A stretch of DNA of 64,000 bases from Myxococcota bacterium (GCA_965140415.1 OZ223209.1:4544001-4608000), one strand, 5' to 3'. Counted from the stretch's first letter, positions 1 through 64,000 are shown. A program made the numbers and translations. Notes: generated by a model not told the origin, from the sequence alone.

Positions 1-2070
1 TTCAAGCTCACGCTCTTCGTTTTCCACTTCCTCGATAAAGGACTTCACACGGTCCTCCACCAGCGTTTCCAGATCCGCGAAAAAGGTCTGCACCGAGCCA
101 TCCAGCCGATCCGCTCGCCCCTTGGCTTTTTCAACTCGCTCAAACAGCGCAATACCTTCCGGCGTCAATGCGGTGCGCATTCGCTCCAGCATATCTCTTT
201 CCTGCGCCATTGTTTCTTCCAGTTGCTTGCGGATACGCTCGTCCTGATCCCCGGCTTCATCGCCGATCTTGGCCATTTCCAGACCCTCGCGCACGGTCGA
301 TTGCATATCTTGCAGATAGTCCAGATTCGCCTGGATTTCCGCCCGCTCACGTTCGACCTTCTCTTTGACCTCGCGCAGGTAATTCTGACTCATCTTCGGA
401 TCGCCACGCAATTGTTCGTGACGCTCCAATATCAATGTCATTAACTGGTTAAGACCTTCCATCTGCAATTTAAGAGCATAAAGCGACTTATCGAAACTCT
501 CCAACTGCTGCACCTGCTTGTCACGCCGCTCCATCCGCTGCTGGGCGGTTTTGGGGATCTTGGCGTAGATTTCTTCCAGGTCGCGCCGCTTCTTTTGAAT
601 TTCCAAAAGCTTTTCGCGATCGGACTGGGTGAACTTCTCGCTGAACAACTGGTTGGTCAGGCGCGTCAACTCGCCACGAACTTCCGTCAAACCATGCTCG
701 ACTTCCACACCGGCCTCACGGCCTTCCCGCAGGTTGGGAAACAGATTGGCTTTGCTTTCCTGGTTAAGATGCACTTTCAACGCATCGATGATCTGATGCG
801 ATTCGGCGGCATCCTGCTGGCTCGCTTCCAGATTTCTTACCATACCCAGCGCATCGGAGACGCCTTCTTCCTGGCTGAGCCACTCCATTACGATGGGAGG
901 CAGCGTCGTTTCACGCCCCAGCACATGTTGCTGAATCTCTTCGGCGCGCTTTCCTTCCGATTCAACCAACATGCGATCCATCGTATCCACGACTGACGCA
1001 TACTTGTTGATCACGGTTTGGAAACTGTAGTTCGCATCGGAGAAGCGCCCTTCCCACAACAGGATGTTTCCTTTTAACACCTGAGAGTCCGGCGCATAGA
1101 TCGAGCCAGGCAGCGCCAGCAGAAGAATATCCAGTGTGTTGGCGGCTTCTGCGAACTTGCCTTCTTTAATGTAGATCCAGCAGACTTCATAGTAAGCCTG
1201 ATCGAAGAAGTCACTTTTAATCGGAATGAGGCGATATAACGAAAGCGCTTCGGATGAATTTCCTTGCTCGAAAAGAATTCTGGCCACGGCCAAGGTTGCC
1301 AGTTCGCGAATCGCGATGCTGCGCTTATCGTCTCCTTCCAGAGACATCAAATCACGGAAGGTCTCCCGCGCTTCATCCAACTTGTTCTGCTGAACGAGAA
1401 TAACGCCGGCAAAGTATTCCGCTTCGGCGTACTTGTTGCTGCTCATCGGAATCTGGCGGAAAATATGAAACGCACGATCCAGATAATTTTTCTTTTGCAA
1501 TGATTTGGCGAAGGCATATTGAATCAGATCCCAGCCCTCTCCGCCTTTAGCCGTATTCAAACGATCATAATAGTCTTCGGCATCTTCGAAGCGCCCCAAT
1601 TCCACGGAGATTTCGATCAGCCGTACAATCGCATCTCTGAAATGCGGGAACATATCGCCCCGAGCCACGACTTTTTCCAAATAAGTGCGGGCGGAAATGT
1701 AATTCCGGTCCCGGGAAAACGAATCGCCCAGATACCAGATCAGGTCGTAGTATTCGGCCCGGCGTTCAATGTTGGGATAATTGATCAGATCGGAAAAAAT
1801 AATCGAGGCATGCACGAAATCGCCGTCGTTGTACAGAAAGACCGCACGCTCGAAACGGCGCGTGAAATACTCCACTCCAGACATTTCCAGCGGCTTGACA
1901 TAACGTCCGCGCATCTCGGCTACATTCGATTCCATGTAGTCGAGCCGCTTTTCCAGATCGCCAAGATCTCCGGCCATGTCGGCATGAGCCATCGGCATCC
2001 ACACGCACAGCGCGACGAAGATCCCTACGACTCCGAATACTGTATCTTGCACCCTGTCGGCAATTCGCAT
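1..2070 (-). CDS. Secreted TPR-repeat / coiled-coil envelope protein (runs off the window start, >690 aa; absent from the ORF track)
   Basis: Manual translation from ATG at 2070 (MRIADRVQDTVFGVVGIFVALCVWMPMAHA, signal peptide) stays in frame in the segments checked down to base 1 (..EVENEERELE). TPR-like helices such as IRELATLAVARILFEQG and FDQAYYEVCWIYIKEGKFAEAA. Confidence 0.8.
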   Translation of the reverse strand, partial: MRIADRVQDTVFGVVGIFVALCVWMPMAHADMAGDLGDLEKRLDYMESNVAEMRGRYVKPLEMSGVEYFTRRFERAVFLYNDGDFVHASIIFSDLINYPNIERRAEYYDLIWYLGDSFSRDRNYISARTYLEKVVARGDMFPHFRDAIVRLIEISVELGRFEDAEDYYDRLNTAKGGEGWDLIQYAFAKSLQKKNYLDRAFHIFRQIPMSSNKYAEAEYFAGVILVQQNKLDEARETFRDLMSLEGDDKRSIAIRELATLAVARILFEQGNSSEALSLYRLIPIKSDFFDQAYYEVCWIYIKEGKFAEAANTLDILLLALPGSIYAPDSQVLKGNILLWEGRFSDANYSFQTVINKYASVVDTMDRMLVESEGKRAEEIQQHVLGRETTLPPIVMEWLSQEEGVSDALGMVRNLEASQQDAAESHQIIDALKVHLNQESKANLFPNLREGREAGVEVEHGLTEVRGELTRLTNQLFSEKFTQSDREKLLEIQKKRRDLEEIYAKIPKTAQQRMERRDKQVQQLESFDKSLYALKLQMEGLNQLMTLILERHEQLRGDPKMSQNYLREVKEKVERERAEIQANLDYLQDMQSTVREGLEMAKIGDEAGDQDERIRKQLEETMAQERDMLERMRTALTPEGIALFERVEKAKGRADRLDGSVQTFFADLETLVEDRVKSFIEEVENEERELE

Positions 2071-2141
2071 TGTTACGTGCCCCGTCCTAACAGTTCACCT
2101 GCGCCTGGTTCTGACCGGCCATACGGATTGGCAGACCGTTC

Positions 2142-2867
2142 CTACCCTTCCACATCGCTGCCCTTGTCATCCTGCTTATCTTCGAGATTTTCTTCCTGAA
2201 GGTCGTAGAAATGAGTCTGGTATTTAACAGCCGGGCGCTCTTCAAATCGAGCAGTCGAGCCACCCTTATCGTAGCCGACGACATCGATCTTTGTGATTTT
2301 GCCTTCTTCGGCCTTGAACGTGTAAGAAGACTTCAGCTTGACCTGAATTCCTTCCACATAAACAAACACGGCGGAATGACCGCGATACACCATGTACACA
2401 GACAGCAGGTGATTTCCCGGTTGAATCGTACCGTTGTAAATTTCGATTTCCTTGTCGTTGTTCAAATCACCATCGATATCGATCTTACCGAAAATCGGAG
2501 CACCATCGAGGTAATAGGCAACGCTTTCAAGCTTGTAAACGGAGCCGATGTCATTTTTGTGGGTAATTACGGATTTGCTTCCGGCAATCACGCCATGAAG
2601 AATGGTTTCCTGCAACAACAACAAGCGGGTTTTGGAACGGAAAATTTTTTCCTTGAGCTGATTGACTTTCTCTTCCAACTGCTTCAGCTTCAACTCGTAT
2701 GCATCGTCACCGGAAGCCATGACTGGCGAGCTTTCCGGCTGTACGGCTGCCCCTTGCTCATTACCGGAAGCCTCCGGCGCTGCTTGCTGCGCCCACAGTG
2801 TCTGACATGTAAAAAGCAATGTCAGAGTAACCGCACAAATTGCAATACTCAACCGAGCTGCCCGCAT
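2142..2867 (-). CDS. Secreted protein with a coiled coil and a beta-sandwich-like C-terminus, upstream partner of the TPR gene
   Basis: GGGAGG RBS before ATG 2867; signal peptide MRAARLSIAICAVTLTLLFTCQTLWA; heptads YELKLKQLEEKVNQLKEKIF; co-oriented with the TPR gene. Confidence 0.75.
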   Translation of the reverse strand: MRAARLSIAICAVTLTLLFTCQTLWAQQAAPEASGNEQGAAVQPESSPVMASGDDAYELKLKQLEEKVNQLKEKIFRSKTRLLLLQETILHGVIAGSKSVITHKNDIGSVYKLESVAYYLDGAPIFGKIDIDGDLNNDKEIEIYNGTIQPGNHLLSVYMVYRGHSAVFVYVEGIQVKLKSSYTFKAEEGKITKIDVVGYDKGGSTARFEERPAVKYQTHFYDLQEENLEDKQDDKGSDVEG

Positions 2868-3189
2868 GTTTATCCTCCCTAAGACGCCGATTCGAACGGG
2901 AATACCACACAATGTCCGAAAACACGGCAGATATCTTTGACTTTCCAACGTATCGAAAAATAGCAAACCCCACCGGGACTGTCAACGCTTTTTCCCCGGT
3001 ATGATATGTACATACGCGTCTTCTGCGTAATTGCTGACTACTACTTAGTCTCCCCTTTTCGCCTGTACCAGTATGATCTCCAACTCTAGTACTATCGGCT
3101 TACAACCACTTTAAGTTCAATCATTCTACTAAATAAGAGGGATAGCCGCAAGCAAATTAAATACAATCTGGCAAATTGGCAGAACAAGT

Positions 3190-3244
3190 CAGTTCTCCAT
3201 CAGTTCTCCATCGGGTTGACAAATCTCCAATATCAATTCAGAAT
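3190..3244 (+). promoter_or_regulatory. Sigma70-like promoter (TTGACA-N17-CAGAAT) preceded by an 11-bp tandem direct repeat
   Basis: TTGACA 3216-3221, CAGAAT 3239-3244; CAGTTCTCCAT x2 at 3190-3211. Confidence 0.5.
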
Positions 3245-3306
3245 ATCGGCAGCAATCGCAATTGATTCAATTTGGAGATCATTTTTTTTCGATCAAGGAG
3301 ACCTTA

Positions 3307-4227
3307 TTGCATTCCACTTATCCACCAAAACTACAACCAGGCGATACCATCGGCCTGGTCGCTCCCAGCAGTCCCTTTTTGCGCGAACGCATGGACGTCG
3401 GCGTCAACCTGCTTGAATCACTAGGATTTAGGACAACTTACGAATCCGGTCTGTTTGAAAAAGAGGATTATCTGGCAGGAAGCGATCAACATCGCTGCCA
3501 GCAACTGCAACATCTGTTTGCAGATCCGCAGGTGCGCGCCATCTGGGCAGTTCGCGGCGGCTACGGCTCCATGCGATTGCTAACCGATTTGGATTATTCT
3601 CTCATACGACAAACTCCAAAACTTCTATTGGGCTTTTCCGATATCACCGCGCTGCATTCGGCGCTTTACACCCATGCCGGATTACCGGGTATTCACGGTC
3701 CGAATATCGGTTCGCTGCCCGATGCTTCAATTGAGCTTCGGAATCATCTATTCGCTTTGATTGCGGGCGAAACCACCGACATCGACCTCTTTCCGCAACC
3801 CCTTTCCTGCTGGAATCCAGGAACGGCGGAAGGTTGGCTGCTGCCCGCGAATCTGTCGATTTTATCGGCGCTGGGCGGCACTCCCTATCGTCCCGATCTG
3901 AATGGCGCGATCCTGCTGCTGGAAGATGTCGACGAAAGCGCCTACCGCGTGGACCGCATGCTCACTCAACTGGAACTGGCTGGAGATCTGGATCGAATTG
4001 CGGCGCTGGCGATAGGACAGTTTACAACCCAATTGAACGATCCGGAGGAGCACAAGCGTCTGGTGAAAAAGCGAATTCTGCAACTAGCGAAGCGGCATCA
4101 TCTGCCGGTGCTGGGTGATTGTCCATTCGGACATGTCAACGAAAATTATCCGATTCCGGTTGGCTTGCGCGCAAGACTCGACGCGGAGGCAGAACGTATC
4201 ACATTGTTGGATTCTCCGGTGCGCTAG
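3307..4227 (+). CDS. ldcA: LD-carboxypeptidase (peptidase S66, muramoyltetrapeptide carboxypeptidase)
   Basis: RGGYGS, GFSD (Ser), LLEDVDE (Glu), FGH (His) triad motifs; AAGGAG RBS before TTG 3307. Confidence 0.9.
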   Translation: MHSTYPPKLQPGDTIGLVAPSSPFLRERMDVGVNLLESLGFRTTYESGLFEKEDYLAGSDQHRCQQLQHLFADPQVRAIWAVRGGYGSMRLLTDLDYSLIRQTPKLLLGFSDITALHSALYTHAGLPGIHGPNIGSLPDASIELRNHLFALIAGETTDIDLFPQPLSCWNPGTAEGWLLPANLSILSALGGTPYRPDLNGAILLLEDVDESAYRVDRMLTQLELAGDLDRIAALAIGQFTTQLNDPEEHKRLVKKRILQLAKRHHLPVLGDCPFGHVNENYPIPVGLRARLDAEAERITLLDSPVR

Positions 4228-4273
4228 CCCGTACCGCTATTTGCAGTACCCTTTACGATTGGAACACCATCTC

Positions 4274-6805
4274 ATGGATTTCAGTAGCATCTATCAATTA
4301 CTCGACGACGCCATCGCGCAGTCCGTCTGTTCCGCCGCCTCATTGGTCGTGGTTTACAAAGGGCAACCAGTCTATTCTCAAACGTTTGGGAGCGAGCATG
4401 GCGGCGAAGACGCCCTTTCCTGTGACGACAGCAGCCTTTTCGATCTGGCTTCATTGACCAAGCCGCTGGTGGTCGCTACGTTGACGGCACGCTTCCTGCA
4501 CCAGGATCGACTTAGCCTGAACGAACCGGTCTCCCGCTATCTAGGCGACTGGTCGCATGGTAAAAAAGCGCGTGTGCAGCTTAGACATCTTTTAGAACAC
4601 AGCAGCGGCTTACCTGCCTGGAAGCCCTATTTCGAACAACTGGCGCTGGGCGACAACCCCCGAGCGACTCTGATTCATGCCGTTTCGGCGGAAGAACTGC
4701 AAAGCGAACCGGGCGTAAAGTCCGTGTACAGCGATCTGGATTACATGTTATTGGGAACGATACTGGAACAGGTTGGCGGGGATCGATTGGATCACTTGTT
4801 CCAACAGCACATCTGCGACATCCTTGGAATTACAGACCTCTTTTTCCTGCCACTCGACGAAAAAGAAACTGACACTCGCCTGCAAGGACGTACAATCGTC
4901 GCCACGGAAATCTGCCCACGCCGAGGTCTGCTGCAAGGTCAGGTGCATGACGACAATGCCTTCGTCGTTGGCGGAGTATGCGGACATGCCGGTTTGTTCG
5001 GCACGGCGCAAGCGGTAATGAAACTCCTTCAGCAATGGCAGGCCGCACTGGATGGCAAAGGCCATTTATTCGATCGGCGCTGCGCCCATGCTTTCGTCTA
5101 TCCGCAAGCCAGCCCGCCGCCGCAAAGTTCCTACATTCCCGGCTGGGATCGTCCCGTCTGGAAAACCTCGCAGGCCGGGCGGCATATTTCGCCTCATAGC
5201 ATCGGCCATTTGGGATTTACCGGCGTCTCCGCCTGGCTGGATCACGAACGGCAGGTCGCAGTCGTCTTATTGACGAACCGCGTGCATCCCTCGCGAGACG
5301 ACGAACGCCATATTCCACTGCGACGCGAGATTCATACCCGCATTTTCGAAATTCTTGGAGAAACCGCACCCGGTCCTTTCTGCGCGTTTACCGATCCGAA
5401 TGCGGTCAAGAACGTGCATTTAGTGGGCGTGGCCGGCACCGGAATGGGATCGCTGGCAGGAATGCTAAAAAGTGCCGGTTATAACGTCACCGGATCGGAT
5501 CAGGCGATTTATCCTCCCATGTCTATCCTATTGGAAAAACAGAAGATTCCTGTGAAGCAGCCTTTCGCCTCAGCGAATCTACAACCGCCACCGGATCTGG
5601 CGATTGTGGGCAATGTCTGCACCCGCGATCATGTGGAAGTTGTTGAAATCAAAAGGAAAGATATTCCACACGATTCTTTCGCGGGTACCTTGGAACGGTT
5701 TTTCCTGGCCGGAAAAAAATCGCTGGTTGTGGCAGGAACGCACGGTAAAACCACCACAAGTTCCCTCATGGCGCACCTGTTGGACCAGTGCGAACTGGAC
5801 CCGAGTTTCATGATCGGCGGGCTGGTGCAGAACTTCCACGCCAATTACAAACTGGGTTCGGGAGACTATTTTGTCATTGAAGGCGACGAGTACGATTCCG
5901 CCTATTTCGACAAGTACCCGAAATTTTTGCACTATTGCCCGTTCGGTGCCATCGTGACAAGCATCGAATTCGATCACGCGGACATTTTCGATTCGGTGGA
6001 GAAAATTCAGCAGCATTTTGAATCCTTTGTCAAACTGATCCCTTCAGATGGTGTGTTGGCGGTCTGCTGGGATTATGAGCGCGTTCGCGAAGTCGCCAAA
6101 AAGGCAAATTGCAAAGTACTTCGCTACGGTCAACACCCAGAAGCCGATGTCCGTGCGGAGAACGTTTGCGAAACCGAAGACGGAATTTCCTTCTCGCTGG
6201 TTGCACCTGGCATTCAACCGCAAGCAATGGAACTCCCGATGTCGGGGCGGCACAATCTCGATAACACCCTGGGAGTATTGGCTTTATTGCTCTCACAAGG
6301 ATTGTCTCCGCAAGCACTGGCAAACGGATTGCCCTCGTTTTTAGGTGTGGCCCGGCGTCAGCAGGTGCGCGGCATCGAAAACGGGGTGCGCGTGATCGAC
6401 GATTTCGCCCATCATCCGACCGCCATTGCCGTGACGTTGGCCGGACTTCGTCAGCGCTATCCCAAGGGTCGTTTGCTGGTTGCCTTCGATCCTCGAACCA
6501 ATACCACCAGCCGCAATATTTTTCAAAAGGAACTTTCCGAGTGCTTCTCTTCCGCAGATCTGGTTTGGATCGGCAAGCCGTCGCGTTCCGATCGCATCGC
6601 GCCGGAAGATCGCCTGGACCCGGAGAAACTTGCGAAAGATATTTGCAGCCGGGGCAAAGAGGCTCATCACGTTGCCGAAAGCGAGCAGATCGCTGTTGAA
6701 ATGGCAACCGCCGCCCAGGATCAAGATACAATCGCTGTGCTCAGTAATGGCAGTTTCGGCGGACTGCACGAGAAACTGCTGGAGCAATTGCGCCGGAAAG
6801 CCTGA
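4274..6805 (+). CDS. mpl: Fusion of a beta-lactamase-family serine hydrolase (approx. 4274-5360) and murein peptide ligase Mpl (approx. 5410-6805)
   Basis: N-half: FDLASLTK (SxxK), YSD, GHLGFTG, LTNRVHP. C-half: VHLVGVAGTGMGSLA, VAGTHGKTTT, IEGDEYDSAYFDK, DDFAHHPTAI. Confidence 0.88.
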   Translation: MDFSSIYQLLDDAIAQSVCSAASLVVVYKGQPVYSQTFGSEHGGEDALSCDDSSLFDLASLTKPLVVATLTARFLHQDRLSLNEPVSRYLGDWSHGKKARVQLRHLLEHSSGLPAWKPYFEQLALGDNPRATLIHAVSAEELQSEPGVKSVYSDLDYMLLGTILEQVGGDRLDHLFQQHICDILGITDLFFLPLDEKETDTRLQGRTIVATEICPRRGLLQGQVHDDNAFVVGGVCGHAGLFGTAQAVMKLLQQWQAALDGKGHLFDRRCAHAFVYPQASPPPQSSYIPGWDRPVWKTSQAGRHISPHSIGHLGFTGVSAWLDHERQVAVVLLTNRVHPSRDDERHIPLRREIHTRIFEILGETAPGPFCAFTDPNAVKNVHLVGVAGTGMGSLAGMLKSAGYNVTGSDQAIYPPMSILLEKQKIPVKQPFASANLQPPPDLAIVGNVCTRDHVEVVEIKRKDIPHDSFAGTLERFFLAGKKSLVVAGTHGKTTTSSLMAHLLDQCELDPSFMIGGLVQNFHANYKLGSGDYFVIEGDEYDSAYFDKYPKFLHYCPFGAIVTSIEFDHADIFDSVEKIQQHFESFVKLIPSDGVLAVCWDYERVREVAKKANCKVLRYGQHPEADVRAENVCETEDGISFSLVAPGIQPQAMELPMSGRHNLDNTLGVLALLLSQGLSPQALANGLPSFLGVARRQQVRGIENGVRVIDDFAHHPTAIAVTLAGLRQRYPKGRLLVAFDPRTNTTSRNIFQKELSECFSSADLVWIGKPSRSDRIAPEDRLDPEKLAKDICSRGKEAHHVAESEQIAVEMATAAQDQDTIAVLSNGSFGGLHEKLLEQLRRKA

Positions 6806-6991
6806 GCGACTCGCTGCCCAATTGAGTTTCGCTGTACTCCACAGGGTTTCAGCATGCGAATCGCTACAATTCAAACCACCGGGATAGATTGACTTTTCCC
6901 ACCGATTCCGCTATGACACCGGGCAGTCCGAGAAACCGTCGCCCTCCATCGATTGCTTCGCTGGCATGGGCGTTTGCCGTGAGGAATAACT

Positions 6992-9901
6992 ATGTTCAAG
7001 CAGCCCCGTTTTCAGCACACTGTAGGCTTTTCCCGTCCGCGCCTCGTTCTTGCCAGGCTTATGGCAATAGTCCTTCTGGCTTTGACGGCCTTGGCCGCAA
7101 GCGGTTGCAGCGACGACTTCGTCATGGTCTGTATGCCCGGCTTGTATCGTTGCGGCGGCGAAGAAGGACACTTGCTGCAACGTTGCGACAGCACGGCGGC
7201 GCGCTGGGAAACGTTGTTAGACTGCCAGGACATGGGCGAGAGATATACCTGCGATCAGGGTTCCTGTGTAAACCCCGATGCCGATGGCGATCAGGATAGC
7301 GAGCAGAGTGAAGAAGAACTGGGCGCTTGTATGGACGATCTGGACTGCCAGGAAACCGCCGCCTGCATCGATGACCTCTGCGTTGAAAACGCCGAAGTTC
7401 GCTACGACCTCGATGTGCGAGGCGCGACTCTGGTTTATCGCAACGACAGCGGGCGCATCGACCTGTACGACACCGATGGCGCATGGCTGCTGAAAGGCGG
7501 CTATGCCGAAACATTATTGGACGAGTTGGACGAAGGCCATTCGCTTGCCACTTCGACCGTTTCCGCCGCCCGACGCAGTGTTAGCACCGGAACGGGACAG
7601 GATCAACTGGGACGTTACGAAGAATTGGAAATCACCCTCGCGGCAGAAGCAAACGAACCGGAAATGCGCTGGGTCATTCGAGGGTATAACGAGCTTGGAT
7701 TTTACACGTTCCGCATTCGCCTGATCAACGACAGCACGGAAACCATACAGATCGCCAAGCTGGCCGTATTGAAGACCGAAGGCTCTGAAAATGGCGGTCT
7801 GTGGCTGGGAAATTCTCCCGCGACGCATCGCATCTGGGAAAACGGCTCCCACACCCTGGCAGATCATGTCGTGGAGATCCGCCCCGGCGACACCCAACCG
7901 GATGTTTTCCTAAGCAGCGCGGCACCGGGCGATTACCAAGGCTACTCCGCTTCCAACTGGAATCACCTGCTCTACGATCTGGACAGCCAGAAAAGCTGGG
8001 TGGCCGGTGCCTTGACCACCGAAACCAGTTCGCCGATCATCAACCTGAGCTACGAAGCAGGCGACTCGCTCACCTCACCCGACGGGCGCTCCTCATTCAG
8101 CTATTTCTCCATGGAAGCCGCCATGCTGCCGCATCCCAAACCGGTTACAGCCGGTGAGCGGTTTTCTTCCGAGCGCTATTACGTGCATCCTTCCAAATCG
8201 AATCCGCTATCGGCTTTGGAAAATTACGCACTGACCACCAAGCAGCAAATGGGCATCGTGCTATGGACCGAACGCAAAAAAGGCAACCGTGTTCCCAACG
8301 GCTGGAACAGTTGGAGCGGATCGAGCCTCACCGGCGGCTACGGCACGGATATTACCGAAGAGATCATCCTGGCCAATCTGGACGTCATGGCCAGCGAATT
8401 CAAGGACTGGGGCATAGACTGGTTCCAGGTGGACGACGGCTACCAGTCCGCCTACGGCGATTGGTGGTGGCGCGAAGATCGTTTCCCGCACGGACCGAAA
8501 TGGCTTTCGGATCAGATTCGTGCGCGCGGTTTCAAGCCCGGCTTGTGGATGGCTCCCTTCACTTTCAAGGAAAACAGCGAAACTGCCGAAGCACACCCGA
8601 ACTGGATTGCGGACAAATCTCCCGCCGGAGCCTTGTTGGCCACCCAATACGATCTGATGGATCTGACAAACCCCGAGGCGCGCGACCACATCCGGGAACT
8701 GTTCCGAACCTTCACCGAAGACTGGGGCTTTGACTGGCTGAAAATGGACTTTTCCTACTGGGCGCTTTTAGGAGACAATTTCTACGATCCCAGCCAGACC
8801 CGCGAAGAAGCGTATCGTTCGGCGGCAGGAATCATCCGCGAGCAACTGGGCGATGACCGTTTCTTCCTGGCCGTCTCGGCCATGGGCGCGCATTACGGAA
8901 TCGCCGATGCGGATCGCATCACGATGGACAATGCACCGGTTTGGGATTTCGAACCCGGAATGGACGCTGAAGATCGATTCAACCAACAGGGAATGAAACC
9001 GACCATGCGCACCGTGGCGCGGCGATACTATCTGCACAATCGCTTGTGGATCAACCACCCGGATCTGATCATCTTCCGGTCCAATACGAAAGACGACACC
9101 TGGCCGCGCATCAGCTTCCAGGAAACACAGGCTTTCTGTAGTTTCGTGGGCTTATCCGGCGGCATCGTGAAAATGGGCGACAAACTGGTGGACATGGGTG
9201 TCCAGGAAATCAACGCCGTACGCAAACTGTTGCCCATTTACGGCAAGGGCGCGCGTCCATTGGATATTCTGGAACGCGAATACCCGCAAGTATGGCACCT
9301 GCCGATCTCTTCGACACTCGACGGCTACGGCGAAACCTACGACGTTATCGGTCTGTTTAACTGGGGCATGAACTGGGATATGACACAGAACCCCTACGTC
9401 TATCAACCCGACGAGTTGCAGCCCGTCACGTACAACGAAGATCTGCGCCGCTTCAACCTGGATGCAAGCAGCAGCTATCTGGCGTATGAATTCTGGACCG
9501 AAACCTTCCTGGGCGAGTTGACCGAAGGGACGTTGCAACTGGAAGTGCCCTCCCATGCTGCACGCGTCGTGGCGTTGCGCAAGAAAACCGGTGTGCCGCA
9601 GTTTTTGGGCTGGAACCGACAGATCACCATGGGCGCAACCGATTTGAAATCGGTATCATTCGACACGTTTGAAAACAGCCTGACTGTCAGTACAAAGGTC
9701 GCCAAGGATACACCGCGCGCGCCCTTTACCTATCGGATGTCGTTTTACGTGCCAGAAGGATACGCGTTCGACAGCGCTTCCTATTCGGGGGACGCCGTAA
9801 GCTATCACGAAGAGAAAACGGAACGTGGCGGACGCCTGCTGAAAATCGCCTTTATTCCCACCAAAACCGGCAACGTAACGGTGACTCTGGCGTTTAAGTA
9901 A
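6992..9901 (+). CDS. Lipoprotein alpha-galactosidase-like glycoside hydrolase (GH36, clan D) with an N-terminal Cys-rich module
   Basis: Lipobox AASGC; GWNSW, FQVDDGYQ, PGLWMAPF, GFDWLKMDF (nucleophile), RITMDN (acid/base); GAGGA RBS. Confidence 0.82.
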   Translation: MFKQPRFQHTVGFSRPRLVLARLMAIVLLALTALAASGCSDDFVMVCMPGLYRCGGEEGHLLQRCDSTAARWETLLDCQDMGERYTCDQGSCVNPDADGDQDSEQSEEELGACMDDLDCQETAACIDDLCVENAEVRYDLDVRGATLVYRNDSGRIDLYDTDGAWLLKGGYAETLLDELDEGHSLATSTVSAARRSVSTGTGQDQLGRYEELEITLAAEANEPEMRWVIRGYNELGFYTFRIRLINDSTETIQIAKLAVLKTEGSENGGLWLGNSPATHRIWENGSHTLADHVVEIRPGDTQPDVFLSSAAPGDYQGYSASNWNHLLYDLDSQKSWVAGALTTETSSPIINLSYEAGDSLTSPDGRSSFSYFSMEAAMLPHPKPVTAGERFSSERYYVHPSKSNPLSALENYALTTKQQMGIVLWTERKKGNRVPNGWNSWSGSSLTGGYGTDITEEIILANLDVMASEFKDWGIDWFQVDDGYQSAYGDWWWREDRFPHGPKWLSDQIRARGFKPGLWMAPFTFKENSETAEAHPNWIADKSPAGALLATQYDLMDLTNPEARDHIRELFRTFTEDWGFDWLKMDFSYWALLGDNFYDPSQTREEAYRSAAGIIREQLGDDRFFLAVSAMGAHYGIADADRITMDNAPVWDFEPGMDAEDRFNQQGMKPTMRTVARRYYLHNRLWINHPDLIIFRSNTKDDTWPRISFQETQAFCSFVGLSGGIVKMGDKLVDMGVQEINAVRKLLPIYGKGARPLDILEREYPQVWHLPISSTLDGYGETYDVIGLFNWGMNWDMTQNPYVYQPDELQPVTYNEDLRRFNLDASSSYLAYEFWTETFLGELTEGTLQLEVPSHAARVVALRKKTGVPQFLGWNRQITMGATDLKSVSFDTFENSLTVSTKVAKDTPRAPFTYRMSFYVPEGYAFDSASYSGDAVSYHEEKTERGGRLLKIAFIPTKTGNVTVTLAFK

Positions 9902-9923
9902 GGCATAAACAAAAGGTTCAACC

Positions 9924-10724
9924 ATGACGACTCCCACTCCAGAAAGCATCCTGACCGCCCTGCGCGAAGGTCATCCGCTGGTGCACAACATCACCAATTA
10001 CGTGGTCATGAACTCCACCGCCAACGCATTGCTGGCCGCCGGAGCCTCACCCGTAATGGCGCATGCGCCGGAAGAAATGCGCGAGATGGCTTCGATCGCG
10101 CAGGCGCTGGTTCTGAACATCGGCACGCTTTCCAGCCCGTGGATTCAAGCCATGCATTTAGCGGGTGAAACGGCGGCTGAACGCGGGATTCCCATTGTTT
10201 TGGACCCGGTAGGCGCGGGAGCAACGACACTACGTACCGACACCTCGCGCACGCTGCTGGCAACCCTGCCGATTACAGCTATTCGCGGTAACGCCAGTGA
10301 AGTGCTGGCGGTGGCGGGCGAAAACATCACGACACGCGGAGTGGATAGCACCGCCGGTTCCAACGAAGCCGTAGAAGCCGCAAAAAGCATCGCCGCCAAA
10401 TACAAGCTGACGGTAGTCATCACCGGTGAAACGGACATCGTCACCGACGGCGAACGCACCGCCCTGATAAAAAACGGTCACCCGCTGATGGGTCGCGTTA
10501 CCGGCACCGGTTGTTCGGCAACCGCGTTATTAGGAGCTTTTCTCGCCATTGAAAAAGATGCCGTTGCGGCAGGCTGCACGATGTTGGCCTATTATGGCCT
10601 GGCCGGTGAACGCGCAGCCGAGAAAGCCCAGGGACCGGGCACCTTCTGGCCATTACTACTGGATCAGCTTTATTCCATCACCCCGCAGGATCTCGCCGCA
10701 GGTGCGCGCATCAGCTATCTTTAG
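9924..10724 (+). CDS. thiM: Hydroxyethylthiazole kinase
   Basis: PLVHNITNYVVMN, LNIGTL, LDPVGAGAT, IRGNASE, VTGTGC. Confidence 0.95.
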   Translation: MTTPTPESILTALREGHPLVHNITNYVVMNSTANALLAAGASPVMAHAPEEMREMASIAQALVLNIGTLSSPWIQAMHLAGETAAERGIPIVLDPVGAGATTLRTDTSRTLLATLPITAIRGNASEVLAVAGENITTRGVDSTAGSNEAVEAAKSIAAKYKLTVVITGETDIVTDGERTALIKNGHPLMGRVTGTGCSATALLGAFLAIEKDAVAAGCTMLAYYGLAGERAAEKAQGPGTFWPLLLDQLYSITPQDLAAGARISYL

Positions 10725-10755
10725 CAGATCGACATTCTGCTAACCGGAGACGACC

Positions 10756-11406
10756 ATGCCCGTTTTCGACTTCGACCTGTCCGTATACCTCGTCACCGAC
10801 CGTCGCCTGCTGCGTGGACGCAGCCTGACCGACACGGTGGAACGTGCGCTAATCGGCGGCACGACCATCGTGCAGTTGCGAGAAAAGCAGACAGAGGATG
10901 CAGAAGCCATCGAACTCGGACGCAAACTACTGAAATTGTGCAATCACTACAACGCCGCCCTGATCGTCAACGACCATCTCGACTGGTGCAAGGCCATCGG
11001 CGCCCACGGCCTGCACATCGGGCAGCAGGACGAAAGCCCGGCGCACATCCGAAATTTGCTCGGCCCGGACAAGATCCTGGGTGTATCGGTCAGCACCGTC
11101 AATGAAGCACTGGCCGCCAAGCAAGATGGGGCGGATTACATCAGTGTCAGTCCCGTTTACGACACCCCAACCAAAACCGACACCCCAACCGCCGCCGGGC
11201 TGGATGGCCTGCGAGCCATCCGCAAAGCCGTAGATACTCCCCTGGTGGGCATCGGCGGCCTGGATTTGCATAACAGTTACGACGCCATTTACGCCGGGCT
11301 GGATGGCGTTTCGGTGATTCGCGCCATTCTGGACACCCCCGACCCGGCGGATGCGGCAAGAGACCTGGCGGAAGTGGTCGCACGCGCCAAGCGCGACAGA
11401 AGGTAA
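10756..11406 (+). CDS. thiE: Thiamine-phosphate synthase
   Basis: YLVTD, VQLREK, IVND, LHIGQQD, TPTK, GIGG. Confidence 0.95.
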   Translation: MPVFDFDLSVYLVTDRRLLRGRSLTDTVERALIGGTTIVQLREKQTEDAEAIELGRKLLKLCNHYNAALIVNDHLDWCKAIGAHGLHIGQQDESPAHIRNLLGPDKILGVSVSTVNEALAAKQDGADYISVSPVYDTPTKTDTPTAAGLDGLRAIRKAVDTPLVGIGGLDLHNSYDAIYAGLDGVSVIRAILDTPDPADAARDLAEVVARAKRDRR

Positions 11407-11527
11407 GGACTCGATTCCCACATCACATCCACATACTCGGATGAAATCGCCAAGTTAATCCATCTATGCTATGCTCGGGTACATCCCGGCAGGTGAATAA
11501 ACAGCCCGAGAGGAGAATGCGACCATC

Positions 11528-13414
11528 ATGTGTGGAATTCACGGCATCATCAGCCAGGAATTGACACGCCCCGAATTACGCGAGCGCCTGCGGCGCATGG
11601 GCGAGGTGCAACGGCATCGCGGTCCCGACGACATGGCGGTGGACGTTCACAAAACCCCAACAGCCAGAGTGGGGCTGGGGTTCGTGCGGCTGTCGATTCT
11701 GGATCTTGAAACCGGTATGCAACCGATCCAGCACCCGGTGGACGAATGCAGCATTATCTGCAACGGACAGATTTATAATTACATCGAACTGCGCGAAGAG
11801 CTGAAAGACGAACAATTCCGCACTCAGGGCGACATGGAAGTGGGCTTGAACGCCTACCGGCGTTTTGGAATCGACTTTCTGAATCGATTGAACGGCATGT
11901 ATGCCGGTGCGATTTACGATCCTCGTGAAAAGAAACTACTGCTTTTCCGCGACCGCTTCGGCATCAAACCGCTGTACTATGCCCAATTCGGCGAACGCTT
12001 TGTTTTCGCTTCGGAAATCAAACCGCTGCTTGCCGATTCCGACATCGCCCCCGAATTGAACCGGGAGCGGCTGGCAACCTATTTTTCCTATCGCTACGTT
12101 CCCGGTGAACAGACCCTGTTCAAAGGCATCAAAAAGCTGCCGCCGGGCTCGTTTTTAGAATACGATCTGCAATCGCATACCTACCAGATTCAGCGCTATT
12201 GGTCCTACGATTTGCAGGAACCGGATGACGGTCTGACGCCCGAACTGGCCGAAGAAGGTTTTTTAGAGCTTTTTCAGGACGCCGTGCGCATCCGGCTGCG
12301 CAGCGATGTCGAAGTCGGAAGCTTAATCAGCGGCGGCATCGACTCCTCGGCGGTCGCCTCACAGGCTGCACGGGAAAAACCCGGCATTCGCCTGTTCACC
12401 ATCGGTTTCGAGGAAGCGCTATACAACGAATTGACCAGCGTACAGCGCTTCGTTTCAAATCATTCCGACCGCTTCGACTCCCAACGCTTCCACCACCGCA
12501 CCTGCGGCAAAGACATGCTGCAAAATCTGACAGAGATCGTGCGGGCGGTGGAAGAACCAATCTGCCTGGGTGCGATGCTGCCCACAGATCAGGTCTGCAA
12601 GCTGTCCTCGGAGCGCGTCAAGGTGGTGCTGACCGGAGAAGGCGCGGACGAAATCTTCAGTGGATACCGCAAGTTCCTGATCGAAGCCGCCGCCCATGAT
12701 TATCCCGGACTTGGCGCAACCGAACAACGACGTCTACGCGAATTATACCCGGAGTTGGAGCCGTATCTGGCGGTGCGCGATCCGGACCCGATCAAGCGCT
12801 ATATCCAAAGCGAGTTGCTTTTTGGCACCAACGACCGGAAACGGCTACTGGGAGCGGATATTCCAGACGACGGGCCGCCTATCGACGCTCTACCGAAGTT
12901 GCCGGACGGGCTGCATCCACTATTGGCAGCACAGGCCATGGAAAGTCGCTTCCGTCTGCCGGATTACGTGATTTTGAGGCTGGACAAGCTCTCCATGCGG
13001 CATTCGCTGGAAACCCGTACGCCGTTTCTGGATTACCGTCTGGCCGAATTTGCCGCCAAGCTACCGATATCACTAAAGGTTGATGTAATGCAGGCGGAAG
13101 AAAAAGCGATTTGCCGCCGCTCCTTCCTACATTCCGGAATATTGGACCTGGATACGGTATCCAGGAAAAAGCAGCCGTTTACCATCCCCTTGGCAGACTG
13201 GCTGAGCGAACCGGAAAGCCTGCCGGAACGACTACAGGAGATCCTGCTGGGCGATGTCATCAAGCAGCAGGGCATCCTGGACCCGGAACTGACCAGCGAA
13301 CTCGTTCGCAGCGTCTCGACACAGGGCGTCGGTCCTGCTACACTGGTCAGCAATGCCGACCGGGTCTTTTCCGTATTGATCTTTTCCCTGTGGGCAGATG
13401 AGTTTTTGACTTGA
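11528..13414 (+). CDS. asnB: Asparagine synthase (glutamine-hydrolysing) family amidotransferase
   Basis: N-terminal MCG (Ntn Cys), HRGPD, NGQIYNY, RDRFGIKPLYY, SGGIDSS, TGEGADE, ETRTPFLD. Confidence 0.88.
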   Translation: MCGIHGIISQELTRPELRERLRRMGEVQRHRGPDDMAVDVHKTPTARVGLGFVRLSILDLETGMQPIQHPVDECSIICNGQIYNYIELREELKDEQFRTQGDMEVGLNAYRRFGIDFLNRLNGMYAGAIYDPREKKLLLFRDRFGIKPLYYAQFGERFVFASEIKPLLADSDIAPELNRERLATYFSYRYVPGEQTLFKGIKKLPPGSFLEYDLQSHTYQIQRYWSYDLQEPDDGLTPELAEEGFLELFQDAVRIRLRSDVEVGSLISGGIDSSAVASQAAREKPGIRLFTIGFEEALYNELTSVQRFVSNHSDRFDSQRFHHRTCGKDMLQNLTEIVRAVEEPICLGAMLPTDQVCKLSSERVKVVLTGEGADEIFSGYRKFLIEAAAHDYPGLGATEQRRLRELYPELEPYLAVRDPDPIKRYIQSELLFGTNDRKRLLGADIPDDGPPIDALPKLPDGLHPLLAAQAMESRFRLPDYVILRLDKLSMRHSLETRTPFLDYRLAEFAAKLPISLKVDVMQAEEKAICRRSFLHSGILDLDTVSRKKQPFTIPLADWLSEPESLPERLQEILLGDVIKQQGILDPELTSELVRSVSTQGVGPATLVSNADRVFSVLIFSLWADEFLT

Positions 13415-13432
13415 GCAACGTAGAGGTTCACC

Positions 13433-14413
13433 GTGAGTAGTATGTTGAAAAAACAAGAGCGATTAGACAACTTTACCGATCAGTTATTGAATCTGTTACA
13501 AACCCAACTGGCCGACCGTTCCCGCCATGCACCGCGCAGTTTCGGCTTTGAGATCGAATTCTTACCGGTGGAACCGATGACCGCCGAAACGCTCGCCGGG
13601 ATACAGGATATCCTGCCTGAGATTGGTTTTTACAGCCTATCGGATCGCTGGGAGCATGAAAGCGGGCTGTTTATCACTTTCGAACCGGGTGGACAGATCG
13701 AGTTCTGTAGCCCACCTTTACTGGCCCATGAAACCGAACGCCTGGACGATCTACTCAAGCTGATCTGTGACAGCCTAATCGACATTCGCAGGCGCACCGG
13801 AGTCGATTTCGTAGCGCAAGGCTATCTGCCCGGTCGCGACACGGCCCCGATGCTGTTGACCAGCGAGCGCTATCGCCGCATGCACGAGCGCATGGCCTAC
13901 ACGGGTCAACGTGGACGCGACATGATGAAAGGCACCGCATCCATTCACCTACATGTGGGGTTCAATCATCTGGAGGAACTGCCGCTGTTGTTTCAGTCGC
14001 TGTGTGAACTGTCACAGACGATGACCTTCGGCATGTCCGATGTACGCAGAAAAATCTGGAACAGCACCGATCCAAGCCGCTGCGGTCTGATCCCCATGAA
14101 ATGGGATGAATCCTTGAGCCCGCGCGATTTCTTACGAGGCATCGTTGACACCGCACTTAAGGCGGAAGATCTTTACACCGACCGCCCCGCCTATGAGCTT
14201 GAAGAATTGAGCTTCCGCGACTTTCTTGTACACTTGACCACACTGTTTACCGACGTGCGCCTGAATTTGAAAGGCCCCAGTGTAGAACTGCGCACCCCGG
14301 ACAGTCTCCCGTTGGACTGGTTCGGTGAAAAGTGGGATCGCTTCGTGCAACTCTTCGACCATCAACAGGAATCCCCCTGTCACCACTGTACGTCTTCCCG
14401 CGCGATCAGGTAA
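13433..14413 (+). CDS. Glutamate-cysteine ligase-like carboxylate-amine ligase (GCS2 / EgtA-GshA-like)
   Basis: FGFEIEF, TFEPGGQIEF, MMKGTASIHLHV, TLFTDVRL, VELRTPD; 18 bp after the asnB stop. Confidence 0.72.
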   Translation: MSSMLKKQERLDNFTDQLLNLLQTQLADRSRHAPRSFGFEIEFLPVEPMTAETLAGIQDILPEIGFYSLSDRWEHESGLFITFEPGGQIEFCSPPLLAHETERLDDLLKLICDSLIDIRRRTGVDFVAQGYLPGRDTAPMLLTSERYRRMHERMAYTGQRGRDMMKGTASIHLHVGFNHLEELPLLFQSLCELSQTMTFGMSDVRRKIWNSTDPSRCGLIPMKWDESLSPRDFLRGIVDTALKAEDLYTDRPAYELEELSFRDFLVHLTTLFTDVRLNLKGPSVELRTPDSLPLDWFGEKWDRFVQLFDHQQESPCHHCTSSRAIR

Positions 14414-14530
14414 AAAAACGTAAACGACCTTTTACCTTTTTCAGAACATGATTGGATTGAATGGCAATCCGGTATACATGATTTGTCGGCTCCGTTGAAG
14501 CCGATCGACCTGGAAAGTTCCATAAAGCAG

Positions 14531-14563
14531 AAAAAAGCGGGAACCCAGAAGAGTTCCCGCTTT
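14531..14563 (-). terminator. Intrinsic terminator of the giant lipoprotein gene (probably bidirectional)
   Basis: AAAGCGGGAAC-N8-GTTCCCGCTTT hairpin with an A-run on the left (U-tract on the minus strand). Confidence 0.8.
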
Positions 14564-14597
14564 CATTAGAACTTGTTTCGGCTAATGCCGATTAAGC

Positions 14598-17500
14598 CTA
14601 CTTACCCCAACTGTAATCGCAGCCATCGAACGTGTCGCCGGAGTTACATCCCGGAGCCGCACAGGCATTCAAACCAGCGCAATCAATGTCTTCCGCCGTG
14701 CAACCACAGTCGCAATCATCATCTCCGTACCAGCTATCGTTGCAACTCCAATCGACCGGAACACTGGATTCAACATCCGTGTCGCCATCGACCACATCGC
14801 CATCCACATCACCATCGACCGAGCAGTCGGCAGTGTCATCAAAGTGATCGTCTGGGTAGACAATGGCGCAGAAGTCGTCGCAGTAATCATCACCCTGCCA
14901 CATGCAAGGATCCGCCGCCGCGCAGGAACAGTTGTCGTAGTAGGTGCCACACACATAGGAATCGCAGGTATCATAATTGCAGGCGCAACCTTCAATGGCA
15001 TCTACACAAACACCGGAATCATAACCAGCACCGATGCAACCTGCGTTGCAGTCGCCGTAACCGTAACAGTCCGCCACGTCGCCATCGACCACATCGCCAT
15101 CGACCACGTCGCCGTCTACGACATCACCGTCCACCACGTCACCGTCGACCACGTCGCCGTCCACCACATCACCGTCTACCACCGCATCACCGGTCGTGAT
15201 CGTCAGGGTGTAATCGTAAAGATCACCGGGAGCGAAAGTAGTCAGCACCAGCACCAACTGCTGGCAATCGCCAATGGCGAGATCATCAAAGCCAGAGCAC
15301 AAGCCATTGAAGTCATCGCTGTAGGCATAGCAACCCGAGGGGCTACTGGGATCGAAGGTCTGATTGTAAACCGCCATCACGCTGTCGCCATCACCGCAGG
15401 TGATGTCGATATCCAGGGTTTGCGCCTGACCGGTCATGTTGACGATTTTGTACACATCGTAATGTACGCCAACGCCAGCACCAGAAGCCATCGCACAGCC
15501 TTCGCCATAGTAACGGTCATAGGTCGGATCGGAAACGTCCACAGCCCCTGTTTCGACCAGCGATTCGCCTAGCGGCATAATCTCATTCGCATCCTGATCC
15601 GGATCGCAAACCACGTCACCATCGACCACATCGCCATCGACCATATCACCATCAATCACATCACCATCCACATCGCCGTCGACCGAGCAGTCGGCGGTGT
15701 CGTCGAAGTGATCGTCCGGGTAGACAATGGCGCAGTAGTCGTCGCAGTAATCATCACCCTGCCACATGCAAGGATCCGCCGCCGCGCAGGAGCAGTTGTC
15801 GTAGTACATGCCACACACATAGGCATCGCAGCTATCATAATTGCAGGCGCAACCTTCAATCGCATCCACGCACATACCGGAATCGTAACCAGCACCAACA
15901 CAAAGCGAATCACAGTCGCCGTAGCCGTAACAGTCTGCCACGTCACCGTCTACCACATCGCCATCAACCACATCACCGTCGATCACGTCACCGTCCACCG
16001 AGCAATCGATGCTGTCATCGAAGTAATCATCCGGGTACGCAATCGCACAGTAATCATCACAGTAACCATCTTCCTGCCATGCACAGGGGTCCGCCGCCGC
16101 GCAGGAGCAGTTATCGTAGTAGGTACCGCACACATAGGCATCACAGCTATCGTAGCTGCATACACAACCCTGGGTCGCGTCCGAGCACACACCCGAATCA
16201 TAACCCGCATCGATGCAACCCGCGCTGCAATCGCCGTACCCGTAGCAATCAACCATGTCGCCGTCGACCACATCGCCGTCGACCACATCACCATCGATCA
16301 TGTCACCGTCAACCGAACAATCGATGCTGTCATCGAAAGAATCATCCGGGTACACAATCGCACAGTAATCATCGCAGTAACCATCTTCCTGCCATGCACA
16401 GGGATCCGCCGCCGCGCAGGAGCAGTTATCATAGTAGGTACCGCACACATAGGAATCACAGCTATCGTAATTGCAGGCACAACCTTGAATGGCATCTACA
16501 CACATACCGGAATCGTAACCGGCGCCAACACAAAGCGAATCACAGTCGCCGTAACCGTAGCAGTCTGCCATGTCGCCATCGACCATGTCACCATCAACCA
16601 TGTCACCATCAACCATGTCACCGTCGATCATGTCACCGTCGATCATGTCACCGTCGACCATGTCACCGTCGATCATGTCACCGTCGACCATGTCACCGTC
16701 GACCATGTCACCGTCGACCATGTCACCGTCGATCACGTCACCGTCGACTACATCACCGTCAGTACCACCACAATCACCGCAACCGAAGGATTCAACTTCG
16801 CCAACGCAAGTTGCATCCCAAATCGTGTCGCAGCACCAGCTGTCATAGAAACACACGCAATCGTTGATGGCCGTATCGCTACAACCACCGGTTTCATGCG
16901 GAGTACAGCAATCGCCGAGAACCACGTCACCATCAACCACGTCACCGTCGACCATGTCGCCGTCAACCATGTCGCCATCGACCATGTCGCCATCGACGCC
17001 ATCACCATCAACCACTACACAGCTGACATTCATGACGCCCGGAGTTCCGTAGTGCGGGCCATCGGCCACATACTCGGAAGCACCATGACACCAATAGGCA
17101 GCATTGTCGTTGTATGTCGGATCGTAGTAATCCACATCCAGTTGCCAGGAGTAACCGGCATCCTGCGACCATTCCGTAGCATCCACGGAATTGATCAACG
17201 TGCCCGTGGTACCATCAACGTACAGGCGTAGCGCATCACCGCTGTTGTTCAGCGAAAACGCGAAATCATACGCCACGTTGGTCAGCCCACCGTTTTCAGC
17301 AGGATTATCCGAACCCGCAAACAGCAGGGTTTCATTGGCACCGATTGTCAGATCTTCCGGAAGAACTTCGCAGTTCGTATCGGCAGAATCGCACAGGGTC
17401 AAGCCACCCAGGCTCAGGATCTCATCGGTCATGTTGTAAATTTCAAGCCATTCACCAAGCTGCTCGGGAACGGTTCCGGTCGTATTGGCCAAAAATTCCG

Positions 17501-18419
17501 TGAAGATGATATCTCCAACATCAGGCAACGGATAGCTCATGTCACCATCAACCATGTCGCCGTCGACCATGTCACCATCAACCATGTCGCCATCAACCAT
17601 GTCGCCATCGACCATGTCGCCGTCAATCATGTCGCCGTCAATCATGTCGCCGTCAATCATGTCGCCGTCAATCACGTCGCCGTCAATCATGTCGCCATCA
17701 ATCATGTCGCCGTCAATCACGTCGCCGTCAACCACGTCGCCGTCAACCACGTCGCCGTCAACCACGTCGCCGTCAATCACGTCGCCGTCAATCACGTCGC
17801 CGTCAATCACGTCACCGTCAACCACGTCGCCGTCAACCACGTCGCCGTCAATCACGTCGCCGTCAATCACGTCGCCGTCAACCATGTCGCCGTCAACATC
17901 GCCGTCGGTATCACCATCGACTACATCACCGTCAACTTTGTCGCCGTCAACCACGTCACCATCGACCTTGTCACCATCGACTTGATCGCCGTCGACCTGG
18001 TCACCATCAACCTGATCGCCGTCGACCAGATCGCCATCAATCGAAGTGTCGGCATCGCCATCCGTGTCGCCCGGATTTGTCCAGGTGCACTGGAAGCCAT
18101 CCTGACCACCTTCATCGATGCAGTCGAAGAAGCCATCACATTCTTCGATTTCAGCACATCCCAGATATTTGGTGGGGAAGTCGGCAGGCGGATTCTCACA
18201 GGTCGCGGTGCAAAGCGCCGTCAATTCCGCATTTTCATACCCTAAACTTGCAGCGCATTCCGTAGCCAGTTCGCATGCCGCTTCACAATAAGGCAAGCAA
18301 TACTCAAGCTGTCCTTCGAAATCGCCATCGGTTGCGGTTTCGTCATCGCCGCCACATCCACCGGCTCCCATCGCCATGATGCTGACCAGCAATAGAAGTA
18401 ACCATCTTAGATCTTTCAT
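14598..18419 (-). CDS. Giant acidic Cys-rich surface lipoprotein (1273 aa): DGD arrays, lamin-tail domain, four 14-Cys modules, PPC-like beta-sandwich
   Basis: GAGGAG RBS; MKDLRWLLLLLVSIMAMGAGGC lipobox; LTD motifs IIFTEFLAN..EWLEIYN..LNNSGD..GTPG at approx. 17025-17530. Confidence 0.85.
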   Translation of the reverse strand: MKDLRWLLLLLVSIMAMGAGGCGGDDETATDGDFEGQLEYCLPYCEAACELATECAASLGYENAELTALCTATCENPPADFPTKYLGCAEIEECDGFFDCIDEGGQDGFQCTWTNPGDTDGDADTSIDGDLVDGDQVDGDQVDGDQVDGDKVDGDVVDGDKVDGDVVDGDTDGDVDGDMVDGDVIDGDVIDGDVVDGDVVDGDVIDGDVIDGDVIDGDVVDGDVVDGDVVDGDVIDGDMIDGDMIDGDVIDGDMIDGDMIDGDMIDGDMVDGDMVDGDMVDGDMVDGDMVDGDMSYPLPDVGDIIFTEFLANTTGTVPEQLGEWLEIYNMTDEILSLGGLTLCDSADTNCEVLPEDLTIGANETLLFAGSDNPAENGGLTNVAYDFAFSLNNSGDALRLYVDGTTGTLINSVDATEWSQDAGYSWQLDVDYYDPTYNDNAAYWCHGASEYVADGPHYGTPGVMNVSCVVVDGDGVDGDMVDGDMVDGDMVDGDVVDGDVVLGDCCTPHETGGCSDTAINDCVCFYDSWCCDTIWDATCVGEVESFGCGDCGGTDGDVVDGDVIDGDMVDGDMVDGDMVDGDMIDGDMVDGDMIDGDMIDGDMVDGDMVDGDMVDGDMADCYGYGDCDSLCVGAGYDSGMCVDAIQGCACNYDSCDSYVCGTYYDNCSCAAADPCAWQEDGYCDDYCAIVYPDDSFDDSIDCSVDGDMIDGDVVDGDVVDGDMVDCYGYGDCSAGCIDAGYDSGVCSDATQGCVCSYDSCDAYVCGTYYDNCSCAAADPCAWQEDGYCDDYCAIAYPDDYFDDSIDCSVDGDVIDGDVVDGDVVDGDVADCYGYGDCDSLCVGAGYDSGMCVDAIEGCACNYDSCDAYVCGMYYDNCSCAAADPCMWQGDDYCDDYCAIVYPDDHFDDTADCSVDGDVDGDVIDGDMVDGDVVDGDVVCDPDQDANEIMPLGESLVETGAVDVSDPTYDRYYGEGCAMASGAGVGVHYDVYKIVNMTGQAQTLDIDITCGDGDSVMAVYNQTFDPSSPSGCYAYSDDFNGLCSGFDDLAIGDCQQLVLVLTTFAPGDLYDYTLTITTGDAVVDGDVVDGDVVDGDVVDGDVVDGDVVDGDVVDGDVADCYGYGDCNAGCIGAGYDSGVCVDAIEGCACNYDTCDSYVCGTYYDNCSCAAADPCMWQGDDYCDDFCAIVYPDDHFDDTADCSVDGDVDGDVVDGDTDVESSVPVDWSCNDSWYGDDDCDCGCTAEDIDCAGLNACAAPGCNSGDTFDGCDYSWGK
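14823..16562 (-). repeat. Four 246-nt copies of a 14-Cys module (16317-16562, 16002-16247, 15687-15932, 14823-15068)
   Basis: CYGYGDC...DC repeated; the first three copies have a 315-nt period. Confidence 0.92.
17539..18062 (-). repeat. 15-nt coding tandem repeat, about 35 x (V/M)(V/I)DGD; smaller arrays near 16570-16762, 16921-17012 and 15075-15190
   Basis: Unit like ACCATGTCGCCGTCA on the + strand, read directly. Confidence 0.95.
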
Positions 18420-18667
18420 CTGTACTCTCCTCATTGGCTGAATTAACAGGCTAACCTTTAAGCCGACTAAAAAACGAAACAATATCTTAGTTTCTGGTCA
18501 TAAAATAACATCACGTTGAATAGCCCAATCACAAAACAAACGCACACCACACCCGCGATCAACAACAAACCGTCGTTCCCGCGCCGGCGCTGTGGACGTT
18601 CGCCCCACTTCCGTAAATGCTCGGTCTACCTATTCAACGATGCAATACTACCCAATCAATGGAAATT

Positions 18668-18697
18668 ACCCTACCGGATCAACCACTGTTTTGTCAA
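18668..18697 (-). promoter_or_regulatory. Candidate sigma70 promoter of the giant lipoprotein gene (TTGACA-N18-TAGGGT), implying a 5' UTR of about 240 nt
   Basis: Reverse complement of 18668-18697; the -10 element is non-consensus. Confidence 0.35.
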
Positions 18698-18794
18698 GGG
18701 CTTTATCAACCATACTGTATTCATTGCTTGGTTACAATCGATACAATATCACCTAGTTTTCATGCAAGATAGAGGCGAAATGGGAGTTGAGAGC

Positions 18795-19862
18795 TTACAA
18801 GTGCTGCATAATGCGCCTTGAACGTGCCCGACGTAACTTTTCGCGCACCATGATCATCGCCACCCGCTGGCTAGGTTGGCGCTGTTGATCGGACTGATAC
18901 AGGACACGCTCGATTGTTTCGTAAATTCCATTGGTTAGGATTGCCGCCTTGGCAGCATCGTAATGGTGTACCTCACAGGCATTGGCATACAATCCACCTG
19001 CATTCACGGCAAAATCCGGTGCGTAATCGATGCTTCTCTCATGAAGCATACGCCCATGCCAATCCGGCTTAATCAGTTGATTGTTGGCGGAACCGGCCAC
19101 ACATTTGGCTTGCAGCCGCGGAATCGACGTTCCATCAAGCACCCAACCATCGCCGCATGGACTGAAGATGTCGCATTCCGTATCGTACACTTGTTCTATC
19201 TCTATGATTTTACCATTGAATTCACGAGCAGCGATTTCCGCTTTCTCGGCAACCGTATCGGCAACCATCAACTCCGCTCCAGACATGTGCAGCATTTCAC
19301 ATAGGCCGTAGCCCACTACCCCAACACCGTAGACCAGCACTTTTACTCCACGCAAACTATCGGTTTTGAAGCGCCGACGCACCAGCGCCTCAATTCCCCG
19401 TAGTACTCCTAGAGAGGTAAAATAAGATGAAAATCCGGTTCCGCCACTGGTTCCACCGCAAGCAAAAGGAGTTGCCGTTTTCAATACATCCATATCTTGT
19501 GGGTGAGTTCCCAGATCTTCCGTCGCCACTACGTGACCGTTGAGCCGATCGATCAGGCGTCCATACGCTTCGAACAAAATCCGTCGATCCGCCACATCCT
19601 CTCCCGGATCGATCAGCACACCACAGGCTCCTCCAAAGGGGATATTGGCCATGGCGGCTTTGTAGGTGTTCAACTGCGCCACCATCACCGCTTCGTCTAA
19701 TGCTCGCTTTTCATTGAGGCAGGGATGAAAGCGTGTTGAACACAAAGCCGGTCCCAAAAGCGTGCTGTGAATGGCGATCACGGCACGTAACCCGGTTTCA
19801 TCGTCCTGGGCGACCATCAGTTCCTCAACGCCCGAATGCAATGGATGTCGAATATCCAGCAC
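18795..19862 (-). CDS. Leu/Phe/Val dehydrogenase-like protein with a substituted catalytic Lys
   Basis: TGLRAVIAIHSTLLGPA, TYK, TEDLGT, GVGVVG Rossmann, GSANNQL, APDFAVNAGG; GGGK appears as GGAC. Confidence 0.85.
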   Translation of the reverse strand: MLDIRHPLHSGVEELMVAQDDETGLRAVIAIHSTLLGPALCSTRFHPCLNEKRALDEAVMVAQLNTYKAAMANIPFGGACGVLIDPGEDVADRRILFEAYGRLIDRLNGHVVATEDLGTHPQDMDVLKTATPFACGGTSGGTGFSSYFTSLGVLRGIEALVRRRFKTDSLRGVKVLVYGVGVVGYGLCEMLHMSGAELMVADTVAEKAEIAAREFNGKIIEIEQVYDTECDIFSPCGDGWVLDGTSIPRLQAKCVAGSANNQLIKPDWHGRMLHERSIDYAPDFAVNAGGLYANACEVHHYDAAKAAILTNGIYETIERVLYQSDQQRQPSQRVAMIMVREKLRRARSRRIMQHL

Positions 19863-19945
19863 CGTCTTCCTCCCTTTTCCACCGGTTATCGGCGACTTCG
19901 TCAGTGTATTCTAAAATGCCGTTCGATGCAAAATTTGAAAAAAGC

Positions 19946-19973
19946 TTGCACACGGCTCGATGACGGGTATACT
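19946..19973 (+). promoter_or_regulatory. Sigma70-like promoter (TTGCAC-N16-TATACT) for the small basic protein
   Basis: Hexamers at 19946-19951 and 19968-19973. Confidence 0.5.
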
Positions 19974-20045
19974 TCCCCGGTCGTAGGAAGCTCCTGGCGC
20001 AAAGCGCCAAAGGATTGGTTTTATATAATTTCGAAGGAGAAGGTC

Positions 20046-20198
20046 ATGGGCCGTTCGGACAATCGGCATTCGATGAAGATGCGCCGTCACGTTGGTGCGA
20101 ATAAGAAGAAAGCGCGTATGCAGCGCAAGGCCGAAGCCGTGCGACAGGAACGTCGCAACAAGAAATCCAACTCTCACGCGGCTACCTCTCAAGGCTAA
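20046..20198 (+). CDS. 50-aa very basic small protein
   Basis: AAGGAG RBS; MGRSDNRHSMKMRRHVGANKKKARMQRKAEAVRQERRNKKSNSHAATSQG; has its own promoter and a downstream hairpin. Confidence 0.7.
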   Translation: MGRSDNRHSMKMRRHVGANKKKARMQRKAEAVRQERRNKKSNSHAATSQG

Positions 20199-20274
20199 CC
20201 CGACCGCAGACTGCATCTCCGTCCCCACCCATTCTTAGTTACATCTGAGAAAGGGACGGTTACTCCCGCATCAT

Positions 20275-20326
20275 GCATAAGCCGGTTCTCAAGGAGTCAA
20301 GCTCCTGGGGGATTGGTTTATGTTTT
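20275..20326 (+). terminator. Long G-U-rich hairpin / terminator 3' of the small basic protein gene
   Basis: GCATAAGCCGGTTCTCAAGGAG pairs with CTCCTGGGGGATTGGTTTATGT: 22 positions, 6 G-U pairs, 1 mismatch, then TTT. Confidence 0.55.
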
Positions 20327-20481
20327 GGTATACTCTCAAAATCGAACAAGTCTGACTATCAAGCAACATTCATTCTAGTTTGCAGCTGATGATCCAATCA
20401 ATATTTCAGGAATCATTCCGATTTAAAACACATCTAAAAAACGTGTCTTTATTTTCTGATCGGAAATGGAGGATTTTCAGG

Positions 20482-21168
20482 ATGGTGAACATAACGACCG
20501 ACCGGACTATTACCAGATTTTCTTTGTTAATTATCGTGTTATTTGTCGGAATGGCATGTTCGGACAATGATGATACTACGTTGGATGGCGATCTGGAAAA
20601 CTCTCCATCCGAACAGGAATGGGAAACCGTTGAAGATGGCGATAGCGAATTTGCGACGGTTCCTCAAACCATTTTTTCCGAGTATTCGGCTGAAGAAAAA
20701 ACCGTTGCCTATGTGGATTTGGACCGGTATTTGGGAAAATGGTATGAAATAGCAACATTTGTCATTCCTTTCCAACAAGGTTGTACAGGTTCTACGGCGA
20801 CGTATGCCTTTAACGAAGCCGACTCCAGCGTTTCCGTTACCAACGAATGCTTCCTGGATTCGCTTGATGGGGAATATAAAGTCGACACTGCCCGTGCCAT
20901 CATCGTAAATGAAACCACAAACGCAGAATTAATTGTCTATTTCACCGAAGAGATCGGTGCGGATTATTGGATTATCGAATTGGACGGTCAGGATTCCGAA
21001 GATCCATATGAATGGGCTGTGGTGGGGAGCAGTTTTCCCATTTTCCTGTGGGTGTTAAGTAGAACGCCACAAATGGATTCGGAACGTTTGGAACTAATTT
21101 TGGACCGATTGGAAGAGCGGGAATACAACCTGGATAATCTGAGCTATACCGCACAACCAGAAGGATAA
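20482..21168 (+). CDS. blc: Bacterial lipocalin (Blc-like) lipoprotein
   Basis: Lipobox GMAC; VDLDRYLGKWYEIA, ADYWIIELD, LWVLSRTP. Confidence 0.85.
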   Translation: MVNITTDRTITRFSLLIIVLFVGMACSDNDDTTLDGDLENSPSEQEWETVEDGDSEFATVPQTIFSEYSAEEKTVAYVDLDRYLGKWYEIATFVIPFQQGCTGSTATYAFNEADSSVSVTNECFLDSLDGEYKVDTARAIIVNETTNAELIVYFTEEIGADYWIIELDGQDSEDPYEWAVVGSSFPIFLWVLSRTPQMDSERLELILDRLEEREYNLDNLSYTAQPEG

Positions 21169-21395
21169 CATGCAAGATTGACATTCTTCCAACTCCTAAA
21201 AATCTCTACTTATCTGGCTTATAAGCGGACACTCGTGCGCACAAAGCGAACATCCACAGATAGTTCAAGTTAAGCTCTATTTTCATTGGCTTAGGCGCTG
21301 CATTCGGTTATACTGTCCCGAATGAATACTAACCGTGCGCCTATTACTTATGAAATCAAATGGATAGCGGCGCTCAATGGGGATAGCTTGGTAGA

Positions 21396-22460
21396 ATGCC
21401 CGCCCAAACACTGAAACATTACGTCGACTTCAACAATCCGGTTGCAAGGCTGTATTTGTCGTTCATGCTTATGCTGACCATGTTCGGAGTTGGAATCATC
21501 GGCTACAGCATCATCGGACAGGGCGACTGGTCGCTGTTGGACTGCGCCTACATGACCGTCATTACGCTGACCACGGTCGGATATGGAGAAATCGTAGACA
21601 TTTCCCACTATCCCGCGGCCCGCGTCTTTACCATGGTATTGATCCTGATGGGGATGGGCACCATCCTCTTTTTCGTGTCCAGCATGACGGCATTCGTGGT
21701 GGAAGGACAATTACAGGATATCCTTCGGAGAAAACGGATGAAAAAAGCGATCGAACAATTGGAAGATCATGTCATTATCTGCGGTCTCGGCGAAACGGGT
21801 TTGCACATCACCTCGGAAATGCTGGCAATTCACAAACCGGTGGTTCTGATCGACATGAACGAGGAGCGCCTGCGCAACATCTGCGAAACATTGCAGGTGG
21901 AACTGCCTTACATCGTCGGCGACGCCACCGACGATCACGTCCTGATGGAAGCCGGAGTCATGCGCGCCAGCGGTTTGATTGCGGCAGGTACCGAAGATAA
22001 AGACAACGCATTCATCATCGTTTCGGCCAAACAGTTGAATTCCGGGCTGCGCATCGTAACCAAGGCGATCAGCGTGCAGAGCGAACGGAAACTGCGCCGC
22101 ATCGGCGCGGATCGGGTCGTGACGACCACTCGCATCGGTGGCTTGCGTATGGCCAGCGAAATGCTGCGCCCCACGGTCACTACCTTTCTGGATCGCATGA
22201 TGCGCGATCAGGAAGTGGCCATGCGCATCGAAGAAGTGGACATCCTGCCCGGCTCGCCTTTTGTGGGAAGATCTCTAATCGAACTCGATATTCGCCGCAT
22301 GATGGATCTGACGGTCATTGCCATCGAAAACAAAAAAGAACGCAAATACCATTTCAACCCGGAAGCCATGTTCGTATTACAGGACGGGCTGACTCTGATC
22401 TGCCTGGGTGCCATCGATTCGATCGTTCAATTGCGCCGCATGGCCAAACCGGACAAGTAA
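21396..22460 (+). CDS. 2-TM potassium channel with RCK (TrkA-N / TrkA-C) domains
   Basis: TTVGYG selectivity filter; IICGLGETG; GDAT. Confidence 0.92.
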   Translation: MPAQTLKHYVDFNNPVARLYLSFMLMLTMFGVGIIGYSIIGQGDWSLLDCAYMTVITLTTVGYGEIVDISHYPAARVFTMVLILMGMGTILFFVSSMTAFVVEGQLQDILRRKRMKKAIEQLEDHVIICGLGETGLHITSEMLAIHKPVVLIDMNEERLRNICETLQVELPYIVGDATDDHVLMEAGVMRASGLIAAGTEDKDNAFIIVSAKQLNSGLRIVTKAISVQSERKLRRIGADRVVTTTRIGGLRMASEMLRPTVTTFLDRMMRDQEVAMRIEEVDILPGSPFVGRSLIELDIRRMMDLTVIAIENKKERKYHFNPEAMFVLQDGLTLICLGAIDSIVQLRRMAKPDK

Positions 22461-22531
22461 GCGGGGTGGCAGATTGCATCCCTGAGAACGGTCCGAGCGG
22501 ACATGTCCGCTACGGCTGAAAGATAAACAAC

Positions 22532-22999
22532 ATGGTAGATACTAAACATAATGACGATTTGGAACGAGTAATATACATCTGTCAAGTGTTCGACTATGCA
22601 TTTGGGCATGCTGGATTATACACCATCAATGACCCGATTGCCATGGGGTATAATACATTTGCTTGCATCCATCTTGTGTTTACGATGTTCCTGGTTGACA
22701 AAAAAGAAGATAAACCCATAGGCGGCTTCATCTACCCTATCCTTTCCAAAATGGGAAAGGAATCCCTGCTTGATAATGTGCAGGCCGTTCTTTGTGAAAA
22801 TCTTGGTGACATTACGTTCGAAGACTACCTAAGGAAGTACCGGAATAAATTGGCAACCCACGGCGACCTATCGATTGATTCTTTACCGACTATTCACAAG
22901 GAATTGGTTATTAGCGACAGAACAAATGATAGAATCTTGGAATTAATTGACAAACTTCGTTATGCTGTAGACAACCTGCTAAACGAACTACGCAAATAA
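22532..22999 (+). CDS. AT-rich orphan protein with a HEPN-like RNxxxxH motif
   Basis: RNKLATH at 22841-22861; helical character; AT-rich relative to the flanks. Confidence 0.5.
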   Translation: MVDTKHNDDLERVIYICQVFDYAFGHAGLYTINDPIAMGYNTFACIHLVFTMFLVDKKEDKPIGGFIYPILSKMGKESLLDNVQAVLCENLGDITFEDYLRKYRNKLATHGDLSIDSLPTIHKELVISDRTNDRILELIDKLRYAVDNLLNELRK

Positions 23000-23144
23000 C
23001 GTAATCTTTCTTATCATGACCCCTCGTATTATTGAACTTCAAACCCAGCAGCAAAGTCATGCAGATGTTTTACTCAACCCGCAAAGCAGAGAACGGCCCG
23101 CCTTTCTAAATCTCTTCTAATCTACTTCACATTCCGCTTTGCAC

Positions 23145-23173
23145 TTGATCCGGCATTCGCAGACAGGTATGCT
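23145..23173 (+). promoter_or_regulatory. Sigma70-like promoter TTGATC-N17-TATGCT
   Basis: The same hexamer pair recurs at 29491-29519. Confidence 0.5.
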
Positions 23174-23231
23174 AATCTAAGAAGCACGTTGTTTCTCTAT
23201 TCGTGAAGCGAATCCTGTAGGGGAGTGGAAC

Positions 23232-23900
23232 ATGCACCGATATTGGGTGATTGATGCAGTTGTAATCATAGCGATAGCTCTTTCTCTCTTTGCCTGCGGC
23301 GAAGAGGACGAACCGACCGCTGACGGCGATGACGAACTGGTCGTCACCTTCGATGATGGCGACATCCAGATCGGAAATCCCGACGGTGACACGAGCGAAA
23401 CGGATGCCGACCCCTTGCCTCCATTGGATGACGGTCCGATTTCCTGCTTGCCGGTTTGCTATGTCTACTGCGAACGCACCGGTGCCTGCGATGCGGATTA
23501 CAGCGAACAGAATGTGGATTCCTGCAAAACGGCCTGCGAACAGGCGGAAGAATCCGCTTCCGTCGCGACGAACCTGATCGCCTGCGCCTACGAATCGGAT
23601 TGCGACAAGTTCACCGCCTGCACGGACAATCACGGCGACACCAGCTTTCAATGCATCTGGGCCGAGATGGAAGATGGCGATATCGACCCGGAAGTGACGG
23701 CGGAGATGGCACTGTGCCAGTCCTTTTGCGACCGTCAGTACGAATGCGACCAGAGCGGCCAGTTGACGGAAGACAACTTAGCTTTCTGCCGCGAAAGTTG
23801 TGTAAACGATCCCGACAGCGATGATCCGCGCCAGATCTGTGCCGATGCACCGAATTGCACGGCTTTTCACGCCTGCATCGATGAGGTGGAAAACGGATGA
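23232..23900 (+). CDS. Cys-rich lipoprotein with a DGD tether and two CxxxC-type helical Cys domains
   Basis: Lipobox LFAC followed by GEEDEPTADGDD. Confidence 0.75.
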   Translation: MHRYWVIDAVVIIAIALSLFACGEEDEPTADGDDELVVTFDDGDIQIGNPDGDTSETDADPLPPLDDGPISCLPVCYVYCERTGACDADYSEQNVDSCKTACEQAEESASVATNLIACAYESDCDKFTACTDNHGDTSFQCIWAEMEDGDIDPEVTAEMALCQSFCDRQYECDQSGQLTEDNLAFCRESCVNDPDSDDPRQICADAPNCTAFHACIDEVENG

Positions 23901-24583
23901 GCAAACCATCGACTACCACAGCCTGCTTTTCCCTGCCTGCTCTATTTGGACTGCTGCTTGTCTGGCTACTTGCGTTTCCGATAGCCTGCAACGAAGAAGA
24001 CCCTCCCGAATTCACCGGCGATCCGACTCCTTGCCCGGCGGCTTGCTTGGCACTGTGCGCCACACAAAAGCGTTGCGAGGATGCAAGTTTTGTATTCGAC
24101 TGGACTGCCGAAGATTGCAAGGAAAACTGCGCGCGCATTCAACTGGAAGACTGGGGTGACAGCGTCAGCATGGCACCTTTAGGCTGTGCGGCGGCGACAG
24201 ACTGCGATGCCTTCGATTTATGCCTTCTGTTAGGTGGGGAATACGAGTACCAGTGCAACGGCATCGAACCGGCTCCGAAAACCCAGGAATACTCCGCAGA
24301 CTGCACCGGCATATGCGCGTATTACTCCGATTGCGTGGAAGCAGAGGAATTGCCCGAGTACTATTATTACGACCAACAGTACTGTCTGGAAGAATGCAAC
24401 AATGGATTGCAGCAGGGGTGGATGTCCGAGCGGGTTCTATTGTGCGTAGAGGCGCTGAACTGCTCTCGTATGGCCTCCTGCTTCAACGAATTGCAGTATA
24501 GCGAGGATCCTGGCGAATGGGATGATGCAGAAGAACCGAATCTGATTCCACCCGATGTCGCAGAGCCGGAGGTGTTGCCCTAA
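23897..24583 (+). CDS. Cys-rich lipoprotein, paralog of the upstream gene (ATGA overlap)
   Basis: Lipobox-like PIAC followed by NEED; same Cys spacing. Confidence 0.72.
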   Translation: MSKPSTTTACFSLPALFGLLLVWLLAFPIACNEEDPPEFTGDPTPCPAACLALCATQKRCEDASFVFDWTAEDCKENCARIQLEDWGDSVSMAPLGCAAATDCDAFDLCLLLGGEYEYQCNGIEPAPKTQEYSADCTGICAYYSDCVEAEELPEYYYYDQQYCLEECNNGLQQGWMSERVLLCVEALNCSRMASCFNELQYSEDPGEWDDAEEPNLIPPDVAEPEVLP

Positions 24584-24671
24584 GCATCACCTTCTTCTGT
24601 CCGGGATTCTGGTAGTGCATCCTTTTTTCTCGGCGTTTGCACATGCAAGGTCGACGCCATGGAGGTGAACG

Positions 24672-25871
24672 ATGGTTGAATCCAAACAGAGTAAAACCCT
24701 TTCCTCCATTCAGCAATCCGTAGAGGAAATATGCAAGTTCGGACCTCGGCGCGTGGGCTCGCCGGAAGAGGAACATGCCGCGCTGTGGCTGGAGAACGGC
24801 CTGAAGGAAAGCGGCTTCGGCGTTACGATGCAACGTTTCGAAGCACCGAAAAGCATGGGCATGATCGTGCTGGTGCATTTGCTGCTCGCGCTGCTCGCGT
24901 CCTGCCTGCTGCCCTTTTATCCGGAACTCAGTCTGTTGATCTTGTTGGTAACGCTGCATTCCTTTATCGGAGAATTCACCGGACGCTGGCAGGTGTTACG
25001 CGGGCTGGTTCCCACCATCCACAGCAGCAACGTAGTCGGCCACTACAAACCGGAGCGACCTAAGCGCACCATCATCGTATCCGCTCACTTGGACACCGCC
25101 CAGGCGGGGTGGTTGTTCAGTCCGGCGTTAACACGCCTGGTGTCGCGTGAAAACGGCCAATTCACCGTCGGTCCCCTTTTCGCACCCTTTCTGGCGATGC
25201 TGGTTCTGGCGCTGGTCGCTCTAATTTTATCCTTCGATGGGGAAAGCGATCTGCTGACTATCTTGCATTGGCTCTCGGGCTTCGTCATTTTAATCGCCGC
25301 CGGTTTGATGGCGCAGTGGTCCTTTGCTCCGGCAGTTACTGGAGCCAACGATAACGCCTCGGGTATAGCAGGGGTTTTGTGGCTGGCCCAGCAGGTCGGC
25401 AAAAAGCTACCCAACGACACCGAATTCTACTTTGTCGGCTTCGGTGGCGAAGAGTCGCATCTATCCGGCTCGCTGGCGTTTATCAAAGCCACCCAGAATC
25501 GTTTGAATCGCAACCACACCTACATGATCAACCTGGACGGCATCGCCGCCGGGAAACTGGGCTTTGTCACGCACGAGGCAATTCTCGTTCCGCAAGCCTA
25601 CCCGGATCAGGAACTGGTGGTGCTTGCTCGAAATCTGGTCCGCAACAACGGCCCCTTTTCGGAAATCGCGGCCACGCGCATTCAGGGTCACACCGATGCG
25701 CTTCCCTTCGCACTGTACGGCATCAAGGCGTTGTCGTTGGTCGCTTTGGAAAACAATGGCATTCCGCTGAATTACCATACGGAAAAAGACAGACCGGAAC
25801 TGATGACCTGGCAGGATACCGAATTGGCGCTGGAATTCTCGCAAGCGCTGATCGCCGCCATCCGGGTCTGA
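24672..25871 (+). CDS. Membrane-embedded M28-family metallopeptidase
   Basis: SAHLD, GANDNASG, GGEE, NLDG, YHTEKD; four hydrophobic helices. Confidence 0.85.
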   Translation: MVESKQSKTLSSIQQSVEEICKFGPRRVGSPEEEHAALWLENGLKESGFGVTMQRFEAPKSMGMIVLVHLLLALLASCLLPFYPELSLLILLVTLHSFIGEFTGRWQVLRGLVPTIHSSNVVGHYKPERPKRTIIVSAHLDTAQAGWLFSPALTRLVSRENGQFTVGPLFAPFLAMLVLALVALILSFDGESDLLTILHWLSGFVILIAAGLMAQWSFAPAVTGANDNASGIAGVLWLAQQVGKKLPNDTEFYFVGFGGEESHLSGSLAFIKATQNRLNRNHTYMINLDGIAAGKLGFVTHEAILVPQAYPDQELVVLARNLVRNNGPFSEIAATRIQGHTDALPFALYGIKALSLVALENNGIPLNYHTEKDRPELMTWQDTELALEFSQALIAAIRV

Positions 25872-26061
25872 GAGATACAGCAAGCAAGAGTGTTTGCATT
25901 CATTACTCTCGATGTCTTTTTGTAGCAGCGAGGCGTAAGCCCGTCGACTAACTTATTAAATACGGCTGGTTTACGTTTGTTCGGATGGTTCAGCCAAGCA
26001 AGTCGGGTCAAATGACCCCACAATTCAGTTCATGTCTGATGGGTATACTGATTATATGAGA

Positions 26062-27996
26062 TTACCTTCCCGCGCGGCGCTCGTCGAGCAGGCGGAAGCC
26101 TTCCAACATCAGATTTTCGGTGGGAAGATTGATTTTGATCTCCGGGATGGTGACGTCGGTTTCGAAGGCGAAATCGCCGTGTTCCCATTCCAGTAGCAGG
26201 TAGAACGCCTCGACTCCGTCCTTACCCTTGTAATAGCAATTGATCACCTGGCCGTTTTCGAAAAAGACTTTGGCCTCCTCGTTTTGACGGGCAAGCGTCA
26301 GCATGCCGGTTTTGCGGCTGTTGCTGAAAAGCTGCACGATATCGGTCAGAGAGATGTCTTCCAGGCTGCCGGTGACCGAGGCGCGTGGGGGCGTGGTCTG
26401 AGCCTGCATCTCGGTCAGGGTTTCGTGACGAATGGCGATCAGTCGCTTGACTTTGGCCAGCACGATTTCTACCCGGATGGGGCGTTGGAAGAAATCGTCC
26501 GCGCCAACGTCGAAGGCAGCGCTGACCAACTTGCTGGGCATTTCCTGATTCGTGATGAACACAAAGGGGATGCCTTTTGTCTGCGAAGAGGATTTCAGCG
26601 CCGAGCAGAGCTGGTGGCCGCTTAGCGGCTGGGTGTTGACTTCGGAGAGCACCAACTCGATGCGGGTGCGTTTGATCGCCTGTACCGCCGCATCGGTGTC
26701 GTGCGCAACCAGCACCCGCAGACCCGCTTCTTTCAGACGCGCAATCAACGGTGCATAGCCGTTGCCAGAAGGGTCGATCAGCAGGATGGTTTTCATCGCC
26801 TCGCCCGGCATCAGCGAAGCTCCCTGCTGGGCTTCCTGAACGACTTCATACAAGGCCTTCAACACGCGCCGGTCAAAGCAGGTGCCCTGATAGTTGAACA
26901 GCTCCCGTAGTACTTCCGTGGCGCTTTTTTCCGTCCAGTCCGGATGACGGACCAGATCTTCATAGGCATCCACCACCGCAATGATGCGCGAACCTAAAGG
27001 AATGTTTTCACCGGAAAGCCCTTTGGGAAAGCCTTTGCCATCGTAGCGTTCGAACAGATGCGTGAGAATCTGGGGAATCAAGCTGGGAAAATGCGCCGTT
27101 TCGATCAGGCGGATCGGCGACAGATAGAATTTCTGAGCCAGCTTCAGATCTCGCTCGGTATTGAGGTTGATCAGCGTATAGTGTACGCCCTCGCGCTTGC
27201 CCAGATCGTGCAGATAGGCAGCGACGACGTTCAGGTAGACGTCCTTGGGCATCAATTCGAGTTTTTCGGAAACCTTCTTGGTCAGCCTTGCCACCGAGGC
27301 GCTGTGACCCCTGAAGGAGCCGCGCTTCATTTCCAATAACGAAATCAGGATGTTCAGCGTTTCGACGAAGACGTTATCCGACAAGAGCGAACTGCTGATG
27401 ACTTCGTCCGCTAGCCGCAGCCCGGTGTGCGCCTGTAGCTCGTCCGTTGTTAAAACCGCCTGGCGATCGTTGCCGGTGGTGGCGCCGAAGGACATCATCG
27501 GGCTTTGATTCATGCTGCGCTCTTCCAGCGAGGTAAAGGAGCGAGGATCGCCGCGATAGAACTTGCGCACGCCAGCCATAATGGTGGGTTTAAGCGCCAG
27601 ATAGGCATTGACTTCGCAGCATTGCGCCAGAAGCTGCACTTCTTTGATCAGCTTGGGGTCTGTTGGCGTATTGGCCAGTACGGACAACACACCGCCCTCC
27701 TGATCGTACATCAGCGGCAATACGAATTTTCGTTCGGCATAGTCCATCGGGACCATATCCAATACGATTTTAGGGATTTTGATCGACGCCAGTTTGTCGG
27801 CTGTGATGTAATGAATGCGAAAGCGTTCCGCGAGAACCTTCAGAATATCCGATTCCGAAATGAAACCGAGCGAAAACAGCAATTCACCGAGGCGTTCCTT
27901 GCGTTTTTTTTGCAGGTTCAACGCGACATCGAGTTGCTCTTCTGTGATCAGCCCCAATTCAATGAGCTGTTGTCCGATAAGTTTTTGTGCAGCCAT
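26062..27996 (-). CDS. MshEN/T2SSE_N + degenerate HD-GYP + pseudo-receiver + DUF4388 signalling protein
   Basis: LIGQQLIELGLITEEQLDVALNLQ..RLGELLFSLGFI; HDLGK..ERYDGKGFP; ILLID..LVLSE; GSLEDISLTDIVQL..KTG..WEHGDF. Confidence 0.82.
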   Translation of the reverse strand: MAAQKLIGQQLIELGLITEEQLDVALNLQKKRKERLGELLFSLGFISESDILKVLAERFRIHYITADKLASIKIPKIVLDMVPMDYAERKFVLPLMYDQEGGVLSVLANTPTDPKLIKEVQLLAQCCEVNAYLALKPTIMAGVRKFYRGDPRSFTSLEERSMNQSPMMSFGATTGNDRQAVLTTDELQAHTGLRLADEVISSSLLSDNVFVETLNILISLLEMKRGSFRGHSASVARLTKKVSEKLELMPKDVYLNVVAAYLHDLGKREGVHYTLINLNTERDLKLAQKFYLSPIRLIETAHFPSLIPQILTHLFERYDGKGFPKGLSGENIPLGSRIIAVVDAYEDLVRHPDWTEKSATEVLRELFNYQGTCFDRRVLKALYEVVQEAQQGASLMPGEAMKTILLIDPSGNGYAPLIARLKEAGLRVLVAHDTDAAVQAIKRTRIELVLSEVNTQPLSGHQLCSALKSSSQTKGIPFVFITNQEMPSKLVSAAFDVGADDFFQRPIRVEIVLAKVKRLIAIRHETLTEMQAQTTPPRASVTGSLEDISLTDIVQLFSNSRKTGMLTLARQNEEAKVFFENGQVINCYYKGKDGVEAFYLLLEWEHGDFAFETDVTIPEIKINLPTENLMLEGFRLLDERRAGR

Positions 27997-28131
27997 CTGT
28001 GCTCTGCCAACCCTCTCCGACAAGTAGAGGGGGTTCCCGATTCCTTTAATGGAAAACCATCGGAAACCGCCGGTTTCGTTCGGGCCAGTGTATCCGAGTT
28101 CTTAACGTTGTATCACGGCTTTGATCTCAGG

Positions 28132-29097
28132 TCAAACGGCTGCTTTACGTGACGCACCATTTTTTGCCGTGCTTCGGGGCGATCCCTTGATGTCTTCACC
28201 TTTGCAAAACAACTTGAAGATGTTAAGGAATTCCTGGTGTGCTTTGGATAAATGCAGATCGGAACGGTAGTAAAGGTTCACCGGTTTGGTCAATGTAATG
28301 CCTTCCAGCGGCTTGACGGTAACCAGTTTTTCCTTGATCTCGTTTCGTACGGCGCATTCCGGAACGATGCTGCCGCCCATGCCGCGAATTACCATACTCT
28401 TGATAATTTCGATGTTTTCCGATTCGATAACGGTGTCAAGCTGCAACTTGTGATCTCGCACAAGACCGTCTACCGCCTGGCGAATTTGGGATTGCTTGGA
28501 AAAGGAGATGAAGCGGCATTTTTCCAGCGATTCGACGGGCATGCTTTCTCGCTGCTGGACGCTGCATTCGTGTTCGCAATTTTTGGAACAGATGAAAATC
28601 AGCGGCTGGCCACCCATGCTCTTCGTGTCCAGGCCTTCGAATGTCTCATCGGTGTTCAGCAGACCGAAATCCAATTCCCCCGTTTTCAGCATGTAGACCA
28701 CATCGTCAATCGGTTTGAAGATGGTGTGCAGCATGATCTGCGGGAACTGGGTGGAGAACGATTTCAAGAAATCCGGCAACAGATAGTTTCCCAAAGAGGG
28801 CGTGCTGGCGATACGCAAACTGCCACGTACTTCCTTGCGGAACTGATCCATGGCCGTTTCCAGGTTACTGATATCCTGAAAGATATTACGGCAATGATCC
28901 AACAGCACCAGTCCTGCGTCCGTTAGTTTAACGGAACGCTTGGTGCGATCGAAAAGCTTGACTTGCAGCTGATCTTCTAACTGTTGGATTTGCTTGGATA
29001 ATGCCGGTTGTGTGATGTACAAGTGCTTGGCAGCCTTGGAGAAATTCAGATGCTGTGCGGTAACGTAAAAATAATGTAGCGTGTAGATATTCAGCAT
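28132..29097 (-). CDS. LysR-family transcriptional regulator
   Basis: NFSKAAKHLYITQPALSKQIQQLEDQLQVKLFDRTKRSVKLT HTH; alternative start at 29130. Confidence 0.92.
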   Translation of the reverse strand: MLNIYTLHYFYVTAQHLNFSKAAKHLYITQPALSKQIQQLEDQLQVKLFDRTKRSVKLTDAGLVLLDHCRNIFQDISNLETAMDQFRKEVRGSLRIASTPSLGNYLLPDFLKSFSTQFPQIMLHTIFKPIDDVVYMLKTGELDFGLLNTDETFEGLDTKSMGGQPLIFICSKNCEHECSVQQRESMPVESLEKCRFISFSKQSQIRQAVDGLVRDHKLQLDTVIESENIEIIKSMVIRGMGGSIVPECAVRNEIKEKLVTVKPLEGITLTKPVNLYYRSDLHLSKAHQEFLNIFKLFCKGEDIKGSPRSTAKNGASRKAAV

Positions 29098-29490
29098 GGG
29101 TTCCCACAACAAACGGTTGGTGATAATCATTTCGGCAGTTGCTCATTTCCGCCGAATCCCAATTACCTATAATCAGGATCTATGACCTTACTCAACAATA
29201 TATTATAACGCAAGAAAAATTATCGATATTATGAGATATTATTATAGTAGTGCTGAATGATTGGAATTGTAACGCTTTTTCCGTTTTGAATCGTGGTTCA
29301 GTTGCTGCGATGGGGTTGTAATGGCATTACCGGGTGTTTTGGACAACCGAAAAAGGGCGAATGAAACAGTGCAGTCGGGCCGGCTGATTCGGATCAAGGG
29401 GATTTCAACGAATTCGTTGCAAATCGAGCAGTATTTGGAAAGAAACCGCTAAGACATAGAATTGAAATGACTCGAACCTTTCGCTTTTGC

Positions 29491-29519
29491 TTGATCTTCC
29501 ACGGCGGATAGACTATGCT
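29491..29519 (+). promoter_or_regulatory. Sigma70-like promoter TTGATC-N17-TATGCT
   Basis: Hexamers identical to those at 23145-23173. Confidence 0.5.
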
Positions 29520-29596
29520 CCATCGCTAGAGATTTTACCTAGTTAGGTTTGAAAACGACCGATACGTTTACGGCTCGGGCGGAGAAGGAGGAGAGA

Positions 29597-30676
29597 ATGG
29601 CATACGAAGCGAAGCGCTGGCTGCAAAGCCTGATTCTGGTCATGGTGCTGGGACTCTTTCTGGCGGCTTGCGGCTCCAGTGACGAAGACGCCGATGGCGA
29701 TATCGATGGCGACACCAACGAGCCGACTGGCGGTCAGCTCTTTTTAGGTGGCAATGAAAACGGATACATGCTGCCGCACCTGTTCACCCATGACGGCGAA
29801 CTGGCGGTGCTGTATCGCAACGCACTAGGCATTTTCTTACAGAAGCCCTACACCGGCGATACCATCACCGTGGATATGCTGGGACAGACCAATCCGAATT
29901 ATGGCGTAACCAACTACACGCTGAACGAAAACTACCTGGTCTGGAATGAAAGCGGCTTGACCTATCGTTACCAGTGGAACCGCTCGACCTTGTCGGCGCA
30001 GACCGGTCTTTTGGCTCCGGGTATGTGCATCACCAAGAATCTGCGTGGCGATGACGTGCTGGTGGGTGCGGCGTCTAGCGGTCAGATGTACACCATCGCG
30101 CTTTCCAATTTCAACGATGCGCAGGAGCGCGTTCCAAAAAGCCTGACCGATCCGGCGGACAACACCGAAAACATACGCGTTCATAGCTTTGCCTGCTCGG
30201 GTGAAACTGCGCTGGTTGGTAGCGAAGACGGACGGCTCTTCTCGCTGAATCTGAACGATCCTACGCCGACGCTGGTCACTCTGCCCAACGTCAGCGGTGA
30301 AAGTTTCGATTTGTTGCAGTATAGCCCTCCATACGTCGTGTGGGTTGATCTGGCCAATGATATCAAAGTCTATAGCCTGGAAGCTCAATTGGAGCCGCTG
30401 GTTTTGGATGTGGACCCCAACAATCGGGTGCCGGAATATCGCCTGCGCGATCTGCGCATCTTCGACAACATCGTGTTGTGGAGCGACACTTCCTCGGGTA
30501 GCTCGGATATCTGGGGCGCGGACCTGACGTTGACCCAGGGTGGCGTGGACTACATCCAGATCACGAACGAAATTCACGACCAGAGCTATCCTTTCATCTA
30601 CGAAAACAAAATTTACTGGCAGGATAACCGCGACGATCTGGACGAGATCTTCTACGGATCGCTACCTGCATTTTGA
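29597..30676 (+). CDS. Lipoprotein, probable beta-propeller, with a DGD tether
   Basis: Lipobox LAAC then GSSDEDADGDIDGD; blade-like repeats NYLVWNE, YVVWVD, NIVLWSD, KIYWQDNR. Confidence 0.72.
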   Translation: MAYEAKRWLQSLILVMVLGLFLAACGSSDEDADGDIDGDTNEPTGGQLFLGGNENGYMLPHLFTHDGELAVLYRNALGIFLQKPYTGDTITVDMLGQTNPNYGVTNYTLNENYLVWNESGLTYRYQWNRSTLSAQTGLLAPGMCITKNLRGDDVLVGAASSGQMYTIALSNFNDAQERVPKSLTDPADNTENIRVHSFACSGETALVGSEDGRLFSLNLNDPTPTLVTLPNVSGESFDLLQYSPPYVVWVDLANDIKVYSLEAQLEPLVLDVDPNNRVPEYRLRDLRIFDNIVLWSDTSSGSSDIWGADLTLTQGGVDYIQITNEIHDQSYPFIYENKIYWQDNRDDLDEIFYGSLPAF

Positions 30677-30697
30677 TCCTACATCCCATGCTTTTAT

Positions 30698-30732
30698 ACC
30701 GGTGGAAGAGGTCGGCTTTTCCACCGGTTTTC
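30698..30732 (+). terminator. Intrinsic terminator
   Basis: ACCGGTGGAAGAG-GTCGG-CTTTTCCACCGGT followed by TTT. Confidence 0.65.
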
Positions 30733-30875
30733 ATTTCCATCCCCGTGTGGTAAATTGGGGAATTCCGAAGGATGAAAATCCATCGAAGAAGAACAGTAGC
30801 GAATTTTCTGCGGATGAAATTTAGGGGTTACTTTACATTCAGTATCGATAATAGCTGAAAAAACAGGAGAGAAGA

Positions 30876-31439
30876 ATGAAAAAGACCATGTTGAAATTGA
30901 TGATGTTGACGTTATTGGGTGTTTTTCTGATGGGAGCTGCTTCTTCCGCAGAAGCGGCGGGCAGAAAGATGGATCTGGGTATCGGCGGTCACATCGGCCT
31001 GGGTGGCACGACCGATGAACAATTCGCCTTCGCACTGACGCCGTACTTGAGCTTCAGCCCCATCGATAATCTTTCCGTTTTCGGGCGTTTGCCTTTTTAC
31101 GAAGGACTTTTCACCGGTCCGGTGGACATTCACCTCTTTCCTTTCCTGTTCGGTGCGCGCTATCATTTCCAGGTGATGGATAAGCTGCGGGTGTATCCGG
31201 GTATGGCATTAGGCTTTACCATTATTCATACTGCGGCCATCAAAGCGGGTGGATTTACGATAGCCGGGGCAAATGATGCGGTAAGGTTTTCGCTGAACTT
31301 CCAGGGCGGTGTGGAATACGAAGTAATTCCGAATCTTGGCCTGGACGCCTCGTTCGATATCTACCTGATCAACGTCGAGAAAAACGCCAACGCCCGTTTC
31401 GGAGTGACGCTCGGCGCGATTTATTACCTACCGATTTAG
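30876..31439 (+). CDS. Small outer-membrane beta-barrel (OmpW/OmpA-like, probably 8 strands)
   Basis: Signal peptide; alternating strands FGARYHF, GGVEYEV, TLGAIYYL. Confidence 0.78.
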   Translation: MKKTMLKLMMLTLLGVFLMGAASSAEAAGRKMDLGIGGHIGLGGTTDEQFAFALTPYLSFSPIDNLSVFGRLPFYEGLFTGPVDIHLFPFLFGARYHFQVMDKLRVYPGMALGFTIIHTAAIKAGGFTIAGANDAVRFSLNFQGGVEYEVIPNLGLDASFDIYLINVEKNANARFGVTLGAIYYLPI

Positions 31440-31461
31440 TGTTTGCTAAACCTTGAACGAC

Positions 31462-31490
31462 AAAACGGAGCCAGTCGGCTCCGTTTTTTT
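31462..31490 (+). terminator. Intrinsic terminator
   Basis: AAAACGGAGCC-AGTC-GGCTCCGTTTTTTT. Confidence 0.88.
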
Positions 31491-31581
31491 ATGCCGGTTC
31501 TTAATCATTTTTAGCGATTCGTTCTTTTGATTTACCGTAGCGGCGGAGCGTGAGCCCGCCAAGAAACATTAGTTGATTTCA

Positions 31582-31668
31582 GGGTGGCGCGGGCTAAACC
31601 GCAGGTTTGCCCGTGTTCAAAGGGCACATGGGCAAGCTTCGTTTCCCTCCGCTTGGCCCATGCCACAC
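31582..31668. mobile_element. Non-autonomous REP doublet (REPIN/MITE-like) matching both ends of the RAYT locus
   Basis: 31582-31616 resembles 38341-38373; 31626-31668 resembles 38958-39001; 9-bp spacer. Confidence 0.75.
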
Positions 31669-31780
31669 GTCAGTCCTGAACTATCGGTTTTCGGTCGGGG
31701 CCCCGTCCCGACCATAAAGACAAACGAATGGAGCAGAACAAGACCCCGCTCCAACGTTGATCAAGCGATGATACTACCCA

Positions 31781-32686
31781 TCATTCATAAGATGTGATCT
31801 GTGTGCGGCGCAGCGCCTTGTTGCCATCGGGCGCATCGTAAATTTCCAGCCTGCCCTCATCGGATAAGATCTCGATCATACGGCGGCGGATGATCGGGGA
31901 GTCTTCCAGTTTTTCCGACTGCCAGCGCTTGATGAAGTAGTTCATCCCGACATAGCCGGATTGGAAGGTTTGCTCGGCGCGTTCCAACTCGTGCAACAGC
32001 ACATCCATCATCTCCTCGGTGATGCGCTCGTCTAATTCTTCCTCGGAGATGTATTCGTATTCGCCGTTTTCATCGATCTCGTTGTACTCGTCCGCACGTT
32101 CTTGTTGGTATTGCGACGGAAAACCGTCTGCGCGGTGACCGAAATGATTCATGCCAGTAAGCAGATCGATGTGATCGAAGGCTGCCTTTCGGATGCGGGC
32201 GCTTAATCCCGCCTTGCCCCAGGTCGCGACATACACCTGCTTGCCGATGGCGCGCACGCCTTCAACCGCCGGCGTGTGATCCGCGTCGCCACTCATCAGC
32301 ACCAGAATGTCGAAAGCATTGACTGCCGCCAGCCGCAGCATATCAGCCACCATGGTGGTGTCGACTTCCTTTTCCTCGGTGAAGCGGTTCGTGCTGCCGC
32401 AACTGTTGCAGTTGTAAATGTGGGTTTTTCTGGGGAAGCGCTTGACGAAATATCCCGGTTGCAATTCCAGCATATCAAGGAAATTGGACAGCTTGCTCTG
32501 TCCTTCGTTTCGAGTGACGCTACCGGATTCGACACCGGTGTAATAGTAAGCGCCCCACAAGTGGGAGCCTTCCACCCGCTCGACGATCCAGTCGCTCATT
32601 TTGTTAAAGTCGATGATATGATTGGGGGCCTGGTCTTTAAGTCCGGAATAAAAATTCTTCCCATCAAAAAACAATGCTACTCTCAT
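31781..32686 (-). CDS. NYN-domain (LabA/DUF88, PIN-like) protein with a CxxC insert and a C-terminal helical domain
   Basis: FFDGKN, EKEVD, LMSGDADH, CNSC. Confidence 0.85.
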   Translation of the reverse strand: MRVALFFDGKNFYSGLKDQAPNHIIDFNKMSDWIVERVEGSHLWGAYYYTGVESGSVTRNEGQSKLSNFLDMLELQPGYFVKRFPRKTHIYNCNSCGSTNRFTEEKEVDTTMVADMLRLAAVNAFDILVLMSGDADHTPAVEGVRAIGKQVYVATWGKAGLSARIRKAAFDHIDLLTGMNHFGHRADGFPSQYQQERADEYNEIDENGEYEYISEEELDERITEEMMDVLLHELERAEQTFQSGYVGMNYFIKRWQSEKLEDSPIIRRRMIEILSDEGRLEIYDAPDGNKALRRTQITSYE

Positions 32687-32780
32687 GATAACCTCAATAT
32701 TTGGATTGAATTAAAGAACGTTTGTGTAAACACACTACAAAAACCAGATAGCCGTACCATACCGATAGTGGTACGTAGGG

Positions 32781-34913
32781 TCAAGGCAATTCAACGTTTG
32801 CCCGTCGATCTTTCTTGTCTTGCAATGGATGTTTTTGCTTGAGTCGTTGTGCGATCGCCTGCTGCAATTCATCCAGCTGTTTCAGTCGCTCATCGTTCGT
32901 ACTGATGCGGCCATAGCGTAGCGGTTCAAAGCATAACCGCCACTGTTGAAGTAGCGATGCCGACTGCGGGAAACGATGCTGAGCCAGGCTGAGCCATTCT
33001 CCCGCCGTTTGTCCGGGGGCATGTGGCAGCCCTTTTTTCTTCAGTAATTTTGCAAGGGTTTGAAAGCGTTTGGACAGCGCCGCTTCCTGAGATGATTTCT
33101 GTTTCGAGTTTTTAAAACGTTGCAACAAGTCTCCACGATTCAACCAGAGCAGAGGCAGTAGAACGAGCAGCAATAAAGACGCCAGCAATTCCTTGTGCTC
33201 GGAGAACCAGCGTTTGATCGATTCGCTGGAGGTCTGATGGATGGAGATTTCGGAGCTGTTGAGAAACGCGACCTGGTCGCGCACGGTGAAAGCGATCACG
33301 TAGCGTTGCCAGCGAAAAGCCAATGAATCGGCAAAGCGCGAAAAACGCGACCAGATGTCCTGGGCATAGGTTTCCCAACCCGCCGCCGGGGTGGGGTCGA
33401 AGCGCTGCCATTTATCATCGATGCGGGCTTCCACCCAGGCGTGAGCGTCGGATTGGCGCACGATGAAGTAATCCTCGTTGTCGTTGTATTCGCCCTCCTG
33501 AAAGCCGGTTACCAGTCGAGAGTGAATCCCTTGCGTGCGCAGCATGACCGTCATGGCGCTGGCGAAATATTCGCAGTGACCGGAACGGGTTTCGAAAAGA
33601 AACTGGGCCAGGGGATCGCTGCTAGGCAGTCGGTCCGGGTTCAGGCTATAGGAATAGTCGTTACGCAGGTGCGCCTCGATGCGTTGTGCAATCTGCAACG
33701 GCGTTTGGGCGTTGCCCGCTACGCGCCGTGCCAGTTCGGGGATACGCGGGTCCAGATTGCCGGGCAATTGCAGAAACGCCGCCATTTCCTGCGCATCGAG
33801 TAACAGGGGGCTGGTCGGCTGGCTCCAGACCGTGTAGCGCTGGAGATTTCTGGCATGGCGCGGAAAGGTCACCGCGTCGTTGGCGCGCAGGGTCAGCATG
33901 TGAACATTGGCCTGTACGCGGCCCACGAAGTCCGCATGCAGTAAGTAGCGTGCCTCCAGATCGTCCAGGTACATGGTTTGTTTGAACATGCGCTCCGGCG
34001 GCAGGTTGCTGATGGCGAAGGTGTGACGTCGACGGTTGGGGGCAATGCGGATCGAGTCCATGCGTTTGGCCCGCCAGCGCATCCCCTCGAAGGTATCCAT
34101 TACCGCTCCGCGCCAGTAATAGGGACGTGGCGGACTGGGGCCTTCGGTTTTGACGCGCAACACCACGGCGTGGTTCAGCTTGATTTCGCCCATTTCCCCG
34201 ATATTGACTTCATTGGAAAATCCGCTGAAACGTTTTTGTATGCCAAAGGAAAAACTGGCCAACGCGGTTCCCGGTCGCGGCAGCACGAAAAAGCCGAGAA
34301 AGGTCAACAGGACCAGAATCGGTATGCTGATTAATAGAAATGCGGCGAAACGCGGACGCAGAATGGCTTTTTCGGTTTTTTGCAGCAAGACCGGATACTG
34401 TGGTCGATCCAGAATGCGTGCCCGGAAGGAGAGCAGCATCAAGGTCCACATCGCTAAAAACAGGTAGCTCGCCAGAAACAGCCCGAAAGACAATTCGAAA
34501 TTGACGACCGTACCGTAGATGATCTGGGAGAACGCCAACGCCAGTACCTGTAAGTAATCGCGAGGCGTTTTGGCGGTAAAATACTTGATCAGTGGTAGTA
34601 GCAGCAGGATAAAGTTCAGTGCATCCAGGAAAAAAAGCTGGCGTGTAAAGGTCAGTACGAAGCCGCCCATCACCAGCACGAATGTCAAGAATGTCCACCA
34701 TGATGTCGGAAACAGTATCGGTGCAGGTCGGAAGAAGGTAATGTAGCCGATGACCAGGGCCACCAATAACGGCAACCCCCAGATGGGGGGGTAGATCGCA
34801 GCGGCGAAAAGCATGCCATAGCCGTTGATGACCGCCAGGGTCAGCGCCAGCCTCAAATGGGCGTCCAGCCGGGAGGCGGGCCGGGGCAAACTAGCGGATG
34901 CGGTAGTCGCCAT
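32781..34913 (-). CDS. Membrane transglutaminase-like protein (TgpA family; DUF3488 + TGc)
   Basis: [19 protein letters not shown]; multiple N-terminal TM helices. Confidence 0.9.
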
Positions 34914-35952
34914 TGGCGTACACCTCCAGAATGCGCTCGGCTTTGTCGGGCCGGGTCGGGGTTACAGGGGCGCTATAGCGCGCCAGCCAACTCAACGCCT
35001 GGCGCAGGTGGCCGGGCCTGTGATCGTAATGTTCAAGACTCAAGCTTCCAGCCAGATAAAAGGGCAGGCGGTGAGTGTAGAGCCAGAGTAGCAGAGAGGC
35101 GGCGGTTTCCAGGCCGCGCTCATGGTTTTTGCCCCCCTGCGGATCGAAGAGCACCGCTACGCGGCGGGAGTCGTTTTCTTCATACTCCTTTACGAAGAGT
35201 TCATCGAGATAGGCGCTTTTCTTCCAGTCGATGCGCCGCAAGGGGTCGCCCTTGTTGTATTCACGCACGCAGCAGATGGCGTCGCCTTCGCCGCGTCGAT
35301 CGCTCTGTTCGCCTTCCCCGGCGGCAAAGAGATCCTGAATTTCCAGCGACACATCCACCAATGCCGGATATACCAGCACGCGCTGCTCGGGAGCCACTTC
35401 GCGCGTTTTGGAAAACAGCAGAAACGGGTACTGCGTTTCCAGCTTGAATGAGGGCAGCCACTGTTCCCCGCGTTTTAACAAGCGTGCGCGTGTAAGTTGC
35501 GTATCTCGTCCCCCAGCCGGTAAATGCACCATGAAGGGTTGCTCGTCCGCTTCGAACAGGGCCGCATCACGCAGGCCGAAGGCGTAAGCGCCGATACGCT
35601 TGGCGCGATTGAGAAAGGTCAAGGTCAGGGGGAAAGGACGCTTCGCGAACAGATCCGGGGGAAAGTCGCGCTGCACGTCGATATCGCCCAGACTCGCTTC
35701 GGAAAGCAGACCGGAAAAGATCATCATCACCAGCATGGCCGAAAAGAGCAGAAATAGCAGGTTGTTATTGGTGGTGTAGGCAAAGGCCACGATTAGCAGC
35801 ATGAAACCGAAATAGATCCACCCCGCTTTGGTGGGAATCAGTTTTCTGGGTGGTGTGAAAAGCAAGCGCAGAACGCCAGAAACGCCATGCTCCTCGTAGG
35901 CGCGCTGGTAGCGACGTCGCCGTTTTTCTTTTCGCTCTTGCCGCCGGGTCAT
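34891..35952 (-). CDS. DUF58-domain protein
   Basis: [18 protein letters not shown]; lies between the MoxR and transglutaminase genes. Confidence 0.88.
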
Positions 35953-35961
35953 GCCACGGCC

Positions 35962-36930
35962 TTAAACCGGAACGGGGACGGTGTCTAGCAGTTCCGACAG
36001 GATCGCCTCGGCGCTGGTGCGACTGCCGCCGGGTCCGTGACCGTTGTCGGCGGGAATGAGGCGATGCACCCAGACGGGCTTTGCCAGTTGCTTCAGATCG
36101 TCGGGCCGGACGAAGTCGCGCCCTTTGAAGAACGCCAGCGCCTGAGCGGCGTGCTTTAAAGCCAATGAGCCGCGCGGCGATACCGCCAGCGAAATGCGCT
36201 TGTCCTGGCGCGTGGCATTGGCGAGGCGGATCAGGTAGTCCGTGACGCTGTCTTCCACGTGAATCTGTAATACTTCCGAGCGCATGGCGGCGACATCGGA
36301 GCCGCTGAGCACCGGGGGCAGATCGTTGGCGGAGAGAGTGGACAGGTTGCGCTGCAAAATGTCTTTTTCCGCCTGCGCGTCCGGATAGCCGAGCTGCGTA
36401 CAGAGCAGGAAGCGGTCCAACTGGCTTTCCGGCAGCGGAAAGGTTCCATGATGCTCCACGGGGTTTTGTGTGGCGACGACGATAAAGGGATCGGGCAGCG
36501 TAAATGTGCGATTTTCCACCGTTACTCGCCGTTCGGTCATGGCCTCCAATAGCGCCGACTGCGTTTTGGGCGAGGTGCGGTTGATCTCGTCCGCCAGCAC
36601 GACTCCCGCAAAGATCGGCCCCTTAACAAAGCGAAAACGCTCCGTTTTTCGGGAGTACATCACCATTCCCAGAATGTCCGCCGGGATGGTGTCGTTGGTG
36701 AACTGGATGCGCCGGAAGGGCGCGTCGATGGAGCGCGCCAGTGCCAGCGCCAGCAGCGTTTTTCCCATGCCTGGAATGTCTTCCAAAAGCAGATGTCCAC
36801 CGGCAAGCAAGCTGACGATTGCCAGTTCAACGGTGCTGTCTTTTCCGCGCACGATGGAGGTCACATTCGTAAAAAGAGCGTCTAGTTTTTGCTGTGAACC
36901 GGAGTGGTCGCGTTTCGCCTGTAAAGCCAT
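35962..36930 (-). CDS. moxR: MoxR-family AAA+ ATPase
   Basis: EDIPGMGKT, LADEINR, ATQNP, FPLPESQLDRF; GGAGAG RBS before ATG 36930. Confidence 0.93.
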   Translation of the reverse strand: MALQAKRDHSGSQQKLDALFTNVTSIVRGKDSTVELAIVSLLAGGHLLLEDIPGMGKTLLALALARSIDAPFRRIQFTNDTIPADILGMVMYSRKTERFRFVKGPIFAGVVLADEINRTSPKTQSALLEAMTERRVTVENRTFTLPDPFIVVATQNPVEHHGTFPLPESQLDRFLLCTQLGYPDAQAEKDILQRNLSTLSANDLPPVLSGSDVAAMRSEVLQIHVEDSVTDYLIRLANATRQDKRISLAVSPRGSLALKHAAQALAFFKGRDFVRPDDLKQLAKPVWVHRLIPADNGHGPGGSRTSAEAILSELLDTVPVPV

Positions 36931-37059
36931 TGTCTCTCCCATAACGTGGGTTGTCCTTGCATACTAGAACCGCTTTGGACGCAAAAGCATTCCAAAAAGT
37001 GAACGGCTTAGTTTCTCTTTTTTCCGTTCACGGGTCAAGTTTCTTTTGATTTCAGGTGG

Positions 37060-38112
37060 TTAGGAGTTTGTTTGATGGCGCTTGCGGATACGTTGCAAGG
37101 CCCATTGCAGGTGACGGCTCACCATCTCGTCCGTTTCCGATTCCACTACTTCTTCAAGTATGGGAAGCAGTGTTTCGTTACCGACATTGCCAGCCGCGAT
37201 TGCGGCGTTTCTTGCCAGACCCGCGCGTTTTGGACGCATGGCCGCCGTTCCCGAAAAACGCTCCCGAAAGCCTGGTTCGTCCAGTTTGAGAATCTCGGCC
37301 AGAGCCGGAAATTGGGGTATCCGTATTTTCAGGAAATCCGGTTCACTTGTGCTTTTGGCTTTTTGATTGTAGGGACAAACCATCTGGCAGGCATCGCAGC
37401 CCAGAACCCAGCGTCCCATACGTTCCTGTAATTCTTCAGGTATTTCACCTTTGTGCTCTACCGTCAGATAGCTGATGCAGCGGCGGGAGTCGAGTTGGTT
37501 CGCAGCGACAAGCGCCTGGGTCGGGCAGGCGTTCAGGCAGCGGCGGCAGTCGCCGCAGTCGCCGGGAAGCGGCGCGTCGGGTGGCAGCGGGAAGGTCGTT
37601 AGAATCACCGCTAAAAAGAGATAGGAGCCGTACTCGGGATGAATCAGGCAGTTGTTTTTTCCAATAAATCCCAAGCCTGCCGCCTGGGCGTAAGCGCGCT
37701 CCAAAACCGGGCCGTAATCGACGTAGCTTTTCGGACTGTCGCCCTGCTCGCGCAGCCAATTCACGAGTTTTTTCAAACGTTTCTCGAAGATGCGGTGGTA
37801 GTCGCGCCCGGTGGCGTAGCGACTGACGCGCCCGTGGTTCTCAAAAGCGTGTTTCTGTTGTGAGCTTGCTTGGGAGTATGGCAGTCCGAGTACGATGACC
37901 GCTTGGACATTGGGCAGCACCGCCCGGATGCCGTCCGTCAGATCGCGTCGCCGGGTGAGGTAGTCCATTTCGGCGTGATATCCCGCCTCGATCCAGGTTT
38001 GCACCCGCGTGAGATGCGCCGGGTCCAACTCGGGCAGGGCGACTCCCAGTAAAGGAAAGCCAAGCTTATGGGCTCGGGTTCTCAGTTCGGATTTGATGGC
38101 GTTCATCGTCAT
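37060..38112 (-). CDS. queG: Epoxyqueuosine reductase
   Basis: SRYATGRDYH, CGDCRRCLNACP, CISYLT, GCDACQMVCP. Confidence 0.93.
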   Translation of the reverse strand: MTMNAIKSELRTRAHKLGFPLLGVALPELDPAHLTRVQTWIEAGYHAEMDYLTRRRDLTDGIRAVLPNVQAVIVLGLPYSQASSQQKHAFENHGRVSRYATGRDYHRIFEKRLKKLVNWLREQGDSPKSYVDYGPVLERAYAQAAGLGFIGKNNCLIHPEYGSYLFLAVILTTFPLPPDAPLPGDCGDCRRCLNACPTQALVAANQLDSRRCISYLTVEHKGEIPEELQERMGRWVLGCDACQMVCPYNQKAKSTSEPDFLKIRIPQFPALAEILKLDEPGFRERFSGTAAMRPKRAGLARNAAIAAGNVGNETLLPILEEVVESETDEMVSRHLQWALQRIRKRHQTNS

Positions 38113-38209
38113 GTCGGCATGCTAAGACGCCGCCGGGAGGAAGTCAAGAAAGTGGAAAAATCAGAAATGGGGGGATTGGCAAATCCCGTTGAAGTTAACA
38201 GTCGAAGTA

Positions 38210-38237
38210 GTAGGCCGGACAGATTTTCTGTCCGACA
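38210..38237 (+). repeat. GTAG-class REP
   Basis: GTAGGCCGGACAGATTTTCTGTCCGACA; related copies at 61604-61676. Confidence 0.6.
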
Positions 38238-38340
38238 ATTTACTCTTGATGTTCAATTGCTACAAATAATACAATCCTCACATGAAGGATCTAAGACGGG
38301 CGGGTGGCCGTGACAAGCCCTGAGCATTGAAAACACGACC

Positions 38341-39001
38341 GGGTGGCATGGGCTAAGCGCAGCTTGCCCATGTTTCCTTAATGCTGTATTATTACCAATC
38401 TATGGAACACTATAAACGAAATAATACCCATTTCAACGATCCTGGTCACGTTCATGAGCTTACATTCTCTTGCTATCATCACTGGCCTTTATTGCAAAAG
38501 GATCGCCCGAAACTGTGGCTTTGTAATGCCGTAAATAATGCAAGTAAAGCACTGGACTATTCTGTTTGGGCCTACGTCGTTATGCCGGAACACGTTCACA
38601 TTTTAGTCTTTCCCAAAAACGAAAAATAGGACATTTCTCAATTCCTGAAAAGAGTTGAACAGTCTGTATCAAGACGGTCGAAAAATTGGCTTGAACAAAA
38701 TGACAGGAAGTGGCTCGAAAAGCTGACCATCACCGGAGCGAATGGAAAAAGAGTCTTTCGATTTTGGCAAGCAGGCGGAGGATATGATAGAAATATAACA
38801 AGTGAAACCACCTTGTGGAAGACCATCGAATATATCCATGCCAATCCCGTTCGTCGTGGTCTGGTTGATGAAACAATAGATTGGAAATGGTCGAGTGCTT
38901 TGGACTATGAAAATAGAGGTGAGGGTCCAATTCTTGTCAACAGGATTGTGCCATGATACACGGGCAAGCTCCGTTTCACTCCGCTTGGCCACCTGCCACC
39001 C
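38341..39001 (+). mobile_element. REP-flanked RAYT locus (GGTG-class REPs in inverted orientation at 38341-38373 and 38958-39001)
   Basis: GGGTGGCATGGGCTAAGCGCAGCTTGCCCATGT ... ACACGGGCAAGCTCCGTTTCACTCCGCTTGGCCACCTGCCACCC. Confidence 0.78.
38402..38956 (+). pseudogene. REP-associated tyrosine (HUH/Y1) transposase interrupted by an in-frame TAG at 38627-38629
   Basis: HELTFSC, YVVMPEHVH (HUH), then TAG, then in frame FWQAGGGYDRN, YIHANPVRRGLV, WKWSS to TGA at 38956. Confidence 0.88.
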
Positions 39002-39086
39002 TTTGTCACGACCACTTACCAACCTACCCATTCTTACATAAAACGGTCGGTTCCAACTACCCTCCCCTACCCCCATAAACGACCGA

Positions 39087-39110
39087 GGGGGCACGGAAAC
39101 CCGCGCCCCC
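39087..39110 (-). terminator. GC-rich hairpin downstream of the metallohydrolase gene
   Basis: Minus strand GGGGGCGCGG-GTTT-CCGTGCCCCC; weak U-tract. Confidence 0.4.
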
Positions 39111-39135
39111 ATTCGGTGCGATCTTGTTCTCGATT

Positions 39136-41793
39136 CTATTTCGATCCACCGGCCAGCGCCGCCAGCTCTTCGAAAGAAGCCGCTGCATGGTTCGCATCGG
39201 GCAGGCCGGGGGCTTCATAACCGTCGTCATTCAGATCGACGAAAATCGGGTTGGTGATAGTCAGCACCGGCTGTCCCGGCGATACCGGCGCAAGCCGCTT
39301 CAAAGGCGCTCCGGCCAGCACCACGAACCAGCTATCCTTGTCCACCGTGAGGCTAAAGGAAGCATCGTAGCGCACCACGGCGTCCTGCAACTGATCCGCT
39401 TCGACCGTGGCGACGATGTCCCCGTTCACGACGACCCTGATCCAGTCCACCGGCATCCAGCTTGGAGCCTGCACCTTGACGTGCAACTCCACGTTGCCGT
39501 TGCCACCCAATTCCGCCGTATCACCGATTTTGGCATCCCCGATCGTCGCCGTCACAAACGGTCCGCTGGCCGCCTGCACGCGCAGATTCTTGATGGCGTC
39601 CACGAACATCTCTTCGGTCACGAGCGAAGGATCGTCTTCTTCCGTGCGGATGAAGCTGCGGGCATCGCCCGGACAATCGTTGGTGTGGCAGTCGGAAACG
39701 GCGGTTCCGGCTTTATGAACGCCCTGATTGAAAAAGCTGAACCAGTCGGCGAGCGTGGCGGTTAGGGCGTCGTCTACATCGCCTGCGTTGATCAGTTCGA
39801 TGGCGTCCCAGTTCAGATCGAAATCCCCTTCTTCGAACGAATCCAAACCGACCAGCGGATCGTACTTGAAGGTATTCAGAAACCCCTGCGAATTGGAGCG
39901 CGGGTGGTTGATCTGAACGATTCCGGCGTCGTATTCCTCGCGCAGTTGCGCCCAGATATCGGGATAGGGAGGATTATCTTTCAGGGTGCAACTCGTATCG
40001 TCATAGTCGCCGTACCACTGCACGCCAAAATAGGTATTGCGATCCTCGCGCAGGCTCAGCGGAAATCCGTTCGTATGCGCCGCCACGGGTGAAACCTCAT
40101 CCCCTGCAATCAGGGTGATGAATTCCCGCAGCCCGAGACCGTCCACGTAAGGATCGAGATCCGAAACCACGTCGTGATCGGTAATGGGACTGCGCTCCAG
40201 ACCGACCGCCGCCATTTGAATGATGCGCTGCTCTACCGCCACCACCGCATCGATGCTGCGCTCGGTATGCATGTGCAGATCGCCCGCCACCCAGCCAGTG
40301 GTATCCACCGAACGTTGCAGGCTGCAATCTACATTGTAGGTATCACCAGCGGCGATGCTCGCGCTTTCCCGGCAGACTTCATATTCGTAACCGCGACTGA
40401 CGGTGATGGTGTAGTCGCCCGGCTCTATCAGGAAGCTGCCTTCGCCGCTGGCCGTGTACACACGCCGCCGTATCGACGCTGCAATGTCGGCATCCAGGCC
40501 GCTTTGCAGGGAAATGCGGGCCGGAAGGCGATCTTTCACGCTGCCGTCGAAGTGATCGCCACCGACGATAAACGAAACTCGTCCGGTAGCCGGTACGCTA
40601 AGCGCCGCTTGGGCAGGCTCTTCCGCTGCAACCGTTATGCTCTGGGAGTCCTCCGTCCACACGCGCCCTTTCCCGCCGATACGTAGCGTGTAGGTTCCGG
40701 CAGGCAGACTCAGCGTATTTTCACCGACAACGGCGTGGGCGAATCCGGCGGTCTTGCCATTGGCGTCGACGGCTTCCAGATCGAAGACCTCCTCTGCGTC
40801 GGCTTCATCGGCCACAGCGACCGTCACCGTAATGTCGCCTAAAGAACTTTCGCGCAACTCGGAATACGTCTTATAGATATCGGACACCGTTTCCGCCACA
40901 ATGAAATAGCGGGTGTACGAGCGGGTCTGCCCTGCGGCGACGTGGTCCTCGCCGAACCCCATATAGGGTAGAATGTCCGCCAGATCGGTAGCGATGGACA
41001 ACGCACCGTCTTTCGCCATGAAACCGTAGGCGATGCTCTTTCCATTGTTGTCCTCTTCAGTGGAAACGGCGATCTGCAAATCGAATTCGCCGAAACTCGC
41101 CAGGCCACTGACTCCCCAGCCGAAACCGGGAGTGAGGATGCTCAGGCGATTGCTCCACACGATGCCGTCGCCCATGGCGATATCGCTTTTCACCTCGGGA
41201 TGGACGGTGGTGGTGATTTCAATGTAATTCGCGCCCGGCACCAGCACGTAATCCAACGTAACCGCCATTTGATCGCAGCTAAGCGGCAGGGCGAAATCGA
41301 CAATAGGAATTCCCGCTACGATACCGGTGGCGCGCACATGGGCCTTCTCACCGCTCTGGCCGTCGTCTACGATCTCCACTTTTTCGGGCTTGAACGACTT
41401 AATGAAGGTCGTGATGGGTGAAATCTCGTCGAGCATGTCGTAGCCGTCGCCCTCGCGCAGGATATCGGCATCGATCACCGAGCCGCCGTAGGGCACCCAA
41501 CTGCGGGCGGGACCGGCACCCTGCACGATAAAACGGATCTTGTCGTTTCTAAGCAGAAAATCCCCAACGCGCCCGCCTGCGTCCGGTCCACCGATGAGCT
41601 CCTGCTCGTCGCTCACTTCCACCGCCAACAGATCGCGCTCGATAAGTTCGCCATCTTCCTCAGCATTTTCGGACAGTTCGGAGTCCCCATCCACGCTGTC
41701 GCCATCGGTGCTGGACGGGTTGTCCTCGGAAGAACAAGAGAACATGAACAGGATAATGGAAAGCACAGCCACCATTGGGAATGTTAATTTCAT
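39136..41793 (-). CDS. Lipoprotein PHP-like metallohydrolase (CehA/McbA family)
   Basis: AAGGAGG RBS; lipobox MFSC then SSEDNPSSTDGDSVDGD; GDLHMHT, TDHD, HTN, QINHPR, SDCH. Confidence 0.82.
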   Translation of the reverse strand: MKLTFPMVAVLSIILFMFSCSSEDNPSSTDGDSVDGDSELSENAEEDGELIERDLLAVEVSDEQELIGGPDAGGRVGDFLLRNDKIRFIVQGAGPARSWVPYGGSVIDADILREGDGYDMLDEISPITTFIKSFKPEKVEIVDDGQSGEKAHVRATGIVAGIPIVDFALPLSCDQMAVTLDYVLVPGANYIEITTTVHPEVKSDIAMGDGIVWSNRLSILTPGFGWGVSGLASFGEFDLQIAVSTEEDNNGKSIAYGFMAKDGALSIATDLADILPYMGFGEDHVAAGQTRSYTRYFIVAETVSDIYKTYSELRESSLGDITVTVAVADEADAEEVFDLEAVDANGKTAGFAHAVVGENTLSLPAGTYTLRIGGKGRVWTEDSQSITVAAEEPAQAALSVPATGRVSFIVGGDHFDGSVKDRLPARISLQSGLDADIAASIRRRVYTASGEGSFLIEPGDYTITVSRGYEYEVCRESASIAAGDTYNVDCSLQRSVDTTGWVAGDLHMHTERSIDAVVAVEQRIIQMAAVGLERSPITDHDVVSDLDPYVDGLGLREFITLIAGDEVSPVAAHTNGFPLSLREDRNTYFGVQWYGDYDDTSCTLKDNPPYPDIWAQLREEYDAGIVQINHPRSNSQGFLNTFKYDPLVGLDSFEEGDFDLNWDAIELINAGDVDDALTATLADWFSFFNQGVHKAGTAVSDCHTNDCPGDARSFIRTEEDDPSLVTEEMFVDAIKNLRVQAASGPFVTATIGDAKIGDTAELGGNGNVELHVKVQAPSWMPVDWIRVVVNGDIVATVEADQLQDAVVRYDASFSLTVDKDSWFVVLAGAPLKRLAPVSPGQPVLTITNPIFVDLNDDGYEAPGLPDANHAAASFEELAALAGGSK

Positions 41794-41933
41794 GTTAGAA
41801 TCCTCCTTCCCGAGTGTCCTAAACCGATGCGCGGGAGAAGTCAAGAAGGAAACGGTTCGAGATCTTTCTATTTCTTGACTTCTGAGAGTAAGTATTCTAT
41901 GAGATTAAAAATTAAACAAAAAAGGGCTATCTC

Positions 41934-44075
41934 ATGAATTTTATAGGAAAAGACGGCGGACGGTTGGTCGGATTCGTGCTGGCGGTTTTTCTCGGCTTGT
42001 CCGTATTCTATGGAGGCGCTATGGCAAATGAGCCAGACGCCCCTGCCAATTCCGATGCGACCTCCCAGCAAGAGCCAAATATAGCAGCCCGTGAATACAT
42101 CCTGAACTCGCTATATTTTTGGGCGCAGAAAAATATCAGCGTTCAATTTTCATGGCCGAAACAGAAATACTCGGAGTGCTTCAACCGCGTCAATTATAAG
42201 ATCTCCTGTTCTTCAGAGGCTGCAATTACAAGAAGAGATTGGGTTGAGCTTACCGCCGCTGCAAAAGTGAAAATAAACAGCAATCTTCCATTCACGTGCC
42301 ATTATTACGTAAAATGGAACGACAAAGTGGATGGGCACTCATTTGATAAAAAAATCCGAAAGAGAAATGTATGGGTGCAATTTTCCGATCCCCACGAGCG
42401 GGTTAACTCGAATGCCTGGTTGAAGGGAGAGGCACAAATGTCATGCAAATTGCCGCTGAAAAACATCTCTCGTGTTGTCGGATTATCACAGGAAAAGATC
42501 CTTGCTTCCCTACCTCCCACTGCAAGGGGAGCAGAAAACATTAGCTGGTTTACACCGAAAACGTACAAGAATTCACTGATAGTTGACATCCCCGGGATGG
42601 GTAATTTCACATCGAAACTATCTAACGAGGAATGGATTTCTTTTAAAAAGGCTTTCTCTCCCAAATCGATTGTTACCACTGGCGCTCTTGTGGCAAAGGG
42701 TGAGCCTGTTGGCGCGAAAGCCAAAATTACAGGTTTGGGAAAAAAGAGCATGATTAAAACCCTGCCGTTCACCCTGGAAAATCTACGACTGGGTTTATAT
42801 ACCCTCTCTTTTTCGGCCAATGGCTACATGCCGCAAGAGTATAGCGTGTATATCGAGCCGGGCGTTTCAAACAGCATCGACGTTTCGTTGCAAAAGCAAT
42901 CGGACACGGGAGAACAAGCAAGCGGAGCAGAGGATAAGCAAAATCTTCCTCCGGACACCCCTATAAAGATTTCCGCCGGTAATAATAACGCTTGCGCTCT
43001 GTTTGCCGGAGGGACCGTCAAGTGCTGGGGAAATGAAACTTGGGTCGGAGATGGAGTAAATCGTTTAAAACCACTTGGAGACCAGCGTCCGATCAAACCC
43101 GTCACGGTTGCGCTTGGAGAAAAAGCGATCGATATAGCGGCCGGATCCAGTTCCTCCTGCGCCGTCACAAAGAGCGGAAAAGTGAAATGCTGGGGAAGCA
43201 ATTTTGAGGGAGCCCTTGGCGATGGTGGAAAAGCTGGAAAGTATTCAAATATGCCCGTTCTTGTTTCCGGATTGAAAGAGAAAGTCACCAGTATTGCAAG
43301 TGGTGAACTTAACAGGTGCGCCGTGGGTGTTTCCGGCAGGGTGTTTTGCTGGGGCTCTAATAGCGGTTCAGCTTGTGGACAGGCATATGTTTCAGGAGGA
43401 ACTAAAAAAGCAAGCATGGTTGCGGGAGCGAATAACGCGGTTTCCGTTTTGATCGGCGAAGAACACGGCTGCCATCATACCAGAATCGGGCAGATCTATT
43501 GCTGGGGTAAATGTTCCCGAGGTCAATGCGGAAACGAAAGCTATTACAAGGCTAATAAATATAAGAGCTCCCTTGTGCCAATGCTTACAGAGGGCATTGA
43601 AAAAAATATAAAATCCATTTCGTCACGATACCGGCACAGCTGCGCACTTCTTGATAACGGCAAAATCAAATGCTGGGGCTGGAATGAGTATGGTCAGCTT
43701 GGAAACGGACAAATGGGAAAAGGAAACGAATCGGCCCTGCCAATTTACGTTGAAGGCCTACCGGATGCCACCATTGATGTTTCAGTTGGCTATAAACACA
43801 CCTGCGCCGTAATGGCGAATGGCGATGCATACTGCTGGGGCGCTAATTATTCCGGCGAGTGCGGTACAGGCAGAAAATCGCCGGGGGAAATCGCAAGACC
43901 TGCCAAAGTAACCATCACGAATGAAAAGATACGGGATATTTCTTGTGGACGTAACTTAACTTGTGCCATTACCGAAAGCCGGAAAGTGCTTTGCTGGGGC
44001 GAAAACCGTGATGGCCAATGCGGGAATAGTGAGAAAAGTTATGTAATCGAGCAAGCCGTTGAAGTTAAATTCTGA
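41934..44075 (+). CDS. Secreted protein with a PEGA-like domain and an RCC1-like beta-propeller (AT-rich)
   Basis: Signal peptide; TLPFTLENLRLGLYTLSFSANGY; seven CA..G.V.CWG.N-type repeats. Confidence 0.82.
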   Translation: MNFIGKDGGRLVGFVLAVFLGLSVFYGGAMANEPDAPANSDATSQQEPNIAAREYILNSLYFWAQKNISVQFSWPKQKYSECFNRVNYKISCSSEAAITRRDWVELTAAAKVKINSNLPFTCHYYVKWNDKVDGHSFDKKIRKRNVWVQFSDPHERVNSNAWLKGEAQMSCKLPLKNISRVVGLSQEKILASLPPTARGAENISWFTPKTYKNSLIVDIPGMGNFTSKLSNEEWISFKKAFSPKSIVTTGALVAKGEPVGAKAKITGLGKKSMIKTLPFTLENLRLGLYTLSFSANGYMPQEYSVYIEPGVSNSIDVSLQKQSDTGEQASGAEDKQNLPPDTPIKISAGNNNACALFAGGTVKCWGNETWVGDGVNRLKPLGDQRPIKPVTVALGEKAIDIAAGSSSSCAVTKSGKVKCWGSNFEGALGDGGKAGKYSNMPVLVSGLKEKVTSIASGELNRCAVGVSGRVFCWGSNSGSACGQAYVSGGTKKASMVAGANNAVSVLIGEEHGCHHTRIGQIYCWGKCSRGQCGNESYYKANKYKSSLVPMLTEGIEKNIKSISSRYRHSCALLDNGKIKCWGWNEYGQLGNGQMGKGNESALPIYVEGLPDATIDVSVGYKHTCAVMANGDAYCWGANYSGECGTGRKSPGEIARPAKVTITNEKIRDISCGRNLTCAITESRKVLCWGENRDGQCGNSEKSYVIEQAVEVKF

Positions 44076-44460
44076 TTACGGAGGTTATAGCGAGCGACAA
44101 CCTCTTTTCGAAATCACTCCAAATTTCCGCTATCCGGGTCTTCGATTGAAACCGAATCGATGTCCCGGAAGTTTCGATTATAGATAGCCATTTGATTGCA
44201 GCGGAAGTCCATGACTTACCCACCGGTGGAGGCTGCGAGTAATTCCGAAAATACGGCAAGTTTTAATCGTTAGATGAATCCTTAAACGATTGTCACTCAC
44301 GACTTATCACAAACCATGATCCCGGTTGACACATCGTTCTAGAATCAGTAGAATCTCCCCATCGTACGGGACTTACAAAAGTTTACGAAACAAAAGACCA
44401 TCGCGTGTGCAATCGAGGATTGTAAGGATGGGCTTGGTATATCCAGGAAGTGAGCATCAC

Positions 44461-46449
44461 ATGAAAAAAAGTACAGCAGTCGGAATCATTTTGTGGATGG
44501 CGGTGTTGTTAGGGCTTCTGGCAGGTTGTTCCGATTCGATCCTGCAAGATCGCAATGACGACCCGGATGGCGATACACAACAAAACGAGCCGGACGGTGA
44601 CGACGGCAACCAGAATCCGATTACACCCCATCTGCCGATTATCGATGGCGATTCTACCGACGGTGACTCCTCGACAGATGGCGACAACTCCCCCGACGGA
44701 GACAATTCTATAGACGGTGACAATTCCACCGATGGTGACACGCCAATAGATGGCGACACTCCGGTGGACGGCGATCACAATCCCGACGGCGATAACCTGC
44801 CGGACGGCGATGTTTTCCCCGATGGCGATACGCCGGTAGACGGGGACACTCCCGTGGATGGCGATTACCCGAGCCTCACCTGCGATTTCGATTCGACCGC
44901 GCGCTTTCCTATTGCAAACGTTCAGCCGCAGCAGGTTGCATTCGGCGGCATCCCGCTCGGACAACTAAGCAGCCGGTGGGTGACGATCTGCAACATGGGT
45001 GGCGCAACACTGCAACTTAATTCAGCAGAGCTTAGCCGGGAAACGAGCCGGGAATACTATCTCGACCAAGTTTCCATCGTCGCCTTTCCCGTCCAACTTG
45101 CACCAGGAGAAGGAATAATCCTCCAGATTTTCTACGCCCCGGCGGATGCAGGAACGGATAACGGCGAATTGATCATCACGACCAACGATCCGGACCGAAC
45201 CGAAATCCAGATACCGCTCAGCGGCGAGGCGACCTTCGAAACCTCAGTGGTCATCGATCCTCGCACCTTGATTTTCAATGAAAACAATGTCGGCAGCACC
45301 AAAACGTTCTCCATTCAAAACCAGGGCGATATTTCCGTCACGGTAGAAGACATCAGCCTGCTTTCCCTTGGTTTGACGATCTTTTCCATCGACCATATCG
45401 AACTGGCCGCAGCTCCAGCCGCCGATGAAGGCCCCTGGACCTTGCCAAAGAATACCACCATGATCGTCTACATTCGCCTTCATGAAGCCATGCCCGGCTT
45501 TACCGATCAGGCCCAGGTTTCCTGGAGCGATGGGGATATGCTGCACACCGAGCAGGTTCTGTTGACCTTCCCCTCTGATGAAGACACCTGTGCGGTCGCA
45601 AACATCCAGCCTGCCGTATCGGAAGCGGTTGTGGAAGATCTGGTTCCCCTGGATGCCAGCAGTTCCTACGATCCCAATGGGACCATCATGCAATATCGCT
45701 GGAGCTTCGATAGGATTCCCTCAGCCGGAGGCGAAGCAGTTATATTCAATCAGTCGCACAACGACATCACCGATATTTGGAGCGCAGAGGCGAAACCGAA
45801 GGTGCTGGTGCCCGTCTCCGGAACCTATGTCGTGCGCTTGTCTGTAAGAGATTCTGAATCGGATTGTACCGGCGTGCATGAAGCGACGGCGACTATCGAA
45901 GTCGAAGAAAACGTCCTGGCCGCAGATATCCATCTGGAACTGACTTGGAACATTCCCAATAACGATCACGATCTGCACCTGATCCAGCCGGGCGGCTTCC
46001 ATTCACGCAACTGCTCCGACGGCAACCAGACCGATTGCCACTGGTGCAACTGCGCCACGCAGGGTGGCACGGCGACGCCTTGTCCCCCTCGCGGCTGCCC
46101 CGGCCCGGCAGAAGCTCCCGACTGGGGAGAGATCGGCAATCGCGACGACGATCCACGCCTGGACCTCGACGACATCCAGGGAATGGGACCGGAATACATC
46201 AACTACAATTTACCGGCTTCAGGCGATTATACCGTCACGGTGGAAAACTATTCGGGATCGACCAACGTAACCAGCACGGTCCGCGTGTACCTGCGCGGCG
46301 AATTGGCCGAAACCTTCACCTATGGACCACCCGACGACACGAATGGATTCCCATCCAACAGCCACTGGAATGTATGTACTTTGCGTGTGGCAGCACCGGA
46401 TGACGTTACGATCATTCCGTTGGGAACGGTGGAAGACTCCACTTACTGA
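44461..46449 (+). CDS. Surface lipoprotein: DGD hexapeptide array, Ig-like (ASH/choice-of-anchor D-like) domains, PKD domain, YfaP/DUF2135-like C-terminus
   Basis: Lipobox LAGC; ITTNDPD; LDASSSYDPNG..YRW; LELTW..DHDLHL..LDLDD..GPEYI. Confidence 0.75.
   Translation: MKKSTAVGIILWMAVLLGLLAGCSDSILQDRNDDPDGDTQQNEPDGDDGNQNPITPHLPIIDGDSTDGDSSTDGDNSPDGDNSIDGDNSTDGDTPIDGDTPVDGDHNPDGDNLPDGDVFPDGDTPVDGDTPVDGDYPSLTCDFDSTARFPIANVQPQQVAFGGIPLGQLSSRWVTICNMGGATLQLNSAELSRETSREYYLDQVSIVAFPVQLAPGEGIILQIFYAPADAGTDNGELIITTNDPDRTEIQIPLSGEATFETSVVIDPRTLIFNENNVGSTKTFSIQNQGDISVTVEDISLLSLGLTIFSIDHIELAAAPAADEGPWTLPKNTTMIVYIRLHEAMPGFTDQAQVSWSDGDMLHTEQVLLTFPSDEDTCAVANIQPAVSEAVVEDLVPLDASSSYDPNGTIMQYRWSFDRIPSAGGEAVIFNQSHNDITDIWSAEAKPKVLVPVSGTYVVRLSVRDSESDCTGVHEATATIEVEENVLAADIHLELTWNIPNNDHDLHLIQPGGFHSRNCSDGNQTDCHWCNCATQGGTATPCPPRGCPGPAEAPDWGEIGNRDDDPRLDLDDIQGMGPEYINYNLPASGDYTVTVENYSGSTNVTSTVRVYLRGELAETFTYGPPDDTNGFPSNSHWNVCTLRVAAPDDVTIIPLGTVEDSTY
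44644..44865 (+). repeat. Mostly 18-nt coding repeat, 13 x DGDxxx
   Basis: DGDNSP, DGDNSI, DGDTPV etc., read directly. Confidence 0.9.
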
Positions 46450-46629
46450 CACCGAGTAAAATTCATGTGACTTATCAGTTACGGTTCGCGTTCTTCTAAT
46501 TTAATATCAGTTGTTCGGTTTTGTATTGACAAGCCGGTGCAAGTGAACTATGGAAGTAATGTTTGTAAAGCGCATGCTTTACAAACGTTGACGTGTATTC
46601 ATTACTGTACAATCAGCAAAGGGGTGAAC

Positions 46630-47322
46630 ATGAAACGAACGAGAATGCTTTCATTTGGAATCAGCTTGTGCGCGGTCGTATTGCTACTGGCGGCCTGTGG
46701 CGCTCCCTACACCTTGGTCGAGTCCAGCATGCACAGCCTTTCTCCGCAGCGCAGCCAGATCGCCGTGGCCGTCTGGCAGGACGGCGACTACGATTCCGAT
46801 CCCAGCGAATTGCAGGCCTACCTGACTGTCGCGCTGGTAAACAAAGGCTTCAAAGCGCGCGCCTTCAACCTGGAAATGCTGTTCGGGCGTTCCTATCTCA
46901 AACGCCTGATGACCGGCGATCTGTATGCGCCCACCGACGGCATGGTCGCCGGAATGAAAAAGGGCGGCATGATCGAAGGCGATGCGGCGGCCCTGGAAGA
47001 TTTCATTCCGCGCACCGAAAAACTGGATGAAGTGGCGCGTTACAAGACCATGGAAAAACTGGCCAAAGATCTGCCGGGCGACTGGGACTACAACTACCTG
47101 ATGGTCGTGCATCAGTTCGACACTTGGAGCTTCGCTTCTTACGTGATCGACATCGAATCCAAAGACGTCGTGAACATGGTCGTGCTCTCCGGTAGCCGCG
47201 ACGGCTTCATCAATGCGCTGAATCAACCCAAGATCGGCAAGGTCGGTTCCGACGCTCAGGATGGCGACGTCAGCCGCCTGCACTGGCTGCGTCTTGCGGG
47301 ATACCTTGTGGACCGCCTGTAA
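46630..47322 (+). CDS. Lipoprotein of unknown function (possibly CsgG/LpoB-like alpha/beta fold)
   Basis: Lipobox LAAC; no acidic patch after the Cys. Confidence 0.65.
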   Translation: MKRTRMLSFGISLCAVVLLLAACGAPYTLVESSMHSLSPQRSQIAVAVWQDGDYDSDPSELQAYLTVALVNKGFKARAFNLEMLFGRSYLKRLMTGDLYAPTDGMVAGMKKGGMIEGDAAALEDFIPRTEKLDEVARYKTMEKLAKDLPGDWDYNYLMVVHQFDTWSFASYVIDIESKDVVNMVVLSGSRDGFINALNQPKIGKVGSDAQDGDVSRLHWLRLAGYLVDRL

Positions 47323-47334
47323 AGGGGGACCAAC

Positions 47335-47760
47335 ATGTCAAGCAAACGACTGCTGATCCTACTTGTTGTGGCTTTACTGGCATTTAGCCTGGCTTTCGAT
47401 GCCTCCGCCGCGACAAAGAGAAAAAGCAAGAAAAAATCGAAACGTAAAAGAGCTTCCGTCGTAAAACTGGAGAAAAAACTGGATCAAGCAGAAGTGAAGA
47501 TCCAGCAGTTGCAGCAAAAACTGGACGCTGCCGTAGCCGCTGCCAAGCAAGCCAAGAAAAAAGCGGCGGTCGCTTCCGGTGATCCGAACGCGGTGGCTGC
47601 CGGAAAGCTGCGCATCAGCTGGTCTCCGGATCTCGGTAATGAAGACAAACCCAAAGCCCAGCCGAAGCCGTCCAAAAGACTGCGCTTCCGCTGGGGTGCA
47701 GCAGCGGGTCAGAAATCTGCCGGAGGAGAACTCTCCGACTGGATGGACGTCTTCCACTAA
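47335..47760 (+). CDS. Secreted Lys-rich coiled-coil protein
   Basis: Signal peptide ending ASA; KRKSKKKSKRKR; heptads; 12 bp after the previous stop. Confidence 0.65.
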   Translation: MSSKRLLILLVVALLAFSLAFDASAATKRKSKKKSKRKRASVVKLEKKLDQAEVKIQQLQQKLDAAVAAAKQAKKKAAVASGDPNAVAAGKLRISWSPDLGNEDKPKAQPKPSKRLRFRWGAAAGQKSAGGELSDWMDVFH

Positions 47761-47809
47761 CCGCTAGCAGCTCCGGTCATAGTTACTATGGCCAAACAGA
47801 GGCCCTCCG

Positions 47810-47848
47810 TCCCCCCGTAGTCCACTGTGATTGCGGGGGGATTCTTTT
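47810..47848 (+). terminator. Intrinsic terminator
   Basis: TCCCCCCGTAGTC..GATTGCGGGGGGA followed by TTCTTTT. Confidence 0.7.
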
Positions 47849-48095
47849 GCCAGCCTTACATCTCTTTAAACGATCTGGACATGTAGATACATTTTAGCAA
47901 TGTCAGGTGAAATTAACCGACCTGCCCGATTTTGTATTTTCCGCCTCCCATCATCTCACAATATCGCTTGACATGGACAGGATGAAGCCATAATAATTCG
48001 CAAGGTCAGAATTGAAATGCCATCGTTTGACAAGCCTGGCAGTAACGGATCCATCTTAAAAAAACTATAGTTGTTTAGAAGTGTTAGCGCAGTCC

Positions 48096-50174
48096 ATGAA
48101 TGCTTCTTCCATATATATATTGCATGACCTGTTATATGAAACCTGTACCATACTACTCAGGGCATCGGAGATAAGTATCGCTTTTCTGATTCTTGTTTTT
48201 CTCCACAATCGTTATCTTCAGAAAATAACCAACAAAATCAAATGCGTACGAAAGGAACAACTATTTCCCGTAATCTATTCGAGTCTTGTTGCTCTGTCAT
48301 TCAATTACTTACTGCTCAATGCAATCGACGCTTTTCCTGTCGAGCATTCCAGGTATATTTCGTGGCCTATATCCACCATGGCTATTCTCATCCTTTTTGC
48401 CATGGCCACGAATGATTACAAAACAAGGAAATATCATATTGAACTTATTTCAATAGTAATCTTTGCCGACATTTCATGCGCATTCGCCGACAGCCAATTA
48501 TTCGATCAAGGATTCAAACCCCTATGGCTTAAGGGCATTGCGTGGGACTTGTTGCTTAAAATAAATGTCCCAATTATCGAGCAATTCGATGTAACACTGA
48601 AAAATTTATATATAAATAATTTACATACGATAGGGACCATTGCTATCGATTGGGTGGCAGAATACTTATTCCCATTAAGCATGGCATTGTCACTTCTTAT
48701 TGCCTCCACGTTGATTCGGTCGTTTAAGCCGTTGGTTTACCATTCATCCAGCAAAACGCCTTATGAATTCCATAGGAAGAATATTCCTCTGCTTATTTTT
48801 GCATTGGCATTGATCTTAGCCCTTTTACTTTCAAGCATGCCATACTTGGGTAATGAATATTCCACATCACATTTGCGTGATTCTTCACAGAGCGAAGAAC
48901 CACTTTGGAGATTATCACCTGAAGTTTCCCGTTCATTCGAGCCACTTATGGAAACAGGGAAATGTCAACTCCATCAAATTCGTATCTCAGAGGATGAAAT
49001 TTATTGTCGCTTTGAAGACGGAAAGGCATGGTTTTCCGGCACCATTTTTCACAGGCAAAACGGTATGGATCTGGGGCTACAAGAAAATTCGATGATATCC
49101 GCAGATGGAAATTCGATTTTCGAGTACGAGCGACTTCCCACTTCCAGCGATTGTCTCCACTTTGTCAAATCGGGCGTAACACCACTACTGAATACGATTA
49201 CCTGGGAGACGACGCATCGTGAAAGAATGAAATCGCTATCGCAACCTGTTACGCTTGAAAATGAAGAAGCCAACCTGTTTTCAGACCTTGAGTCATGGAT
49301 TCGCGACAACAGTTTTCAATTGGCAATACTCTTTACTCTCTTACTGTATATTTTGACTGTCACCTCTGTTACTCCAACTTCTCGTAGGGGGTTGCTTATT
49401 GGATTGCTGCTTCTTTTTTCGGGATATTTCCACTGGTTTGATCATACTTCCAGTATCAGTTACATTTTGTTCTCAATAGGACTTGGAGCTGGAGTTTTGT
49501 TGGTCACGATAAACGGTGTGAGGCTTTTACCGAGACGTTTCCGAAAGCAAGGACGAATTATTCTATTATGTCTGTTGTTGTCCAGCATAACGATTGCAAC
49601 GATCCTAACGGTACTATGCTGCATCATGTGCTCCATGGGATTTCTTCATGTTCCCGATGTCCCTGATTCGCGAAGGAAGCAGAATACTTTTATAGCAAAA
49701 AGAGTAATCGTCTCATGTGTTATTCTTTTTGTTCTGACTATTGGTAGTTGCGGAATATTCAAGAAAGTTGAAACTCTTGCGCTGCAAAACATTGAGTTGT
49801 CCAGTCAAGGAAAGCAAGAATCGGTTTTACTTATCCCGCTTCCAACTATTGATGCGGAACCTCTTGGTTTGGTGCAAGAAAGGGCTCAGTTGGCTTGTAA
49901 AAAAGAGAATAAGAATCTTGTTCGAATTGATCAAATCAAGCAGTCTTGCAACGAATATTCTCAAAGTGCGCTTAACAACAAGATGGATAAAATCTTGGGA
50001 AAAGAGAAAATTATTCTTGCCGATTCAACCAATGGAGCCGCTGTCATCGTTGCAGGAGGGGGAATAATTGGACGTAATTGGGAAACCATCTGTCCGGTTG
50101 TTTTTTTACAACCTCCATCCATGCTCGTCGATGAAAGTTTTTCAATTACAGACCCTGTGGCGCTATGCCAGTGA
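48096..50174 (+). CDS. AT-rich multi-pass membrane protein of unknown function
   Basis: About 690-codon ORF with many hydrophobic segments; no recognised motif; start uncertain (48081 or 48096). Confidence 0.55.
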   Translation: MNASSIYILHDLLYETCTILLRASEISIAFLILVFLHNRYLQKITNKIKCVRKEQLFPVIYSSLVALSFNYLLLNAIDAFPVEHSRYISWPISTMAILILFAMATNDYKTRKYHIELISIVIFADISCAFADSQLFDQGFKPLWLKGIAWDLLLKINVPIIEQFDVTLKNLYINNLHTIGTIAIDWVAEYLFPLSMALSLLIASTLIRSFKPLVYHSSSKTPYEFHRKNIPLLIFALALILALLLSSMPYLGNEYSTSHLRDSSQSEEPLWRLSPEVSRSFEPLMETGKCQLHQIRISEDEIYCRFEDGKAWFSGTIFHRQNGMDLGLQENSMISADGNSIFEYERLPTSSDCLHFVKSGVTPLLNTITWETTHRERMKSLSQPVTLENEEANLFSDLESWIRDNSFQLAILFTLLLYILTVTSVTPTSRRGLLIGLLLLFSGYFHWFDHTSSISYILFSIGLGAGVLLVTINGVRLLPRRFRKQGRIILLCLLLSSITIATILTVLCCIMCSMGFLHVPDVPDSRRKQNTFIAKRVIVSCVILFVLTIGSCGIFKKVETLALQNIELSSQGKQESVLLIPLPTIDAEPLGLVQERAQLACKKENKNLVRIDQIKQSCNEYSQSALNNKMDKILGKEKIILADSTNGAAVIVAGGGIIGRNWETICPVVFLQPPSMLVDESFSITDPVALCQ

Positions 50175-50202
50175 TAAACAAAACCAACAAAAAGCATTTC
50201 TA

Positions 50203-51120
50203 GAAGCCATCTCAAAAATGCCTGAGCAGTATAATAGCGCATCCTAACAGCAGAAATCCTTCATAATTGATTTCGTTATACTCCCATCGAACCACGAGCC
50301 TGCGGAAGTTGTGCAGCCAGGCAAACAGTCTTTCCACCTTCCAACGGCGTACATAGCGGCGTAGCGCCCGACCATCCTGGGTTTTATCTTTCTTCCGGTT
50401 GCCCTTGTGCGGCGCAATCATTTCAATGCCACGTTCCTCAAGAAGTCTCTCATCCAGTGGATCGCTGTCATACGCCTTGTCTCCGATCAACCTCTCCGGC
50501 GAGCCTTCGGTTACAACAGCATCCAGCGTTTCTTCCACTAAGGTCACTTCGTGCGGCGAAGCGCTTGTTGTGCATACGGCGACAGGAAGACCAGCGCTGT
50601 CAACGATCGCCATGATCTTACAGCCCTTTCCCCGCTTGGTTTTCCCGACTTTGAGCCCCCCTTTTTAGCGGAAGAAAAACTCCCGTCGATGAAGCACTCG
50701 GAGAGGTCGATTCCGCCGCGTTGCTCAAGGTCACGCGCAAGTTCCTGAAGAATCCTCTGCATGATACCGGCCTCGTTCCAATTTTGAAAGCGTCGATGCA
50801 CTGTCTGATAAGGCGGATATCTGCGTGGAAGATCCTTCCAGGGAGCGCCGGTTCTCAGAACCCAAAGGATGCCGTTCATGATGGCGCGGTCATCCTGTGC
50901 GGGTCTCCCGCGTTTTCCGGGTTGGCTTTTGTGAGGCGGCAGCAGCGGCTCGATCAGGCTCCATTGTTCGTTGGTCAGTTCCATCGAAAGCACCTGTAGA
51001 TATTAAGTATATTATATACAGTATATCATAGTGGGGCAAAATTTCACTCAGACTACACTGGGAGACGAATAGTTCTGAAATATCAGATGTTTGGGATTAT
51101 GCTATTTTTGAGATGGCTTC
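50203..51120 (-). mobile_element. IS5-family insertion sequence (IS427-like group), 918 bp
   Basis: Perfect 17-bp TIRs GAAGCCATCTCAAAAAT (50203-50219 and 51104-51120); TA duplicated on both sides within a CTAG target. Confidence 0.93.
50212..50984 (-). CDS. tnp: IS5-family transposase in two overlapping ORFs joined by a probable programmed -1 frameshift
   Basis: Orf[23 protein letters not shown]; slippery AAAAAGGGGGG (reverse complement of 50656-50666); Orf[21 protein letters not shown]. Confidence 0.88.
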
Positions 51121-51141
51121 TAGTAATCGATAGGCTCTCCT

Positions 51142-52455
51142 CTATTCCGATATTTCCATATCTCCGTCTATTTCAACATCACCATCCTCATTATCTGGTG
51201 GTGTAAAAGTGCCCCTAACGCAAGTCGCCCAGAATTTATCTGCTGTCGTTTTATAATATGAACCTATGTATGGGTCTGCAGACCCAGAATGGCTTGCTAA
51301 GACAGTCATAATCCAGGCACTATCAGTGTAATCTGAACGTTCTGTAGAAGACCACAGGTAATAGTACTTACTTCCTACATCTCCCATTTCATCTGGAAAA
51401 TATGCCCCATATTGATTAGGTTCATCGTATATACCACAACCAGCTTGGCAATAGCTGAATAGTTCATTTTCAGAATCTTCCAGAAAACAGTCCCTTGAAG
51501 TGCAATCGTCATACACCCTACAGGTTCCGCCATATTCAAGGAACTTACAATCCCTTACCAGCGAGCGCAACTCTGAGATCGACGGCAGCCGCCAGTCGTC
51601 GCCGAATAGGTCCAAATTAGCGCAGTAGTCCACGGCATCATACCAATCCATTTTTTGGGTTGGGATGTTAGTCAGCCAATCGAGGCCTGTGGTTTCGTCC
51701 GTGTAAATGTAATCAGAGATATCCAAGTCGGCGTCAGAATCGCCATCCTCATTATTTGGTGGTGTAAAAGTACCCCGAACGCAAGTTGCCCAAGATTTAG
51801 TACTCGTTTTATTCTCTAAGCCTATGTATTGGCCTGTAGATACAGAAGAGCTTGCAAAAACAGTTATAATCCAGGCTCCATTTGAGTTATGTGAACGTTC
51901 TGTAGAAGACCACAGGTAATAGTACTTACTTCCTACATCTCCCATTTCATCTGGAAAATATGCCCCATATTGATTAGGTTCATCGTCCATTCCACATCCT
52001 ATCGAGCAATAGCTGAATAGATCGTCTTCAGATTCCTCAAAATAGCAGTCATCTGAAATACAATCGTCATACACTCTACATGTTCCGCCATATTCAAGGA
52101 ACTTACAATCCCTTACCAGCGAGCGCAACTCCGAAATCGACGGCAGCCGCCAGTCGTCGCCGAATAATTCCAGGTTAGCGCAGTAGTCCACGGCATCATA
52201 CCAATCCATTTTTTGGGTTGGGATGTCAGTCAGCCAGTCAAGGCCTGTGGTTTCGTCCGTGTAAATGTAATCAGAGATATCCAAGTCGGCGTCAGAATCG
52301 CCTTGTTGGTTTTCTATCGAATCTTCATCGGCGTCGTAATCGCCTTGTTGGTTTTCTACTGTATCTTCATCGCCGCCATTACTACGATCGTTACAGGCAA
52401 TCAAGGCGATCATGAACAGAAACAGTATGATGAACTTTAACGTGTATGTTTTCAT
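51142..52455 (-). CDS. Lipoprotein with two tandem DUF1566 (Lcl C-terminal, C-type-lectin-like fold) domains
   Basis: Lipobox LIAC; DETTGLDW, WYDAVDYC, DWRLPSISEL, WSST, CVR each present twice. Confidence 0.85.
   Translation of the reverse strand: MKTYTLKFIILFLFMIALIACNDRSNGGDEDTVENQQGDYDADEDSIENQQGDSDADLDISDYIYTDETTGLDWLTDIPTQKMDWYDAVDYCANLELFGDDWRLPSISELRSLVRDCKFLEYGGTCRVYDDCISDDCYFEESEDDLFSYCSIGCGMDDEPNQYGAYFPDEMGDVGSKYYYLWSSTERSHNSNGAWIITVFASSSVSTGQYIGLENKTSTKSWATCVRGTFTPPNNEDGDSDADLDISDYIYTDETTGLDWLTNIPTQKMDWYDAVDYCANLDLFGDDWRLPSISELRSLVRDCKFLEYGGTCRVYDDCTSRDCFLEDSENELFSYCQAGCGIYDEPNQYGAYFPDEMGDVGSKYYYLWSSTERSDYTDSAWIMTVLASHSGSADPYIGSYYKTTADKFWATCVRGTFTPPDNEDGDVEIDGDMEISE
51184..52302 (-). 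repeat. Internal tandem duplication (558 and 561 nt)
   Basis: 51745-52302 versus 51184-51744; an additional 42-nt duplication lies near 52288-52371. Confidence 0.92.
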
Positions 52456-52633
52456 CGTTTCGGTCCCCAAGAAACAGCTAAGTAGCTTTGCCCATTATTC
52501 TGAAATAATAAGCATAACAAATGCTCATCCTACTTAGCTTTTATACATGATATGCCTGTGGGAAGTCAAGTGTGATCGACATGACGAATACCCGTTGTAC
52601 GGAGTGTTCAATATTGCAGAGGAAAAATCCCTT

Positions 52634-53473
52634 TTACCTCGCCCCTCCGAAGTTGCGCTGGCGGGCGACTTCGAAGAGCAACACGGTGGTGGCCATGGCG
52701 ACGTTGAGCGAGTCGGCCACTCCCGCCATCGGAATGCGCACCTGCAAGTCCGCCTGCTTCATCCATTTTTCGGACAGGCCGTATTGCTCCGCTCCCATGG
52801 CAACGGCGCAGGGGACTCTCAGATCGACTTCGGTATGATGCTCCGTGGCGTGCGGTGTGGCGGCCAGGATGCGGATTCCCTTTTCCCTTAGCCAGGCGAA
52901 GGCCTCTTCGCTCGTGGCTTCGGCCACCGGCACGGTGAACAGGGTGCCGGTGCTGGCGCGCACGACATTGGGATTGTTGATGTCCGTGGCTCCGTCGCAC
53001 ACGATGACGCCGTCCGCTCCCACCGCATCGGCGCAGCGCAGAATCGTTCCCAGATTTCCCGGCTTTTCAATCGATTCGGCCACGATCAACAGCGGAGTGG
53101 CAGACAGCGGCAACTCGTTTAAAGTAACGCCGATTTTGGGCGCGGTGGCGATCAGGCCGTCGGGCCGGTCGCGATAGCTGATTTTCTTGAACGCGGCTTT
53201 GGAAAGCGAAAAGATCTGCGCCCCGGCATTTTTAGCCGCCTGCAATAAGGCGGGTTCATTCTCCCCCAGAAAGAGTTCGTCGCAGTAATACACGGCTTGT
53301 GGTTGAACACCCGCCTGCACGGCGCGACTCAGTTCGCGATAGCCTTCGATCAACAGCAGTCCGGCACGTTTGCGATGCGTACTATCCCGCAGCCGCACCA
53401 GATCCTTGATGCGTGTATTCTGAACGCTCGTCAATTCCGTCGCATGAAGCGTTTTTATCAAATCCTGATTCAT
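52634..53473 (-). CDS. TrmH/SpoU-family RNA methyltransferase
   Basis: EKPGNLG, GAEQYGL, IPMAGVADSLNVA. Confidence 0.92.
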   Translation of the reverse strand: MNQDLIKTLHATELTSVQNTRIKDLVRLRDSTHRKRAGLLLIEGYRELSRAVQAGVQPQAVYYCDELFLGENEPALLQAAKNAGAQIFSLSKAAFKKISYRDRPDGLIATAPKIGVTLNELPLSATPLLIVAESIEKPGNLGTILRCADAVGADGVIVCDGATDINNPNVVRASTGTLFTVPVAEATSEEAFAWLREKGIRILAATPHATEHHTEVDLRVPCAVAMGAEQYGLSEKWMKQADLQVRIPMAGVADSLNVAMATTVLLFEVARQRNFGGAR

Positions 53474-55044
53474 CGTGACTCACTTTTATCCTTGCAGCAG
53501 CGGAAACCTTTTGCCGATGGGTTCCAGATCGCATCGTAATCGCAGCGATGCAGCGTTTCCGAGTCGCCGCAGTTGTATGCACCACCTCTGAAATGCTCGT
53601 GGCCGTCTTCGGTGTAGACCACTTCCCACACGTTGCCATTGATGTCGAACAGGCCCCACTCGTTGGTGCAATCGGGGAAGGTGCCGGTGGGCATGACGGT
53701 AAACGCCGCTCCGCAGACCTGGCGGCAATGTGGATAGGGGCAGGGGTCTACATTCTCACAGGCGCTCATGGGACCGCAGTTACAGAAGGTGTCGATGCCG
53801 TTACAGAGCGTGGCGCTGAAATCATCGCCGTAACAATACACAGTGTAGTCCGGTCCCTGGCAGGCGTCCACCCATTCGGTGGGTAGACACAGGCGCTTAC
53901 CGGCGTTACTACAGGCCGTGTTGGCGGTCGTCAAGGAAACGGGATACCAGGGTTTGACTCCGGCTACGCTCACCGCCCGGCTGGTGTCCAGGCCGATATT
54001 CGTGGGTGTGGCGTCGGGTCGGCTGGCTTCGTAGCGATCGATGCAGAAGCGCTCGTCCACCAGCACCATGTCGTTTGGGCAGGGCCCGGGAGGATCTTCG
54101 CATAAACACCAGTTCTGGCCGGTTTCTTCGTCGAAGCCGCAGCCTAAAGGCGCGGTGTCCGAACATTGATCATTGCAATTCACCGAAACCCAGATCAATG
54201 CGCCGGGGGCGCACATGCAGGCGGTTTGTTCATCGATGCAAAAACTGCTTCCTGCCGTGCTGCAACTGCCGGAACAAACAAGAGGTGCATCCTGTTCGGT
54301 TTGATCCGGCTCCAGCTCCGGATCGGGATCTGGATCGGGGTCAGGGTCAGGGTCAGAATCGGGTTCCACCTCGTTGCGATCTACGATATCCGCATCCAGA
54401 TCGCCGTCGGGTTGACTGTCGAGATCGGCGGGTGGAAGATCGGGATCGGGATCGGCATCGCCGTCGATGAAATCCATGTCCGTATCGCCCGGTGGGAGGT
54501 CGCTGTCGGTTTCCAGATCATCATCTTGCTCGATCTCAACATCGATTTCCGCATCCGCTTCCATGTCGCCATCGACGGGGAGATCGCCGCACAAACAGGC
54601 GTCCTGATTCAGATTCGGATCGAAATCGCAGCTTAAAAACGGAGCCGCGCCGCAGATTCCCAGGGTTTCACAGTTGAATTTGCGCCAGCCGCCCGCTACA
54701 CACATGCAGATATTCTGCGTGTCGATACAAAAGGTTCCTTCCGTACAGGCTCCTTTGCATTCGATTCCGCTATCGATTTCGCTACCTTCCTTGTCGCCAT
54801 CCGGGTCGATGCAGCCGCTTTCATCGGCGTCGTCATCTCCATCGGAAGCGAGATCCGTATCGGCGGGAACACCATCCTGATCGCCAGGAATATAAATTTC
54901 ATAGTCAGCAGGAGGAGATAGGTCGCTGTCGGCCTGGGAATCGTCTTCGCTTTCAAAACAGGCGAAGCCGGATAGCGATATCACCAGCGCCAGTATCCAG
55001 ATCCATCCAATATACGGAATTTTTCCTGTGATCCTGCTTTCCAT
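53470..55044 (-). CDS. Lipoprotein with Cys-rich modules, a DGD/PD-rich tether and a C-terminal FGE-sulfatase (SUMF1-like) domain
   Basis: Lipobox GFAC; FCIDRYE, GKRLC..EW, DINGNVWE, RGG, GFRCC. Confidence 0.82.
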   Translation of the reverse strand: MESRITGKIPYIGWIWILALVISLSGFACFESEDDSQADSDLSPPADYEIYIPGDQDGVPADTDLASDGDDDADESGCIDPDGDKEGSEIDSGIECKGACTEGTFCIDTQNICMCVAGGWRKFNCETLGICGAAPFLSCDFDPNLNQDACLCGDLPVDGDMEADAEIDVEIEQDDDLETDSDLPPGDTDMDFIDGDADPDPDLPPADLDSQPDGDLDADIVDRNEVEPDSDPDPDPDPDPDPELEPDQTEQDAPLVCSGSCSTAGSSFCIDEQTACMCAPGALIWVSVNCNDQCSDTAPLGCGFDEETGQNWCLCEDPPGPCPNDMVLVDERFCIDRYEASRPDATPTNIGLDTSRAVSVAGVKPWYPVSLTTANTACSNAGKRLCLPTEWVDACQGPDYTVYCYGDDFSATLCNGIDTFCNCGPMSACENVDPCPYPHCRQVCGAAFTVMPTGTFPDCTNEWGLFDINGNVWEVVYTEDGHEHFRGGAYNCGDSETLHRCDYDAIWNPSAKGFRCCKDKSESR

Positions 55045-55403
55045 GATTTTCCTCCGCGATCATCCAACAAATTCAGAAACTTACCAACTGACCTGCGCGA
55101 GCTTTGCTGTTTGTGCAACTCATGGATGACTCCCCCCTTTGTAACGAGTGGGTTGGGCCACGTCAAGCCTATTGTCCGATAATGAACGTTTCGTCGATAT
55201 CACCCGAATGTATTGGAATCTGCTGGACTTCGGCTATTAATGATGTTAGGAAAATGTTTGGTTGGTCGTGTGTCAAACGACAGAAAACACCAGCAATGCC
55301 ATTCAATGAATCGCTCGAAATACCGGGGAAAGAACTGTAGTAAACCCATGATGGGGATTGTCCGCCCTGGTTCATGTTACCCATACGCAGTGGAGGTCAG
55401 ATT

Positions 55404-57812
55404 ATGATCCGAACGAAGTGCCTGACTTTTCTCGTACTGCTGGCCATGGTCGCGCTTGTTTGCGGCTGTAACAGCAGCGATCCGGTGTTTGAAGACACCG
55501 TCTCCCCCGTGAGCGTGGATCTCACCTACTTGAAAGACGCAGAGGGGCGCTACATCCACCTGCGCGGCACCAATGTCGGCGGCAGCACGAAAGCGCCGTT
55601 GGCGGAAACGGAAGCCAACGTCAAGGAATTGACCGAAGACGATGGCCGCAGTTTCAGCTATGGCGGCGTCAACGATGTCTGGGTGCAACCCGATGGCACC
55701 GTGCTTAACGGCGCGGGTCGTCCCTTCGCATTAGACGAAGCGGACAAATGGTTCAGCCAGCTGCGCGAACTCGGTTTCAACTCCATTCGCCTGCTCTGGA
55801 TCTGGGAAAGCGTGTATCCGGTTGCCAAGGGAGAGCCGGATCTGGATTTCCTGAATTATTTCGAGGAGATCATCGCCAAAGCGGAACAGCACGGCATATA
55901 CGTGCTGATCAATGCCCACGAGAACATCTGGAGCCGCCACTTGTGGTCGGACTACAACGAAAACGCACCGGGTGTGAAAGGGGAACTGGACAACATGCTC
56001 TGGTCGCTGTTCCCCAATGACGAGGGAAAATACACCGACAAAGTGGTTGGCGACGGTGCGCCCATGTGGGCGACGCGCGTTTGTCTGCCGCACAAAAACT
56101 GGCCGAAAGACGATCCCATGGGCTATCCGCCCAACTGGGGAACGCACCGGTTATTGGGGCGCTTCAACGATGCGATCGGCGGTTACGCCTTAACCGAACT
56201 GGGCAAGGCGCTGATCGATATGGGTATCGACGCCACCGAAATGATTGCGGAAATGAAGCAACAAGCTCCGAAAACGCCGTTCGAGATCACCGATACCTGC
56301 GACATGCTGCCCTGGACGTTCTGGGGCGCGAACGTGGCAGTGAGTCTGGATGCGGAGCAGTGCTACGCCAGCTTCTTCGCCGGGGATAAAGTCTACCCGG
56401 ACGTGCGCGTGACCGAAGATGGCGAAGTGATGCACAAAGACGAAGTCCCGGACGGTGTCAAGGCGCAGACCTTGAGCGAGTATCTACAGGAATCCTACCG
56501 CGACGCCTGGGTGGAAATCGCCAAGCGCGCCAGCAAATACCCGAACGTCATCGGCTACGACATCATGAACGAACCCACCAGCGTATTCATTCTGCTCACT
56601 GCCGCCGCCGCCTATTTCGAGGCCGGTCTTGACAGCGCGGTGGAAAGCATTCTGAATCAACTGCTACCGGCGGAAGAAGGCGAAGACCCGGCGGATGGTC
56701 TGGGCGCGCAGATCTGGTTATTGATCAAAGCCCTGGAAGTGCTACCGCCCGCCACGACCGACGACATCAAGCAAAAGTGGGGGTTCGCCCATGCGAACCT
56801 TATGGAAATCTTCAACCTGAATACAGCTTTCGACAAGAACGAGTTGCAGCCGCTGTTCGAGTACGTCGGCGCAGGCATTCTGGAAGTGGACCCGGACGCC
56901 ATCATCTGGCTGGAACCGGCCTTCAGCGCATCCAATCTGCTGGGTGGCGAAGGTGGCGGTGTGGGCGGTCAGTGGCAGAGCTACATGACCAGCCCCAACG
57001 GCCTGGGCCAGACGATCTACTCGCCGCACTGGTACCCGGACATCTATCCCACGCTGGGATTCAACATGCCCTCGCGCGAATTCCGCATCGACGAGTACAA
57101 TCACCGCGATTACAGCGAGATGCTGATGCAGAAGGCGGGCTTCTCCTCCTTCGCATTGAACAACGCCCCGGTGGTTTTCGGTGAATTCGGCACCTACTGG
57201 AATTACCGCTACCTGGGTGAAGATCCGGAAACGCCGGGTTACGAGCAGAGCCGGAAGTACAACTATGAAATCTCGGCGCAGATCATGGATAATTACTACG
57301 AAGCGTTCGAGAAGCACTTCATGAGCAACATGAACTGGTGCTACACCACCGACAACGACCCGGTCTATGGGGACCGCTGGAATCACGAGGATTTCTCGAT
57401 CATCGATGAAAACGGCGAACCGCGCGGACACATGGCCTATTCGCGGCCTTACGCCAAAGCGCTTTCCGGCAAGCCGATTTCCACGCATTTCTATTCCGAC
57501 TACCACTACTACGACCCGGACAAAGGCACGCCCGATCCTTTCCACGAGTTCGAGGTGGTCTTCATGAGCAAGGAAACCGACGCTCCGACCATCATTTACG
57601 TGCCCGAGCATCAGTACCCGGATGGGTTTTACGTGTGGCTCTCCGACGGCTGGGCCGCCTGGGACGCGGAGCACCGCGATCTGTACGTCCACCTTACCGC
57701 CGACGATCCCGACTGGGAGCACAAGGTGGTCATCCGGCCTCCGATCGAAGGACAGGAGGTTGAAGGCTTCGATTACTACATCGAAGGCGAGTACGTCATT
57801 ACCGGCAAGTAA
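55404..57812 (+). CDS. Lipoprotein GH5 glycoside hydrolase, endoglycoceramidase/glucosylceramidase-like
   Basis: Lipobox VCGC; DAEGR..LRGTN, GFNSIRLLWIWE, GYDIMNEP (acid/base), FGEFG (nucleophile), RPY..SGKP C-domain. Confidence 0.82.
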   Translation: MIRTKCLTFLVLLAMVALVCGCNSSDPVFEDTVSPVSVDLTYLKDAEGRYIHLRGTNVGGSTKAPLAETEANVKELTEDDGRSFSYGGVNDVWVQPDGTVLNGAGRPFALDEADKWFSQLRELGFNSIRLLWIWESVYPVAKGEPDLDFLNYFEEIIAKAEQHGIYVLINAHENIWSRHLWSDYNENAPGVKGELDNMLWSLFPNDEGKYTDKVVGDGAPMWATRVCLPHKNWPKDDPMGYPPNWGTHRLLGRFNDAIGGYALTELGKALIDMGIDATEMIAEMKQQAPKTPFEITDTCDMLPWTFWGANVAVSLDAEQCYASFFAGDKVYPDVRVTEDGEVMHKDEVPDGVKAQTLSEYLQESYRDAWVEIAKRASKYPNVIGYDIMNEPTSVFILLTAAAAYFEAGLDSAVESILNQLLPAEEGEDPADGLGAQIWLLIKALEVLPPATTDDIKQKWGFAHANLMEIFNLNTAFDKNELQPLFEYVGAGILEVDPDAIIWLEPAFSASNLLGGEGGGVGGQWQSYMTSPNGLGQTIYSPHWYPDIYPTLGFNMPSREFRIDEYNHRDYSEMLMQKAGFSSFALNNAPVVFGEFGTYWNYRYLGEDPETPGYEQSRKYNYEISAQIMDNYYEAFEKHFMSNMNWCYTTDNDPVYGDRWNHEDFSIIDENGEPRGHMAYSRPYAKALSGKPISTHFYSDYHYYDPDKGTPDPFHEFEVVFMSKETDAPTIIYVPEHQYPDGFYVWLSDGWAAWDAEHRDLYVHLTADDPDWEHKVVIRPPIEGQEVEGFDYYIEGEYVITGK

Positions 57813-57867
57813 CGTGGACGCCCCCAGGGGACTCTCTTGGGGCTAAGATAGAAAGAGGCGAATCAAA

Positions 57868-59532
57868 ATGAAACGAATCATTGCAAGCAGCCTGTTGATC
57901 GTGATGTTGACGGTCCCCGCCTGGCTCTTCGCCCAAACGGAGCAGACCGCACAGCCTGCAACCGAAGCGACTCCCGCAGCAGCAGCGGAACCGGCACCGG
58001 CGGCGGAACCTGCACAGGCAACCGAACCCGCACCGACGGTAGAACCTGCTCCTGCTGCTGAGCCTGCACCGGCAGCAGAACCAGAACCAGCTACCGCAGT
58101 AGAACCCTCACCGGCAGCGGAAACCGCTCAGGCGGCTGAGGCGGCTGAGCCGGTTGAAAATGGTGAACTGGAAACCTTGGAAGAGTTGGAGGAACTGGAG
58201 GACTTCAGCGAACTGGAGCAGTTGGAAACTCTTGGAAGCGAGGGAATGGAGGGAGCGTTGAACGCCGAGGATGTGTTGAGCATCCTACGTAAATACGTGC
58301 GCTTCAATGCTGAACTGCAATCGCTGCTGGTCTACAAAAACGACAATGATTTCGACAATACCGCGCCTTACTACGATCCGAGCGGTCAATCCGCCGGTTG
58401 GCTGGGAACCTTTTTCAAGCCGCGCTTGACGCTGCTGCCCGCCGAAAACATCGAGATTGTATACGAATTCGAAATGGGTTTGAATCTGTGGAGCAGAAAC
58501 GACCCGGACGAATACCGCACCGGACGAGCCAGCACCTTCCAGATGGCGCATCGTGAACTGTACGCCAAGGCGTCTTTTTTAGATGAGCGCTTCGGCTTCA
58601 AGGTCGGTTATCAGCATTTCAACGATCCGACCGGACTGTTTTTAAATCACTGGATCGGCGCGGCCAGCATCAACACCAAGCAGAGTTGGGGAAGTTTTAC
58701 CTTTACCGTGGCGCAGATGCCCGGTCAGACCAACGAAGGCATCACCAACGACGTGGACAACTTCAAGCGCGACACCTTCCTGTACGGCTTGAATGCCCGC
58801 ATTCCGATCGAAATCTTTTCTTTCGATCTGGGCTTGTACGGCATGCACGACGGTCAGATCGTGGAGCAGGAACTGGACCTGTTCACCGGAACGCTGCGCT
58901 TCATGATCGATCTTGAAGTGGTGCAACTGGGGGTAGACGGCGCGATTCAGGCCGGCAAAAACCAGAACGGCGCGCAGGGTGGCGATGAAAGCCTGCTGGC
59001 CTGGGCTTCGCAGATCTTTCTGACCATCGACATGGACGGTCTGCTGATCGATTTCAACCAGTTGTTGCTTTCGGCGGACGACGACCACGAGCGCAACAAA
59101 ACGAATCACAGCTTTTACTATTCCGGCAAGGCGCGCAGCCGTACGCGCCTGTTGACCGAGGACCGTTTGCGCGACCGTGGCGACAACCTGGACGAACGCC
59201 TGGGTGAGGAACGCGGCAAGTTCTACCTGAACCGACCCGGTCTGAGTGTTTCGGATCTAACGCTAGGCTATCGGGTGAACGACTGGTTCATGCCTGCCGT
59301 CACCGGCGGTGTGGGCGTGGTGCTGAACACGCATAACGCCATGGGAGAAAAACTGGTCGGCGGCGAGTTGGATATCGATCTGGAATTCGCCTATCGCGAC
59401 CTGATTCTGTTCAATCTGACCGGTGCGGTGCTTTTCCCCGGAAAAGCGGCGGCCAGCTATATCAATCTGTATGACCGCAGCGCCACCGAAATCCAGTATC
59501 TGCTGGAAAGTTCGCTGAAAGTCATGTTCTAA
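57868..59532 (+). CDS. Outer-membrane beta-barrel (porin, alginate-export-like) with an N-terminal Ala/Pro/Glu linker
   Basis: Signal peptide; AAEPAP repeats; amphipathic strands; C-terminal Phe. Confidence 0.68.
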   Translation: MKRIIASSLLIVMLTVPAWLFAQTEQTAQPATEATPAAAAEPAPAAEPAQATEPAPTVEPAPAAEPAPAAEPEPATAVEPSPAAETAQAAEAAEPVENGELETLEELEELEDFSELEQLETLGSEGMEGALNAEDVLSILRKYVRFNAELQSLLVYKNDNDFDNTAPYYDPSGQSAGWLGTFFKPRLTLLPAENIEIVYEFEMGLNLWSRNDPDEYRTGRASTFQMAHRELYAKASFLDERFGFKVGYQHFNDPTGLFLNHWIGAASINTKQSWGSFTFTVAQMPGQTNEGITNDVDNFKRDTFLYGLNARIPIEIFSFDLGLYGMHDGQIVEQELDLFTGTLRFMIDLEVVQLGVDGAIQAGKNQNGAQGGDESLLAWASQIFLTIDMDGLLIDFNQLLLSADDDHERNKTNHSFYYSGKARSRTRLLTEDRLRDRGDNLDERLGEERGKFYLNRPGLSVSDLTLGYRVNDWFMPAVTGGVGVVLNTHNAMGEKLVGGELDIDLEFAYRDLILFNLTGAVLFPGKAAASYINLYDRSATEIQYLLESSLKVMF

Positions 59533-59555
59533 GCTAGCGAAAGGAAACTATCGAG

Positions 59556-61220
<1,665 letters not shown>

Positions 61221-61232
61221 GCGGAGAAAACA

Positions 61233-61454
61233 ATGAGCGATAATAAAAAGATGGTTTCGATCTGGTCCTGGGTGGGACTGATGCTGTCGGTATATGGAGT
61301 GATCGTCGGTGGTACGGGCGTGTTCTACATTTTCGAACCGGAGGCGCATACCGCAACCGCGCACCTGAACCCCTCGTTGTGGTGGGGTGGCGTTATGATC
61401 GTTTTCGGCGTGTTTTTCCTGGTGGCCGGAAAGCTGGATCGCAACCGGGAATAG
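61233..61454 (+). CDS. Small 2-TM membrane protein associated with the SSS gene
   Basis: GGAG RBS; two hydrophobic helices; 12 bp after the SSS stop. Confidence 0.72.
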   Translation: MSDNKKMVSIWSWVGLMLSVYGVIVGGTGVFYIFEPEAHTATAHLNPSLWWGGVMIVFGVFFLVAGKLDRNRE

Positions 61455-61603
61455 TGCAGTAACGACAATCTGAACATTACGAAACGGAGTGGATGGCAAC
61501 GTCTGCTCCGTTTTTGTTTTATGAGCAGATTTTATGTAGATCTTCGTTGGAACATGGCTCCTTTTCGATGGAGCAGGACCTTTCGTTGGAGTTACGTAGT
61601 TAC

Positions 61604-61676
61604 GTAGGTCGGGCAAATTTCTTGCCCGACACAAAGGGAAATCAATATTGTCGGGCATGAAATATGCCCGACCGAA
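61604..61676. repeat. Inverted GTAG-class REP doublet between convergent genes
   Basis: GTAGGTCGGGCAAATTTCTTGCCCGACA and TGTCGGGCATGAAATATGCCCGACC. Confidence 0.7.
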
Positions 61677-61694
61677 ACTAATTGTGTCTCATCA

Positions 61695-63935
<2,241 letters not shown>

Positions 63936-64000
63936 AACACCTCCAGTGGGGAAACGAACGTAAGCTACGTTTGTAGCGAAAAGGCGGGCAAAGATCAAGG

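Follow-up and report, generated by a model that had tools for sequence, protein, structure and literature searches.

Lipoproteins of a Myxococcota lineage carry an acidic patch and an Asp-Gly-Asp stalk behind the lipidated cysteine

Our data establish an Asp-Gly-Asp (DGD) signature that is real, genome-wide and specific to lipoproteins in a genome of the phylum Myxococcota. It belongs to a two-part module consisting of an acidic patch of the form C-[S/G]-x-D-D, with the acidic residues at about +3 to +7 from the lipidated cysteine, and of a low-complexity, strongly negative stalk in which two or three residues (Thr/Val/Ile/Met, then Val/Thr/Pro/Ile/Ala) stand between successive DGD units. We consider it reasonably probable that this module serves outward-acting lipoproteins as a lineage-specific polyanionic tether and that its acidic patch marks a fate different from that of the housekeeping class.

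The initial annotation of the window, i.e., the whole stretch of 64,000 nucleotides that was analysed, quoted the N termini of eleven lipoproteins as sharing the signature. All eleven are encoded by the genes named there, and each has a signal peptide and a lipobox cysteine (Table 1), but "shared" holds only in part, as DGD is not proximal in five of them: the first DGD stands at +9 to +14 in six proteins, comes late in three and is missing from two. At least two Asp or Glu residues are present at +3 to +7 in eight of the eleven, and a single one in the remaining three. The cargo is indeed unrelated (Melibiase/GH36-like, LTD, lipocalin, PHP/CehA-type hydrolase, PKD/choice-of-anchor D, Lcl_C plus FGE, FGE, and GH5), and the lipoprotein near position 46630, described as lacking the signature, does lack it. 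The seven further arrays of the 1278-residue protein separate modules of about 90 residues with a 315-bp period. For the beta-propeller-repeat lipoprotein, a protein atlas look-up gave only weak PD40/TolB-like leads (score 0.87).

Table 1. Lipoproteins of the window with the quoted N termini, their arrays and the internal contrast gene (positions counted from the first nucleotide of the window; +n, residue relative to the lipidated cysteine)
Feature	Position	Strand	N terminus and DGD content
GH36/melibiase-like lipoprotein	6992..9901	+	Lipobox Cys is residue 39 (7106-7108); CSDD patch, Cys-rich segment directly after; first DGD +60
1278-aa lipoprotein with LTD domain	14598..18434	-	Proximal module CGGDDETATDGD at 18321-18356; first DGD within +9 to +14; 79 DGD in total
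Longest array of the 1278-aa protein	17541..18038	-	aa 133-298; 34 DGD units, mostly (V/M)(V/I)DGD
Seven more arrays of the 1278-aa protein	16926-17009, 16572-16760, 16257-16310, 15942-15995, 15615-15680, 15078-15176, 14781-14816	-	
Blc-type lipocalin lipoprotein	20482..21168	+	Tether 20557-20694 (CSDNDDTTLDGD...); first DGD +10
Cys-rich lipoprotein, no family assigned	23232..23900	+	Tether 23295-23429 (CGEEDEPTADGDD...); first DGD +10
Cys-rich lipoprotein, no family assigned	23897..24583	+	Acidic patch only (CNEEDPPEF, 23987-24040); no DGD
Beta-propeller-repeat lipoprotein	29597..30676	+	Tether 29669-29755 (CGSSDEDADGDIDGD); first DGD +9
PHP/CehA-McbA-type metallohydrolase lipoprotein	39136..41793	-	Tether 41650-41736 (CSSEDNPSSTDGDSVDGD); first DGD +11
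PKD/choice-of-anchor-D lipoprotein	44458..46449	+	Low-complexity leader 44527-44955; first DGD +14
Array in the PKD/choice-of-anchor-D lipoprotein	44644-44865	+	13 units, 6-residue period
Internal contrast lipoprotein without signature	46627..47322	+	CGAPYTLVESS
Lcl_C (DUF1566) plus FGE-like lipoprotein	51142..52455	-	Acidic leader 52216-52395 (CNDRSNGGDED...), 42-bp repeat; first DGD +217
FGE-sulfatase-like lipoprotein	53470..55044	-	Acidic leader 54736-54960 (CFESEDDSQADSD...); first DGD +40
GH5 lipoprotein	55374..57812	+	Short acidic N terminus (CNSSDPVFED, 55467-55499); no DGD, no long tether

Across the genome, lipoproteins were called with our own ORF caller and our own lipobox regex and hydrophobicity rules, and all classes depend on these rules: DGD lies within +2 to +31 in 316 of 653 predicted lipoproteins (SPII), compared to 4 of 220 clean Sec/SPI proteins and 10 of 1,608 cytoplasm-like N termini. 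The lipobox rule admits Pro at −2 or −3; a narrower rule had given 21 of 290 SPI proteins with DGD, 17 of which are missed lipoproteins with a cysteine at the site. Evident false positives amounted to 2 of 39 sampled "lipoproteins" (adh_short and NrfD). The density of DGD at +2 to +31 of the lipoproteins is 3.26 per 100 residues, compared to 0.34 expected from their own Asp and Gly content, and the SPII proteins account for 23% of the residues yet for 3,395 of the 4,430 DGD tripeptides.

The periplasmic side of the comparison was covered by 17 control lipoproteins that were picked by family and not by tether (Pal/OmpA-like, BamD, LptE, efflux adaptors, M23, RlpA, and LolA-like). DGD occurs in none of them and the patch in one (Fisher p = 1.4e-5 versus the other 636 lipoproteins). 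The enrichment of DGD in SPII proteins that the initial annotation had expected is found against all three reference groups, and that of the acidic patch against the periplasmic controls. Since DGD is absent from the 17 periplasm-acting lipoproteins and nearly absent from cytoplasmic proteins, equal frequency in these groups, an outcome that the initial annotation had named as contradicting its reading, was not observed. Pal-, NlpD-, and RlpA-like proteins of the genome are without a DGD or acidic tract. The genome encodes LolA as well as a LolA-like lipoprotein; BamE was not found by a family search.

In the residue profile of the predicted lipoproteins, position +2 is Ser or Gly in 49%, and Asp makes up 21 to 26% at +3 to +6. 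At least two Asp or Glu residues are present at +3 to +7 in 325 of the 653 proteins, and two consecutive ones, starting at +3, +4, or +5, in 198. The patch and the DGD stalk are coupled only loosely: 108 of 337 DGD-negative lipoproteins have the patch, and 99 of the 316 DGD-positive ones have DGD without it.

The two classes also differ in what they carry. A Pfam match was obtained for 26 of 40 randomly sampled DGD-positive proteins, and the families include arylsulfotransferases (three), a 5'-nucleotidase, PETase/chlorophyllase-like enzymes (three), a carboxylesterase, Lcl_C proteins (five), phosphatases, BNR, GDPD, GH32, endonuclease I, and others; envelope-housekeeping families were not among the Pfam matches of these 40. 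In the sample with neither DGD nor patch, 22 of 39 had a Pfam match, and 13 of the 22 belonged to types that act in the periplasm or envelope (BamB-like, two OmpA, MFP, RlpA, M23, three TPR, Peripla_BP_2, cytochrome c, M16, and LamB). The same sample held one GH5, one arylsulfotransferase, and one Lcl_C protein, so that families are mixed. The module is borne by hydrolases and binding modules with unusually acidic, Cys-rich mature parts; the net acidic excess beyond +120 is 0.10 to 0.11 per residue in the tethered classes, 0.04 in the class with neither element, 0.025 in SPI proteins, and 0.02 in cytoplasm-like proteins.

An outward location does not follow from the cargo. 5'-Nucleotidase, endonuclease I, GDPD, and phosphatases are periplasmic enzymes in Escherichia coli, and therefore such families are no proof of it. 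Furthermore, E. coli Blc faces the periplasm, and the Blc-type lipocalin of the window bears the tether, which counts against outward action. Since E. coli has periplasmic counterparts of many of these enzymes, it is imaginable that the acidic start causes retention in the inner membrane (Lol avoidance) and that the tethered enzymes are periplasmic and anchored there, like E. coli lipoproteins with Asp at +2. Indeed, Asp close to the cysteine retains E. coli lipoproteins, as stated in the accessible part of a published study (PMC3222651). We regard such retention as quite improbable, because the patch is missing from all four efflux-adaptor lipoproteins, which would be expected to reside in the inner membrane, because +2 is Ser or Gly, and not Asp, in 63% of the DGD-positive proteins, and because proteins of 1,000 to 4,000 residues with PKD, LTD, Cys-rich, and choice-of-anchor modules are ill suited to the periplasm.

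The stalk itself is long and regular. The low-complexity tract has a median length of 64 residues and reaches 478, compared to a median of 20 in the class with neither DGD nor patch. The distance from DGD to DGD in lipoproteins is 5 residues in 1,037 cases, 6 in 668, and 4 in 90, and 62 of 127 arrays are internal, i.e., more than 100 residues from the cysteine. Hence, both the placement of DGD at domain boundaries with expansion into 5- and 6-residue arrays and its role as a spacer, as proposed before, agree with the genome: the tracts lie between the cysteine and the domains and also between domains.

Could such tracts be functionless, neutral expansions that arose by replication slippage in accessory genes that evolve fast? 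Orthologs differ in the number and sequence of the repeats, TRF detects arrays of 15-bp repeats, and the housekeeping lipoproteins, which are old and conserved, may just not tolerate insertions. Nevertheless, we find this very improbable. Of 305 adjacent units with identical peptide, just 70 have identical DNA, and the third-position identity is 0.549, compared to 0.468 expected; synonymous sites are near random and DGD is kept, which argues for selection on the motif at the protein level. In addition, hardly any arrays occur in SPI proteins (4 of 220) or in cytoplasm-like proteins (1 of 1,608, and that one is a missed lipoprotein), and the first unit has a preferred position, the first DGD being at +9 to +12 in 169 of 332 cases.

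Conservation at the protein level is also what one would expect of calcium-binding repeats folded as a rigid rod, in the manner of thrombospondin type 3 or the RTX beta-roll. The high Asp density, the regular period of 5 or 6, and the many arrays with beta-branched or hydrophobic spacers (VV, VI, and MV) would fit as well. DxDxDG is a calcium-binding motif, and DGDxDGD, the form with 4-residue spacing, matches it. However, profiles of TSP3, RTX, and other calcium-repeat families in Pfam and NCBIfam had no match in the array-rich proteins (E ≤ 0.01) or in the 40 sampled proteins (E ≤ 1e-4), and a search of PDB sequences with the array gave as its best match the N-terminal domain of SET7/9 at a non-significant E of 0.32. 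A single-sequence AF2 model of the longest array, which would not necessarily reveal a calcium-dependent fold, had a pLDDT of about 35 to 45 and was without secondary structure. Moreover, the spacers differ widely between proteins (TP, TT, VV, and QT), and Pro is frequent at their second position (218 of 1,037). A calcium-stiffened rod is therefore unlikely in our view.

With few exceptions, the DGD form occurs only in one family and a single sister family within one order of the Myxococcota. A scan with the pattern (DGDxx)2DGD gave 971 matches in this genome (G000), 8 to 546 in five genomes of the same family, and 57 in one family of the same order, versus 0 to 6 per genome in 291 further members of the phylum, in line with the lineage specificity claimed initially; 200-kb genome samples agree with this restriction. 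In a single-gene RpoC tree, for which ORFs were picked by the catalytic motif, the genome groups with named Myxococcota/Bradymonadia metagenome-assembled genomes inside the same-phylum set. We know of no cultured member of this family.

Orthologs keep the proximal patch, which is also present in sampled relatives, and vary the stalk, in which DGD is swapped for DAD, GDAD, or runs of Asp. Orthologs of the beta-propeller-repeat lipoprotein all have an acidic tether in G001, G002, G004, and G008, with DGD kept in G001 only; the lipocalin ortholog in G009 reads ...TTLDADAD; and nine of nine GH5 proteins of the order (that of G000 and eight orthologs) start short and acidic. The G020 sample has D-T/D-A tethers on lipoproteins. 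PHP hydrolase orthologs in four genomes of the same family have DGD tethers of other lengths.

These comparisons bear on the idea that DGD itself is the signal, recognised by a dedicated translocon for surface lipoproteins. The sharp placement of the first DGD would be consistent with it, as would the near-exclusive occurrence of DGD tethers on lipoproteins and the five PHP hydrolase orthologs, in which the first DGD remains at +10 to +14 although the tethers otherwise differ. On the other hand, orthologs of the same order replace DGD and retain the acidic patch, roughly every second array is an internal linker, and G004, a member of the same family, has only 24 array matches, with DGD arrays in 2 of 10 sampled lipoproteins. 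A candidate translocon was not found: the SlipAM/DUF560 profile PF04575 had no match in G000, and it was equally silent in 14 control genomes. We therefore consider a sorting role of DGD unlikely. Nor was a dedicated gene "system" found: the 12 genes of the window lie dispersed on both strands, with housekeeping genes between them. What remains of the overall interpretation in the initial annotation is a lipoprotein-specific and lineage-specific spacer behind an acidic patch that resembles the lipoprotein export signal (LES) of Bacteroidota; DGD as the sorter and the gene system find no support.

In our preferred reading, a polyanionic tether with a marking patch, the stalk would be a hydrated, extended, cation-attracting spacer that may hold enzymes tens of nanometres off the membrane, and the patch would assign the tethered class to a fate unlike that of the housekeeping lipoproteins. 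By analogy with the Bacteroidota LES, the likeliest fate would be display at the cell surface, packaging into outer membrane vesicles, or both, and the patch could plausibly act as the mark that sorts proteins to either place. It is conceivable, though distinctly more speculative, that some Myxococcota evolved an LES-type route independently of Bacteroidota, in which an envelope machine would read the patch at +3 to +7, flip the proteins to the surface, and load them into predatory or scavenging vesicles, with the enzymes of this lineage displayed on cation-bridged DGD stalks of tens of nanometres.

To our knowledge, the routes by which lipoproteins reach the surface have been studied mainly in Bacteroidota, spirochaetes, and Neisseria. 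The genome offers several hundred natural test cases in two sequence classes, one that follows periplasmic housekeeping function and one that follows acidic hydrolases and binding modules, and the divider between them resembles the Bacteroides tag. If the patch is a sorting signal, the export tag of Bacteroides would have evolved convergently, and a simple sequence rule would predict the exposed enzymes of uncultured, probably predatory or scavenging, Myxococcota. If it has no sorting role, the module is still a clear case of a lineage-wide linker convention. The DGD stalk, a compact polyanionic spacer under selection, is a candidate display linker. A search of open-access papers and bioRxiv for DGD repeats, acidic lipoprotein linkers, and acidic surface-lipoprotein tethers of Myxococcota gave nothing relevant, and we regard the DGD form of the tether and the control with periplasmic lipoproteins as new.

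Several known systems resemble the module in part. Like thrombospondin type 3 and DxDxDG repeats, the arrays are short, Asp-rich, and contain D-G; unlike them, they match no profile, and the dominant 5- and 6-residue spacing gives no DxDxDG. The R region of staphylococcal MSCRAMMs (ClfA and SdrC/D/E) is a glycosylated Ser-Asp dipeptide repeat beside the C-terminal LPXTG wall anchor of a Gram-positive cell, and it shares with the DGD stalk the design of an acidic, periodic stalk that projects a domain from its anchor, without any sequence relation. The outer membrane lipoproteins RcsF, NlpD, and Pal of E. coli have disordered N-terminal linkers, according to the accessible text of a preprint (El Rayes et al., bioRxiv 10.1101/2021.01.05.425367). 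As far as that text describes them, these linkers and the tracts reported here are alike in being of low complexity, placed between anchor and domain, and present on about half of the lipoproteins, and the DGD tracts, for which no structure was predicted, may likewise be disordered. However, the E. coli linkers are described there for periplasmic housekeeping lipoproteins and their Lol trafficking, the Pal-, NlpD-, and RlpA-like proteins of our genome are without the DGD or acidic tract, and the DGD tracts are polyanionic, periodic, and much longer.

The patch also resembles the LES, whose known forms are K-(D/E)2 (Capnocytophaga canimorsus), SDDDD (B. fragilis), and CS(D/E)2-3 (B. thetaiotaomicron). 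An acidic patch is not a general myxobacterial export tag, since an Ala-to-Asp exchange at +7 of FibA blocked its export to the matrix in Myxococcus xanthus, as given in the accessible part of that report (PMC3222651). The export factor LptZ is described as specific to Bacteroidota in the available portion of its source (PMC13692018), and our host is placed by the single-gene RpoC tree in the Myxococcota and not in the Bacteroidota. Behind the patch comes a long DGD stalk, which is not described for Bacteroidota LES proteins, and the sorting role of the patch is putative here. In the accessible parts of two sources, the B. fragilis consensus occupies +2 to +6 and does not occur on lipoproteins that face the periplasm (PMC5080379), and the B. 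thetaiotaomicron form occurs on vesicle-enriched acidic hydrolase lipoproteins (PMC6222051). The initial comparison of the patch with the LES is borne out at the level of sequence: as described in these sources, both have a polar residue at +2 followed by at least two Asp or Glu right after the lipidated cysteine, and both are carried by acidic hydrolase lipoproteins and not by those facing the periplasm, with the patch on a single one of our 17 controls.

All eleven lipoprotein N-termini quoted in the initial annotation were recovered in the window, all of them combining a positively charged n-region with a hydrophobic core and a lipobox Cys, and a twelfth lipoprotein does lack the signature, as had been stated. 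The sequence behind the lipobox is acidic in 11/11. DGD (Asp-Gly-Asp), the other half of the proposed shared signature, fared less well: it follows the lipobox in only six (first DGD at +10, +10, +10, +9, +11, and +14, counted from the lipidated Cys), comes late in three (+40, +60, and +217), and is missing from two. A proximal acidic patch, defined as at least two D/E at +3 to +7, is present in 8/11. Family assignment protein by protein bore out that the cargo domains are mutually unrelated: Melibiase/GH36-like, Lamin-tail domain, Blc-type lipocalin, CehA/McbA-type PHP metallohydrolase, PKD plus choice-of-anchor-D, Lcl_C plus FGE-like, FGE-like, and GH5; two further Cys-rich proteins and a beta-propeller-repeat protein could not be placed in a clear family. 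The twelve genes are spread over both strands among common housekeeping genes (thiamine synthesis, asparagine synthase, MoxR/DUF58/transglutaminase, QueG, SpoU methylase, UvrD, and others) and form neither an operon nor an island.

The signature is confirmed and extends far beyond the window, which covers positions 4544001 to 4608000 of G000:C1. In the genome (5.98 Mb, single contig, G+C content of 52%), 3909 ORFs covering 85% of the sequence were called by codon-usage score (the largest has 9713 aa) and sorted by simple self-written rules into approximate classes: lipoproteins, proteins with a Sec signal without lipidation (SPI), and cytoplasm-like proteins. With the first-pass rule, DGD occurred near the N terminus in 273/574 lipoproteins (+2 to +31) and 21/290 SPI proteins. 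Since 17 of these 21 proved on inspection to be overlooked lipoproteins (e.g., LPAC-G and PIAC-S), the lipobox rule was broadened to permit Pro, which gave 316/653 lipoproteins, 4/220 clean SPI proteins, and 6/51 SPI proteins with a Cys near the site; the count for cytoplasm-like proteins was 10/1608 under both rules. Lipoproteins have 3.26 DGD per 100 residues at +2 to +31, where the D and G content of the same segments predicts 0.34, and 3395 of the 4430 DGD tripeptides in called ORFs fall in predicted lipoproteins, which make up 23% of residues. The share of predicted lipoproteins is unusually high (about 650/3909 ORFs, 16.7%), a figure as approximate as the self-written rule.

The contrast with periplasmic lipoproteins was drawn with controls picked by a genome profile search for families with a periplasmic site of action (OmpA_C, BamD/YfiO, LptE, HlyD_D23 efflux adaptors, LolA, Peptidase_M23, and RlpA/DPBB_1), blind to the tether. 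Seventeen of these proteins are predicted lipoproteins; none has DGD at +2 to +31, compared to 316/636 of the remaining lipoproteins (Fisher p = 1.4e-5), and one has the patch (CGIPEEDY). DGD is therefore not equally common in periplasmic lipoproteins and, at 10/1608, not in cytoplasm-like proteins either. All eight TolC-like proteins are SPI proteins and none is a lipoprotein. A BamE family match was not found in the genome; one of its two LolA-family proteins is a lipoprotein that may stand in for LolB.

Behind the Cys, the tether has a regular layout. In the first-pass set, 49% of lipoproteins have Ser or Gly at +2, Asp reaches 21 to 26% at +3 to +6, and Lys plus Arg stay near 5%. The patch is found in 325/653 lipoproteins, namely 217/316 with DGD and 108/337 without it, and at least two D/E occupy the equivalent positions in 43/220 clean SPI proteins. 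The first DGD is sharply positioned (+9 to +12 in 169/332). Low-complexity sequence continues past the Cys for a median of 64 residues in DGD-positive lipoproteins (interquartile range, 41 to 111; maximum, 478), compared to 20 residues in lipoproteins with neither DGD nor patch. As proposed, DGD expands into 5- and 6-residue arrays, also between domains: spacings of 5, 6, 7, and 4 residues occur 1037, 668, 150, and 90 times, and the 127 arrays begin within +40 (40 arrays), at +41 to +100 (25), or deeper (62). Spacers in DGDxxDGD open mostly with T, V, I, or M and close with V, T, P, I, or A. Arrays of at least three units are present in 72/574 lipoproteins, 5/290 first-pass SPI proteins, and 1/1608 cytoplasm-like proteins, the last being another overlooked lipoprotein. 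In the 1278-aa protein of the window, a 34-unit (V/M)(V/I)DGD array is followed by shorter arrays separating modules of about 90 aa.

Such arrays could result from recent slippage of the DNA. Indeed, TRF detects 15-bp arrays with 76 to 92% matches. Over 1031 units, however, Asp codon use equals background, neighboring units have a DNA identity of 75.7%, adjacent units with the same peptide have identical DNA in just 70/305 cases, and third positions of the DGD core show an identity of 0.549, compared to 0.468 for independent draws. The arrays are thus old at synonymous sites with D-G-D held, which argues for selection at the peptide level and against recent slippage alone. In a single-sequence AF2 model of residues 100 to 440 of the 1278-aa protein (mean pLDDT, 41.6), the array is without secondary structure, which fits an extended, disordered polyanion; a metal-dependent fold is possible. 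A PDB sequence search with the array gave nothing significant, and the arrays matched none of the repeat families in Pfam or NCBIfam.

What the tether carries was sampled at random among lipoproteins of 120 to 650 mature residues, scanned against Pfam at E <= 1e-4. Of 40 DGD-positive lipoproteins (194 eligible), 26 had a match: arylsulfotransferase (three), 5′-nucleotidase, chlorophyllase/PETase-like hydrolases (three), carboxylesterase, FGE-sulfatase, Lcl_C (five), purple acid and other metallophosphatases, BNR, PhoPQ-related, GDPD, GH32, VWA, endonuclease I, and a few weak or low-complexity matches. No envelope-housekeeping family was among the 40 at this threshold. Among 39 lipoproteins lacking both DGD and patch (172 eligible), a match was obtained for 22, and 13 of these are periplasmic or envelope types (BamB-like PQQ_2, OmpA [two], efflux adaptor, RlpA, M23, TPR [three], Peripla_BP_2, cytochrome c, M16, and LamB); the others are DUF192, two evident false positives (2/39 sampled), and a few cargo-like proteins (GH5, LRR, arylsulfotransferase, Lcl_C, a Cys-rich protein, and VWA). 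Since this second sample is defined by the feature itself, it is illustrative, and the family-defined controls are the test. The mature part also differs in acidity, independently of the tether: beyond +120, the median net acidic excess per residue is 0.10 to 0.11 in the DGD and patch-only classes, 0.04 in lipoproteins with neither, 0.025 in SPI proteins, and 0.02 in cytoplasm-like proteins. Cys is two to three times as frequent in the tethered classes as in the others.

The lineage specificity of DGD was upheld by counting (DGDxx)2DGD as a DNA pattern in 301 genomes of the phylum, with an essentially silent reversed control pattern. The genome under study (G000) has 971 matches, five genomes of its family 546, 198, 101, 24, and 8, the same-order sister family f4 (G008) 57, three other same-order genomes 1, 0, and 0, and each of 291 other genomes 0 to 6. 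In an RpoC tree (FastTree, one gene, rooted with an Acidobacteriota MAG), named MAGs of Bradymonadia and Myxococcota fall within the same-phylum set, which makes Myxococcota the most probable phylum. In 200-kb samples scored with the same lipoprotein rule, DGD at +2 to +31 and the patch were found in 12/21 and 11/21 lipoproteins of G000, 10/16 and 10/16 of G001, 2/10 and 3/10 of G004 (both same family), 10/21 and 13/21 of G008, 1/24 and 10/24 of G006, 1/29 and 14/29 of G020, and 0/21 and 4/21 of G014; the patch is thus more widespread than DGD in the sampled relatives. Tethers of G020 are built of D-T and D-A.

Orthologs point in the same direction. The PHP hydrolase has DGD tethers of other lengths in 4/4 same-family orthologs (first DGD at about +10 to +14; eight units in G001 versus two in G000), an acidic leader without DGD in same-order G009, the neutral CGSSSSPEPEF in same-order G007, and P/D/L-rich or K/D-rich leaders or an SPI signal in remoter orthologs. 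Its matches in L004 (G001:C2) and L005 (G002:C58) contain one in-frame TAA within the matched range, which is probably upstream of the true start, since the long ORFs begin after it. The beta-propeller protein keeps a short acidic tether in 4/4 orthologs (G001, G002, G004, and G008), with DGD in G001 only and GDAD, GGDDD, or a D-run in the other three. In the lipocalin, G009 has ...GGTTLDADAD and G000 ...DDTTLDGD; more distant lipocalins have no tether, and those of the relatives G005 and G006 no DGD tether. GH5 has a short acidic start without a stalk in 9/9 proteins of the order (G000 and eight orthologs). Proximal acidity is hence the conserved part, and DGD is a replaceable building block. 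E. coli Blc faces the periplasm and both lipocalin paralogs of G000 are tethered, which makes the lipocalins well suited to probing the idea of sorting.

Features located in the window (plain positions) or elsewhere in the genome under study (G000:C1)
Position	Feature	Observation
3262-6805	LD-carboxypeptidase (Peptidase_S66), then 842-aa ORF	ORF is a beta-lactamase-fold domain fused to a complete Mur-ligase module
20482-21168	Blc-type lipocalin	DGD tether
G000:C1:2750913-2751506	Blc-type lipocalin paralog	DGD tether; 70% identical to 20482-21168
41934-44075	SPI protein	Six RCC1 repeats and CarboxypepD_reg-like domain
46627-47322	Twelfth lipoprotein	Begins CGAPYTLVESS
48081-50993	Low-G+C stretch (43.6% in 48-52 kb)	Contains 697-aa ORF with no Pfam match, adjoined by IS4/IS5-family transposase (DUF4096, DDE_Tnp_1)
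57868-59532	Sec/SPI protein	No Pfam match; mature N-terminus Pro/Ala/Glu-rich repeat (PAAEPA-like)
57982-58082	18-bp TRF array	Within 57868-59532
G000:C1:431333-431836 and 1983562-1984083	Two LolA-family proteins	One SPI, the other a lipoprotein

Apart from the lipoproteins, the genes at 3262 to 6805 resemble a pair for recycling peptidoglycan, one of them an unusual fusion. The transposase reads as two overlapping ORFs, which suggests a frameshifted or broken insertion sequence. The non-lipoprotein linker at 57868 to 59532 is quite unlike the DGD type. An RCC1-repeat protein is reported in the vesicle-specific protein list of Myxococcus xanthus.

In sum, the best-supported reading is that the DGD module would be a lineage-specific polyanionic tether on outward-acting lipoproteins, and the conserved proximal patch is plausibly a sorting mark of the kind of the Bacteroidota lipoprotein export signal (LES). 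The LES of C. canimorsus is described as K-(D/E)2 at about +3 to +5, position dependent and sufficient to expose a periplasmic lipoprotein, and that of B. fragilis as SDDDD from +2, with periplasm-facing lipoproteins reported to be without it (PMC5080379). Vesicle-enriched lipoproteins of B. thetaiotaomicron are reported as acidic hydrolases with S(D/E)3, and CS(D/E)2 as required for SusG exposure and vesicle loading (PMC6222051). A 2026 preprint ties Bacteroidota export to an expanded Lpt machine with the Bacteroidota-specific LptZ (PMC13692018). Our pattern resembles the LES in four points: S/G at +2, D at +3 to +6, acidic hydrolases as cargo, and its absence among periplasmic lipoproteins. 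The organism does not belong to the Bacteroidota, however, and the pattern would at most work like an LES and is not classifiable as one. Outer membrane lipoproteins of E. coli are reported to often have disordered linkers needed by Lol (bioRxiv 10.1101/2021.01.05.425367), whereas the homologs of linker-bearing E. coli lipoproteins in G000 are without the DGD type. For M. xanthus, inner membrane lipoproteins are reported to be associated with Lys at +2 and export to the matrix with Ala at +7, and FibA A27D stays in the outer membrane (PMC3222651), which calls for caution against a simple rule in this phylum that acidic means exported. Vesicles of M. xanthus are described as rich in putative lipoproteins and hydrolases, with putative lipoproteins at 8/46 vesicle-specific and 38/188 enriched loci (PMC4158809). 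A description of DGD repeats in lipoproteins was not found in open-access papers or on bioRxiv. Lipoprotein tethers and LES-like patches are of a known kind; new are the DGD unit, its restriction at the family level, the support for selection, and how cleanly the periplasmic controls differ.
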